A stretch of DNA of 64,000 nt from Rhizodiscina lignyota (GCA_010015805.1 ML978122.1:496001-560000); one strand, 5' to 3'. Positions 1-64,000 are shown, counted from the first letter of the stretch. Numbers and translations: made by a program. Notes: generated by a model from the letters alone, not told the origin.

Positions 1-348
1 TCGGACCAGATCGACACTGGGGCTTGTCGGAAGAGGCTGGTGAACTGTCAAAGTTCTTACAGTTGCTGTTAAGCTTTAGCCGCAAACAGCTCTTGCTGTA
101 TCGCGTAACTGGGTACTAAGATTACTGTACCCACCTACATCATTATCTTTAGGATGGCTTTTTTCGCTTCACAAAGTTCCTAATCGCCGTTAGAATCGTC
201 TTTGCCGAACCCTCCATTGATATCCCACTCCAAGAGCCTGGCAAATCCTGTCGCTTCAGCTGCAGCTGCGCCCCTGGACGATTTCTACATACCTATTTGT
301 GCCTAATGGGGGATTTTCCGCGAGATGGCGTAGATAAACCGAAAGTGC

Positions 349-622
349 CGGATGCGAAGTACGGAGTAATAATTCAAACTCACTCCTTCGTGGGCCTTCA
401 GATGTTCGTCCTTGACATGCGACAAAATAACGAAAGAGGCTGGCTTATAGCGAGCAACAGTAGTACGGCCATAGACAAATGTTCTAACATCCGGCTGCCC
501 TTCCTTAACTGGGAATTGTTAGTTGCTGGATAGCGAAGTGCTTCGTCCGAGCCTACACATCCGAAGCCTCACGCCCTACGCATCCGATGTCTTTAACATA
601 TCCGAGTCTACTTACACATCGG
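349..622. promoter_or_regulatory. Cluster of (C/T)ATCCG-type motifs upstream of the NmrA-like gene; candidate Zn2Cys6 half-sites
   Basis: CGGATG 349-354 (reverse copy), CATCCG 488-493, 558-563 and 581-586, TATCCG 599-604, CATCGG 617-622; several share a TAC(A/G)CATC core. Confidence 0.3.
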
Positions 623-1199
623 TATGCTCACCGTGTCGGGCACTTACCACCATAACCGAACCTCCAAATCATCTGACCCTGACTAATAACAAGATTTCGG
701 CTTAAGAGGAGGCCGAGGAAAACGCGGCCCTCACCAGTTACAGCCTCGCATGTTGTGCCAGTGAGGGATAATGAACAACCATATTATTCACCACTTCATG
801 CTAACCAAGCACACCGCAGTCGGTGTTTGACTGTCATTGTTCAACTGTCGGCTCCCGGGACAGGAAATACTCGAATTCCGTCCCGTGGCGGGATAAAAAA
901 CTGCCCGAAAGAATCGCAGCCCTTTGGTTGGCTGTCGGAGATAGAGCTAATGGCCGATGCACTTATACGTAGTACGAAAGGCAGTTAGTCTAACATGCAG
1001 CGTCAAACGTCAACACTCTGTGCCTTGGGGCACCCAGTCCATTGACATGAGAAAGCTCATTGAGGCTTGTTTGAGATGGGTATAAAATGGACCGGCGCTT
1101 CTCGATTGAACCCTCTTCTTGCCATTCAACCTCGTAAGCTTTTTTTCTGGGCCCCTTCCTCTTTGACAATCAAGCCCGCGCTACCAGAAATCATTCAAT

Positions 1200-2228
1200 A
1201 TGGCCTCTCAGTACGCCAAAGACCAGCCGCAAGGCTACAACAACTACCTCAAGAACATCGCCATCATCGGCGGCACTGGACAGTCTGGAAAGTGGATGGT
1301 TGAGGCTCTCCTGAAGAATGGAAAGCACAACATCACCGCAGTTATCCGCGAAGGAAGCAGCACCGACGTACCCGCTGGCGTTACCGTGAAGACCGTTGAC
1401 TACGCCAAGCCCGACAGCATTGTCTCCGCCCTCCAAGGCCAAGACTGTCTCATCATCACCCTCGGAGTCTTCGCACCTCCTGACACACATTCCAAGCTCG
1501 TGAAGGCGGCTGCAGACGCCAAAGTTCCCTGGATTCTGCCGAACGACTGGGGCTATGCTTTGTCAGAGGACGTTGGAAAGGAGATCATGAATGGTCCTGT
1601 CAAAGTAAAGGAGCATAAGTATATCGAGGAGGTGGGCGCCAGCTGGCTCTCACTGGGCTGCGGATTTTGGTTCGAATTCAGTCTTGGGGGTGGCACTGAC
1701 CGATATGGTTTCGACATTCCGAAGCGCCAGGTGCTTTGGTTTGACGACGGCGAGCAGAGGATCAACTCGACTACGTTCCCACAGATCGGTCGAGCTGTTG
1801 CAAGTCTCCTGTCGTTGAAGATTCTGCCGGACAACGAGAACGACCAGAGTCCATCTCTGGACCAGTACCGCAACAACTACTTTAGGGTCTCAAGCTTCAC
1901 TGTCAACCAGAAGGAGATGTTTGAGGCTCTGAAGCGCGCCACGGGTACGAAAGACAGTGATTGGACGTTCAGCAGCAAGCCTGCAAAAGAAATCTATGCC
2001 GAGGGGTTGAAGAGGGTGCAAAGCGGCGACCGTGCCGGCTTTGGCCAACTTCTATACTCGAGGATGTTTTTCCCTGACCATCCGGGCTTGATGGAGGCGT
2101 CGTATAAATTAGACAATGATGTTCTCGGCTTACCGAAGGAAGATCTCGATGAGTTTGGAAAGAAGGCGGTCGAAATCGCTACGGGCGATTATTTCGAGAA
2201 GCAGTACGGACAGTTTATGAAGAAATAA
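1200..2228 (+). CDS. NmrA/isoflavone reductase-like NAD(P)-binding oxidoreductase (CipA-like)
   Basis: Intronless 342-aa ORF; Rossmann motif IAIIGGTGQSG; 'AAADAKVPWILPNDWG' and 'CGFWFEFSL' segments typical of fungal NmrA-like proteins; TATAAA at 1081. Confidence 0.9.
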   Translation: MASQYAKDQPQGYNNYLKNIAIIGGTGQSGKWMVEALLKNGKHNITAVIREGSSTDVPAGVTVKTVDYAKPDSIVSALQGQDCLIITLGVFAPPDTHSKLVKAAADAKVPWILPNDWGYALSEDVGKEIMNGPVKVKEHKYIEEVGASWLSLGCGFWFEFSLGGGTDRYGFDIPKRQVLWFDDGEQRINSTTFPQIGRAVASLLSLKILPDNENDQSPSLDQYRNNYFRVSSFTVNQKEMFEALKRATGTKDSDWTFSSKPAKEIYAEGLKRVQSGDRAGFGQLLYSRMFFPDHPGLMEASYKLDNDVLGLPKEDLDEFGKKAVEIATGDYFEKQYGQFMKK

Positions 2229-2970
2229 GCTTACGAGGAAGCGTCAGATGCTCAACAGTTCTATGATCTGATGAAAGCCTTGCCTGTATACTAACTAGTC
2301 ATTGAGTCAGATAGAGCTTAATTATTGTTCGCTGTTTCCAGCAATCGTGTCGCGCTACGTCCGTAATGTGACGGAAAGGGGCTGCGACGGGAGAATCCAC
2401 GCCGCCGATTTCGTAATTCGCACAATATCTGTAAACGGAACAATATTAAAATAAAATTTAGGGGGCGAGTTCCCTACATTGCAATTATGAGAGCAATATT
2501 TCCAGGTTTTGAAATCGAACTTAACCTCGCGATGCGCGCGATCGACCAATTTGATGGTCCCAGGAGCCTTGAAACTGCGTTTGCGACTTGCGCCACATTG
2601 TCGATTCAGCGTCACTAGGAGTGAGTAAACGACTCTCGCTCTGTTTACAAATTACTTACTGTCATAGGGCATAGAGCGTCTTGAAATGATCATCCACATT
2701 CAACTAACATACACCTCTCCGGCAAAAGAAACTTCTGCGGTAGCTTCAGCAAGTTCGAGCAATTGCGAATTTCTCCAAGTCAAGCAACATCTATTATCGC
2801 TCGGGACCGTAAGCAATCATCAATGTCTCTGGCCAACAACGCTCTACAACGGTGTCTGTATTGTTAAACAATCGTTGACATCTCCGATATAAGGGGTCTC
2901 TGTGATACATCCGCACCGTTACACAGGAATTGGCCAGTACAACGCAAGAAGTACGTAAGATACATAATTC

Positions 2971-4809
2971 CTACTTCTCCCCTATCCGTAACCAGGTCCT
3001 GCATTTCCATCTGGCTCCATCATAACCTCCACTAGGCATCCGCTCTAGGTCGCTAGGAGGAAGAGCCTGATCCTCCATCTGCCGCAGGAACTGGAGAATC
3101 AAGGGTCCATATGGGCCGACCTTACTCGAATCAAGCATCATACTCCGTATGATTTTCCGCTCCTCCGGTTCCTCGCGACTGAAGGCCGCAAAGTATGCGA
3201 GGCAGACTCCGACTGGTAAAGCCACGTTCTGGAAGCCAATGAGGCCGGTGTCGGGCTGCAAAAAATAGGGAACGCACTCGATGATGCGCTGTGCATGATA
3301 ATACGGATCAAAAGCGTCGCCGGCGAAAGTATCGACTCGGAACTCTGCTGGTACGCGACCGGAAAGAGCCCTCATGCTCAAACCCATGGCTATGCCACAT
3401 GTCCAGTACAGCATGACCCAGCTGGCAATATCTACACCGTGTCTCATGTAAAACTCAGGATGTATTTCGGCCCAGTCCATCGCATTCGCCGCGTCGTCCT
3501 CAGCCCCGCTCCCCGCTTCTTCATTCCACAGCATTGTGGTGAAACTACTCTTCCAAGTCTCAAAAATACGGCGAATTCGAATCAATTTTGCCAAGGCATC
3601 GACACACATTCCGTCTGAGCCACCTGCCAGGGCAGTATCGCATACCTCAAGAGCGCCTGGGACAAGAATCAGAATATCGAATATTTGGTCTCTTCTTGAC
3701 TTCGGTCTCTCCATCCATGGAATAGAACGCCATTCGTCGCTTTGAAAGACGGTGCCTTTGCGTTTAGAGAAGCACGAGCAGAAAATCGAGACCCGGCACT
3801 GAGTAAATAATGCATGCGCATGGCCTGTTGTATGCCTTTTCGGTCCGCGAAGTTCAATAAGTCTAGCAAAGCCGGCGACGTGAGCTAGCCAGTTCCGACC
3901 AGGTTTAGACTCCAATGTGAGGTCAAATCCGTTGAATTGCTACATTGCAAAGTCAGCAAGAACTTAATTACAGACTCCGAAGCGGTGAGTGTTACCTCAT
4001 ATACTGCTAGAAGCATAGAAGTTGGGAGCACAGACTCGTCATTTGCCGCAGCCTGCGGATTCTGGAGAGTATAATTCAGTCGGGCGAGAGCAGCACCATA
4101 GTATTCAGCCCCTTGCCTGATCAATTTCTTATCTCCAGTCTGACTCGCGGTACTGGCCAGGCCCAGTGCACAAAGCGCCTGTCGTAGCGCAAGACTGTTG
4201 GGACTCAAGTTCAGGCTCGCATTCATCCAAGAATACGAGCCTAGGTTTGACACCCCAGCGCGAGGCAGGAAGTCGTCTCTCGGGAAGAAATAGTTGAAGA
4301 ACTCGCTGATCGCTGCTTCCTGGAGCGCTCCCCTAGCGAGGCCTTGCTGCTTTGCAGGAGAGGGGGTGCGAGTGTCTTGTGGTGCAAGTCTCCACTCTCC
4401 GGCTCTTGGCCGAACCGTGACGAGACGTGTCGAATTTGTGTCTGGTTGGTGACTAACGAAGATTGTAGGTCTGTCATATCCTTCACATTGGAAGCCGTCG
4501 CGAACGCATCTGGCACATGATGGCCTGCGGAGGTCACACTACAGTATCCATCGTTAGCATATGAGGCTTAGAAGCTCCAACGTCACCCAATAGTGGAGTA
4601 CGGCCGCAACAGAGATAAGACGTTTGATCGCAGCCCGTTCAACATCGAATGGAATCTCCACGACCCAGCCACCCAGATAAGTAAGCACAACAAGCTCTGC
4701 AGCTAAGCTTTCTTATATGGAGGTAGTTACGAGAATGGTAATCACGTACTCCTTTCTTCCGCCTCCGGCACGTATTGCAGCCCTTCGAGCGTCCAGGGAC
4801 GTTCACCAT
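2971..4809 (-). CDS. Zn(II)2Cys6 transcription factor with fungal-specific C-terminal regulatory domain
   Basis: ATG 4809, MVNVPGRSKGCNTCRRRKKG; intron 4749-4539 (GTACGT...GCTAAC...TAG); then CDLRRPSCARCVRDGFQCEGY completes the six-Cys cluster; frame is open into ORF 3885-4253; second intron about 3995-3940 joins ORF 2971-3915. Confidence 0.88.
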
Positions 4810-5920
4810 CCTGTTTATACGATGCCCTAGACGCCTCCAATCAACGTGAACGAGGAACACCGGGATCCTCGAGAGTGCATCAAAGAAAAATGGTTCCTTT
4901 AGCGCGGTATGTTCCCTTTTTATGTATTTCACTCAACCCCTTATACAGATGCACCTCGGGCCAGAGACAAAACCGAAGGTCCAAATATGAATTGCAGTTG
5001 ACGACCGTCCGGCGCACACTTTGCCCTTTTGCCCAAGTCGTCCGCTCATTCTTGAAGCTCAGATGAGGTGATCCTCTACAAGCGAGAGAAAATCTACATT
5101 TCGTGTGTGCAGAAATGGGGCTGCATGGCTAGCCCAGCGGCCGCTTGGAGTGACAATTGGTGACGACGCTGCGAAAGGGGAACTTGAGGTCGTTCAGCTC
5201 TGTTAAAAACGGCGACTACGCTAAACGCAAAACGTTGGCATTGAGCGCCGCCAATCAAAACCCCTGATTTTGTGGCCGGAGTTTCGGGCTTTGTCAGCAG
5301 TCCAACTTGGCCAAAAACACGAGACCTCGAAACGCACACGAATCCGTCGTCGTGTGATATCCAGGATGCTCTCATTATTGCTAATTGGAGCTGGGAGACG
5401 ATGAATACTCAATCGTCTCTGATCCTCATTACAACAGCCGTTTTATCCTCAGGATTGCATCTTCGATACGGACGAAATTGCGTGTGCAATCGAGCGCGAC
5501 TGGAAAGCTACACGATGCAATTGCATAGCAGGATTTCGCCAAGACGTGCACCATTGCACCACTTGTTAGTCTTCGCCTGCGCTATACGTGCTACACGAAG
5601 CGATCTAGCCTAAAGATCAAGCCTTTATTGTGCATCTGAGCCACGCCTGGGACAGCAGTGCGAGTGGCGGACCTCCACACGTTGTTCTGGGCAAGCACAT
5701 CGCCTCTATGCTGGCGGGATCTAGGAACCGTCCAGGGGCTGTTGCTGTATAAATCATATGTTAATCATGCACGGAGTCCACAATCAATTGCATGGTGATG
5801 GGTTCATAAGGGCATTCAAAGGACTCCCGGGAAGCACAAAGTTTAAGTCACTAATATATATTTTTTCTGTGAATTTCCAATTCGTCTGAACTGTATCCAT
5901 TCTCACTTCGGCATTTCGAT

Positions 5921-7162
5921 ATGGTAACCTCTGGCCATCCGCCGGCAAACGGCTTCGTCGCTGCAGCCCGCAGGGTCTACAACCCTTTGGGATTTGCTAA
6001 AGGCTATAATTTTATTCTGTGTGAGTCAGACAGCGACTAGAATTATCGTCTATCAGCTAATGACATATCGCAGGGTTCATTTTTGACCTTGCTTTCGTGG
6101 GCTTTGTCCTCGCTCGTCTCATGTACTATAGTACAACAACATCTTCTGCAAAGAGAGCAATGGTGGAAATTCTGCAGCCCCAGGAGAGTGCTATTATTAC
6201 GAGGAGGGCCACTACAAGATTGGCATGATGCTCCACCTTTCACAATACTTCCCGCAGGCTTTCTTGCCTTCTTTCAGTTCGTGCCCCGCCATCCGGCATA
6301 ACTGCATCTTGGTCCATCGCATCTGCGGTTATTTGGCGATCATCCTCGTACTCATTGGAATTGCCGGTGCGTTCGGATACGCTTATTGACGATCTAGCGA
6401 AATGTTGACAGTCGAATAGGAGCTTTGATGGTTGCGCGCATAGCGTTCGGTGGCGGCCTCGCTATCCAAACATTTGTTGGCTTCCTCGTGATTGTGGCCA
6501 TCTTGTCACTTGCTATAGCTAACTACAACATCAAATGCCTTCAAATCGATCAGCACCGGGCTTGAATGCTAAGGGCCTGGTTCTACGTACGCCCTACTTC
6601 AGTCATTCTTTGTCGCGGTAGAGATACTAATGATCATCAGATGGCATCAATCATTACTACTCGAATCATCATGATCATTGCTGCGTTGGTCATCAGCTCG
6701 GTCGGCGACTACTACACTGCGCGTGCATGCGCACAAATAACATACATTTACCATGGCAACCAAGAGAAGGTCACCCGACTATATCCAGATTGCGCCGCAT
6801 TCTTCAACGGATCAAGCCTGAGCCAGAACGTAGTAGTCAACGAAAACATGAACTGCCAAAGGGAGCAGGTCGGTGCGGCTCTAGGAGAGGGATTTGGTGC
6901 GGCAGTCTGGCTTGCATTTGCACTACACGCGATCGGTGTAGAGATCTACGTATGTCAGTCAATGAATTTCAAAACCAAGGCACAGCTGACGTCCAAGTAG
7001 TTGCAAATGACGCCGGCTGAGTCCCAGCGCTTACGGAAAGTCTCCTACCAGCGACAACTCGAAGCAGGTTTCCTTCACCCAGGCAGTGCTGGTTTAACGT
7101 CTGACCGCTGGGGCGATGCTCCGCCGTACGAACCCGATGCTACCGATCGTGAGGCGCCGTGA
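5921..7162 (+). pseudogene. DUF2306-family membrane protein, disrupted
   Basis: MVTSGHPPANGFVAAARRVYNPLGFAKGYNFIL, four canonical introns, and conserved blocks (AAPGECYYY, ILPAGFLAFFQFVP, HRICGY, IDQHRAxMLRAWFY, GLTSDRWGDA); apparent single-base frameshifts near 6130, 6239 and 6285 and an in-frame TGA at 6563-6565. Confidence 0.78.
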
Positions 7163-8012
7163 ACATACTACAGTGGCGGCAGATAATGTTAAAAGCGATA
7201 ATCCGAGAACTACGGAAAGCGATTAAAGCCATCTTGAGATGTCGTATGGACAGAACAAACGCCAGCGAAGATGTCATAGCGATGGGCGCGATACGAAAGT
7301 TTCAGTCGTTAATGTTGAGGTATTAAGCATACCTCGGGGTCGAGTTGTATTGAGCCGGATGCGGCTTGAGGGGTATCGGTCAAGACAGAATGGGCAATTT
7401 CCTCCAGTGGCCAATCCCATTCTCCTTTGCAAGATACCATATCAATAAACATTAATGTTAACCTGTGTCGCGGCATTAGCGTTCGTCGCCTGTACCTGCC
7501 TGATCCAGTCCTGTCTCTCCTCTCGGGTAGAAACTGTGCGGCATCTTGCTTCCGGAACAGCATGCATCCTCACATACACTCCGCAGGCGCTATTATATAG
7601 AACCGTCCTTATTTTACCATACTGGAAAATGGCGTGGTTGCTAGCAGCCCTAGCCAGGGAGGTTTCGCAAATACCACGCTTTGTAGACGTCCTGTGGATA
7701 GTTAGGTCTCCGTACCGGAGCTGTTTAACATCCAAATTGGTTCACAAAAATTGAAAATATAAAGGAAAGCCGAAGCTTCACTTGGTCAAAGGTCGAATAT
7801 CAGAGCGCATAAAACAGATGAGCACCCGCATACGTTGACACATTTCTTCACATGTCAGTGTGGAGATTGCAGCAGAAAAGCTATCCGCGTTGAAAATACA
7901 TATAGGAGGATAGTCGGTGTCAGATTATAATAGCAGATAGGTTTTGGCGACGGTTACGATACAGACATTCAACCGACTCCGAGGCGCCTCAGATATCTCT
8001 ATATCTTGCACG

Positions 8013-9648
8013 ATGACCATTAACAGTCCGGAAGGCAATCAAGCCCTTCAAGCAATTCTGGCGGATCCCGGACTTCCCTGCTCATCGCCAACGAAGGCAT
8101 TCTGGCAAGAGCCACCATTTCCATTTCCGGAGCCCAACGAATCGACACAGCTCCCGCAGCAGTGTGATGTCGTGATCATCGGGTCTGGCATCGCGGGAGC
8201 GAGTGTAGCATATCATCTCCTGCAGTTGAACCCTGGCCTTTCCATCACCATCTTGGAGGCACGAACGGCAACATCAGGAGCGACTGGTAGAAATGGAGGT
8301 CACATAAAGGACGTACCGTGGAACGACTACGATGAGTTTGTGGAGGCGTACGGTAGGGAAGCTGCGAAGAGATTCGTCAGGTTCAAGCTCGCGCATTTGG
8401 ACGCAGTCACGGAGGCAGCGAAGAGCATGGGAATTGCAGAGCAGTGTCTAGTCCGTCGAGTGGATTCTGCTACGGTCAATTTCAGCGCTGAGAGATGGCC
8501 GAAAGTCAAGGAGGCCAGAGAGCGATGGCTGGCGGACTTCCCGGAGCTACGAAGTACGTGGACCATGTACGAAGGCGAAGAGGAGATCCTGCGACGGTTT
8601 GGCATTCGAGGTGCCGTAGGCTGCTCAATTGTACCCGCTGGCGCGATATGGCCATATCGTTTCGTGACAGGAACGATGAATGTGCTGAGCAAGAAGCATC
8701 CAGATTTCAAGCTTTTCACTCTCACTCCCGTCACGTCCATTGCGTCCTCGGGCAATTCGGAACAGCCTTACATAGTGAAAACTGCCCGTGGGTCTATTAG
8801 CGCTTCTCATGTTGTGCATTGCACGAACGGTCATGCAGCGCATCTCTTGCCGATTCTTCGAGGCAAGCTCTTCCCATTTCGCGGACAGATGACGGCACAA
8901 GCGCCTCCGCCTACCTTCCCGAGAGTCGGTCATGAGCGATCATGGTCACTCAGAGATAAGAAAAGGTTCGACTATATGACTCAATCGCCTTTGAGTTCTG
9001 GTGAGATCTTCATCGGAGGAGCAGAAGACGGTAAGTTACCCTACTATTAAAGCGTTTGTCGATATATGGACCTTGAAGACATGGCTTTGTTGTGCAGCAG
9101 CTGTATTTCTAGACAGTTGTCTCATTAGTCTCGCTCAGTCCAACGAGTGGCGATGTTTATTCGAATTGGCTTCGAAATATGCATTCACGAGGGCAAGGAG
9201 CTAGGTCAATGAGCCGCAGCTAATATCTACAACACCAGGTCGTCTGAAAGAGTTCGGCTGCACGCGCGACGACGAGCTGAACCCAATTGCGTTGGACCAT
9301 CTCAGCAAAGTCATTGCGAAAGACTTCGAAGGCGGCGAAGGCACTCGTGTCGTTGAAAAATGGACAGGTATTATGGGTATGAGTCTCGATGACTTGCCGT
9401 GGGTTGGAAGGATTCCGGAGGAGGTGAGCGGGAGAAGACGCGAAGGAGAGGCTTCCGAGTGGATTGCAGCTGGGTTTTGCGGCAATGGAATGGTCTCTGC
9501 GTGGTTGTCTGGGAAGGCTATCGCGGAGATGATTGTGGGAGGTGAAGATGCTGTTGGCGAGTGGTTTCCGAAGCAGATGTTGGCGTGTACAATGGAGAGA
9601 TTGAACAAGATGGATCCTGAAGCATACACCAAGGCTAGGCTGATGTAG
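8013..9648 (+). CDS. FAD-dependent oxidoreductase, DAO/PuuB-like family
   Basis: DVVIIGSGIAG dinucleotide-binding motif, SGATGRNGGH, VVHCTNG; one 208-bp intron about 9031-9238; C-terminal WTGIMGMSLDDLPWVG and AGFCGNGM. Confidence 0.9.
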
Positions 9649-10390
9649 AGATTCGAATAAGACGATTTTGTTCGCAATTCAAAACCATAAAGGCTCCAAT
9701 TCTTGCATCTACAAAGCTAAGTTCAGGGACATTTGAAGTCTCAACATTGACCGTTGATATCGCACTAGTCTGAAACGGAAAAGCGCCGTTTTTCTCGGCC
9801 AATGGCGCTCCTTGCTTGCTCGTGCTTTCTTTGCACTGCAATTTTAGCACCGTCAAAGGCGTTCCTCGAACTCGAGACCTTGGTCAATATCTTCACAATT
9901 ATACCTCCATAGCCTTCCCCGAGACTTCAACTCTTCGGCGCCCTACAGCTGTACTGTAACCGAGAAGGATTGTCGGCATAAGGCGTCCTTGCTGTTTTCC
10001 CCGGCCTCGTTGTTCGGAACCCAGCAGCCGTCATCCAACCAGGCCAGACAAGCGACTTGATAATGCACCGCACATTTACCCGAGAGGTCTCCCCTTTATC
10101 ACCAATTGCTAAGAAGAATTCAAAGCACAAAGCTTGACAGTCTCACAATGCTTTACCCCAGTTCATGCAGCAATTTGATATCTGCCGTCGACTTTAATAG
10201 GAAAGTCCACACGGGTTATCTCGTGCGGAGATAGGCATGTCCTTTCCTATCGTGAAATGCAGATTCAATTCCAGATCCACTCGTCGTATATAGCGACGGT
10301 GGCTTGTATGCTTGTATCAGGATGTGCCTTTTCGTCTCTGATCGATTGGCGTCGTGCTTTCATTTCAAGTGATACCGCGTTTCGTTCAAC

Positions 10391-12411
10391 ATGGCGAAAA
10401 CTCAAGAAATCACCTCAATCCAACCGGTTGACACGATCGTACAAGAGAAGAACATCGCCTCGGGAGATGTTGACGAGGCGCTCAAGTTCCTGCGAGATGG
10501 CGGTATCTCGTCGAATGTGGAGATTAACGAGAAGGCGCTTCTCCGTAAAATTGACTGGATGATGATGCCGCTGATGTTCTCTGTTTATTTTCTGCAATAC
10601 ATGGACAAGACGCTGAGTAAGGGAGATTGTTTCTTGACTTTGAACGGAAGACGATAAACGCTAATACGGGATCTAGTCAGTTACGCCTCCATCATGGGCT
10701 TGATCGAGGACACCGGCATGGTGGGCAATGACTTCTCGTACCTGGCAACGGCTTTCTATGTCTCATTCTTCTTTTGCGAGCTTCCACACGCGTATATGAT
10801 CCAGAGGTTTCCAACAGCGAAATATTTGGGAATAATGGGTATGTATTTCGTGCATCTGAAGCAGAGTGCCGTGCTTACGGGTGAAAAGTGATTTGCTGGG
10901 GCATTTGTGTCACGATGAACAGTGTGTGCAAGAATTACGCTTCAGTCGTCGCGCTCAGAGTCCTGCTCGGCATCTTCGAATCCGCATCTGCACCAAGGTA
11001 TGGGATGAACTTCCCTGCACTCGGAGACGAAGCGTACACTCACATTCTTAAAGTTTGATTCTGCTCACTGGTATGTGGTACAAGCGCAGCGAGCAGCCTG
11101 GTCGGCTGGGTGTGTGGTACCAAGGCACGTCAATCGCGCCTGCTATTGCATCGCTTGTAGCATACGGTCTTTTGCACTACAACAATGACCGCAGCTTCAA
11201 GTCTTGGCAGGTCAGTATAGAGGCATATCCGAAGGAAATCTGCTTACCTTCTTTAGCTTCTTTTCCTCATCTTTGGCCTCATCACGATTGTCGCTGGTAT
11301 ACTTGTGTTCTTCTTCATTCCGGACACCCCGATGAAATCTCGCCTCACCCACGACGAAAAACTCTATGCCATTGAGCGAATTCGAGAGAACCAGACCGGT
11401 ATCGAGAACAAGCATCTGAAGCCGAAACAGGTCAGCTCCTAGCAGACAATCTCTACTTGCTTCTCATATTCGAACCCACTGCTGATAGAACCGAAACAGA
11501 TTTGGGAAATACTTTGTGACAGTCATACGTGGATGATCTCGCTGATCATTATCACCTCCAACATCCCAAATGGAGCTGTGAGCAGCTTCTCATCGATTAT
11601 CATTGAGAAGTAAGGGCCGCGCGCCAAGATGCAAATTGATTCAGAGGATTAACTGATTCCGCAGTTTCGGCTACACCAACGCGCAAACACTGCTGTTGAA
11701 CCTCCCAGGCTGTGCAATTGCATTTGTCTCTGTGTATTTCGGCTGCTGGTGGGGAGGTCGATATAACAGCCGTGGTCCTGCCATCATCGCTCTCGTTATT
11801 CCGACACTTCTAGGCGGCGCATTGATGGCGTGGCTTCCCGCAGGTGATAAGGCTGGACTGCTCGCTGGCAGCTTTCTCATCAATACCGTCGGCGCGAGCT
11901 TGCCCTTGCTGTATTCGTGGTCTTCCGGAAATTGTAACGACCTCTCCGAAACCTAAAATGGGCGGGACTAACAATTGTGGTAGACGCCGGTCATACTAAG
12001 AAAGTGACGATGAACGCGATCACGCTCATGTCTTTCTGCGTCGGCAACATCATTGGTAGGTTTTTGGCCTTGTTATTCGAGCCTAATATGCGGCCGGCCG
12101 AAAGCTGACTCTTCCAGGCCCCTTGACATTCCGCGACAGTGATGCACCTCAGTATATTCCCGCTAAAATCACGATTGTCGCGATTCTTGCGGTCTGTATG
12201 GTTGCAACGGGCCTGCTGGACCTCATGTACATGTTGGAGAATAAGCGCAGAGACCAGCGCGCACAGAATTTGAGGCCGGAGGACGAGATCAGGGATATCG
12301 AGTTCATGGACTTGACAGACAAGGAGAATCCACATTTCAGGGTAAGCTCAACACTGCAATCCCCAAGCGCGATATCGATTGATGCTGATCACTGGATAGT
12401 ACTGTCTGTAG
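10391..12411 (+). CDS. MFS transporter, allantoate permease (Dal5/ACS) family
   Basis: LLRKIDWMMMPLM...LQYMDK, WYKRSEQPGRLGVWY, AGHTKK, IGPLTFRDSDAPQY, DLTDKENPHFRY; multi-intron; last micro-exon TACTGTCTGTAG 12400-12411. Confidence 0.9.
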
Positions 12412-13726
12412 AAAAGTTTATATCTGGATCGGGGGAGCAGATGACAGGGAGAGCGGAAGCTTAGGGCAGCTGATGCCGAGGAGGCTCATGTGTTTCGAAC
12501 TTTCAATATTTCTGATACAGTCGCGAGCACTCCAAATGAGGACAGGTCGCGGCTCTCCAAACATCAATGCGTGCTGACCCAATATGCGCCGCCTCCAAGA
12601 AGAGAAAAATGGTGCGATGCGGGTTTTCCGACATGGAGAAAGCCGTGTACACCGGTGTCAGCCCTACAGAGACATGCTCAGCTCAACCGCGTGTGCCCTG
12701 ATGCCCAGAGGGCTGCTGCTGTGCGGCCGACGGTCCTTGGCAGGGGTTATGCCTTCAACATATGTACATTTGACGCACATGAAAGGAAGCATGACAATTG
12801 CTCCTGCGGTGTTCAGATGCCAAGTCGTGCGATTTCTTGAAGATATCGTGTAGAGAACGTGCCGGCAGCCGACAAGCGTTCCTGAGGCTGTCTGGCTGCC
12901 GTACCGCCTCAACGGCTGTGGCGGAGAGGCGCTCTGGGCGCGGGACACGTTCATGCTGGCGAACCTTCATCCAACGCCAATCTCGCCAATCTGAGCAATG
13001 CAACGGCAGATGTGGCAGGTCCAACAGCCAGTGGCATTGCCCAAGTGCCATCCTGCTGTCTGTGGAATTGTAGGATCGCGGGCGAGCCCCCTTTCGATGG
13101 CTGCTCCGGCGACCAGTGCGCATTAAATCCTGACACGGCGATTTAGGCGAGCGCAGGCCTTGCTTTCCGCTGTCAATTGCCGGGGTGCAACAAGGCTTTC
13201 CCCAGCCGCGCTTCCGCATTCCGCCACAAAGCGCAGAGCTCGGCGGCGGCTCGCTCGTATTCGCCGCCTCTCTGGAGAAATACGAATTTCATGGTGGACG
13301 AGTGCGAACGTAAAATGGACTTCATCGCAACGCAGCAGCGTGGGCAAGAGGAGTCGAGGCACGCCAATGGGGCCTGTGGGAAGAGTGTTGTGCGGTGAAA
13401 CTGCCCCAGCCCCGCCCCCAAGCACACATGAGCCTGATTCGCGGCGACATGGACGATCCCTAACGCGCGTCCCCACAGTTTGGCTGAGTTGGAGGCCTGC
13501 GAGAATCACTGCATCCCACTTGGGCGACAGCCAATATACATGACTGCGCAAATCTCCATCTCCTGCCCATCCATCTCATTGCCTCCACTCGCTGCTGTGT
13601 CACACGGGGACGTCGAGCTCAAGGCCTGAAACGCTCGCTGTCTGCCTCTACGACATGTAAAGGCGCCCAGACGTCCATCTTCACTTCCTGCTCGATGTCC
13701 GTGTCCTTCGTTTGTCCACGGCCGTC

Positions 13727-16700
13727 ATGCTGCGTCGTTTGCTAGTTTCCTTGCTCTGTCACTCGCTTCTTGTCGCTGCCTTTCCCCAAATCACACGTGA
13801 GTATATGGTGGGCTTATTGGCGCTGAATGCCTTCTAACCGTCGTTTGCACAGCATATCGTAATTCCACAGTCGCTCCGGGGAAGCCGGGATCGCCCTCGA
13901 AATCGAGTTCTTCCGAGTTCACGACAAGTTCTTTAAGATTAACAACAAGTGCCTCGGGGACCGGTCCGGCTGCATCATGCCCTTCATCATGTTCGTTCGA
14001 TGGACCCTTGATCACCGGTTACCACTGGATTCCAGTCGTTGCTAACCAGACTATCACGGCAACCGTCATCTTGTTGGTCGCTCCTATCACTGCTAACGTT
14101 TCTGGTCCATATGGCAACTTCAATCGGAGCGGATTCACTATCGTGGACACGCAGACGGAGTACAACAACCTGCCGCCCGAAGTTACCATCCCTTTCGTTG
14201 GTGAGAATGGATCTGCCTTAGGTCAAGCAACAACTACCGGGACGGATGGAGTGCCTACGGCAGCTTTTATCACATATCCCACAAACGTCCTAGACTACCA
14301 ATCAAGCTTTCACTGGACTGGTGCACTCCCAGCGCCGACCGGCGGGAGCTCAGCATGCGCTTCCACTCGAAGAATTCATATAGAGACTCTGCCATCTCAC
14401 CCAGCATACACTGCATCGAGTGCGCTCCCAACCAATGTCGATGGCACGAATTTCGAAATGGTACCAGCTCAGTTCGTCGACGCCGCATTTCTACGATCAG
14501 CATTCCCAGAGGAAGAAGCATTTAGGCTGTGCACAGCTCCAATTGCACTTGCCAACCAGACGACCGCAGTGACACGTCCTGTGTGGGTAACTGTGACGAC
14601 GTATGCAAATGCCACCCTCAGGCCCTTCCAGTCCAATGCGCCTATGATTGAGCATACGGTGCCCTCGGACTCTGATGATTCAGGCCTTGGTAACTTCACG
14701 CCGTTCATTGCGCATACCGAGGTCTCGGTCCCAATTACTGGTGAGCTCGCTTCCTTCGTACACTCCTTGCAACTTATTAACGAATACCTAGAACCAGGTG
14801 ATGGGAATAGTGCATCTGCTTTCCCTAAAGCGCATACTGAGCAAAGTGTAGGAGGCCCGTCCTCCACACCCAGTGCCGCGCCAGATCACTCCGGAGGCCA
14901 CAGCGGTGGCGCCCAAGCCGTGGACACTGACGGAAACGGCAACTCTGGTAGCTCCGGCGGCGGTCTCGCCGGTGTTATCGCGTCGATTGTTGACCACAAT
15001 CCTCATCCGTCTCCAGGCGGAGGTGCTGGTGCCAGTGGCCCTCAAGCAACTTCCGGACCGGGCTCTTCGTCGAGTGGCTCTGAAGGTCAGAGCGGCAGTC
15101 ATTCATCTGGACAGTCATCTAATGGACAAAGTGGATCGTCTGGTGGGTCCGGACAAAGCAGTTCGAATGGGGCTGGGTCTTCGGGCAGCTCATCGGGCAG
15201 CTCATCGGGCGGATCGCATTCAGGTGGAAGTTCATCAGAATCGGGCTCTTCAGGAAGTGGATCGTCTGGTAGCAGCTCTTCGGGTAGCGGATCTGCTCAA
15301 GGCGGTTCGTCTGGAGGACAGTCTGGCGGAAATTCTGGTTCCGGCAGTGGCAGTTCTTCCGGTGGACAATCTGGCGCAAGTGGCTCCTCAAAGAACGGCG
15401 CGCACCCAGGCAGTGGCCCCGCTCCCGCGCAATCCATCGCTGTGGGCTCGACCACTCTATCAGTTATTCACACAACCGTTATGGTCACTTCACACGTTGG
15501 AGGAGCGACTGTCACGACGAACGTCCCTGTGGTCGTTATTGGGGGCTCGACAGCAACTCTTGGTCAGACGCTGACCTTTGACAACACACCTGTTGCATTT
15601 GCTGCCGCGCCGACATCGGGTCCTTCATCCTCGAACTCTGGATCTGGATCAGGCAGTGGATTTGGATCAGGGGTTTCTGGCTCTGGCTCTTCTGGATCAG
15701 AGTCTGGAGCTTCTTCAAATTCAGGTTCGAATTCGGAATCAAACTCAGGTTCAGGGGCATCTGGGTCTGGGTCTGGGTCATCGGGATCCAGTAGCTCGAG
15801 CAATAGCAACAGCCTCGGTTCCGGAGATCAATTAATCATCGACGGCACCAGCACGGTACCACTTCTTCCAATTGCAACTGGATCTTCTTCAGGCTCCCAT
15901 TTGCCTGCACCGGTCACAATAGGAAGCCAGATTGTCGCTCCAACAGCATTACCAAGCGGAAATGGAATTGGTTTCATCATATCTGGTCAAACACTCGCTC
16001 CAACTCGTCCAATTACTTTAGGTACTGGATCGCACACAACTGTCGTCAGCCTCACGACCAATAGTCAGGGCCAAACACTTCTAGTCCAAGGCTCTGGTTC
16101 AGAAGCTTCGACTCAAACACTCGGATCAGGTCTCCCTCCTATAACAGTAGGCTCGCAACTTGTCGAGCCCACCGCTTTGCCGAATGGAGGCGAGGGCTTC
16201 ATCATCTCCGGGCAAACGCTAGCACCTGGCCATCCCATCACACTTGGCACAGGGTCTCACACTACTGTTGTTAGCTTAACAACAAATAATCAAGGCGAAA
16301 CGCTTCTGGTCCAGGGCACATCGACCCAGACGCTAGGAGGACTACCGCCTCTCACACTCGGCTCACAAGTCGTCGAGCCAACAGATATTCCCGGCGAAGG
16401 CGAAGGTTTCGTCATCAGCGGACAGACACTTGCCCTTGGACATCCAGTCACCTTGGGCACGGGATCTCACACAACGGTACTGAGCCTCACAACTGATTCT
16501 GCGGGAGACACATTACTCGTCGAAGGCACGAGCACCAGAACGCTTGCCGGGCCGCACAGCACAGGCTCGATCGGCGGCTTCATCACTACTGGCATAAGCG
16601 GCCCCAGTGGTGGGAGCAACAATAGCGGCAGCACCACTGTCGAACAAAGTAACGGCTCTGGGTCATTAATACATGGGAACGGAAAGGCATTTTTGGATTT

Positions 16701-16755
16701 GGACATCTGCATGGCTATGGTAATGGGAATGGCGGCTACGATTTTCATACTGTGA
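13727..16755 (+). CDS. Secreted Gly/Ser/Thr-rich cell-surface protein, probably GPI-anchored, with three internal repeats
   Basis: Signal-peptide exon MLRRLLVSLLCHSLLVAAFPQIT from 13727; intron 13797-13852 joins in frame to ORF 14008-16755; long G/S tracts; hydrophobic C-terminus (CMAMVMGMAATIFIL) after small residues SNGSGS. Confidence 0.82.
15904..16548 (+). repeat. Three tandem coding repeats of about 70 aa
   Basis: Consensus PP(I/L)T(V/L)GSQxVEPTALPxGGEGF(I/V)ISGQTLAPGHP(I/V)TLGTGSHTTVVSLTT...TLLVQGTSTQTL; copies start at about 15904, 16135 and 16345. Confidence 0.9.
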
Positions 16756-17013
16756 TATCCAATCGCTCTTGTAATAAACGGATATTCTAGTGCTGCGGCT
16801 CTGCCGACAAAAATTGGGGCACGCCATATAGGGAAAAAAGTTTTGACTGAAAGCTTGACAAATGTCAAGCCAGGCCAGGGTTATGAGGCCCGGGCTGCCG
16901 ATCCTTGGGATTACGTAGGGACGAAAATGGAATGCAAAAAAGCACAAACTGATGACAATGCCTTCTCAACGTTACACTCGCGCAATTTGTTAACATTTCT
17001 GATGATTGAACGA

Positions 17014-18028
17014 TCAGATCGATGGGAGTCCTGAATAGTCTCTTTTAAGCACGCCAATGATCTCCTCCCAGATATTATCATTGAACCTCTTTGCAGCATC
17101 GCCCGACAGAGGGCCCAAACTGGACTTAGTCAGATATGATTAAGGCCTATTTATGGACTGATGATTTTCAAGAGACTTACTCTCCAGCCTGATCATCATA
17201 CCAAAGCTTTCCATGCGCCGCTTCGCCGATTGTGGTCCCGCTCACAAGAGACCTTGCTCCTTCCTCCGTCGTGCGCAGTATCAGCGCATTCAGGATTGCT
17301 CTGAGAATATCGGCGAGGATGCCCTTGTGTCCTCTGCTCAGATCAGACTGACAGAACCCCGGACAGACGGCTGTGACAGTGACGTCTTTCGACGCCTCAG
17401 TAAGAGCGGCGAGCCTCTGCATAACGCTGGTGATGAAAAGCTTTGATAGCTGATACTGCTGGCTGGATTTGAAGGCATCAGGTCCGTTGAACGATTTGAG
17501 GATCTCGGGCGAGTTCTTCTGCTCGTCGGACAATTGGACCTTTTGGTATCGCCTCGAAGAGACGAACTCAAGAACCGGGCACCACTCATCTGTCTTCGAG
17601 GCCCTCAACTTCGGGAGAAGCAGAAGAGCCAAGAGCGCCGTGGAGAGGACGTTCACTTGGAACGTCTGCTCCCAGCCGTAGCGCGACCGTTGGTACTCAA
17701 CCATGAACACTCCGGCGTTCAACACCGCAATGTCGAGGTGATCGAGGCTGGATGCCTTGTCGGCGAATTCGCGAATACTGTCGTAGGAGTTCATGTCGAG
17801 CGGCCATACCTGGATCCTGTCTTTACTGCCCGTGCTCTGCTCAATCAGCAGCTTCGCACGCTCGCCTTTGTCGAGGCTCCGCACGCCAAGAACAACCAGA
17901 GATGCATCTAGGGCGACGAACTTGCGTGCTGCTTCGAAGCCCAGGCCGGTGTTGGCTCCAGTGACGATGACGTTCTTGCCGGCGAAGGAGACGTTCGGAT
18001 CACGCAGCGGTTTCTGCAACATGCTCAT
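17014..18028 (-). CDS. Short-chain dehydrogenase/reductase (retinol dehydrogenase/WWOX-like)
   Basis: VIVTGANTGLG, VLNAG, YQLSK catalytic motif, AVCPGFCQSDL; terminal intron about 17180-17120 gives last exon LGPLSGDAAKRFNDNIWEEIIGVLKRDYSGLPSI, stop at 17014. Confidence 0.88.
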
Positions 18029-18849
18029 CGCTCGACGCAGTGGAAGCTCATATATGCGGGCTTTTGTGGGAATACTCTGATGGAAGAGACTAAGTCCTAC
18101 TAGGAAATTGGTTCTGGGAGGCAGAATGCGTAGCATTGGACATGCGGAAGATTAGGCGTAGAAACGACATGCGTGGAATGGCAGATCGACACAGGAGGAA
18201 TGAGATGAGTTCTGTAGAGAGCAAAGTACGCTGGAGACTTATCGCTAAATACGGCGGGGAATAGCTCAGCATTTGGGCCATTTATACTCGACATTAGGTA
18301 GCCGGAATGGTACATAGTTCAATGGCATGATGAAGTCGGAGAGGCGAAATCGTCCCGAGATCGGCTGAGCACTCCTTACACTAGAGTAACTGTGGCTGGG
18401 AGATCCCGACATTTACCCGATATTAATATAAAGGAGACTCCTGCTTTGAAATATATCACGCTCAGTAACAAACTAGAGACTGAAAATTCTCACCGCATAT
18501 GAATTTCTCATTAGTGCGCACCGAGTCTATCGAAATAAACACTGTAGATGTAATTGACGGCATTCTATCGTAGAAAACTTCCTTTTTATCGCTTCCCTTA
18601 CACTTGCAGACATTTCATGTGGTATATCAGGGTCACAATGACCTCCCATATAATGAATGGACCGAGGATCGCCGGGATACCACAATAGATGAGAGCTGGG
18701 AGTCTCATTCCAGGCTCACAAATGCTGCTCCTGCAGTCGGAGAGGGGGCCACCAGGGCCTCGACCAACCATACTGCCGACAAATAAGGCGAATTTGGCGT
18801 AGCGCAATGTAGTTCCATTTCTTACGGGCTCGTAAGCGCTGCAGGTATT

Positions 18850-19419
18850 TTAAATCCCTACATCACTTCCGGGAAGCTCCACAGGTGATGTTGGCCATCC
18901 ACGTTTATTTGGAAGCTCAGCAGCGTATTCTGGTCCGGCAAGCTCTGCCATGCGAGGGGACTTGTCGTTCTGCTCATGCTTCTCCCATGGATCTAGACTG
19001 TCCGAGGCATGTCTATGCCGCCGGTCTTCCTTCTCCCACGGTTCCAGGCGAGGCGAGGCTTTTCGACGCCCCTTGGGTATCTTCCGCTTCCACAGCAAGA
19101 ATATCACCGAGGTGCATATCCAGACAAACGCAATGACTCCCACAACGATCCCGGCGAGTGTGGCCTCGTTTATCTTCGCCGTTGGCGCGGCGGCTGTGTT
19201 GCTAATGGTTGGTAGAGCGCTCTCCGAGGAGGTGTGAGTGACAGCAACCGTTTCTGATGGTGTTGGCACTTCTGAGGAGGGCGAGGCGGTCACCAGTGAC
19301 TTTAGTGATACGGTCGAAGGATGGAAAACTGGTGTTGAAGAAGAAAGATCTGCTGTTGAAGGAGTGGTATCTAATACGGTTGAAGGAGAGAGAGTTGAAT
19401 TTGCAAACCGGAACGCCAT
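18850..19419 (-). CDS. Single-pass membrane protein with Ser/Thr-rich ectodomain (Mid2-like architecture)
   Basis: S/T-rich N-terminal half, TM segment LAGIVVGVIAFVWICTSVIFLLW followed by KRK, cytoplasmic AELAG/AELP/VELPG motifs; no obvious signal peptide. Confidence 0.65.
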   Translation of the reverse strand: MAFRFANSTLSPSTVLDTTPSTADLSSSTPVFHPSTVSLKSLVTASPSSEVPTPSETVAVTHTSSESALPTISNTAAAPTAKINEATLAGIVVGVIAFVWICTSVIFLLWKRKIPKGRRKASPRLEPWEKEDRRHRHASDSLDPWEKHEQNDKSPRMAELAGPEYAAELPNKRGWPTSPVELPGSDVGI

Positions 19420-20115
19420 GGTTAGATCAGATTATGTAGATTGCAAAGATGTTATATAAAAAATTGAAAATGAAATTGTACATAGCCGAGTGAGCAGAGT
19501 GCGACCGAGACCTTTCTACCTTTATTTTGATAGCCTTCCGCATTTTGCTTAATCTTCAGCAACAAGGCTGAAACTATCAGCATACGAGGTGGGCGCGAAG
19601 CCGTGCAGCTCAGCCAGCAACCTGGGCGACCGATTGGCAAAACGTCCAAGCCATATTCTGCACGCTTGTGAACTTGCGTTCAAAAGATCCCCTAACACTA
19701 TTTTAAGCAGAATATTCGTTTAACGGATTCTTAGTAACAGTTTCTGTTTTGCCCTGGAGTTGGTGGCTAATATTTAGAAAGGCGGCAATGAATGCTTGAA
19801 GCGCTGAAGTTAGTCTTTAATAAACAAATAAAGAAACTGACCGACTCCGACTTGCCTACCCGAAGTTTACTCTATTTGGCATAGCCGCATAGCCGTTTCA
19901 ACTTCCAGCTTTCAGGTTCAAAGCGTCAACATTTTGTATCAGCGTCAAACATCGACGATCTATCCAAAATCTTAGAGTGCACGGGTGCGAACTCGTCGTC
20001 CAGTTTGCCACGCTCGGCACAGGCAATGAATCCCAAACTTGCTTAGTGAAACATGTGTATATTGCTCAGCCTGGTAAGATAAAGGCTGTCTACGGAGTAT
20101 GCGATGAACTGCTCT

Positions 20116-21910
20116 CTACTTCCTTCCCATCGCCTTTTCAATTACCTCTAGCGCGGCCATCACTTTCTCATCCATTCCTCTTCGGCCAATCACGGTCAGG
20201 TTCACTGGCGCGCCCACAAACTTCTCCGGTGCATAAATGTCGTAATTGTACTTGTCCTGGTCGTTCATTGGCTTGTATCCGGGTTCGTATACGTCCTTTT
20301 CAGTGTCCACAAACGTAACGGGGAAAACGGCTCCGGGGTAGTCCAACAAGTTCCAGTGACTCGTATACGGCCAGTATCTCGCAGTTTCATGAAGTGGCGC
20401 ACAACCAGGCGTTGTCGGACAAATAATTACATCGACTTCGCCCTCGCCCGTCTTCGGATCTGTGGCAGTTTTGCTCCACTGCGCAGCATACGCTTCTCGG
20501 TAAGCGTCACGTTCAGAGCATAGCTTCCAGAGCTCATGCATGTCGCGCTTTTTGACGTGCGGCTGCTCGTCTATGATAAACTTCGTCAACGGCAGGACCG
20601 GTTCGCCAGAAGCGTTCAGTGGCTCATAAGCGGCCTCGCCGCCATCTGGGAAGTACAGCGCAGAAACGAGATCCCAGCCTTTGGCGTGGTCGTACGGCAC
20701 CCAGTCGACAACTTCATGGCCTGCAGCTTTGCACGCATCAGCGACGATCTGCATCGCCCTGGTAGCAGGCGGATGCGGTCGGACTACTCCGTCGTCCCAC
20801 TCGATGGCAATTTTGAGCTTTTTGTTGACGGTTTCGGTGTCTGGGGTCCAGGGCTTAACAGTTAATGAGGGATCGGTCCGCCAGGGCTTGGTATCCAGGA
20901 TAGTCTTCATGAAAAGGTTCAACGTCTCGCGACTCTGTGTGAGGGGACCAAACGTCGCAAGAATGCTCTCCTTGCCATCCATAACATGCTTCATTCCCTT
21001 GAGAGGAATCCGCTTTGTTGTCGGCTTGAAGCCGTAAATCCCGCAATTGCTTGCTGGAGCTCTATTTAAGTCATGTTAGCCCCTCTCTTCTGTCAAATTT
21101 AACGGAGAATTCATTAGCTCACCTCACACTTCCTCCAATGTCACCACCAAGGCCCCAAACACTACCTCGGAATCCAACTAATGCTCCCTCGCCGCCGCTG
21201 CTGCCTCCGGACGTGAGGTCACGATTCCAAGGGTTGACGGTTCGTCCATAGACGTTGTTGTTACATTCCAGATGCATCAGAGTCTGCGGACCCGTGGTAC
21301 GGACATAGTAAACACAGCCAGCATCGTACAGAATGTCGTTGATTGGGTTTGGGTCTGACCCTTGGCCAATCCAAGCAACGTAACTGGCATGGTTCGTCTT
21401 TCCATTCATTCCATGGTGCTCTTTAACCTGTGACTGGTCAGATTCAATCGGAATCACTGAAAATTGCATGCTGCTCTTACAGATATCGGTAGTCCGTGCA
21501 ATGGTCCTATTGGCTCTGCGAGGGAATCCAAATATTTTGCTCGCTCAATTGCCTCATCCCACATCAACTCAGTCACACAATTAACCTGCGTATGATAATT
21601 CAGCAAATGATACAGTGCGGATATTGGAACAAGGGCAACGGACAGCATATTGGGCCAAGGCAGCTCTCCGGAGGAAAGCTCTTGTAAGCTCTTCTGATGT
21701 GAGTTTCTTCGTCCGAAGAAGCTCCAGTAGTTCAATAGCATCGTAGTTCTGGGTGAGCTCATACTCCCGCTCAGTGAGATACTCCTTCGCCAGGCCTTGA
21801 GAGCTCAATGGCAGAGGGTCTGGTAGGGGCTTCAGGGGCGGATCGACTTTGGAAAGGGTCTGGTCACGATAATCTCGTGCAGTCTTTGCCTTCTCTTCCC
21901 ATGGAGCCAT
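20116..21910 (-). CDS. Amidase signature family, acetamidase (AmdS)-like
   Basis: MAPWEEKAK start; GPLHGLPISVK, GGSSGGEGAL, GGDIGGS, YGFKPT, LDYPGAVFPV; three introns. Confidence 0.92.
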
Positions 21911-22671
21911 GTCGTCTTGTATTCCTAAGTATATCTCGGTGGATGTCTGCAACCTGTGACCAAGGAGTCCTCTCCGGCATCAGTGAGGGGTCCTAGAATC
22001 CTCATATTCGATCCCTTTATCCTCGGATGAGTTGCCGCGTCAAATCTGTTCGCACCACTCGCGAGCGAGACATCGTGTCCAGCCTCATCGTGCCTCTCTC
22101 TTGCTCCTTTTGGGTAGCAGTTACGGCTCCGCTGCTGCAACGCAACTTTGCTGCGTCGCTACGGTCCCAGCCTCCTTATCTGCTTGGCCCAGGGCAATTC
22201 AGCGCGCTCCTCCGCCCGCTTGCTGTTATCTTATGGAAATGTCGAAACGACAAGGCCCGTCCCGGATTATTCCCGCCAGATAACGGACCCTCAAGGGCCT
22301 TGGTTTCTCGGCCAGCGGAAATGTCGCTGCGGGGATGCCGATCGTGTTGATCGCATGCGGGCTGACGCGCGCGCTCCTGCGTTGCACACAAGACAACCTC
22401 TTCCCCAGTCCAAGTCCCCGTCGACAGCAGCAATCCTGCCTCTCTAGGAAAGAGAGCTGACATCTCCACCTTGAGATAGAGAACAATGTCTAGCTCAAGA
22501 ACGCGATGGCGCGAAACAGCGATGCTGGGAAGCTGCGTCTCTCTGCGAACACCGTGATACCAGGACAGGGGGAGGATCCTCACCGATAGGCATTCGTGAG
22601 CATACATAATGCCCAATGATGCTGCAAAGTTTAGTAAGTTCGTCTTCAAGAATTCCAGCCTTTCTGCAGTC

Positions 22672-24630
22672 ATGGCGAAGTTTCAGTTTCCAGTCACATT
22701 GGGCCTCAAGGGCAGGTTGCGATTGAACAGGTACGCGTCTCTCTCATCTGCCACTATCCTTGTATTCGTTGTCGGCGCGATCGTTATTGTCGAGCGGAGG
22801 AATGAAAGCACTCAGCTGTTCTGTGGTCGCACTTCGTCTAGATGCGCTCATGCACACATTTGCGATTTACGTTGTTTTTGTTCGTGGAGTTTAAGGAGTA
22901 CTCTACCTTCTTGTGCTTGAACTGTTCCCCAGCCACACGTTTAAAGTCAGAGGGAGCCTCTTCAGTTTTGCCACACATCGAACAACATTGGTGCCGTGCA
23001 TAATTTCGCTTACTTACATTCAACTCGACATTGCAAAAGTCGCATGCTGTCAGAGAATATGTCAGAGGCTAACAGAAGCAAACAGACCGTGGAACCAAAA
23101 CTTCGTCGTTGGCGCCATTCTCTTCTGTCTGCCTGGTATCTACCTCGCTCTCACAGGTCTTGGAGCTGGTGGTGGACGTCCTTCAAGTCAGCAAGTGGCC
23201 TCGACCACAAACGCGATTCTCTATGGGTTGTTCACGCTCTTTGGCTGGATCGGCGGATCCATCCTCAATCTGCTCAAGCCGAAGGTTACCATGATGATCG
23301 GGGCTCTCGGATACCCGCTTTACGTGGGAGGCCTGTGGTACTTTGATCGCCACGGCCACGACTGGTTCCCGTATCTCGCAGGCGCTCTCCTGGGTTGTAC
23401 TGCTGGCTGTCTCTGGACCGCAGCTGGATTCATCCAGTTTGCATACGCGAATGAGGACGAGAAAGGACGCTTTATCACGTGGCAATGGGTCCTCACCTCA
23501 TTCGGTGGCACCATCGGTTCTCTCATTGCATTCGGAGTGAACTTTCATTCCACTGGCTCCGTCGGTGTTTCCGACGCCGTGTATACAGTGTTCATCGTTA
23601 TCATGTGCATGGCGATTGTGATCGCCTTCTTCTTTATCGTGGACCCGAAGAAAGTGGTGCGCGACGACGGAACACATCTTGCACTTTTCAAACAAGCCAC
23701 GGTTATGACGGAGCTCAAAGGCCTCGCGGTTCTATTCACAGACTGGAAGATCTGGTGCTTAGTTCCTGGAGTACGTATTACCGAGACACTGTTCGCAGTG
23801 CCAAGGCTAATTTGTCTAGATTTTCGTGGCAGAGATGAATCTGGCGCTCATGTCCAGTATCAACGCTTATTACTTCAACCTCCGCACTCGCTCGCTCAAC
23901 AATGTCCTCTTCCAATTCATCATGATACCATGCCCTTTAGTTTTAGCCTCCATCTTGGACACCAGCCGAATCAAGTCAAGGCGAATGCGTGGGATGGTCG
24001 GAACGGCTTGCATGGGTACGCTTACCCTAGCAGTCTGTGCTGGCCTCGCTGGCTGGATTGCAAAGAACGACGTCAATCGCCAGAAAAACACACCTCCCGG
24101 GGTGGACTGGTCGGATAGTGCTTTCGGCGCTGGCTTTATCCTGTATCTCCTGGAAGGTATTGTCTATGCCTGCTACCAGATCTGTGTCCAGTGGACGCTG
24201 GGAGCGCTCTCAAACGATCCTATACAATGTGCGCGTTATGCCGGACTTTTCAAGGTACACTGTTCCCAAATCTCAAACGAAGCCAGACCACTGACGGAAT
24301 TAATAGGGCACAACATCTCTTGGAATGTGTGTCTCTTTCATCCTCGACTCGCAGAACGTTTCGTACATGGACCAGCTGATCGTGCAATTTGTGTTGTATG
24401 GCGTCGGCCTCGTCTTCCTCTTCGGCATTCTCTGGTTCCAGGTGAAAGAAACTAATTACTTCCTCGAAGAGGATGTCATTGTGCCGCACAAATTTGAGGA
24501 GAAGCTCACAATCGAGGGTAAAATCAACGAACAGCAACTAGAACACGAGCGGGAGAAGGAATTGCTTGCAGAGCAGGAAAGGGCATTCAGAAGGGATGAG
24601 AAAAACCCTACCGTGACTTCAGTTGCGTGA
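22672..24630 (+). CDS. UNC-93-like MFS membrane transporter
   Basis: Exon 1 MAKFQFPVTLGLKGRLRLNR; long intron about 22731-23085; then PWNQNFVVGAILFCLPGIY, LTGLGAGG, GYPLYVGGLW, VVRDDGT, YYFNLRTRSLN, ARYAGLFKG; divergent from the amidase. Confidence 0.85.
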
Positions 24631-25841
24631 AGGAAAGTCACTGGCAAGCCAGATCTCATTGCTCTTTGAAGACATGCACTGGGGTGAACAAGCGCACATA
24701 GTCTATTCTGCAATTTGCATTCGAGAATGTAGACTAGAAACAAGAAATTAAGTCCACAGAATATGACTGCCCTGCAAATCCTAAGTCTGCACTTCGTAGA
24801 GAGTGTGTTGAAATCGGTTGGAGCTATGGTGTTGTAACATCTACCGCAAATTGCCTATTTGGGCGATGGGCACGTGCGCTGAACCACCATCACTTTTGAT
24901 ATACCAGTAACCAGTGCACCTCGGATGATGACAGTTTCTAAGACCTATACTACACTTTGTGCGAAGCCGGGTGACAAATCTGGACACTGCTTCCGTAAAT
25001 TTGCTTAATTTCTACGTGTTGTGGACTTGCCGGAGGAAAGGAGTCTGCAGAGGGCGCTGCGCGAAATTCCAAGTCACTCACACGACAGCGAACGAGCATC
25101 CACCGGTGTTCGGACACGATGCTCGAAAGCAGTTCAACTTCTACAATCCGCTTCACACTATTTTAGCACGCATGTGGGAATCCCACTTGAGTCAGCCATA
25201 CTCTCCATCTACATGCGGCACATAAAAGCTCTCCTTCCCTTAACATACTTCCTCTCCTCTAGCCCAACATTTGGCTTCGACGCCGTCCGAGGTTCATATC
25301 ACACGAGTCAAGTATCTAATCTTCGCTTAGCACCTCAGGGTTCTCCACAATGATAGACGCCAAAAGGTCCCGCATGCAGATTAACAATTACCTAACCTTC
25401 GCAGCTTCGGTTGAGCCGCCAAGCAGGGATTCTCTCTTTCCTATTCCGGTCTTGCAAAGCTCCCCGGATACACAGTTCCAAAGGCGCGGAGAAAACCAAG
25501 CACCGCGGCGTTCTGGACCCCACGATAAGGGCGCCAACAAGATAGTCGGATCGAGCACTGCAAGTTACACGTGGTGGTCTCATGACGTACATAAACGGTG
25601 CCCTACCCTGACTCTCTCTGCTGAGCTGTTTGCACTGTCCCAGAAGGGAAGCGGAGGACGGGACGGCGGCAGGCGCGTGTTACAGTATGCGAGCAGTTGA
25701 GTAATGCTCTTAGGTATATGTAGATATATCTCCGAGACTTATTATCTCTGGAAGTATCTAGTACAACAAATTCTAGCAAAAGACCTTTGATAACGCTTGT
25801 GAACTGCAATTTCGCTCGTTGCTCGGAGTTCATTCATCACC

Positions 25842-26976
25842 ATGGCGCCAGGTGCGGTAGAAGTTCAGCCCATCACACCGATTGCGGTGAAGAAAGAGCT
25901 CAAGAGCTCCAAATCGCCTCTTCCGGAAGTCAAGGAGTTCGATGCGGCGACGTGTACCGTCGACGAGCTCGTCGATGCCCTGCGAGTGGCTGGAGGCGTG
26001 GTAGTAAGGAACATGCTCACCAAGGAGGAGGTAGAGCAAATCGAGGGAGATGTGCGGCCATGGCTAGAGAAGGATGTGCCGTGGGAGAACGGTATCTTTC
26101 GCAACTATGCAAGTACTGGATATCAATCTGATGTGAAGCACAGGCGATTTCTTTCCCCCGGAAACTCGTCGAGCCTGCGGTATGATCACCAAGAGCCGAA
26201 CATTCGCCCTTCGCATCGTTGGACATCCATTATGGCTTGGTGTCACGGATGCGCTCCTCACAAGCACCCAAAAGAACAACTGGGTAAGTCTTGCGGACTG
26301 AGGACTTTGTTCAATAGCTGAATGAAATGCTCCTCCAGGTTGGTGATAAGAACGAGCCCTCAGTGTCTGGGCCTCAGCTTAACAACACTATTGTGTTTTC
26401 AATCGGGCCCGGCGCACGCGATCAGGCACTCCACCGGGACGACCCTATCCACCACCGCGACTGGCCTGCTGTTGCAGAACACGAGCTCGGTCGTGACGGC
26501 GGCATCGGCTTCTTCATTGGGGGCAAGCGAACCACAAGAGAGAATGGCGCCACAAGGTTCATTCCAGGTAGCCATCTGTGGGATTACGCCGAAGGTCCAC
26601 CACGTGAAGACCAAGCATTTTACGCTGAGCTCCAACCCGGTGATGGATTCATGGTCATGAGTGGATGCTTCCACGGCGGAAGCGCGAACAAGACAAAGGA
26701 TGAGGAGAGGTTGGTCTTCTCGACGTTCAGCACGCGTGGATGGATGAGACAGGAGGAGAACCAGTATCTAGCCAACGATATTGAGAAGATCAAGGAGTTG
26801 CCAGAGTGGTTCCAAGAGAGAGTTGGATATGGGCTTAGTCGACCTTTCCTGGGGTGGGTCGATCTGAAGAACCCAATGTTGGTGTTGCATCCGGTGCGTT
26901 GATCCAGCCTGTTCTTGGTATATGTTCTTTCGCTAATCTCCAGCAGGATAAAGCAAAGTACGGCGACTTGTGGTAA
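25842..26976 (+). CDS. Phytanoyl-CoA dioxygenase (PhyH)-family Fe(II)/2OG dioxygenase
   Basis: GGVVVRN, IGPGARDQALHRDD (HxD), NGATRFIPGSHLW, CFHGGSAN (distal His), MRQEENQYL; three introns; last exon ends ...YGDLW TAA at 26976. Confidence 0.92.
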
Positions 26977-27380
26977 GGGAAGAATCCGCAGCTAGACTTG
27001 GACTATGTCTTTCGGAGTATCGTGGAATACGGTTCAAATGATTTGACTTCTGAAGCATTTGTCGACTCCGCTCAAGATCATGAAAATTTCGAAAATTTTG
27101 CTGGTGACGAGGTCGGCTATTTCGAGGATCTGTCAATTGCGCTGTAGAGTGTTGACCTCTTTCGCTTCGACTGCGCATGTGCAACTCTCACACTACTTCC
27201 CCCATGTCTCTTTACGTCTCATTGCCATATCCTAGAATCAGAAGCTGGGCGTCAACTGGAATTTTGAGATGCTCGTTTCGTTCTCTCGGACATGTAGACA
27301 TATATTCATGAGACTCAACTGTAGTGGTTTTGGTCTGGTGTCGCAAAATAATCGAGTGTCTGCTTGGTAACCGTGAAGTC

Positions 27381-29123
27381 TCATCCAAGTAGATATGCCT
27401 TCCCAGATGAAGGTTTGATGATATCACCCCACCATACATCCTTAACTGGATTTTCATCCATAGAAGCCCAGACGAGTTGCATCAAATCCAGAGCGGATTG
27501 GAAGAGCCAGAGTCCAGTCTTATCTTTCCATCGCTTGCAAAAGTCTATCGCGATGCTTCGGAATCGGAACGAGTCCATCTCACAACCTGCAAGGAAGAGC
27601 GGCAATAGGCACTGCTTCTGCGTTGCTGAATTGGCAGGTAGATCATGTATGAGCCACATAATCTCTTCGGCTAGCATGCGGGCTTTCGTTTGCGATGCTT
27701 CACTCTGGTGAAACACACGAGTACAGTAAAGGAGCATCCCAAGCCTCCAACAGTCCGTGAGAGCAGTAATGTTTTTGTCTTGATTCTGGTGGACAGAATC
27801 AAAGCGTGCAAGCCAGAGGCCCATCTCCAAGCGCGTCACATGTCCATCTGGCAATGGCGAAGTGCATGACGCAGCCACGGCAATGTCGTACATGTCCAGA
27901 AATGCTATGTCGGGATACCCGTTGAGGGAGAGAAGGCTCCATTCGGTGTCGACTTGCCATGACATGAGTGCTTCGGAGTATGTTCGTGGAAAAACAGGCC
28001 CTTTGCGAGACAGTAATGCAGCAGTCGTATCGTACCATATCAATTGAGCGATTTGACTCCTGAGCTGCGTGTTGTACTCTGCAAGCTTAATGCCTCCAGA
28101 TGACTCCAGGATCCTGTACGCGCCCCGGAGGTGTATGCTCCAGTCAGATAGCGCAGTTTCTGCGTAATCTAGACCAATAAGAAGCAGTGAGATGGTGATA
28201 CCCATCTCACATGGTATACCATTCACCTTTAAATGAGACGCAAAGCTACACAATGCTCTATCCTTAAGCTCCAGGACTTGAAGACTTTCCGGTTCACCCT
28301 GGAGATGCGCCCGATGCCGCTTTGCCAGAGCAACCACAGCGTCTAATACGAACGGTGCTTCGTGGATCTGAGTGAGACACTGTTGCCAAGGATTGATGCG
28401 GACATCGTAAGTCAAAGTGATTGGGCTGAATTGCCATTTGAAGAAGGATAACTGTTCGCGTATCGCCCGCGGTAACTGAAAAACGGTCGGGTCGAAGTGG
28501 TATATGACCGACTTTATATGTGCATCTCCGTCTGAATGGCGTCGTTCAGACCCCAATGGCAATCTTGCCACGGTAGAAACGGGCTCGCCTACTTCTTCAA
28601 CGTCATCGTCTTCTTCCGGCTCAGGCGGAGACGCAGTCTCTTGGGTTGATGTCGAGATTGCAGGGGTCGACACCGGAGACATTATTTTGTCCTTTGCTTC
28701 ATCGACGTCATCGGCTTGCTGCGATGTTGTGTCCTCTCTCCGCCTGCGCTCAGCAACTTTCCGTGTCCTCCTCCCCTTCTTGGCTCCATTCCTCTGGTCT
28801 TGAACAAATGTAAAGGTTGACGGTTTCGGCAGCTCTTTTGAAGTCTTACTGAGAGACTCGGGGAGAACGGTATTTTGTCTGAAGTTGCGCTGAAATGCAT
28901 GTGGATCCCACTTCAAGACCTGAGTGTATCCGCCACAGGTCATCCCAGCCGTCGTGCATGCGTCGCATCGAGGGCGTCTTCGGTCGCAAGGGCGAGAGTT
29001 CGAGGCACAAGTGTGACAATCAGACTTTGCCCAACCGAGAGAGTTCGTTCGCTTGGTGGTGGGAGGTATGAACTGGCTCCGTGCGGGTGACGCAGCAGAA
29101 GCGGGCGACTGGACGGAAGCCAT
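27381..29123 (-). CDS. Zn(II)2Cys6 transcription factor, ACR-2-like, with fungal-specific TF domain
   Basis: Intronless; LGWAKSDCHTCASNSRPCDRRRPRCDACTTAGMTCGGY; WSIHLRGA, LIWYD, LLPLFLAGCE. Confidence 0.88.
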   Translation of the reverse strand: MASVQSPASAASPARSQFIPPTTKRTNSLGWAKSDCHTCASNSRPCDRRRPRCDACTTAGMTCGGYTQVLKWDPHAFQRNFRQNTVLPESLSKTSKELPKPSTFTFVQDQRNGAKKGRRTRKVAERRRREDTTSQQADDVDEAKDKIMSPVSTPAISTSTQETASPPEPEEDDDVEEVGEPVSTVARLPLGSERRHSDGDAHIKSVIYHFDPTVFQLPRAIREQLSFFKWQFSPITLTYDVRINPWQQCLTQIHEAPFVLDAVVALAKRHRAHLQGEPESLQVLELKDRALCSFASHLKVNGIPCEMGITISLLLIGLDYAETALSDWSIHLRGAYRILESSGGIKLAEYNTQLRSQIAQLIWYDTTAALLSRKGPVFPRTYSEALMSWQVDTEWSLLSLNGYPDIAFLDMYDIAVAASCTSPLPDGHVTRLEMGLWLARFDSVHQNQDKNITALTDCWRLGMLLYCTRVFHQSEASQTKARMLAEEIMWLIHDLPANSATQKQCLLPLFLAGCEMDSFRFRSIAIDFCKRWKDKTGLWLFQSALDLMQLVWASMDENPVKDVWWGDIIKPSSGKAYLLG

Positions 29124-29253
29124 GTGAAATGCTTGAGAGAAGAAGGATTCTGTCGATTTTGAGAAGCATAGCAGAAATGAAACGATCAAAACTGGGAAGA
29201 TAATGAAATGCTACACCACCCAACGCTCAACGCTGCCATCACAAGAGAGATGG

Positions 29254-29398
29254 CTTATCTGGACCGGCAAACGACCAGCATCGTCGTTCGAAGACGCGGA
29301 GTGCATCATTCCATTTCGAGGCAAGTCCCCGTGGCAGGCCCAGGGGAACGATAACCGCGCTTGGGGAGCGCGGGCTCAGGCGTGATAAGCGAGATAAG
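29254..29398. promoter_or_regulatory. Clustered GATA (HGATAR, AreA/NIT2-type) sites in the TF/SDR divergent promoter
   Basis: CTTATCT 29254-29260, CGATAAC 29349-29355, tandem TGATAAGCGAGATAAG 29383-29398. Confidence 0.5.
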
Positions 29399-30058
29399 CG
29401 CCAGCTCATTGCCCCGAGTCAGCATTATAAGAAGACGCTTCACTTCTCTGCGTAAAGTCTCTCACAGCACATCTTGAACATCGTGAACCATCTCGCGCTA
29501 AAAGGCTTGCAGGGAGCATCAATCGGGCCCGACTTCTGAATCTGCAAATCGATCGTAACGCTCGGTTACTGAACGGGAACTATTTTTTGAGCCGCTCTGC
29601 TTCAGGCGGCCAGGTTCCCAGTTCTTGCTTCGAATACTCAGTCTCCGGAGGTAAGGACTGCTACGGCCGAATTGTAGTTACACCATATTGTGGACACCTT
29701 CATCTTTCATTGGTTGAAAGGTTCCGAGATCCACGGCAGCGTATTGCGTCTCTGGGGCCAACACCGGACCCAAAGACAAAGCCTATATCCGCCCCTCTTT
29801 TTTACTCCAAAACGCGCCTGCTTTAGCGGATTTTGGCGGTTTATAGTAGCTTATACGGAGTTAGGGTGGCGTTAAGTGAGGAATAGCAATTTACTAGCCT
29901 TGAGAGCCAGTAGATAGTTAAAGTATATGGGCTCGTGCCCCAATTTTTCACTAACCTTCATATCAACATCGGCATTTTATGTCCCTTCAGTTCATTCCAC
30001 ACAGAAGACACTCCTCACATCCACAAAACTCACAAACCAGAAACCCTTCAGCGATAAA

Positions 30059-30847
30059 ATGTCGACAATCATCCTTATTACTGGTAAGAATAGTCTTGTG
30101 GTTGCATCATCGAACCAACGCTGAATTCCACCAGGAGCCAACTCTGGAGTTGGCTTTTCCTCCACGAAAGTCATCGCCTCCGCTTCATCTGAGTACCACA
30201 TTATTATGGCAGGACGCTCGCTCGAGAAGGTAGAAGCCGCGAAGGCTGAGATCGAGAAGACGGGCATTAAAGGATCTATCAGCACCATACAGTTCGACGT
30301 CACGGACAAGTCATCTATTGATGCCGCTGTGAAGCAAGTCGAATCTGAATTCGGACACATCGATGTGCTCATCAACAACGCTGGCGTTACTTCGCGGAAT
30401 CCGGATCTGAAGGCACAGATTGAGGAGACCATGGCCGCAAATGTCGTTGGTCCTGCATTGGTCTCCCAGGGTTTCCAACCGTTGCTATTCAAATCAAACA
30501 GACCGTACTCTATCTACGTGAGCAGCGGGCTCGGCTCGCTGGAAAGGGCCATAGAGCATCCGATTCCCAACGATCAGTGGACCGTATACAGGATGAGCAA
30601 AGCCGCCCTGGATATGCTCATGGTTCAAGAATACACGGCGCTGAGAGGAAAGGGTGTGAAGGTGTTCGCAATGTGTCCGGGTCTAGTGAGATCAAACTTG
30701 AGAGGCAAGTCGGCAACGGAAGTTAGCGCTGGCGGTGCTGCTGGAGACCCAGACATCTCAGGACACACAATGTTGACCATCGTCCAGGGTGAGAGGGATG
30801 CAGATGCAGGACGTATTGTGCACAAGGATGGCACTTACAACTGGTGA
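30059..30847 (+). CDS. Short-chain dehydrogenase/reductase (carbonyl reductase-like)
   Basis: MSTIILITG, intron, ANSGVG; LINNAG; YRMSK catalytic motif; MCPGLVRSNL. Confidence 0.9.
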
Positions 30848-31489
30848 GGGAGAACCGATCGTCATTTCGGCGGCGTCGCCGCGAAAGTAACTATGCGAGC
30901 CTCATTAGCGGGCATGGATTGCTAACAATATCCGTGACACGACGACTTTATATGGAATAGTATTCTAATGGTTAAACTCCACTCTGCCAACCGCAACGTT
31001 GATTCTGAGGAGATGAAGTTTATAATTGCACCGAATAGGCAATGCAGCTAATTGCGGCTCGCTATGATTATCCTGTTTTAGGCGCTTACAATGATTTTTA
31101 ACGCTGTGCGTTTTAGCGTAAATATGTATGGATTTCTGCGACCAGGACCGGTCCATCGGGCATAATACGAAGAAATGCTGATCAGAATGGGGCCACTCAA
31201 CTGCCGAACGGTCCACCATCTTCTCCTATGAGGGTTAGCGTATTTCCTTAAATGGATAGGCGCAGTACGGAGTATGAGGTCCAGCTATCCTTCCGCCAAG
31301 TCGTCATCATGGAGAGCTTATTTGGAGAGCTTATTTGAACAGCTACCTACAAAACATTTGGATCCAATCGTGCCATTTCCTATTATCCGTTGTCGCTAGA
31401 GCGTTGTGATCTTTCCTTCCCCGTCCCATTTTCCGTCCTCTCATCCAAATAGTTCTCATATCAACGGCCTTGTTTCCATATCCTCAAAC

Positions 31490-32683
31490 ATGCCTCCTCC
31501 ATTCCGAGCCGAGCATATTGGCTCTCTCATTAGACCCCAAATGCTGCTGGATGCTCGTAAAGCCGCACACATAGACCAAAACTTCCAAGGCGTGTCACCG
31601 GAGATCAAGCAAGCTACCGAATCCGCCATCTCCGAAGTCGTGAAGCAGCAACTATCCCGCGATGTCCGCCCCCTCACTACTGGGGAGTTTGAACGTCATA
31701 TCTTCTATGGTGGCTTCTTCGAGAACATTGAGGGTTTTGAGATTCGCGACCTTCCCATTCCGGAGGCATTCCGCACCAACTTTGCACCTACAGCACTCGC
31801 CAAGAAAATGGGTCACGACACTCGCGAGAGCCCAATTGCAACAGGAAAGATGAAGCGGCCTAAGAGTACGTATATGGACGACTGGATGCACTTGAGGAAT
31901 CTGTTACCGGAAGAGCAGTGGAAGGAGTGCAAGTTTACGATGCCACCTCCAACACAATCGCATATTGCTGTCAAACCTGGAATGATTTTCACTCCCGAGT
32001 CTGGATACACGTCTGAGAAGGAGTATTTCTCCGATTTGGCAGAAATATATCGCGAGGAAATGGCAGATCTGTACGATGCCGGCCTCAGGGATATCCAGGT
32101 TGACGATCCGTATATGACATTTCTCCTGGCGGACTGGTACCTCGAAGGTTTACGTTTAGACGGCGAAGATCCGGATGATATCCTGGACATGTATATCTGG
32201 GCGCATAATGAGTGTCTGAAGAGACGTCCCGCAGACTTACATGTTGGCATCCATCTCTGCAGAGGTAACTTCGCTGGACACCACTTCGCAAGCGGATCCT
32301 ATGACAGAATTGCAAAGAAAATGTTCAGTTACCTAGATTACGACACTTATTATCTGGAATACGATACGGAGCGCGCTGGCGGCTTTGAACCTTTGAAGGA
32401 TTTGCCTGTCGGGAAGAACGTGGTTCTCGGTGTGGTCTCTACCAAGACTCCGGAGCTGGAGGATGTCGACGAGTGCGTGGCGAGAATCCATGAGGCAGCT
32501 GATGTGATTGCGAACGGCCAAGGCAGGACCAGGGATGAAGTCTTGAGAGATATGGGCGTGAGCCCTCAATGTGGATTCGGCAGCTTCAGTCTGGCACAAC
32601 CGATGACTGATGATCAACAGTGGGCAAAGTTAGCCCTCGTTCGGCAGATAGCGCAAAAGATATGGGGCAATGAGGCCAAATGA
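31490..32683 (+). CDS. Cobalamin-independent methionine synthase-like protein, catalytic domain only (YxjH/MesD-like)
   Basis: Intronless; FRAEHIGSLIRP, TTGEFER, IQVDDP, zinc-ligand motifs HLCRGN, LEYD and SPQCGF; about 400 aa, lacks the N-terminal folate-binding half of MetE/Met6. Confidence 0.9.
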   Translation: MPPPFRAEHIGSLIRPQMLLDARKAAHIDQNFQGVSPEIKQATESAISEVVKQQLSRDVRPLTTGEFERHIFYGGFFENIEGFEIRDLPIPEAFRTNFAPTALAKKMGHDTRESPIATGKMKRPKSTYMDDWMHLRNLLPEEQWKECKFTMPPPTQSHIAVKPGMIFTPESGYTSEKEYFSDLAEIYREEMADLYDAGLRDIQVDDPYMTFLLADWYLEGLRLDGEDPDDILDMYIWAHNECLKRRPADLHVGIHLCRGNFAGHHFASGSYDRIAKKMFSYLDYDTYYLEYDTERAGGFEPLKDLPVGKNVVLGVVSTKTPELEDVDECVARIHEAADVIANGQGRTRDEVLRDMGVSPQCGFGSFSLAQPMTDDQQWAKLALVRQIAQKIWGNEAK

Positions 32684-32752
32684 GATATGGAGAGTCGTAT
32701 GATCCCGGTAATGAAGTGTGATGGATTAGTGCAATCCTTGCAATATGTCTAT

Positions 32753-35700
32753 TTACAGCTTAACGTAATCATTCAGCTGCCAGCCGTTGGTTTCTCTCAT
32801 CTTCTTGTACCAGTTCTGCACATATGGGAGCGCAACATGTGGGCCGTATGGATCCTTCACCCATGGTGCTGTTGGTGGATCCAATGAAGTCTCTTCCTTG
32901 CAGGACTTGACCAACTCTTCAAGTGTGCCGCCACGGTTGTAAGTCAATTCGGCCCAGGCCTTCGGTCTCTGACTTCTAATTTGATTCCTCAGCTCCTCCG
33001 TTGCCCTTTCGTCAACGCTCCAGTCGCCGGGATTCACAATTACTCCGTAGTTCTTCTTAGCGCCTTCAAGAGTGACCAGGCGCCTGTGCACCTCCTTTGC
33101 GACCTTTTCAGCTGGACGAGTGAGCGGATCACCGAGCCCACCACCACCCCACGTGACCCATTCGAGGACGTCTCCTGGCTTGACGTGGACATAGTCGCAT
33201 TTAGAGGCAATAACCTCTCGATCGGGAGTTGGAGTGCCATAAGTGTTGTTTCGGAAGATCGATTTCACTGAGCGAGAGCCAGGCTCGCCACCATTTACGC
33301 CCCACTGAGACGATGTCAGCATTCAGAACAAGAGACAGAAATCATGCAGGAAGACTTACCGGTTTTGTAAACCATCTATCATCATGAATGCTGACGTCTC
33401 CTTCAGACAGGAAGCGGTACATCGTCCTCTGCGCGTTACCTCCGCGGTAGAAGCCTGGTCCGCCAGAATCTGCTACTGACTCGTTTACCTCAATAATGAG
33501 AGGGAAGTACAGTTCAATATTCTCAGTGGGGACGGATTTGATAGCTGGGAACAAACAGTGGCAGTCCGGGCCATCACCAAGAGGTCTTGCCGGAACGCCT
33601 CCAAAGCCAATCTGGTACAGTAGGAACCACTCGCCATCGGGCTTGAAACCAGAGTAAAACAGATGAGGGCTGTCGGAAAAGCCAGCGGCGCTTCGGAAAG
33701 CCGGATTACGCTGGCCCATCAGGGCTTGAATGACGTCCATGGTACGTCCGAGCAGATGTGTTCGACAACTGATGGCTGCTGGACGAATCGGTCGCAGAAT
33801 GGTACCCTCTGGTATTCTGACGTCAATGAGCTCATGGAAACCATCGTTGACAACTGCGTGTGGGTCATAAACGGCTAGCAGGAAGTAGCCGATGAACATG
33901 CGGAACATCGTCGTGGACAGGTAGTAGTTGACAGATGAGTTCGCCTGCGGAGTCGTACCGTCCCAATCGAAAACCAGCTTGTGGCCCTCTTTGTACATGG
34001 CACATTGAATAGCCAGAGGGCCATTGCCGTGGCCATCATCGTCGATGAAATCAGTGAACTCGCTGCGCTCCGTACCAATCTTTGTGTCGATTAGGTGAGC
34101 GATGGCGGACTTGTTGCGCTCAAGAAGGTCCTCAGTAGCAGCTTGGTAAACTTCGTAGCCATATCTGTCGCAGAGTTCGCACACTCTGACTGCGGCAGTC
34201 TTGCATGCGGCCACGAGAGCAGTGAGATCGCTATCGAACCACTCCGGAATACGGCTGTTGCGGCGGAAGATCTCGACCATAGCTGAGTTGTATTTGCCCC
34301 GCTCATACAGCTTGACACATGGAATCTGAAGGCCGTCTTCGAAAATGGTCGTAGCGTTGACGCTCATTGATCCCGGGACCTTGCCTTGGACGTCTGTTTG
34401 AAGTGACAGTTAGCAGGAGGTTAGAAAGCAAAATCATGACATGAGTGTATGACTTTACCTGTCAAATGCCCGAAATTTGCCGCCCACCCGATAATGTTCC
34501 CCTTCCACCATATGGGAAGCAGGACAATAACATCGTTCAGATGAGAAACGGCGCCTTGGATCGCATAGGTGTCGTTCGTGACAAAAATGTCTCCCTCTTC
34601 GATGGTCCCTTTCCACATTGCCAAGAACTGAGTGATGAAACTGCCAAACTGCCCAACGAGCATTTGCCCTTTCGTATTAGTAATGACGTTGAATTCGTCT
34701 TGTTGATCTCTGATTGCAGGAGACATGGCGCAACGGAGCATGAGGGTATCCATCTCTCTGCGAATCGAGCCAAGAGCGGATGCGACAAGAGTAGAGATGA
34801 GCGGCGAGTCCTTGACAAGCTTTATAGCAGATTCCGAAGTGTGGATGACCTCTTCTTGAAACTGTTGGTGTTCTGAATCTGCAGGCCAGATGAGTATGTT
34901 GCCCACGTTGTCAACTTCGCCCACATAGCCAGGCAGGATCAAGGTGTTCGAGTCCATCTCAGTTACGATGCAAGGTCCCTTGAGCTTGATCCCTTGCTTC
35001 GTGACCTTTGGCCTGTCCCAAATTGTGGCTTCGACACTCTCTCCGTTGTAGTAGATCGTTTGCTTGCTGACGATGGCGTCGCTTGGTGGTTCTGAGCTGG
35101 AACCATGCTCGATCGTCTGAATTTGGACTTCGCTTGAATCATCCACGACCTTAACACGGAGGCGCATCATCTCGATCTCGGCAGTCTCGAGTGAGAAGTT
35201 GAACTGCTGCTCATGCACTACTCCGAAGTATCCGCGTAAAGCCTTCAGCATCTCAGGAGTGTCAAGCTCCAAATCAGAGTGTGAAAAGTCTACAGTGAGT
35301 GATGTTGCTTGTCCTTTGTACCGCATGTCTGCCTGATAGAAGACTTTAAGCGGGGCAGTGTCGTTTGCTAGAGCTCGCTTCATGATATCGATGCAGCTCC
35401 TCCGTAGGTCACCCAGAGTACTGCCCAGGTCTTTGTTGGTTACTTGGGAGAATGTCTTGATATAAGTGCATGATTGCTCGTGAGACATCTTCGTCGTTGC
35501 ATCTCCTTGTGCGCAAAGAACTCCAGGAGAAGGGGGTACGATGACAGGGAATGAGCCCAAGAGCTTGCCAACAGCGTTGGCATGGACGGGTCCGGCACCA
35601 CCGAAGGCAACGAGTGCGAATTTGCGAGGGTCATAGCCCTGCTCGACGGAGACGAGACGCAGTGCGCCATGCATGGACTCATTGACCAAGTCAATAATAC

Positions 35701-37081
35701 CCTCAGCTGCAGCATATTTCGACATGTTCATTCTCTTCGCAACAGCCTCAACAGCGACAGTCGCGGCCTCAACGTCGAGCTTCATTTTGCCTCCAAGTAA
35801 TGTTGATGGGAGATATCCCAAGACCAGATTAGCATCCGTCACAGTTGCCTGAACTCCGCCCTTGCCATAGGCAGCGGGACCCGGATTCGCACCCGCACTT
35901 TCGGGACCAACACGGAGTGTGTTGGTTAGTTCGTTGTAGACTGCGATAGATCCTCCGCCTGCTCCAACCGTGCGCACATCGACGCAAGGAGCTCTGACTG
36001 TCAGACCTCCAACAATAGTCTCGCGGCGGACAACGGGATTAGAGCCAGGAATCAGAGCACAGTCTGTAGAAGTTCCACCCATGTCCAAGGTAATGAGGTT
36101 CTTATATGGGGTATTCTGCGATAAAACATGGGTAACTCCTTTGACGCCTCCAGCGGGGCCACTCATCAGCATGTTAACAGGCAGTTCTCCTGCCAAATGT
36201 GTCGAGGTCAAGTCGCCATCAGACTTCAGGATGCGAATAGTGTCCGTATCGTCCGCAAGCATCTTTGACAAATTGCTTACATACTTCTTCACGATTGGCT
36301 TGACGATGGCGTTGGCAGCGGTGGTAACTGTTCGCTCGTACTCCTGGATCTCTGGAAGCACATCGGTGGAGGTAACAACTTCCACCGAAGGTCCAAACTC
36401 TTCATGGAGTATCTCGCGGATCGCGTCCTCATTGGTCTTATTACTGAACGAATTGAGCAAGCTCACAGCGATTGCCTCTGGCTCCTGGCGCTTCAAGTCC
36501 GCCAAGCTTGCCCTGAATTTCTCCTTGTCTATCGGCCTGATCACCTCTCCATGGATCGAGGTCCGTTCCGGAGCATCGACTGTACGCTCCAATGGGACTA
36601 TTGGATCCGGCTGCTGCCAGTTGATCCAGCCTCCAAGGCCTCCGGGAATCTGTGAGCGACGGAAATTCAAGATATCTTTGTGACCAGATGTAACGACAAG
36701 CCCAGCTTTGGCACCCTTGCCTTCGAGAATGGCGTTCGTTCCAACTGTTGTTCCGTGATGGATATACCTAATCGGCCCTTTAATGATACATTCAGATCAT
36801 GAGCGCTGGAATAGCCGCGGCATACTCAAATTTCCCATCCCAGCCCTCTAGCTCTTTCAATTGCGCTTTGACCTGGTCGACACCATTCTTCACGCCAATA
36901 CTTTGATCTTTCGTGTCTGTGAGGGTTTTTGCTCGCACTGTGCGTCCTTCGGGGGTGATCACACAAACATCTATAAAAGGCGGATTTAGCTCAATTCTGG
37001 CTGGTGAAGTGTCTGTATGAACAAACCTGTGAAGGTGCCCCCAACATCCACGCCCAATCGATACCCTTTTGGAGCCGCCAT
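32753..37081 (-). CDS. ATP-dependent hydantoinase/5-oxoprolinase family, fused HyuA+HyuB type
   Basis: MAAPKGYRLGVDVGGTFTD, HGTTVGTNAILEG, EYERTVTT, MSGPAGG, DMGGTSTD, GAGGGSIA, FGGAGP, ADMRYKGQ; B half SPAIRDQQD, HLND, DSGGPGFYRGG, TWGGGGLGDP; four introns. Confidence 0.92.
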
Positions 37082-37408
37082 ATTCGCAACAATCAGAGAA
37101 GCACAAGGAGACTTCAGACGGGGTCGAACAGACACTCAGGCATGACGCGACTTTTGAGAAGACGCGAATATTCTAGATCCCACGCCATCTTCGTGACGGT
37201 TTCGCGTCCGCAGCATCCGCTTCTGCGGTTCTGGGTAACGCAATCCGAATCAAGAGTCAAGACCCTCAAGCATCTCCGCATTTCCAAAGTTACGGTAATA
37301 GCGTTCATTTCGTGGAGTGGAGATTTACTCGATCGGGAATTTGCCGACAGAGGCACAGAACGACGCTGACCATATGGGCTGGATTTGTCCTGATACTCGG
37401 TCTGTGCC

Positions 37409-37840
37409 CCGATAAGAGAGTCTTGGACCCTCAAGAAATGTACGCAGACGAACCGATTCGACAAGGAAGAGGGACTTAGTTCCGTCTTGGAGAGATCGGT
37501 GGGTTGTTGTAGTAGTAGCTTGCGGACGAGGGAGTACGTAAGTTGAATGTCGTGCTAGCCCCAAAATGACTCGCTATGCGGATAGTGGAGCCGATAAGGA
37601 TCGGCTACTTGTGCCGCTATGAGCCCCCTTAAAGCTGCTAACACTCCACATCCTCACGTGTTGTCCACCATATCGCTGCGAAAAGTCGGCGGACTTCGGG
37701 ATAACAGTTGAGAGCATGCCATTGGATGCCGTAATGGCCAGTCAAACACGCTGTGTACCCATGAAGATATCCGACTTCGGCAAGATTGAGCTATCATGGC
37801 TCCACAAAGAGTTGATGAACTGAGCCTCCACCTCCGATAA
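37409..37840 (+). promoter_or_regulatory. Three CCGATAA motifs in the hydantoinase/amidase divergent promoter
   Basis: CCGATAA at 37409-37415, 37591-37597 and 37834-37840, all in the same orientation. Confidence 0.5.
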
Positions 37841-37883
37841 TCTGGATCGTATGCACAAAGTGTTTGACAATTGAATCGCTAAC

Positions 37884-40081
37884 ATGTCTGTCGTGTTCCT
37901 CAATAAGGGTCCTCCCACAGGTGAGCAGTTCACTTGGACGTAATCTCAATGGATTGCTGACATGAGCAGTTGATGCTGAGACTTTGAAGGGAGTCGCCGC
38001 GCATAGCAACATTACACTTCGTCCTCAAGATGAAGAGCACTACCGCTATTTGCTAGACTCTTTTGATGCCACAGCTCAGCAAGTTGCTGATTTGCCCGCA
38101 TGGACAAACCCAGAGTTGCTTCCTGAGGCTGGAACACTTCCCAGGAAGTACTGGAAAGAATCTAAAAATCCGCTGAATGCGTGGAGTCACAGAACTGAGA
38201 TCAAATCATCGTCGCCAGAGAACAACAAGCTCGCTGGCAAAACATTCGCGGTCAAAGACAATGTCTCAATTGGCGGCCTTCCAATCACTGGCGGGACGTT
38301 TCCGGAGTAAGTCCTGTTATGATCTTTAATCATATCTACAAGAACGTCCTAATGCTATCTACTCGTTAGTTGTTTCAGTTTGTTGAATTGCAAAGTGTTC
38401 AGTAGCAAGGTTCAAGAGCTATGGGTCAGACTGGGGTCTTTATCTATGAGCTGTACAACATGTTTGAGGAGAACGAAGATGGTTCCAGTGCTAATGTAAT
38501 TCACGTGATCAAGGTTGCTCGTGGGAAAATCAGAGTACCCAATCTCGGAGATTGATGCTGTAGTCGTGTCCCGGATTCTCCAGGCCGGAGGGATCATAGC
38601 AGGCTCGGCAACATGTGAACATTTCTCCATGTCTCCGCTATCATGGACGAGCGCCAATGGCCCTGTCCACAATCCGTGGAGAAAAGGATATACAGCCGGC
38701 GGCAGTAGCAGCGGTCCAGGAGCTTTGGTAGGTGCCGGTGTGATTAAGGCATGGAGAAAGCGTCATGGGCTGCCGCCCATTGATGATGAACTTGGGCCCC
38801 ATGTGGACATGGCAATCGGAGGTGATCAGGGCGGCAGCATCAGAATTCCGGGAGCGTACAACGGAATATACGGACTCAAACCGACGCACGGTTTGGTGCC
38901 ATATACCGGAATTCTTTCCCTGAATCCCATGATCGACCACACGGGCCCAATGTGTGGCACCTTGGAAGACACAGCAGCTATGCTTGGTGTCATGGCAGGC
39001 TACGACGGTATTGATCCGAGAATGACGCCCGAATCGCCGAAGATGGATGAAGTCAAGGATTATTCCGCCATCCTGGCAAACTTTATATCCGAGAAGAAAG
39101 AGAAAGGGGAGTGGACGCCGGAGAAGTCTGGCGTCGGACTGCGTGTTGGAGTCATCAAAGAAGCATTCGAGGTCTTGGGCCTGACAGATGAAGTGAAGGC
39201 GATTGTGAAAGAAGCAGTCGAACGGTTCAAGTCAATCGGAGCTACGGTTGAGGAGGTTTCTATTCCTATGCACACAATTGGTCCCTCTATTTGGTATGTC
39301 CAGCTTGTTCATGCCCAAAGTGATCAGTTCCTTACCTGTGATCAGGACGATTGCAACGCGGATCGGTATTGCGACCCACGGCTTCCAGAACCATCCGCTT
39401 CTCCTTCTCAACCATCCCCTCCCTGGGATCAGGTAAGGCTATGTCTAAATCATACTACAAGAAATGTTCATGCTGACTTTGTAGTCCTCCACCACTTGAC
39501 CAGAAGTCGTACGAGATTCTCACCAAGCACAATCCGGCTGCTGTCAATGTGATATTCAATGCGGACTTCCTGCTCCACAACCGGGAGCCGAATCTACAAG
39601 CAAAGGCCATGATGCGTACGTAATCCCGTCCTTATACGTCTGGGTGACATACTCATGTCTGCGAATTAGATGCTATCCAGCTGCGAAAAGCATACGACGA
39701 CGTGCTAGCTAATTACGACGTCCTCGTGACTCCAATGAATCCGACTACGGGCTCAATGCACCCACAGTACGATCAGACTGTTGGAGAGAAAATGGCACCA
39801 TCAATCGGAGGTACTTTGAACTCATGCCAGTTCAATATCACCGGACGTACGTTCCCTCTCTACATTCAGTTTTGATGATTATGAAAATCCCACGAGACTA
39901 ATAATTCATAGATCCTGGGCTTGCATTCCCAGTAGGGTGGGGAAATGTCGAGAATGGCAAAGGCAAGATGCCCATCGCTATGCAGATCGTTGGCAAACGG
40001 TTCGAGGACGACACTGTGCTCAAAGCCGCCGCAGCGTGGGAGGTTCCAGGCCTGGGTCTCGATTCTTGGGATGGCAAATAA
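37884..40081 (+). CDS. Amidase signature family (GatA-like fold)
   Basis: MSVVFLNK start; LAGKTFAVKDN (catalytic Lys), GGSSSG, GGDQGGSIRIP, GLKPTHGLVPYTG, FNITGHP; several introns; TAA 40079-40081. Confidence 0.9.
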
Positions 40082-40468
40082 GCGAGTCTCTTGAATTGTT
40101 GAGAGTCTCGGCAGCGATACGTGTCTTGGACCCATAGAGAGAGCTACTCTGAGCATTGCGGGATAGACCGCACGCGTTGCGCTTATATCCGTAGATTGAA
40201 AGATATACTTAGATTTCTGTGAATAAACGGGCGCAATTCACGTGAGAATGATTTGTCGGGGCGGCAGCCGGCAGCCATCCCACTTAAGTGCATCGGCACT
40301 ATCGTCCCGGGGGGCTGGCCGACTTACCCGCAATATTCCTCGCTCTCTTACCTTTTGCAGTGGGCTGTACCACTTGAAAAGCTCATCCAGACCTCTAGTA
40401 TATTTCTCTTATCTTACTCCTTACACAATTTGTGGCGCTGATTTCGCAATTGTACCAAAGCAGAAGCC

Positions 40469-41864
40469 ATGGAAAACAACTGCCCAAAGGTGAAAATCCC
40501 CTGGCTGTCCGTCTGCGGAAATGCTTTGTTCTGATTGGCCAATTGCTAATCCCTGAGATGTAGGAGTACGTTCACTGTATGTTTCAAAAGATATTGTTGC
40601 AATTGAATGTCCATTTACTCATGAGTTCAAGACCATGCTGGCGGCAGGCCAGGCTCTCGTCCAATCCTCACTGGGTACGCTACACAAATTCTTCTGAAAG
40701 GAGTGCATTTACTGATCCTCTGCAGAAAGGATGCCAAGCCAACGTTCGAGGAGATCCCAAAGATTGATATGAGCCCGATCTTCTCGGAATCACTAGAAGA
40801 GCGAAAGAAAGTAGCAGCTCAGGTTGGAAAGGCCTGCAAAGAAGTCGGCTTCTTCTATGCTGTAAACCACGGCGTCTCGGAAGAAACCATCCAAGGAGCA
40901 TTCCGTGCAGTTGAGAATTGGTTCTCTCAGCCGGAGGAAGTCAAATTGGAGACGAATATCAATCAAAATAAGCACTTCAGGGGCTATGAGCCGCTTCTCT
41001 CGACGCAGCTTGACCCCAATACTAGAGGAGGTACGCTTGAAGAAAACCAATTTCTGAATTCAAACACTCACGACTCTCGCAGATCTCAAGGAAGCATATA
41101 TGATCGGCGAGGATCCGTATGATCCAGAATCTAGATGTCCAGATGATGTTAAGGAGAAGATTATGAAGAAGCATCCCGATCTGATTCCGCGAAATCAGTG
41201 GCCAAAGATCCCGACTCCTGCAAATCAAGCTCTTCGCCCGGCAGTGTACGGCTATTACAAGGAAATGGTCGACTTCGCGAGGGCCCTGTTGCGAACCTTT
41301 GCCTTGGCCCTCGACATGCCAGAGAATCACTTCGACTCAATTGCGACGTTCCCGAAGTGCAATATGCGGAGTCTGCACTACCCATCGCAAGAGTTCGCAA
41401 CGGACGTTGGAATCGGCGCACACACCGACTACTCTTGCTTCACTTTGGTATGCCAGTCAACCTCATGTCCCTCCGGCCTGCAGGTCCTCAATGCAAACGG
41501 CATCTGGGTGAACGCGCCTCCAGTCGAGAGAACTTTTGTCTGCAATGTTGGCGACTTCTTCCAGGAAGCTACAGCAGGCAGGTTCCTCAGTACTGTGCAC
41601 AGGGTAGTAAACAAGACTGGCTCGGAGAGGTACAGCATTCCATTCTTCTTTGCGCCCAATATGGATGCGGAGATGGCAGTTGTAGAGAGCTGCAGGGAGC
41701 CTGGTAAAGAATACCAGCCTCTCCAGGTGGGGGCATACTTTAAGAAGAGGATTGCGGCTGCGCGGTCGAAGCATCCGGATGGAACCACGCCAGAAAAGAC
41801 ACGAGCGGAGGATGACGGAAAGTTGATTCTGGAGACAGTGAAGCAGGTCGCTGCTGTAGCATAA
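40469..41864 (+). CDS. Isopenicillin N synthase-like Fe(II)/2OG oxygenase (DIOX_N plus 2OG-FeII_Oxy)
   Basis: IPKIDM, ACKEVGFFYAVNHGV, GAHTDY (HxD), STVHRV, RYSIPFF (RxS); the 5' end is built from small exons (MENNCPK; 13-nt exon 40564-40576; 44-nt exon). Confidence 0.9.
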
Positions 41865-42137
41865 TCGTCTGTACACAATGTTATCATTTCAAACATATGC
41901 GACGCCTTTGACGGCCTCTCTCGATACTGAGGCAGTAATATCAAAGTGCCCGAAGAGGAGCTAAATCGCCCATGCCGTTAATTCAAAGAGCTCAAAAAGC
42001 GTCATGTTCAAAACAAGAAGAATTGAAGAAGCTTCCATTGCGTATAATAGTCTATCAAGCCTCCCCGCCCTCTACTATTATCGTACCAGTCTACCGTATC
42101 ATTCCGTACTAGACATGCTGATCCGGTTATCCCTTGC

Positions 42138-43763
42138 TTATGTTCCGACCGAGCCGGAGTTGTCCGCACAGTCGAAGGCACCTCCAATCAGACCAGAAGC
42201 GTACGCATCAATGATCTGCTGAACCACGCCGTAAGTACCACCACCGAGGATGAACAGACCAAGGGCGATCATGCCCCAGTGCATCAGCCAATAGGCCTTG
42301 AACAAAACGTTGCCCTTCCAGTAATCCCAGTGGTCATAAAGCCACAGCCAAGCTGGCAAGCAAATGGCCATCGGAGCGAAGCAGACGCTGCCAGTGAGGG
42401 CAATGAGGAAACTGAAGATTGGTACGGCCTCGCAGATGATAAATGCAACCGCTGCAAGTCCGATGACGGTACCAAGCCAGGTGGCCCAGTGAATGACGGT
42501 GTTATGTTGGAGATGGCGCGAGTCTCTCAGAATACGAACGAAGACGTATTTGGAAGCGACATGGAGATACAGGCACGCGGACACTATGAGACCAACAAGA
42601 CCGATGGCGTAGGAGACGATCTTGACGGTGTGTCCAGCGCTACCGATAGACGGGTTGGCAACATACTGGCCGCACCTTCTGAGTGTTAGCACAAATCTGA
42701 GGTGCTTCTCGTTTTTGGAGAACTTACCATCTATACACAACCAGGGCAAAAGTCAAGTAGGATGCTTGCACAAGAGCCATGCACCAGTAGACGGCCTTGT
42801 TGTACTCCTTGGGATTGCGCATCTCCGAAATCACAGGGAGGAAAGCAGAAGTTCCAGCTGATGAGACGAAGATTGTGGCGGTGGCCGTCATACCGTCGAC
42901 GAAAGTCGTGCTAGGGGGTACCGCAAACCAACCAAGGTCATAATCACCTGTTGGGGGTGCTGTCGCTGGTCGGGTCCTCGTTGTCACAGCGATGCTACTC
43001 ATCGTCAGCAATGGAAGCACTATTATTGTAAACACCAGTTTGACTTACACAACAATGAAGACTGCCGCGTAAATGGAAAAGAATCCAGCATAAGTAAGCC
43101 ATCCGATTTGGTGGAACTTTCGGACGCTAGCAGCAAGGACGACAATGACCGTAGCGACAAATGTGAACCAGACCGTGCAAGCTTTTGAGATATTAGCTTT
43201 AGCCACTGTTGAATGTGTCTCGATGAACTCACCTCCGTGCGTGGAGAAAACATTCAGTGCGATGGAGACACCCAAAATGCCAGAGCCAGTGCAGAGGACA
43301 TATGCGACGATGAAAAGCAAGCCAACGACTTCCCTGAGTACCTTTCCGCCAAGAACGTTCGCCATGTCGGCGATACTATGGCAGCCAGCATGACGATTTC
43401 TGAAATTTCCTTGAACGATTGCAGTGTAGGTGTTCAAGAGACCCCAACCAATCACGGAGAAGCCACCACCAACTGCTCCAAGAGAGAACATCGCCGTCGG
43501 GATACTAAGCACACCAGTCGCGAAGATGACTGCAAACTGGTTAGCAATAATTGCGATTCATAGTCAAGACAGTTCTCACCCTTCAAGAAGATAATGGACG
43601 CCTTTTGCCATGATACAGTACGGAAGTCAACAACATCTTCACCCTTCTTGAAGACTTCGAATTCGTTCTCGATCTCTTTGTCGTAGATGATATCCTCCGC
43701 GTCACCCATGCTGATGCTCCGTCTGTGGATGCTCCCAATGCTTCCATCTTTTTCGCCCGTCAT
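42138..43763 (-). CDS. Amino acid/auxin permease (Aa_trans), Mtr-like neutral amino acid transporter
   Basis: EVFKKGEDVVDFRTVSW, FATGVLSIP, HAGCHSIADMA, SSAGTSAFLPVISEMRNP, GGAFDCADNS; multi-intron. Confidence 0.9.
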
Positions 43764-45463
43764 CTTGTCGACGTTGTATTAGAGTACAATGTAAAAGTTG
43801 AACAAGGGCGAAGCCAAAGAAAATAGTGTCGTGAGGTTCGAACCGTTCGCGCGGGTCAGGCCAAACCTTCAAACGGATACCTCGAACTATGTACTAAACG
43901 GCGCGTCTCCCAACAGAGGGGTTCGTATCTAGGCCCTTGATAGCGAGGTGCGGCAGCCCATGCGCCTTATGCTTGTGTGCCTGCTTGGACAAGCCATGGC
44001 GGACAAGCATATCTACAGTGCTGACCGGGTTCATTCAACCTGGGGGAGGGATTAGCCACTTTGCACGTGGAGATGAGCGATTATGGGAAGGAATGCCCTT
44101 ATCGGTGGCATTAGTCTCAAACCGCAATTGAGCGCTGTCGTGAAAATGACAAGGGTAGATATCGCCGAGAACTCGTTGATGTACAGGACTTCGGCAGTCT
44201 TCCGAAAAGGGAACGAGATATATTGTTGATAAGAACGGTGTTCCAAAACGACTGCATGCTCCCGCAGGATTCCGCAGGCTATTTTCCAAATGTATTAGGA
44301 GACGACAGGCGAACAGGAAGTCCGACGGAGATGGGAATCATGGATGATAAGAAGGGAGGTCTAACCTCTTCAGCGTAAGACTCCTCTTAGTGGGGACTGC
44401 CTAGGCCTGATACAGTAAAGCGCAAGAGGACCAAAACGTAGTTAGAGTTGAACAAAACATTATCAAAGATTTGAAACGGTGTCTCTGGAGGATGGTTAGC
44501 AGGGGCTGAGATCCAGGAAACAAGCAAGCGAACGTCGATCATTCAGGCATGTTGCCTAAAGTCTCCTACTAAATTAAGATTTATTTCTAAACTCGACAGA
44601 AGTCCACGCGAGAACTCAATCTCTCCCAAAGTTCCAGCCTCAAAGATATTGGAATTATTCCAGCTGCTATCTCTGTGGGTCTCGAAAATGCTGAGACTCG
44701 GCCAGTCGTGGACCGGGAAATTCTAGACTCATCGCACGACATGCGAATATTGGCCGGGAGGTGGCTAGCCATGATGCCACGAGTCCGCACTGCGCATGCA
44801 TTCCTGCAGGTCCTGTGGCTGGTTGGAAGCGTTATCTGAACGTTCCCAGGCGCCACTCTCTCGGTTAATGTCGTATCTTTATCTGGAGTTCCAAATGGTG
44901 AAGAAGTTCCAAAATCATACGTCCAGAACTGATAGTCCAAAAGAGGTAATTCCGATGAATTCGCCGAGGACTTGAGTCGTTCACTCGCTCGCATAAACGT
45001 AAGTCGAGACAAAGATGGGCGGGGAAGCTTAACTCTCCCGCCGCAGGTTCCCCGCACAATGTGAATGCGCTTATTAATGGTTTGCTATCAGGGTGTGGGC
45101 CGGAAGCACTGGGGAGCGCGGAAGGCGCTTGTTCGCGTCAATATCAGAACAACCTGTCAGACTAAGCCCTAGCGAGCATCGCCTGTCAACATCCTATCAT
45201 ACGACCAGTCACACGGCGTGAGTGTCTCAACATATGAGGGACTATTCGAGTTGTTCTAGACTCCGCTCCAAGGGTGAACGAAGTGGCTGGGCCCAAAGAT
45301 AGTAGCTGGGCATCAACATCAACATCAACACCATCGCCTAGGAACAATAGCGCGCTTTTAGTACGTTCTTAATGAATAATGCTCTCTCAAAGTATCTCGC
45401 AGTGCTTTGAAACTGATATCCATATCCCCACTGGCCATTTGATACCTTTTTTTGTTCCGTTGA

Positions 45464-46588
45464 TCAAGCGCCACCCGTTCTGCTACCCGGCTTGTACGGG
45501 AACTTCTCCTTGTAGTGTTTCGCGATATTTCGTCTCGTAGTCACCCAGACATCGGGTTTGTCGTTGACGTACTTCATGAAATTTCGTAGCGCCTCTGCTC
45601 TTCCAGCTTTGCCTGATATCCTCGAGTGTAGGGGAATGTTCATCAGTTTTCCTCCTTCTCGGTACAGCATGTCAAACGTGCTCTTCAGGTACTGCTCGTA
45701 CAACTGGCCGGCGCTGGTGACGAAGCCCGGAGACATGTGGAATTTGCCGTCATTGCAATCATAGTTGTAGGGGACTACGAGCATGCCTTTTCGCTCATTC
45801 TCTGGCAGGGAAGCCTCCCAAGGGAGATCTACCCAATACGGCACATCGTCGTTGTACGCTTCGGAGCTGTAGAGCAATTCTGAACCGCACTCTTTCCACA
45901 CGATGGGGCAGAGCGCGTGTGTATTTGGAGTGCCACGGCCGAAGTAGAAGCCTACTGGCATCTCTCCGGTCGCCTGCTTCAGCGTCATGATGGTGTCCTT
46001 GATGTATTTCTTGTCTGCCTCGAGGTCATAGTCCCAGAATTCGAGCCACCGGTAACCTGCAGATCATACAGTCAGTCCTGTCATATTGTGATTATGCCCG
46101 AGAATTGGTCTGGTATAGAGAATGTGGACAATCTTACCATGCGCGCCAATTTCGTGACCTTCCCGAATACATGCTTTTGAGAAGGGCTCATTCCGCTCCA
46201 TAGCTTTGGCAATAGCCCAAATTGTCATTTGCCATCCAAACTCCTTCATCAGCCGCATTATACGCCACACTCCGGATCGACTACCGTATTCAAAGTCATG
46301 CTCGGTATTTAGGTGCCTGCCTCCCGTCTTGACACCTCCAGCGGATCCCTTCTCCCACAAGTAGGGCTCCATAACATCATCTCCATCCGCAACGTTGCGC
46401 TCACCACCCTCTTCGTAGTTCAGGATGAACGAAACCGCTATGCGAGCGCCGTTCGGCCATTGGGGATCGTGTGACTCTTCTCCGAATCCTATGCGTCTTT
46501 TAGTTACAACTCCTCTGCCAGCTGGATGATAGATCGGCTCACCTATGAAGTCCCGCGGAATTTGACAGTTCTCTTCAACATGGACCAT
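45464..46588 (-). CDS. Polysaccharide deacetylase fold, PuuE-type (metal-independent allantoinase-like) hydrolase
   Basis: PRDFIGFG, WPNGARIAVSFILNYEEGGE, EYGSRSGVWR, GHEIGAHGYRW, YNDDVPYW, FDMLYREG, LHSRISG; two introns. Confidence 0.88.
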
Positions 46589-46974
46589 GATGGGCAACAA
46601 ATTACATGAACTGAATGAAATTCAATCTACTTACCAGTATGAAAATCTCAAGGTAAATCTACTTTCATTGCTCCGGTGGTTATCGGCTACTACTGGATCG
46701 AGGAATGAGCGAAGACGGAGCTACCCTGGTTCTCGAAGGAGCTATGACACAACAAAATCCAACGACGTACATCTCTTTCCCTTATCGCGGACGTCAGGCT
46801 TCGCCTGGGATACACACGTCAACATACTCTTCCGCAATAACCGAAGTCACGATGCGAATTCGGCGGTACACCAGCAGTGGGACGACTTAGCCTGGAACGC
46901 GATGATCCGAAGATGCCGAGAAATGCCCAAGTATCGCGGCGCGTCATGGTGTTCGAGGACAGACGCGTCGTACA

Positions 46975-48753
46975 ATGTCTGTCTTTTCAGTGACACCTAA
47001 GGATGGTAATCCTGTCTCTGCGGCAGTCCTCGATGACTGCTGCAAGACGTTGGGGGTCACTGTCAAAGAAGATGAGCACGAGGACTACCGGAAGCTGCTC
47101 GCAGTCTTCCACGAATCGGCTGAAGAGCTGATGGCCCTGCCAGGTAATGATCGAAAGTCCAATTGTAGAATAATTTAATACTGACGATGTAGATTATGAA
47201 CCTCCTGTGGACCTCGAGAGATTCCCTCGCAGAAACCTTCATTTCCCCGACAAGAAGGATAACGAATATGGTGCCTGGGCATGGAAGTTCGACCTCAAAG
47301 ACATTAGGCCTTCGATGACCAAGGGGCTATTAGCCGGGAAGAGACTTGCTTTAAAGGACAACATAGCTGTCAAAGATGTCCCAATGCTTGTTGGTACAGA
47401 TTTCTTCAAGGGTTTTGTGCCGGTGAGATGCAATGATTATACTTGATATCCCCCGAATCCAAGACTAATAGGTATGAATTCAGACCACCGATGCTACTGT
47501 TGTCACGCGCATTCTCGAGGCCGGGGGTCACATCTTGGGCAAGGCCGTATGCGAGAACATGTGTCACAGCGGGACATCACACTCGGCGGCCACTGGTGTG
47601 GTCGAGAATCCACATGTGAAAGGTTACAGCTCAGGAGGCAGTTCAAGTGGCAGCGGTGTGCTTGTTTCGTTGGGCGAAGTGGACATGGCAATCGGTGCAG
47701 ACCAAGGCGGCTCTGTCCGAATACCCAGCTGCAATTGTGGCATTGTTGGACTCAAGCCGACATTCGGGCTCATTCCCTACACAGCTTGCGGCTCGAATGA
47801 GCCAACCAACGACCATCTGGGCCCAATGACGAAATCCGTGCTCGATAATGCGTATCTTCTTCAGGCAATTGCAGGCAATGACAACATCGATGATCGAAGT
47901 TTCGCTGCTCCGCATCCTCAGAATATACCCAGATACGGTGATAATCTGGCGAGACGCCCCAATCCCACGAATCTGAAGGGCATGCGGTTTGGCATCATCT
48001 CTGAGTCTCTTACAAGTGCAGTCGTAGATCCTCGCGTAAAGGCCACCATCCTCGCAGCTGCGGAGACATTCAAGAAGCTCGGTGCAGAAGTCATCGAGGT
48101 CAGCATCCCAATCCACAAGAAAGGGACTGCGATCTGGACGTAAGACCATAAATTTACTCCGATCATATGGCCACACACGCTGACATGATATGAACAGTGG
48201 CGTCAGCAAAGTGGGCGGCTACCTTGCCAAGTCATCTGGCCCGTTCGGACGCCGTGGCTACCAAATGATCGATCTGCAACAGCGCATGTGGCCATTGAGG
48301 CAGGAAGGCTGGGACAATGCATACGTCTCGACGAAGAACATATACTTGAACGGAGTCTATGCTCTGACTGCATTCCCCGAATTATTATCGAAGGCAACGA
48401 ATCTTTCCAGGCAACTCAGAGACTCGTATGACGCCGTTCTCAGCGACGTCGACCTCTTGCTCACTCCAACACTACCTTATGTCGCGACCAGCCACAGCGC
48501 TCCCGATGCCACTCCACTGGACCAGATTGCGAAGCAAGTCGGGCTCACCAGCTCGACCGCTCAATTCAATCAGACTGGGCACCCTGCACTTACGCTGCCA
48601 TGCGGCATGCTGGAGGTCCTAGAAGGACCCGAGAAGGGTTCTGGGAAGAAACTTCCGGTGGGCTTGCAGATCATCGGAAAATGGTGGGATGAAGAGACTG
48701 TGTACAAAGCAGCATATGCATGGGAGCTGTCCAGCGATTGGAAGAATTTGTAA
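46975..48753 (+). CDS. Amidase signature family (GatA-like fold)
   Basis: MSVFSVTP start; LAGKRLALKDN, GGSSSG, GADQGGSVRIP, GLKPTFGLIPYT, FNQTGHPAL, LPVGLQIIG; three introns; divergent from the PuuE-like gene. Confidence 0.92.
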
Positions 48754-49207
48754 TGAGATTAGACCTAGTGAGCCTCTGTTCACAGTTTTCTCACGCGAAT
48801 ACTGTAGTTTGGCTCTTAGATGATAAATGAGAACTTTATGCGTCATGGACTCATGCATCAAGGGACCTCTTTGCCCTTTCGCTTATTCAGTGTCAACCGT
48901 GAGATTCTCCTGCGTACTTTCCTCGAAATTGAAGCCACGCCGCAAGTGTCTGTTTGACGGTTGCAGAAGAATTGCATCGCAGCGAAGAGTAGCTGTTCTA
49001 GCTTCTAGCTCAGCCAAATGGAATTTTTTAGTCATATCTTAGTCACGCAGTGTTCGCCCTCAATATGAAATTCCGGGCGACTGCAATTTGCACTTTCTTT
49101 CATTCTCCGATTAAAAATGGGATATCCGTGATTTCCCTACTACCAAGACGATCTTTCTGTGTCACGCCAATACTTTCCTTTCCAATGAAATCGCGTGCCG
49201 TATTACA

Positions 49208-49996
49208 ATGACAGAAAGCAAGACAAATATCTTGATCACTGGGGCCGCATCCGGGATTGGATTATGCTTCCTTGAACATTTCCGAAGACAAGCGAATACA
49301 TGGACTATCGCCGTTGATAGAATGGAGATCCCAATCAGCAGGACTTTAGATGACTCTTGGATGAGCGTTCACGCAGATCTTACAGACGAGATTTCGCTCC
49401 GGAACGTAATGCGAGAAATTGGCGATATCCCAATTCATCTCGTGATACATAGCGCTGGCATTAGAGGCCTCATGCCGCCAGTCTCCGAAGTAAACGATGT
49501 GCCGAGCAGAGAGACATGGCAAGCGATAACCACCTCGAAATTGGTGGAGACCTTCAATATCAACACGGCCGCAACCTTCTCGTTGCTGAAGATGCTAATG
49601 GGCCGCCTCATTTGGGCTGGCACGAATGATGTTTGGATGGCCGATGAGAATGGACATCCAACGGCTCGCTGTCCTTGGGTTTTCGCTCCGAAAGTTGTCA
49701 TCATGACATCTCGAATGGGATCAGTCTCTTACAACTCGGTTGGTGGAGCATATGCGTATCGCGCTAGCAAAGCTGCACTTAATGCAATCGTTAAGAGCTT
49801 CAGCATAGACATGCCGGAAATACTGTTTGCCTTAGTACATCCGGGCAGAGTAGAGACTGGCCTTGTCGAATTCAAAGAGGAGAGGGCAATGGGAGCTGAG
49901 GAGAGCGTTGGAGACATGCTGAAGCTTATTGAGCGCCTTGAGCTTAAAGACAGCGGAAGATTCATGGACAGATTTGGAGAAGATATTGGGTGGTGA
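49208..49996 (+). CDS. Short-chain dehydrogenase/reductase (CsgA/C-factor-like)
   Basis: ILITGAASGIG, IHSAGI, TSRMGS, YAYRASKAALN, VHPGRVET, GRFMDRFGEDIGW; intronless. Confidence 0.88.
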   Translation: MTESKTNILITGAASGIGLCFLEHFRRQANTWTIAVDRMEIPISRTLDDSWMSVHADLTDEISLRNVMREIGDIPIHLVIHSAGIRGLMPPVSEVNDVPSRETWQAITTSKLVETFNINTAATFSLLKMLMGRLIWAGTNDVWMADENGHPTARCPWVFAPKVVIMTSRMGSVSYNSVGGAYAYRASKAALNAIVKSFSIDMPEILFALVHPGRVETGLVEFKEERAMGAEESVGDMLKLIERLELKDSGRFMDRFGEDIGW

Positions 49997-50020
49997 AACG
50001 GCAGGCGTTCCATCTACGTT

Positions 50021-50294
50021 CACCTTCTTCCGCAGGGCTCGCACTGTGCGCGAAATTCGACCTATATTCGAATTTCACCTTCTTCTACGGAGCTTGCGCT
50101 ATGTACGCAAGTTGGCCTGTATTCAAAGTTTACCTTCTTCGAAGAAGTTCGCAATATGCGCACACATTACACGATGTACCGACTCACCTCGCGCGAACTA
50201 TCTCGCACTACGCATGGATGTTAGACTATTTGCGGAGTTCATCTTCTTCGAGGGAGCTCACACTGCTACTATATGGATCCAGCTCACTGTTCAC
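50021..50294. repeat. Degenerate tandem array, five units of 54-55 bp
   Basis: Units start at 50021, 50076, 50131, 50185 and 50240 with CACCTTCTTC, CACCTTCTTC, TACCTTCTTC, CACCTCGCGC and CATCTTCTTC, each followed by a variant of G(A)GCTCGCACT(A/G)TG. Confidence 0.75.
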
Positions 50295-50884
50295 ATACCC
50301 CAGCCAATCTACATAGACGACCAGGTTTCTTTGTACATAAACGTCCACGGGCGCCAAGAATTTGGCACCTGCTGCTGCAAGCAATTGTTCCTTTGTCTTT
50401 GGCTTATCACCCCGAGAACTGTTTAATTATATATAGATACATAGAACAAGCTTTACCTTAAATAAACCACTTAGCGGTATCGTATATCTGAAAGTGAGCG
50501 ATGTTATTATTACCTACATTCACTTCAACTACGCGTCGATTGATTCGTGTTCCAGTAGATAATTTGTGGTATCTATTCCCTATGATTTGTACTTTAAGGA
50601 GTAGCAACTACTAAAGGTGGCAAAGTAGTTATATATCTCACTTCGCATGGAGAGCTAATCCCTGACAGAACGGGAGATCGACACAGGGTGCTGGAGCTTT
50701 GACATTGGCCCCACGATCATCGGGAGTCGGCATCGGCGCACGGTTGCGAAATACCACCGTCTGCCGTGCTTGCTTTCTAACTTCGCGACCTGGCCGCCTG
50801 GAATTCCAGAGACGGTGTCAGCTATAAGAAGATGAAATTATTCTCTGCTACGTGAAAGCTCACCCTCAATTTTCTCCAGCGACA

Positions 50885-51736
50885 ATGTTTTACGAACCGG
50901 GAAAGACGGAGCATGGCCTCCCCTATGATCCATTCAAAGTAAGCTCAACAGTAATGTTCTTACGTCTTATTACTCCAATTTATATTGCATCATGATTGTT
51001 TACGCTGGCTGGCTAGGCATGCGTCGTCCCACGGCCCATTGGCTGGATCTCCACAGTTTCCTCCTCCGGCATATACAACCTAGCGCCGTTCTCCCAGTTC
51101 AATAATCTCACCTTCGACCCTCCATATGTCATGTTCTCCGCAAACCAAACTACCACAAGTATGCGGAAAGACTCCGTCGTCAATGCTGAATCCACGGGAA
51201 AGTTCTGCTGGAGCTTGGCGACCTGGGATCTGCGAGAGCAGGTCAACATTTCCAGCGAAGAAGTGCCCCCAGACGTCGACGAATTTGAGCGCGCAGAGCT
51301 TGAGAAAGAGTGGAGCGCGGTGTTGCCCGAAGGCAAAGAGGGCAAGGTGCCAATGGTCAAGGCCAGCCCGGTGAAATTTGAGTGCTTGTATCATTCCACA
51401 GTGCGGTTACCTGGTAACCCACCTATGGGAACTGTAGATGTCATAATTGGCCGTGTGGTGGGGATACATGTGTCAGACGACGTGATAACAGATGGGAAAG
51501 TGGATATCACCAAGACACAACCGATTGCCAGATGTGGATATTATCAGTATGCGGTAGTGAGGGAGACGTTCGACATGATCATACCGGGCATGAATGAGTT
51601 GATTAGGAGTGGAATGGAGGGTAGTGCGAAGAAGAACAAGGCAGCAGCAGAAGGATCTCAGATTGCTGAAGTCGGCATCAATACTGCGACGAATGGCCAA
51701 TCGAAACAGCGCACTCTAGGCGCTCCAAAGGTATGA
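50885..51736 (+). CDS. Flavin reductase-like FMN-binding protein (DIM6/NtaB family)
   Basis: MFYEPGKTEHGLPYDPFK, intron, ACVVPRPIGWIST, NLAPFSQFN, KDSVVNAESTG, SPVKFEC, PIARCGYYQY. Confidence 0.9.
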
Positions 51737-51914
51737 ACGTAGCTGGGTGAAGAGTAGATTTCTGAGCCAGAAGGCTCGCCAGGACGATACCCAGTCTTGC
51801 GTTGAACCAATCTATACATGAGCGCCATTGTACTCCACGCTACAGGTCCTATCCAAAGCCGGGTGATTTGCACTCATTTATCGTGTCAGTATCGTGAAAC
51901 GTGATTCTCATCCA

Positions 51915-52769
51915 TTAAGGCCCCTCTTGACTCTTCGACACCTCGTCGCCAGCATCCACCACGACCCTCCCCAGTGTATCCATCCCCCTCCTCAAGCCCT
52001 CCACAAGTTGTCCCATGGCAGCTACATTATCACCTCCAAGAGCCTTCCTCTTCATCTCATACATCTGCTCCGCCCTGATCTCATGCTCTCTCCTTCCATG
52101 CGACGCACTCTCTGCAGCATCCATGCCCTCAACCTTGAGCATCAGTCCCGGAGCCACTCCGTCGTCAGCGGCCTGACTGGCATCGAACGTAGGGGCATTC
52201 CGTAGGTTTGTGCCGGTAACAGCCCAATCGGCACTCAAACTCTTCGCACTCACCACGCTCTGCCCGTCCGCTGCCATGTCCATCAGCACGTATTGCTCCA
52301 CAACTCCCGGTCGTCGCGGAGGCAGCGCCGCATCTCTTGGCAGCTCATCACCAGCTCTGGTGACGAGCCCTTGGCCTTCTGAATCTATTCGTCGTAATGT
52401 CGCCGTAGCCACTTCGTCTGCGCCCAGACTCCTCAGACTCGCTGCGGTGATGACCTCTGGATCGTCGTCGCTGAAAACATAATGCACGGACGGGTGCGTT
52501 ACCTCCCGTGTGCCGGCATCTTCGACAATCGCGAAAAAAGGCTGGAAACTTCGCGGAGGACGGAGTTGGTCGTCGGTGACAGAGATGTAGGGGGCTGCAG
52601 ATGCGCCGCCGGAGTCGAGACCCGGCGGGAGCGGGAGGTCGTCTTTTAGCGCGGGAGATGCGCGAGCGGAAGAGGTTCGGGAGGTTGTTCGGGGGTTGTC
52701 TTCGTTTGGGAAGACGGATGGGAGGAGAGGTGAGGATGTGGAGTGGCGGTGAGGTTGGTGAGAAGTCAT
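51915..52769 (-). CDS. Conserved fungal protein, possible divergent Atg31 homolog
   Basis: Intronless ORF from MTSHQP; structured blocks FQPFFAIVED, HPSVHYVFSDDD, YVLMDM...VVSAKSLSADWAV and a C-terminal helix; the Atg31 resemblance comes from recalled motifs only. Confidence 0.7.
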   Translation of the reverse strand: MTSHQPHRHSTSSPLLPSVFPNEDNPRTTSRTSSARASPALKDDLPLPPGLDSGGASAAPYISVTDDQLRPPRSFQPFFAIVEDAGTREVTHPSVHYVFSDDDPEVITAASLRSLGADEVATATLRRIDSEGQGLVTRAGDELPRDAALPPRRPGVVEQYVLMDMAADGQSVVSAKSLSADWAVTGTNLRNAPTFDASQAADDGVAPGLMLKVEGMDAAESASHGRREHEIRAEQMYEMKRKALGGDNVAAMGQLVEGLRRGMDTLGRVVVDAGDEVSKSQEGP

Positions 52770-53141
52770 TAGATGGAGGTGGGTGGAGAGTGAGGTGGAG
52801 CTGAAGCGATAGTTAATATACAGGTCACGAGACAATCTTGGGACCGTTATCAAGCGGTTTGCTTCTAGCAAAGGGGCTCGAAATGTGCACAGCGCATTAT
52901 TTGTAGCCCTTCTAACTTCTTTCTCTGGTCAACGTCTTTCGCTCATTGCCTTGTGCCTAATGCTTCGATATCAAACAAGTTCCCAAAGCCAAACACTTGA
53001 AAACCACAACCGATTCTATCTGAACTCCACAAAATGCTTGGGTATCATTGTCGTCCCATTAACTCCCAGTTCATGCCATGCGAAAAGCACCCGTATGTCC
53101 ATAGTGGGCCTATTATGCAGTTTCTGAGCTCGAAGGCGAGA

Positions 53142-53605
53142 CTAACTTTCAGCGTCCCTGGCGTCCGATCCCTTCGCTTTCCACACTGCAGCATTTCAGC
53201 ATCCCTTCACACTCGCGGGCAAAAGTGACTCAGCATACCTTGTCTGCACATCGGACATCTCTCCTGCGATGCCTCTTGCTTGATCCAGTGGAAGATGCAA
53301 TGCTGCAGCAGTACATCGTCAGCACAGTGCTGAAAGTCGCCCCATACGAGACCACCGTTGAAGAGGACCTACCATATGGAAAGAATGGTTGCAATCACCC
53401 ATCACTAGCGAATACCCATCAGCACGCTACTCTCTATCACTCGCGGCTTACACCGAGACTCACATAAAGGACACTCGTCCCCTGGGAACTTGCACTTCGA
53501 GCACGTGCTATCGTACGGATTCCGACATATACCGCAGACGTCATCTTCGGGCATGTCCCAGCGCCATGCGGCGACAGCGCGCCAGTGCTTGATTGTGACT
53601 TTCAT
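53142..53605 (-). CDS. APC11: Anaphase-promoting complex subunit 11 (RING-H2)
   Basis: MKVTIKHWRAVAAWRWDMPEDDVCGICRNPYDSTCSKCKFPGDECPL, then MGDCNHSFHM, HCIFHWIKQEASQERCPMCRQ and VWKAK...; three introns. Confidence 0.95.
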
Positions 53606-56216
53606 AATGGCCGATTTTAATGGCGTTATGAAGATAGAACGACGCGTCGAACGCGTCGTGGCGATCTTCAACATTGCCGCGGTCTTGGCACGAGCAGTTG
53701 ATACACAAAATCAACTTCATCTCCAGTCATTTTCCATTTTGTCCAGTTTCTTATTATATTTCAAAGCTATTCAGTTTCACTACCATATCATGTCAAATGC
53801 TTCTATATTTCACCGGCGTCTCACGTGTTTACTCCGGTCCTTGAAAGAAATATAACTAACGAACTGTTATCACCCCAACCCATATTCCAGTCTCGTACGA
53901 AATGACAAATGTCTGCGGCTGAAAGGTTTGATCCAATATGTTAATGATTCATCTTATTTCGGTCAATAGTGCCCTTGTATTTGACATGATTGTTACAGGG
54001 AAAGATTGCGGCCGCCTGCAGGGAACTGCCTTCATGGATGTCGAAGAAGCCCGAAATACATCTAACCACGACTGACTACTTATCAGATGAGGAGTATCTA
54101 AAGGTAGAAACCAAAGACATCGCACTCTTGTGATGGAACGTGGACAACAAGTCCAAGTCGATCTTCAGGGGACGCAGTTTTGGAGTACCGCGAGAACGCC
54201 AGTAGTATTTTCTCGGCACCTTATGTTGTCAGTAACACTGACGAGCGACTTTCGGACAGCCTAACCTCCTCTTAAAGATGCGGTAAGGGCCGTAATACGA
54301 GACTCGGTCGTGAGGATCGTTTGCCGGACCTCTCAACTGGCCAATGAAATCAGTCAAATCAGTTGCAATATTCCCCGGACCTCAGTTGAGAGACATGGGT
54401 GTCGTTCGCCGGAGTGTCTAGCGTTATCAGATATTGTTTACAACTTGGACTGTATAAAGAGCTCGGAGACTCGAGAGGTGAGGTGCCAGTAGCCGTCTTC
54501 GAGACCACCAACAAGCTAGCGAAATCTCCAACAATTCTTCTGTTGTGCCCTCTTCAAAGCATACGGTATGAACTCCTCATTAGACAGAGCGACTAGCTCT
54601 ACAAGCGATCAGGGATCTTATACGAGTCTTATATCGTGCAATGGTACAAAACCCACCACATATGATGGTTACCGTTAATAACTATTGCATAGGAGACTTT
54701 GGCGATCTATTTTGGCCTTCAGAGAAGGAAGCTGGTAGTGACGGGTCCAGGTGGTCTGAAGAAGAGGGCAGTGAGACTGGCTGGTCGATGACAAACAATG
54801 CTAGGAGCTCGACAGGGGAAACCCCTTCAGCAACGCCACTCAATACAATTGAAAGGTCGAGGACGTGTGTTCAGAGCAGGTCGTCCCAAAAGCAATGCAA
54901 GCTGGAGAAAAACGGCAATCTCGATGTTGGGTTGGAACATTCATGGTCTGACGACGTTTGCCATGAATCGCGGCTGTGGCCGATCAGCTAGACCAAATTT
55001 AGATGGGCATTCAGGGAATAAACGCCACAATTTCCCCCAGGCCTCAGCGATTAGAAGCCAGAGAACATGGATATTTGCCGGACCCATAAAAATACTCGGT
55101 GAGCGGAAAGCAGCAGCGAGCAGGCTGCTATAAAGTGCATGCTTGCCTTTGCCGGACCTCTTTTGTCTCAAGCTCTGTTCTTCGCTGGTCGCTTGATCAG
55201 ACTCTTGGCCGAACTCTCTTTGCCTGTCATGAAAGTATTGAACTGGTTACTTTGGGTCTCATCCCATCTTTACCTTAGGGAGAGGAACGCTCTGTCATTG
55301 AGCTACATGCGCTGAAATATGTCTGTACAGAATGTTGAATTTCTTATAAATTTCCACGTTCAACAAGTCCTAATACCAATCATTCTCCTGCAACGTGGTG
55401 GCTGTGGAGCCGTTCAAATTTCTCGAGCTATAGTCATCGTTCCTTCTGCGACGTACTCCAACTAAGATTGTCCACTCTGACGCGAAATCTTTTCGCGGAA
55501 GAAATCAATGTTGTGACTTGTGGTGCAACAGACGGATGGAATGTATATAGAAAGGCCGCAGGCGTCCCGTTACGATCTTGATGATGAAGGTCAAAGCCAT
55601 TTGCTGCGGAATCGACAGCTAGCAAACACATGTATACAATCGATTGAGAGCTTAATGCTCTTCGATGTTCTAAAGATAGAAATATGAAACGATCATTGCT
55701 CCCGGAGTAGGATATCCATGGTCGCGAATTCTCCATATTCAATAACCAATCTGCATGTCGGAAAAGAGTTGATGATTCAGCAAACTGCAGCGCAATCAAT
55801 CCGGGGTATAGCTGTTCATGAGAACTATCCAATAGTTTGCGCTTCGGTCCGTCGGATTTGCGACAACTTCCCCGCGATCTCTTGTGGTAGCGTAACGGCA
55901 TGCATGTTCGGAAACCTCTAGCCTCACTCCCAAGACTTCACCCCGCAAGTACATCTTCACCGTACTGCGCGTTGAGTGGTTATCTAACGTTGTCCGCGGA
56001 TCTAACTAACTCCGACGCATTGGCAATTTGCTCGTCCCAAGGTCATGGAGACTCTGGGCAGGAGCCGCTCGGCCGTCTGCGGCAATCTTGGGTCGTTTAA
56101 GAGCTTGGGAGAGCGAAGGGAAGCAAATGGCTTGGAAATGCTTGTTGGAGCCTCTGCCTTTACGTACAGCACGAGTCGTGCGAAGCCACTGAAAGTAGAA
56201 TAAAGCCGCCGCGACA

Positions 56217-57873
56217 ATGGCCGATATTGAAAAGCCACACACCGAGCACGGTGAAGACGTCCTGGCCAATTCTCCTGGGGCAGACAAAGAGCAGATTGAT
56301 GAGCTCAAACATTCGATCACGGTCGACACGCTGCATAATGACGAGGCAGTGAAGGTGTTGGCCAATTATACAGGCGAGCAAACATGGACGCCAGAAGAAG
56401 AGAAGAAGCTCGTCCGCAAAATCGATTGGAGACTCCTGACGATCCTCTGCTGTACATATGGCTTGCAATACTATGACAAGGCAATGCTTTCACAGGCTGT
56501 AAGTTCACCCCCCAGAAATGTGTTAACTGTTAGTCCCTTACTCTATTATCAGGCTCTCTTCGGTCTGCGGACTGACCTCGGGCTGACGGTCGGGAACCGC
56601 TACTCCATGTCTGCCGCCATTTTCTATCTTGGTTTCATCTGCGGAGCGTATCCAGCGATCGTCTTGGCCCAACGTTACCCCATTGAGCGAGTCATCTTCG
56701 GCATCGTCTTTCTCTGGGGTGGCTGCTTAATGTGTACAGCGGGTGTCTCTAGCTACAAGACCCTCTATGTCCAGCGCTTCTTCTTAGGGATGCTCGAATC
56801 CGGAGTATCGCCAGCATGGATGTTGGTAGTCGGCGGTTGGTACAAGAAGCAAGAGCAGGCTCTGCGTATGGGCGCTTGGTACTCATCCACCGGCTATGTG
56901 TCGATGGTGTCGCCACTTATCAACTATGGACTGGGACACATCAAGGGATCACTGAGTCCATGGAGATATATGTACCTTGTCGCTGGGGCGATTACAATAC
57001 TGTGGTCGTTTCTGATCCTCTTCATTATGCCTCCGGACCCAATTCGAGCAAAGGGCTTCTCAGATCGAGAGCGCTATATCGCCGTAGCCCGTATGCGAAT
57101 CAACAACTCCGGTGTCAGGAACACGCATTTCAAGCGAGAACAATTATGGGAATTGCTCCTAGATGTCAAGTTCTGGATGGTGTTTGCTATGGCATTCCTG
57201 ATACTGGTCGCCAATGGCCCGGTTTCGACGTTCACACCGATTATTATTAACGATCTCGGATTTAGCGGCCTGAATTCACTGCTGCTTATTATGCCGGCCG
57301 GCTTCATCATTGGAACCAACGAGTGGACCATTCCGTGGCTTGCGATGAAGTTCAAGGGAATGCGAGCATATCTTGTCGCCTTTGCAGTGTGCGGCACAAT
57401 ACTATCCAGCTGCCTCCTGTGGCAGTTGCCGCAGAGTGCCACGGGTGCCAAGCTGTTTGCCGTATACATTCTTGCGTTTTACGGTGGAGGCTATGCTGTC
57501 CTGATGAGTATGCAAATTGCGAATACAGCAGGCTACACGAAGCGGTCTTGTGGCTCCAGTGGCATGTTTGTTGGTTACTGTCTCGGTAGAGGCCCTTGTG
57601 TTAATAGTCCATAATGGTTTGAGCTGACCATATGATGCAGGCAACTTCCTCGGTCCTCTGGTCTTTAAGGAATCCGAAGCGCCGCTCTATCCCACAGGCT
57701 GGATAACCACAGTTGTGACTTCGGCTGCAGCAGTGGTTCTCGTCATCGCCTATCGCTTTGTTTGTTACTTTGATAATAAGAAGAGGGATCAAAGTGGGGA
57801 AGAAGCGTTCGAGCACGCGTATGAGGATGACCTGACTGATAAGAAGAATCCGCAGTTCAGATACACTCTATAA
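56217..57873 (+). CDS. MFS transporter, allantoate permease (Dal5/ACS) family
   Basis: EEKKLVRKIDWRLL, LQYYDK, WYKKQEQALRMGAWY, NTAGYTK, GNFLGPLVF, DLTDKKNPQFRYTL; two introns (the first is in frame). Confidence 0.92.
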
Positions 57874-58385
57874 TTAAGTAGATTGATCGGTTGGCTGAGA
57901 TAAGTTGAGGAGCGTAGATATCAATTCGAGGCGGCAGATGGGACTGCAAATCAGCGCCGGATGAAGATGTGGGTCGTTTCATTAGATTGAAATATGTATA
58001 AATAAAATGAAACGATCCAACAAGAATACTCCAACCAGACCCTTTTTTGAAGGCTTTTGTGGCCTCGTATTTGATCGACAGCTCCTCTATGTCCCTTTCT
58101 CAACCCCAGTGATTGCTCTGTTGGAAGAGAGTTCATCTTCGCCATTTCGTATCGCTACTATTTCATCCCCTCTGTGACTACTCTTGTCTGTCAGTTCATG
58201 GATCCCTGAAGTGCTGAACGCCTGGTGGTCGACCCTGGCTCACAGCGCCTCTCGATGCGCTGTCGACACCCCAGCTGTCACCTCTAATGAAGAGAATACG
58301 ATCAGCATTTTCCTCCATTGTCTCGTTGGTTCTCTGTTGGAGACCAGACAGATGCTGGCCAAGCGTAAAGGCCTTCTCGTCCTGT

Positions 58386-58851
58386 TCAAACCTCGCCATC
58401 CAACGCCTCGAGACCTTGAGCCCCTGCAACGCTCTCCTTCCCAGGCAGAGCCAGCACATCTGTATCCAGCTCTTCCATAGCACCAAGGACGACTCCAAGG
58501 CTCTCGAAGAACCCGTTCGTAGCTACACGCAGCATTCGAGGTGTGGTGGCCGAGTAGAGAACTCGCAGAACAGAATTTTCACTGGCCTCGTCGACTCGGG
58601 CGCCATTCTCTCTGCTTGCACCGTTGCCGTTCGTATCAAAAGAGGATGAACGTGCAGGCACTTTCACGGAAAAGGATCTCCGTACAAATTGAGAGAGTTC
58701 TGGGTCGACTGAGAGCGCTCGAAGTGCGATTGCTGCATGGCGGCCTGAAGGGAAGGGTATGTGGATGTCTCTGCTACGTGGTCAGTCGCTGTTTGGCTCT
58801 ACGTGCAACTTGAACGTACAGCACACACGGAAATTCGGTATTTGAAGCCAT
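58386..58851 (-). CDS. PCC1: EKC/KEOPS complex subunit Pcc1
   Basis: ATG 58851, MASNTEFPCVL; intron GTACGT...CTGAC...TAG(CAG); then IHIPFPSGRHAAIALRALSVDPELSQFVRRSFSV...LRVLYSATTPRMLRVATNGFFESLGVVLGAMEELD, matching the Pcc1 pattern. Confidence 0.82.
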
Positions 58852-59281
58852 TTAGGCTACAAGCAGACCTCTTCCACACGGTGGGGTTGCTACTCCAACT
58901 CCAATGCGCGCATCAGGGGCATGCGAATTGGGAGCGCGAAGCGCGGCGCGGAGCAGTCCCGCGGTCGACATTGGAAGGGTCAACCCCGCAGTGCAAGGAT
59001 TCGCGCGGGATGACGTTGGGGAATGGTAAAAGAGGGGTTCTGCATGCCGATCCATATTGCCAGATGACACGGTGACGGCATGATACATTCACTCTTCGCA
59101 CATCACATGTATGTAATGCATTCAAATAGAGCCTCCTCGCTCCGGGTAGCAGTTTAGCATTTAATAGACCGCGAAGCAAAGCGAACATAGACATTGGAGC
59201 ATAATTCACTTCCTCTTTCTCCTTTCCTCAGTCAAGCTGTGGTCTCTTTCGCATAGAGCAATTCGACATACCGTAATCACA

Positions 59282-59764
59282 ATGACGACTCCATCGCCCT
59301 CAGAATTCCTCACCTTTATGCGCACCGTTTCTCGTCCTGCATCGAGCTGTCTGAGGCAAAGTCTTTCAGCTCGTCCTCAAATACACCAATCAATCGCATC
59401 TCGCTCCTTCGCCTCAGCTTCAGTTCGACAAGCTACCAGCGATCCAAAGCAAAAAGAGCATGTCACCACCAAGAACGAAAGGCTCGATGTCCAGAGCGAC
59501 TCCTCAGCGGAAGCGAAGGCGTATGTCACACTATAGCACATAGTACCACCCCTGTTTTCTTGTGATTCCTCTCTTTGTGTACCAATCACACCTTTGGATG
59601 GGCACTAACGAGCGGCTCACAGGTCGAGAACACGCGGTGAAGGTGGTTCTGCGACAACGCAGTCTGACGAGAGGAATAGTACTGCGAAAGCGAAGAAAGA
59701 CCATCCAGAGGCGCCAGACGTCGTGATCGGGATGCAAGATGAGCGAGGACGGAAGGGTCACTGA
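59282..59764 (+). CDS. Small hydrophilic fungal protein with a mitochondrial-presequence-like N-terminus
   Basis: R/S/A-rich N-terminus (RSFASASVR); intron 59521-59622; exon 2 ends KAKKDHPEAPDVVIGMQDERGRKGH; divergent from PCC1. Confidence 0.75.
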
Positions 59765-60282
59765 AACTAAGTGATGGTAGACTTTCTTTTCAAAGATTTC
59801 ATTTTTAGTATTCCCAATTCCTCCTCAGAAGCACCAGCCGCTTGGTGCTTGTTTCGAGGAGTGAGGCCGATTCCTGAGCGTTCAAGCAAAAACATTGTAC
59901 TTTTAGAGAAGAAGTGGACGGGTCCTTGTACGACAAGGACCCAAAAGGACAAACAAAACACCCGATGTGAAAAGCAATTGCCGACCAACCCTCATCAAAT
60001 GGTTTTCAATGACATGACATGTGTCGAACTGAAGTGATTCAAAATCCCAGACCTCGTCAACATTCAGGAACATTTCTTTATCACTTCAGTTCCACACATT
60101 GCCATGCCATTGAAAACCATTTGATGGAACAAGAAACAAAAGAAAAAAGCAACCACCGACACTCTCCACCCACATCCGCCCCAAACTCATGTGGCTCGTC
60201 GGCCCTTCATCTTCTTCCAGAAGCCCTCCTTTGATCCGGATTGGCCGGATCGAGACGACTGTAATGTAGTAAGCAGTAACTG

Positions 60283-62632
60283 TTACTCTTTACGAGGATG
60301 GGTAGCTGCCTTCGAGCCCTCTCCTTCGCCCTTGGACGAAAACTGCACGATCGACAACGCCTTTGCCTCTGCCATCATGGCCTCAAATTCTTCGTCGCGT
60401 TCCAGCGACTGGTCATCTGTCTGCACCGGCAGACTCGCATACGCCTCGGCCTTCGACATATGCTTGGCCTTCTTCTTTCCCGCCTGCGCAGGCTTCACGT
60501 CTTCTCTGCCTTCGGATGGGATGGGCAGGATGGGCACTGCTCTGGCCTTGCCTTTACCCTTGTACGGGCGATTGTCCTCCATAGCCTCCGGCTGAGCCTT
60601 CTCCGTAGCTTCTTGGTCTGTGGACACATTTAATAGATCGGGTGGAATGAGCAATCCTTGATCCTTCCATTTACCTTTGGACAGTGGGTACAACTCGTGC
60701 TTGCCGGTGCCGGACAGAGCCTTTGCCTTTGACTCTTCGTTGCCTTGGGATTGGAGGCCCATTTCAGCCGCAGCTTTGGCCTTCTGTTTAGCCTTGTACG
60801 TCTCCATGAAGCGTTTCATGTCTTCATCGCTTGAGGATTCGTTGTCGTCAGGGTCGTCGAAGCCTGTGAACTTGCTCTCCTTCACCATGTTGAAGAGGCC
60901 CTTCAGCTTCGCTTCTTCACTCTCCGATTCGTCGTCGTTAGTCTCGACCAGCTCCGGCGTCGCTTTTGCTTTGCCTTTGCCCTTGTACGATTGCTTGCCC
61001 ATCATCGTGTCGAACAGAGTCTTCGGCTTTGCTTCTTTGCTTTTGGATTGATCCTTGTCAGGCATGGCCAACTCCGGCACCTCTTTTGCTTTGCCTTTGC
61101 CCTTGTACCAGCGCTTGTGAATCGGAGTCTCCCGGAGAATCCTCTCGTCTTCTTCGGTTGGGGGTCGCGGGGTGAAGCCCAGGAATCCGGACACCAGCGC
61201 CTTCTCCAAAGCGTTCGGATCCTCGCCCTCTTCAGCCTTCTCCCAAACTGCTTTGACAGTCTCCTTCTTGTCCTTCTCGTAGACATACTTGCTGTCGTAA
61301 AGATCCACATTTGCCTTCATCGCTGCCAGCTCGCGGTCGAACCTCTCCTCGCTTGTGGCTTCGTACTCGCGCAGGTCTAAGGCCAGCTCGTCGAGCACGG
61401 CCTTCATTTCCATAGCTTTTGGCGAGTCGGCTCCGAGAATCTTCACGAGATAAATGTATCCCTTTCTTGCGCTGTTGTAGGCATACGTCACATGTCCCAA
61501 CTCCTGAAAGACTCCCGCTAGGCCCATGTGTCTATCGAGTGTCAGTGATGTCAAGTGTTTAGCATTGGGAAAAAGGGCCACTCACATTTCACCCAGTTGA
61601 GGAGTCACGAGACCCTCGTCAATCATCAAACCTGCGGCTTGCATCAACAGGAAGCTCTGGCCGTTGAGTTCAGATCGACGATCCCTATATGGCTTCTTGT
61701 GTCCCGGAGGTCCATGCTTTCCCTCTTCCAGCGAGTCGTTGATCTCTCGCAGGCGGTATCTCCGCATCATACTACGCGCAGCGAAGCAGTTCGGGTCCAG
61801 CACACCGTTCGATCCTGGGCCGACACACGCCGGGCAGGCGCAGCGGAAGCCGTAGTGCTGCAGCTCCCACTTTCGCATTGCAGGATCATAGAAGATGTCA
61901 CAGTATGTCACCTCGATTTCTTCGCCCTTCTCAATATCGTAAATCGCATGCACGGTCTCCATGCCCTTGCCGTTGTCGAGATTCTGATTCCAAGCGAAGT
62001 GGGCGTTCGGGACGCACGAGTGATTGATCCTACTCGCAGTTGGGAAGACTGCCGCTCCCTGACCGTTGTCACCCCACGTCATTGCGTTGGTCATGAAGAC
62101 GCTCATAGCAGTCTTCTCTGGCCCGGTGCGTGCATCATGCAGTTCCTGAATACGCTGCTTCTCGCGTTCAGGGATATTCGGGAAGATCTTGGACGGCCAG
62201 AGTTCAGTTGGCTGGCCATGGGCAGAAGCGAGTGAAAAGAAGATCTCATGCTCGGCTGCCGTCTTGTCACAAAGAGCTTCCTCGATATCCTTCTTCAAGT
62301 AGTGACCGAACGGAATGACGACCAGCGGGGACTCGGCAAGAATGCGCGTTCCGTAGGGGATATACTCTGTTGCGAACATACCGAGTCCGTGGTTTTCGGT
62401 TTGGCGGATCTCGAAGACGGTGTTCGCGATCTTCATAGTTTCGAATTTTCTGCAAAGGTTAACTGAAGGCTCTATCATTGCGTTGGGCGCATATTCACTC
62501 AGCATACTCTTTCTGCCACTCCGTAGGAGTGTCTCTGATGCGGAGTCTGTCCATTGTGGGACCAGCTTCACGCGCTACCTGCGCCAGGTACTCCATAGAT
62601 TGAAGGTATTCATCGAGAGTAGGATCCATCAT
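60283..62632 (-). CDS. SET-domain lysine methyltransferase (SMYD/Set5-like) with a long charged, repetitive C-terminal tail
   Basis: MMDPT exon, intron, then HGLGMFAT, RINHSCVPNA, IEKGEEIEVTY and post-SET YGFRCACPAC; a second intron at about 61585-61533 joins ORF 60283-61581. Confidence 0.85.
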
Positions 62633-63003
62633 GAAAGGTAAATCGAGAGAGAGAGAAGCAGTGTCTTCCTCGGAAAGGAGAGTTGAAGGTGTGTGCTTGG
62701 GAAGAGGTGGAAAGAGAATTTGAAGGTGAGGTGTTGAAAGTTTTTGCAGCCTGCAATTTACCTTGAGCAAAATTGCATCACATCCAAAAACGGAAAGCAC
62801 GCGAGGAGCGGGACGCGAGATTGGCCACCATCATCACAACAACGGCCTACCACAAGAAAGTTACGCCAATTTCGAGCCATGCGCTTGACGGCCTACACAC
62901 TGCTCTTTGATTTTACCCCGCTGTCTTGCCTGTGGAATCTATCCAGCCGTCTATTTGCCTACGCGTATTTGTGCCACTGCAGCTTCGGCCGGTCCGTGGG
63001 CCA

Positions 63004-64000
63004 TCAACCACCTGAGATAACCAGTTTCGCAGCCCTGATGAACGCCTGAATCTTTTCGATACTTTGCTGTCCATCCTCTTCAACACCACTGCTCACGTCC
63101 ACACCGGCTATCCTCGGCTCAAGGTCCCCAAGCTGTGCTAACACATCTCTTACATTACCTGGATTCAGGCCGCCAGCAAGCAGCACATTAACACCTTCAT
63201 CTTTCTTCAGCGCCTCTTTAACCATAGTAAGATTGAGAGATGTTCCCGTGCCGCCAATACCTGAGTCAAAGAGCGCAAGTGAATGATATCCTCTCAAGCC
63301 CATACCAGGTTCTCCTGGAGCGAACCTTCGGATGACCGGTACCGGAATAAGATTTGCCCATTCCACAGGTTCAGAGCCGTGCAGTTGGACGACATCGAGG
63401 TTCAGTAGTTTCTGCTGCTCCAGAATATACTCCAGCGGCTGATCCAGAAATACGCCGACCAGGACTGCCCGGTCTGGATGATGGAAGAAGTTACTGGCAG
63501 TATACACGTTCCAGTTCGACGCCACGCCTCGGGGATTACTCAAAGGTTTCAATTTGTTTGTGCGATGCGGTTTGGGAGTAGAGTGTACTGTCTCAGAGAT
63601 GGCAATGGCGACTTCTCTTGAGACGCAGCGCTTCCGTCCAGTGACAAGGATCATACCAATGGCATCTGCGCCAGCCTCTATAGCAGCTTTTGCTGCCGCT
63701 GGTGAACGAGTGCCACAAATCTTGACAAGCAGTTCCTGTCGTTGCTTTGTATCAGGTTTGGAGTCCCCACCAAGAAGCTCGTAGATGAATTGGGTCGTGT
63801 CTGCAGCCCGCATTAGAGCCTCTCCCACAAGCACAGCACCGACACCATTCTTCTGATAAGGTTCGACATCTTTCGGGCCGGAAATTCCACTCAAGGCGCA
63901 CACGACAGTGTCCTCCGGTACCAAGCTCATGAGGCGGCTGGTGGTATCAAGGTCTACCTCGAAGTTGGTCAAATTTCGATTGTTGACGCCGATGACTTTT
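63004..64000 (-). CDS. TRP1: Multifunctional tryptophan biosynthesis protein (IGPS C-terminal part plus PRAI), 5'-truncated by the window edge
   Basis: IGPS motifs GVNNRNL, ALSGI, LVGEALM; PRAI motifs [30 protein letters not shown]. Confidence 0.95.

Follow-up and report, generated by a model that had tools for sequence, protein, structure and literature searches.

A backbone-free fungal gene cluster of nitrogen-catabolic flavour with two ring-openers, each head-to-head with an amidase, and a four-gene block kept in a related fungus

Introduction

In bacterial hyu operons a ring-opener acts first, followed by a hydrolase that frees an amino acid or ammonia. Several described systems combine comparable steps. 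The hxn gene set of Aspergillus nidulans includes the MOCO/FAD purine hydroxylase HxnS and the FAD monooxygenases HxnX and HxnV (PMC8478523), and its terminal steps are performed by the SDR HxnW, then the HpPgdA-like CE4 cyclic imidase HxnM and then the amidase HxnN (PMC9304392); the closest structure to HxnM is 3qbu and to HxnN FAAH1, and HxnY is a 2OG dioxygenase (PMC9304392, PMC8478523). The lam locus of A. nidulans, lamA/lamB, serves lactam utilisation under AmdR (PMC8016842). In the iprodione pathway of Paenarthrobacter (the amidase IpaH, DdaH and DuaH), an intermediate with a hydantoin ring is processed by an amidase together with DdaH, of the polysaccharide-deacetylase family, and genes for a HyuA/HyuB N-methylhydantoinase are induced along with them (PMC12927932).

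Here we describe 14 genes (g1 to g14) in a 64,000-nucleotide stretch of DNA from the Dothideomycete Rhizodiscina lignyota (GCA_010015805.1 ML978122.1:496001-560000; hereafter the window), which probably release nitrogen from cyclic amides and would thus belong to a known kind of locus, the fungal nitrogen-catabolic cluster. The original prediction, made from the sequence by a model, that the locus has no match among the canonical DAL/purine or hxn pathways was upheld, because hallmark genes of hxn, of DAL and of PuuE purine catabolism are missing from the window. The hxn nicotinate regulon was rejected on the absence of any xanthine-dehydrogenase, FAD_binding_3 or OYE domain from 254 window ORFs, and a canonical PuuE purine locus or DAL on the absence of uricase, HIU hydrolase, OHCU decarboxylase and allantoicase domains from the window. 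A lam locus was likewise rejected, the gene divergent from g7 being an amidase and the window holding no LamB_YcsF domain.

Results

A Pfam scan of the stretch from 18.8 to 53.1 kb, covering 129 stop-to-stop ORFs of 85 aa or more, yielded 23 ORFs with Pfam domains, which resolve into 14 genes at 20.1-51.7 kb whose domains are intact and exactly those originally listed. Taken as a set the genes contain introns; g4, g6 and g13 are single-exon models. A further 91 ORFs of at least 45 aa in five gaps gave no Pfam match above the curated cut-off inside the cluster, so that nothing recognisable lies between the 14 genes, in agreement with the claim that no housekeeping gene interrupts them. The predicted lack of PKS, NRPS and terpene synthase domains was also confirmed by Pfam in all 254 ORFs across the window, and the same ORFs contained no other core scaffold enzyme of the kinds sought (terpene cyclase, DMATS, isocyanide synthase). 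Flanking ORFs of 984 and 337 aa had no Pfam match at E<=0.01, and housekeeping genes follow from 53.2 kb on (APC11, then Pcc1, SET and trpC). By their coordinates, four gene pairs are divergent (g1/g2, g4/g5, g7/g8 and g11/g12). Two of these pairs place a ring-opener head-to-head with an amidase, g7 with g8 and g11 with g12, and both amidases are of the PRK07235 type. It is unlikely that three amidase-signature genes and two cyclic-amide hydrolases came together in 14 consecutive genes by chance; our rough figure of ~2e-6 per 14-gene window takes ~20 amidases in ~11,000 genes, both assumed numbers.

The first ring-opener, g7 (32753-37081, minus strand), is a fused HyuA/HyuB ATP-dependent hydantoinase/oxoprolinase-family enzyme of 1364 aa in five exons, with all four Pfam domains of the family (Hydant_A_N, Hydantoinase_A, Hydant_A_C and Hydantoinase_B) on three consecutive exons and a spliced ORF free of stops. 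Its best solved relatives are the N-methylhydantoinase 7hk5 (E 1.5e-98, 334 bits) and the caprolactamase 6yra (E 9.7e-85, 289 bits), and acetophenone and acetone carboxylase subunits match it as well (E 1e-58 to 2e-56, ~200 bits). Against the caprolactamase equivalog NF050156/NF050157 it scored 414 bits for alpha and 107.8 + 45.5 bits for beta, below the cut-off of 1000. Since identity between g7 and solved members of the family is only ~30%, the substrate of g7 is not readable from homology. Orthologues of g7 are 59-81% identical, and ~0.8 kb of promoter separates it from g8. Among the 50 bacterial hyuA/hyuB loci nearest to g7 (35-50% identity), a PuuE-like gene was present in one, Aa_trans in none and an amidase in nine, each time ~7 kb off. 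Six bacterial loci with g7 relatives were scanned with Pfam, and three of them (L018, L022 and L032) adjoin HMGL-like, aconitase-family or PrpR-type genes, that is, genes of carbon-acid metabolism.

The second ring-opener, g11 (45464-46588, minus strand), is a PuuE-like hydrolase of CE4 fold (Polysacc_deac_1) of ~347 aa or less, which may have one more in-frame intron near its N-terminus. It matched five solved structures at E<=0.01, among them 3s6o, 1z7a and 3cl6 (E 5e-36 to 6e-33) and 3rxz (1e-5); HpPgdA 3qbu was not one of the five, and an HxnM-type imidase identity was rejected. Scanned separately rather than as a spliced protein, its two exons scored 151.8 and 118.4 bits against PuuE TIGR03212, a sum of ~270 that is below the cut-off of 424.6. 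Together they cover positions 5-297 of the PuuE profile, and the PuuE-type NYEEG and GHEI-x-HG stretches are kept (alignment A3). The subfamily is small, 1.84 billion representatives having yielded just 27 at E<=1e-30; one distant representative, P0394, is fused to an OHCU decarboxylase, a fusion not seen in g11. The divergent promoter that g11 shares with g12 measures 386 bp.

The partner amidases are g8 (37884-40081, plus strand; 541 aa in the annotated model P0241, mapped onto the window) and g12 (46975-48753, plus strand; 536 aa, four exons). Both match Pfam Amidase (E 3e-48 and 1.5e-51, respectively), and PRK07235 is the best NCBIfam model for each, yet its scores on single exons (261 bits on the main exon of g8; 277.9 + 104.8 bits for g12) are below the 545-bit cut-off. 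The two proteins are paralogues of one NCBIfam subfamily, 35% identical over their full length, and have the Rhodococcus amidase 3a1k as nearest structure (g12 E 1.8e-53), with FAAH reaching only ~4e-11. A GGSSSG stretch is visible in both translations; we take the amidase-signature motif to be GGSS[GS]G plus an upstream Lys. The third amidase-signature enzyme, g1 (20116-21910, minus strand), is a spliced model of 540 aa and four exons, three with Pfam Amidase, and falls in the FAAH/AmdS-like clade, its nearest solved structures being 8wv2 (E 3.9e-65), 6kvr and FAAH1. Between the two head-to-head pairs lies g10 (42138-43763, minus strand), an AAAP permease of at least four exons with Aa_trans on three.

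The other genes encode a transporter, a regulator, oxidoreductases and a methyltransferase-like protein. The UNC-93-like MFS transporter g2 (~22609-24630, plus strand; Pfam UNC-93 52 bits, MFS_1 sub-threshold) has a tentative start and first intron. The PhyH-family Fe/2OG dioxygenase g3 (25842-26902, plus strand; 317 aa, three exons; Pfam PhyH) is nearest to the solved NvfE 9vmf (E 5e-46) and SwnH1 9osa (2e-31), and its 42 solved relatives at E<=1e-3 are mostly fungal secondary-metabolite dioxygenases, including NvfE, SwnH1/2, PrhA, AusE, AsqJ and FtmOx1. A Zn2Cys6 transcription factor of 580 aa is encoded by g4 (27381-29123, minus strand), in which Fungal_trans_2 scored 93.7 bits, Zn_clus, whose cut-off is 21, reached 22.2 bits in the N-terminal 74 aa, and CX2CX6CX6CX2CX6C is visible in the translation. 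It shares a 0.9-kb divergent promoter with g5 (30059-30847, plus strand), a short-chain dehydrogenase of 245 aa in two exons (adh_short 107 bits). The protein from g6 (31490-32683, plus strand; 397 aa) has the MetE catalytic domain only (Meth_synt_2 alone), matches PDB 1ypx over its full length (E 2.7e-53) and scored 235.6 bits against NCBIfam PRK06520, below the cut-off of 313. Identity to g6 reaches 72% in the nearest homologue other than itself and no more than 57% in those named at NCBI. The best of the named set come from Eurotiales and Xylariales, in contrast to the Dothideomycetes found for g7 and g8, and the phyletic pattern of g6 is patchy and different. The oxygenase g9 (~40625-41864, plus strand; Pfam DIOX_N and 2OG-FeII_Oxy) has a tentative 5' exon and matches PDB 9ovh (8e-32) and thymine dioxygenase 5c3p (3.8e-20). 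Finally, g13 (49208-49996, plus strand; 262 aa) is a short-chain dehydrogenase (adh_short; NCBIfam SDR models ~70 bits), and g14 (50885-51736, plus strand; 257 aa, two exons) is a flavin-reductase-like split-barrel protein (Flavin_Reduct 57.7 bits) that matches 3bpk, NTA monooxygenase component B (1.3e-23).

Synteny was compared at g7 loci of relatives. Locus L003 (g7 copy 81% identical) is the terminal part of a metagenome contig of 204 kb; in it g11 (419-1408, +), g10 (2386-3973, +), g8 (5820-4159, -) and g7 (6956-11051, +) stand in the window's order and relative orientation. The block is kept at 65-92% protein identity (77-84% for g11; 66-82% for g10, which is in its syntenic place), and its intergenic DNA can no longer be aligned with the window. 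No counterpart of g9 lies between g8 and g10 there, nor did g9 match anything in L001 to L006; none of g6 to g1 occurs within 8.4 kb past g7, where we found a Pro_CA-like gene, ORFs of no known family and a NACHT NLR. The comparison extends as far as g11, where the contig stops, leaving g12-g14 outside its range, and L003 is the sole informative relative for synteny of the whole block. At L002 and L004 (81-82%) g8 is divergent from g7, as in L003; L005 and L006 are short loci of limited span. At L001 (g7 68% identical) the 9.8 kb upstream of g7 contain no cluster gene, its neighbours being DJ-1/PfpI and aldo-keto reductase genes upstream and a sugar transporter downstream. The contig names of L002 to L004 belong to one series, so these may be one organism, which leaves roughly a single independent lineage, along with coincidences of contig size, as the basis of the synteny. 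The identical size of the longest contig suggests that homologues of g7 and g8 lie together on two Logan contigs (53,855 and 25,026 bp) and, for three of the 11 named species compared (Saccharata, Lophium and Corynespora), on a common contig; by the same weak proxy they list different contigs in the other eight. Conservation in relatives, as expected from the original prediction, was thus found in part, for g11-g10-g8-g7 in L003 and g8-g7 in L002 and L004, with no cluster partner at L001.

In the promoters, 34 HGATAR sites were counted in 7,926 bp (ten cluster promoters) as against 32 in 14,006 bp (six flanking intergenic controls), a ~1.9-fold enrichment of GATA (AreA-type) sites (Poisson P=5e-4). 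Within the cluster the density peaks at the g1/g2 promoter (7.2 per kb; 6.4 per kb at g4/g5), and the g7/g8 promoter of L003 has 8.8 per kb; the g6 promoter has none. No CGG/CCG dyad of the Zn2Cys6 type was common to more than 5 of the 10 promoters, and the g7/g8 promoters of the window and L003 share 31 8-10-mers, no excess over the 26.6 expected from shuffles. The enrichment suggests that the cluster may be under nitrogen regulation.

Discussion

The two ring-openers head-to-head with amidases, the permease and the GATA enrichment support a nitrogen-catabolic flavour. Since the related fungus preserves just four of the genes as a block, one pathway of all 14, though plausible, is unproven, and the neighbourhood is probably not one fixed pathway of that size. 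The original prediction of one N-scavenging pathway therefore stands as regards gene content, the missing backbone synthase and the nitrogen-catabolic flavour, but not as regards its unity, only g11-g10-g8-g7 being together in L003. Its proposed split into modules at 30.8/31.5 kb gives way to a conserved unit of g7, g8, g10 and g11 (32.7-46.6 kb).

If all 14 genes were one pathway co-regulated by g4, for uptake, oxidation, ring opening and amide hydrolysis of one unusual N-heterocycle, this would account for 14 consecutive metabolic, transport and TF genes with nothing else interspersed, for the four divergent promoter pairs and for GATA enrichment also at g1/g2 (7.2 per kb) and g4/g5 (6.4 per kb). 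We nevertheless consider it unlikely, given that L003 lacks g9 as well as g6 to g1 in the 8.4 kb past g7, that the relatives of g6 are from Eurotiales and Xylariales as opposed to the Dothideomycetes of g7 and g8, that g3 is nearest, among solved proteins, to tailoring dioxygenases of secondary metabolism, and that the promoters share no CGG/CCG dyad, with no HGATAR site at g6. The preserved order and orientation of the four genes (proteins 65-92% identical, intervening non-coding DNA now unalignable), together with the ring-opener/amidase arrangement occurring twice and the improbability, on assumed genome numbers, of three amidases in 14 genes, argue against the opposite extreme, in which independent accessory catabolic genes piled up in a plastic region without collective function and the block reflects linkage only. 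That view draws on the lack of synteny at L001, the different contigs of g7 and g8 in 8 of 11 named species (by the weak size proxy), the bacterial g7 relatives without partners and promoters that have no motif in common apart from generic GATA sites, and it too seems improbable to us.

A transcription factor, an MFS exporter, an SDR and a methyltransferase are typical accessories of biosynthetic clusters. The left part has such genes (the TF, exporter-like g2, the SDR and methyltransferase-like g6), and the solved relatives of g3 are mostly dioxygenases of fungal secondary metabolism. Genes g1-g6, if not more, might therefore be not catabolic but a cluster without a backbone gene that makes or tailors a small metabolite derived from an amino acid; this is very unlikely, however, in view of the hydrolytic FAAH/AmdS-like clade of g1, the peak of GATA density at the g1/g2 promoter and the absence of core synthase, PLP, P450 and prenyltransferase domains from the 254 ORFs. 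Equally hard to credit is that g7 is an ATP-dependent carboxylase-type enzyme of carbon metabolism, like acetone or acetophenone carboxylase, with an incidental amidase linkage. Subunits of both carboxylases are among its solved relatives (E 1e-58 to 2e-56), and its nearest bacterial relatives (Rhodanobacter, Dokdonella) adjoin HMGL-like, aconitase and PrpR sigma-54 activator genes, but N-methylhydantoinase (334 bits) and caprolactamase (289; NF050156 414) outscore the carboxylases (~200), the A and B parts are in a single chain with no extra small-subunit gene nearby, and the divergent amidase partner is conserved.

The reading that we prefer, and hold tentatively as quite possible, is a conserved core for uptake, ring opening and deamidation of a cyclic amide or ureide, probably hydantoin-like, set amid lineage-specific oxidoreductase, methyltransferase and regulator genes. 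In such a core the permease g10 would import an amino-acid-like cyclic amide or ureide, our preferred guess being a 5-substituted or N-substituted hydantoin/imidazolidinedione or a related lactam. The C-N bond of the ring would be opened by g7, which would consume ATP, or by the PuuE-like g11, and the linear amide or N-carbamoyl product could then be hydrolysed by g8 and g12 to give ammonia. Roles for the remaining genes are putative, g1 and g2 included: g9, g13 and g14, and possibly g3 and g5, may prepare related substrates, for instance from hydroxy-lactam to imide as HxnW does in hxn; the MetE-like g6 may deal with a methyl group; and some of the genes could be under the control of g4.

It is conceivable, though quite unlikely, that the whole 14-gene set is one regulon controlled by AreA and g4 and constitutes an undescribed fungal pathway that mineralises a hydantoin- or ureide-type compound with substituents, which may include N-methyl groups. 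The substrate might then be N-methylhydantoin/creatinine-like or a plant- or lichen-derived imidazolidinedione. The ATP-driven HyuA/B fusion and the metal-independent PuuE-like enzyme would each be co-transcribed head-to-head with a dedicated amidase, and the removal of substituents would fall to the Fe/2OG oxygenases together with the MetE-like protein, as a zinc enzyme of methyl transfer.

Compared with known systems, the window shares the logic of ring-opener plus hydrolase with hyu operons; unlike them, it has an amidase-signature enzyme as the partner hydrolase and no racemase. Lam, too, has a divergent pair around the ring-opening step, and its lactams are a nitrogen source; unlike lam the window has no LamB/YcsF domain, and g7 was compared by description only with lamA, which is presumably oxoprolinase-like. 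With hxn the window has in common the logic of the steps and the enzyme superfamilies: an SDR, a metal-independent ring-opening hydrolase of CE4 fold, an enzyme of the amidase-signature family and a 2OG oxygenase resembling T7H, besides transporters. Like hxn, which is under GATA-factor control, the cluster with its GATA sites would be a fungal locus for nitrogen salvage. The window differs from hxn in its lack of a MOCO hydroxylase, an FAD monooxygenase and an OYE domain, in that g11 matches PuuE-type structures and g8/g12 resemble 3a1k rather than FAAH (g1 being FAAH/AmdS-like), and in its ATP-dependent HyuA/B enzyme, MetE-like protein and AAAP permease, for which the hxn accounts give no counterpart. 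Unlike PuuE allantoinase, g11 scored ~270 bits, below 424.6, and has no urate-catabolism neighbours; like that enzyme (3cl6, 1z7a), it aligns over the whole profile and keeps NYEEG and GHEI-x-HG. The Paenarthrobacter pathway is bacterial and xenobiotic, with no 2OG, SDR or MetE-like component, but it employs the same trio of enzyme families, represented here by g8/g12, g11 and g7, with g11 likened to DdaH by family description only. Like the solved 1288-aa N-methylhydantoinase, g7 holds all four family domains in one chain.

Results

Gene Content and Borders of the Cluster

The window has an even composition (GC 0.48–0.55 per 2 kb), and its genes are split by short GT..AG introns in the style of filamentous ascomycetes. 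Pfam matches were obtained for 23 of the 129 stop-to-stop open reading frames (ORFs) of at least 85 aa each between 18.8 and 53.1 kb, and exon joining resolved these into 14 genes, g1–g14, at 20116–51736, belonging to exactly the families of the original prediction. A second Pfam scan confirmed the Zn_clus domain at the N terminus of the transcription factor g4. None of a further 91 ORFs, each 45 aa or longer and taken from the five larger gaps, rose above a curated Pfam cut-off inside the cluster, and the predicted lack of PKS, NRPS, and terpene synthase domains held in the Pfam scans of the whole window. The 5' exons of g2 (UNC-93/MFS) and g9 (2OG oxygenase) are tentative in our gene models; a candidate for g9, starting at ATG 40636 with a GTACGC donor, was rejected as frame-incompatible with the CTGCAG acceptor.

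Pfam matches in the flanks were found for 10 of 125 ORFs. From 53.2 kb the right flank is of housekeeping character (APC11, Pcc1, a SET protein, and trpC). Directly after g14 and before APC11 lies a 337-aa ORF (51918–52928, minus strand) with no Pfam match, which could be either a fifteenth cluster gene or an orphan. The left flank is metabolic in look too, containing an NmrA-like gene (1167–2225, plus strand), a second Zn2Cys6/Fungal_trans_2 factor (2974–4538, minus strand), a DAO-family oxidase (7941–9645, plus strand) whose best NCBIfam match, a weak one, is L-pipecolate oxidase, and an SDR that precedes the cluster (17180–18151, minus strand). Between the oxidase and the SDR, an uninterrupted ORF of 984 aa (13801–16752, plus strand) gave no Pfam or NCBIfam match. 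The accessory region may reach past the left border originally predicted.

Two Candidate Ring-opening Enzymes

The product of g7 is a single chain of 1364 aa in which HyuA and HyuB halves are fused. Its best solved relatives are the 1288-aa N-methylhydantoinase 7hk5 (E value of 1.5e-98) and then the caprolactamase 6yra, with the acetone and acetophenone carboxylases scoring lower. Identity of the HyuB part to the caprolactamase beta subunit is only ~30%, and g7 falls far under the caprolactamase equivalog cut-off of NCBIfam. Judged by homology, the fold and ATP-dependent chemistry of g7 are clear, and homology does not give the substrate. The ~1360-aa orthogroup is widespread: among the best 120 of 8000 relatives scored, contigs with no species label are 79–81% identical, many Dothideomycetes 64–74%, and Eurotiomycetes and Leotiomycetes 59–63%. 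An intron of 56 nt (36971–37026, minus strand; donor GTTTGT) lies inside the GGTFTD phosphate-binding motif of g7, and the orthologue in the metagenome locus L003 has no such intron and reads the motif unbroken.

The hydrolase g11 aligns to the entire PuuE allantoinase model and to PuuE structures, keeping the PuuE-type NYEEG and GHEI-x-HG stretches, with a score under the PuuE equivalog cut-off. Its subfamily is small, with 27 representatives at E ≤ 1e-30 among 1.84 billion. In the g11 ORF of the window (46400–46588, minus strand), RDFIG is followed by 18 residues, EPIYHPAGRGVVTKRRIG, that are absent from the L003 copy (316–470) and from the g11 homologues P0362 and P0363. This stretch is probably an in-frame intron, and g11 may therefore be ~18 aa shorter than modelled. 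P0363 (715 aa) consists of a g11-like PuuE domain (70% identity) followed by a tail like the middle region of fungal transcription factors; the tail gave no Pfam match and matched neither g4 nor the second factor of the window. Probably P0363 represents two adjacent genes that a gene caller fused, and another fungus would then have a regulator beside a PuuE-like gene.

Associated Proteins and Promoters

Each putative ring-opener faces an amidase of the PRK07235 subfamily across a shared promoter, g7 facing g8 over ~0.8 kb and g11 facing g12 over 386 bp. The two amidases are paralogues (35% identical) and, among solved structures, lie nearest to the Rhodococcus amidase 3a1k; the remaining amidase, g1, falls into a FAAH/AmdS-like clade. 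The best named relatives of g8 are from Dothideomycetes (60–68% identity), and the search that gave them also recovered the annotated g8 model, by which the window belongs to a Dothideomycete. The g6 protein is a lone MetE catalytic domain resembling 1ypx; a single relative, located on a short contig, reaches 72% identity, and the others reach no more than 57–58% and come mostly from Eurotiales and Xylariales. These protein searches show different histories for g6, g7, and g8. Among the oxidoreductases, g9 is a DIOX_N/2OG oxygenase of a generic fungal kind whose relatives include thymine dioxygenase, the PhyH protein g3 is nearest to secondary-metabolite dioxygenases such as NvfE and SwnH1, and g14 is similar to the flavin reductases that serve two-component monooxygenases, with no oxygenase partner for it among the genes found.

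The sequence HGATAR is the target site of AreA-type nitrogen regulators. Ten cluster promoters, 7,926 bp in all, contain 34 such sites (4.3 per kb), and six intergenic controls from the flanks, 14,006 bp in all, contain 32 (2.3 per kb), an enrichment with a Poisson P of 5e-4 that would be consistent with nitrogen regulation. It is uneven, the g6 promoter having no site and those of g13 (SDR) and g14 being at background. In L003 the density reaches 8.8 per kb in the g7/g8 promoter and 6.1 per kb in the promoter of the AAAP permease gene g10. The spacer between g10 and g11 (43764–45463) is gene-free over 1.7 kb in the window, compared with ~1 kb in L003. Pfam recognised no remnant in this spacer of the window, and six HGATAR sites fall within the first kb. 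For CGG/CCG dyads with spacers of 0–15, none was common to more than five of the ten promoters; CCGN4CCG alone reached five, and the L003 promoters lack it. The g7/g8 promoters of the metagenome loci L002–L004 align mutually, and that of the window does not align meaningfully with them. The g7/g8 promoter of the window and that of L003 share 31, 5, and 1 8-, 9-, and 10-mers, respectively, which is not beyond chance (26.6, 6.6, and 1.7 expected).

A Four-gene Block Is Retained in a Relative

Six loci, L001–L006, came from a metagenome scan with g7 and were compared with the cluster using 44 exon or ORF queries from the window; g2 exon a and g5 (SDR) matched in none of the six. L003 consists of the final 19.4 kb of a 204-kb contig. 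It carries a g7 copy 81% identical to that of the window and has g11, g10, g8, and g7 in the same order and orientation. The distance from g10 to g8 is only 186 bp, so g9 is absent there. No member of g1–g6 occurs in the 8.4 kb past g7, a stretch taken up by a carbonic-anhydrase-like gene, ORFs with no assignment, and a NACHT NLR. Upstream of g11 only 315 bp of contig are left, and the comparison accordingly stops short of g12–g14. The divergent g8/g7 pair recurs in L002 and L004, which belong to the same contig-name series as each other and L003. In L001 (g7 68% identical) the neighbours are unrelated to the cluster, and L005 and L006 are too short for neighbourhood comparison. Longest-contig sizes, a weak proxy for linkage, are identical between g7 and g8 homologues in 3 of 11 named species and for two contigs of Logan (53,855 and 25,026 bp). 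A conserved unit of g7-g8-g10-g11, present in roughly one further lineage, is defensible from these comparisons, and other cluster genes may be lineage-specific.

Bacterial Context of the g7 Family

Alignment of fungal g7 homologues led to 50 bacterial loci in which hyuA and hyuB genes, 35–50% identical to g7, lie side by side. No conserved partner set surrounds them: a PuuE-like gene, a MetE-like gene, and an SDR each occur near hyuA/hyuB at one locus, an amidase at nine (all Acidimicrobiales-type, ~7 kb off), and homologues of other window genes at none. Pfam analysis of six of the loci gave varied neighbours, with HMGL-like proteins, DUF1302/DUF1329, aconitase, and PrpR-type activators at two, an amidase, alpha/beta-hydrolase, peptide-type binding protein, acyl-CoA ligase, and PrpD at another, and other mixtures at the remainder. 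The fungal block thus copies no bacterial operon among the 50 compared. The bacterial pairs closest to g7, in Dokdonella (L018) and Rhodanobacter (L022), share, at 2–19 kb of the loci, a conserved set of HMGL-like, MMPL/DUF1302/DUF1329 envelope, and aconitase-family proteins with a PrpR-type sigma-54 activator, which has the look of a carbon-acid or carboxylase-type system yet to be characterised.

Discussion

The cluster had been predicted to form a single nitrogen-scavenging pathway of 14 genes. Part of this interpretation stands. In L003, g7-g8-g10-g11 are kept together, with g9 missing between g10 and g8 and g6–g1 missing from the 8.4 kb past g7. We consider a single pathway of all 14 genes improbable. 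The reading that we favor, at somewhat less than even chances, is that the g7-g8-g10-g11 core serves uptake, hydrolytic ring opening, and deamidation of a cyclic amide or ureide. The AAAP permease would import the substrate, the ring would be opened hydrolytically, either ATP-driven by g7 or metal-independently by g11, and the paired amidases would then deamidate the product. In the R. lignyota lineage, the MetE-like protein and the accessory oxidoreductases might broaden the range of substrates or prepare them. Our preferred guess, by analogy, is a hydantoin-type substrate, because the natural substrate of PuuE is a hydantoin and Paenarthrobacter offers a precedent. There, the same three enzyme families act jointly on a hydantoin-bearing intermediate (PMC12927932).

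Against hydrolytic ring opening by g7 has to be set a carboxylase-type function, of low but appreciable probability; the hydantoinase and caprolactamase structures outscore the carboxylases as relatives of g7. Other identities were rejected for the locus. A biosynthetic cluster built on a core enzyme is ruled out by the absence of such an enzyme from the window, a lam-type locus by the absence of a LamB/YcsF gene, and a canonical PuuE purine locus by the sub-cut-off score of g11 and the absence of urate-pathway genes.

To our knowledge, the routes by which eukaryotes draw nitrogen from cyclic amides, hydantoins, and ureides are barely charted, and the hxn nicotinate pathway is the sole fully dissected eukaryotic example in the literature covered. 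If g7-g8-g10-g11 are a functional unit, they would give a role to a widespread, uncharacterised fungal hydantoinase/oxoprolinase orthogroup (59–81% identity across Dothideomycetes, Eurotiomycetes, and Leotiomycetes among the best 120 of 8000 scored) and to a small PuuE-like subfamily, and would provide enzymes of interest to hydantoin and lactam biocatalysis. If they are a mere neighbourhood, they would still exemplify cluster assembly around a small conserved core. In the freely available literature, a search found no description of such a gene set in fungi and nothing pertinent on the identity of lamA.

Among eukaryotic systems that have been worked out, the nearest analogue of the locus is the end of the hxn pathway, where the SDR HxnW is followed by the CE4 cyclic imidase HxnM and the amidase HxnN, and HxnY is a T7H-like 2OG enzyme (PMC9304392, PMC8478523). 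As originally predicted, the locus does not match hxn, lacking its MOCO hydroxylase, FAD monooxygenases, and OYE; furthermore, g11 is PuuE-type rather than HpPgdA-type, and g8 and g12 are closer to 3a1k than to FAAH. The R. lignyota locus would work in a way similar to hxn but does not belong to it.
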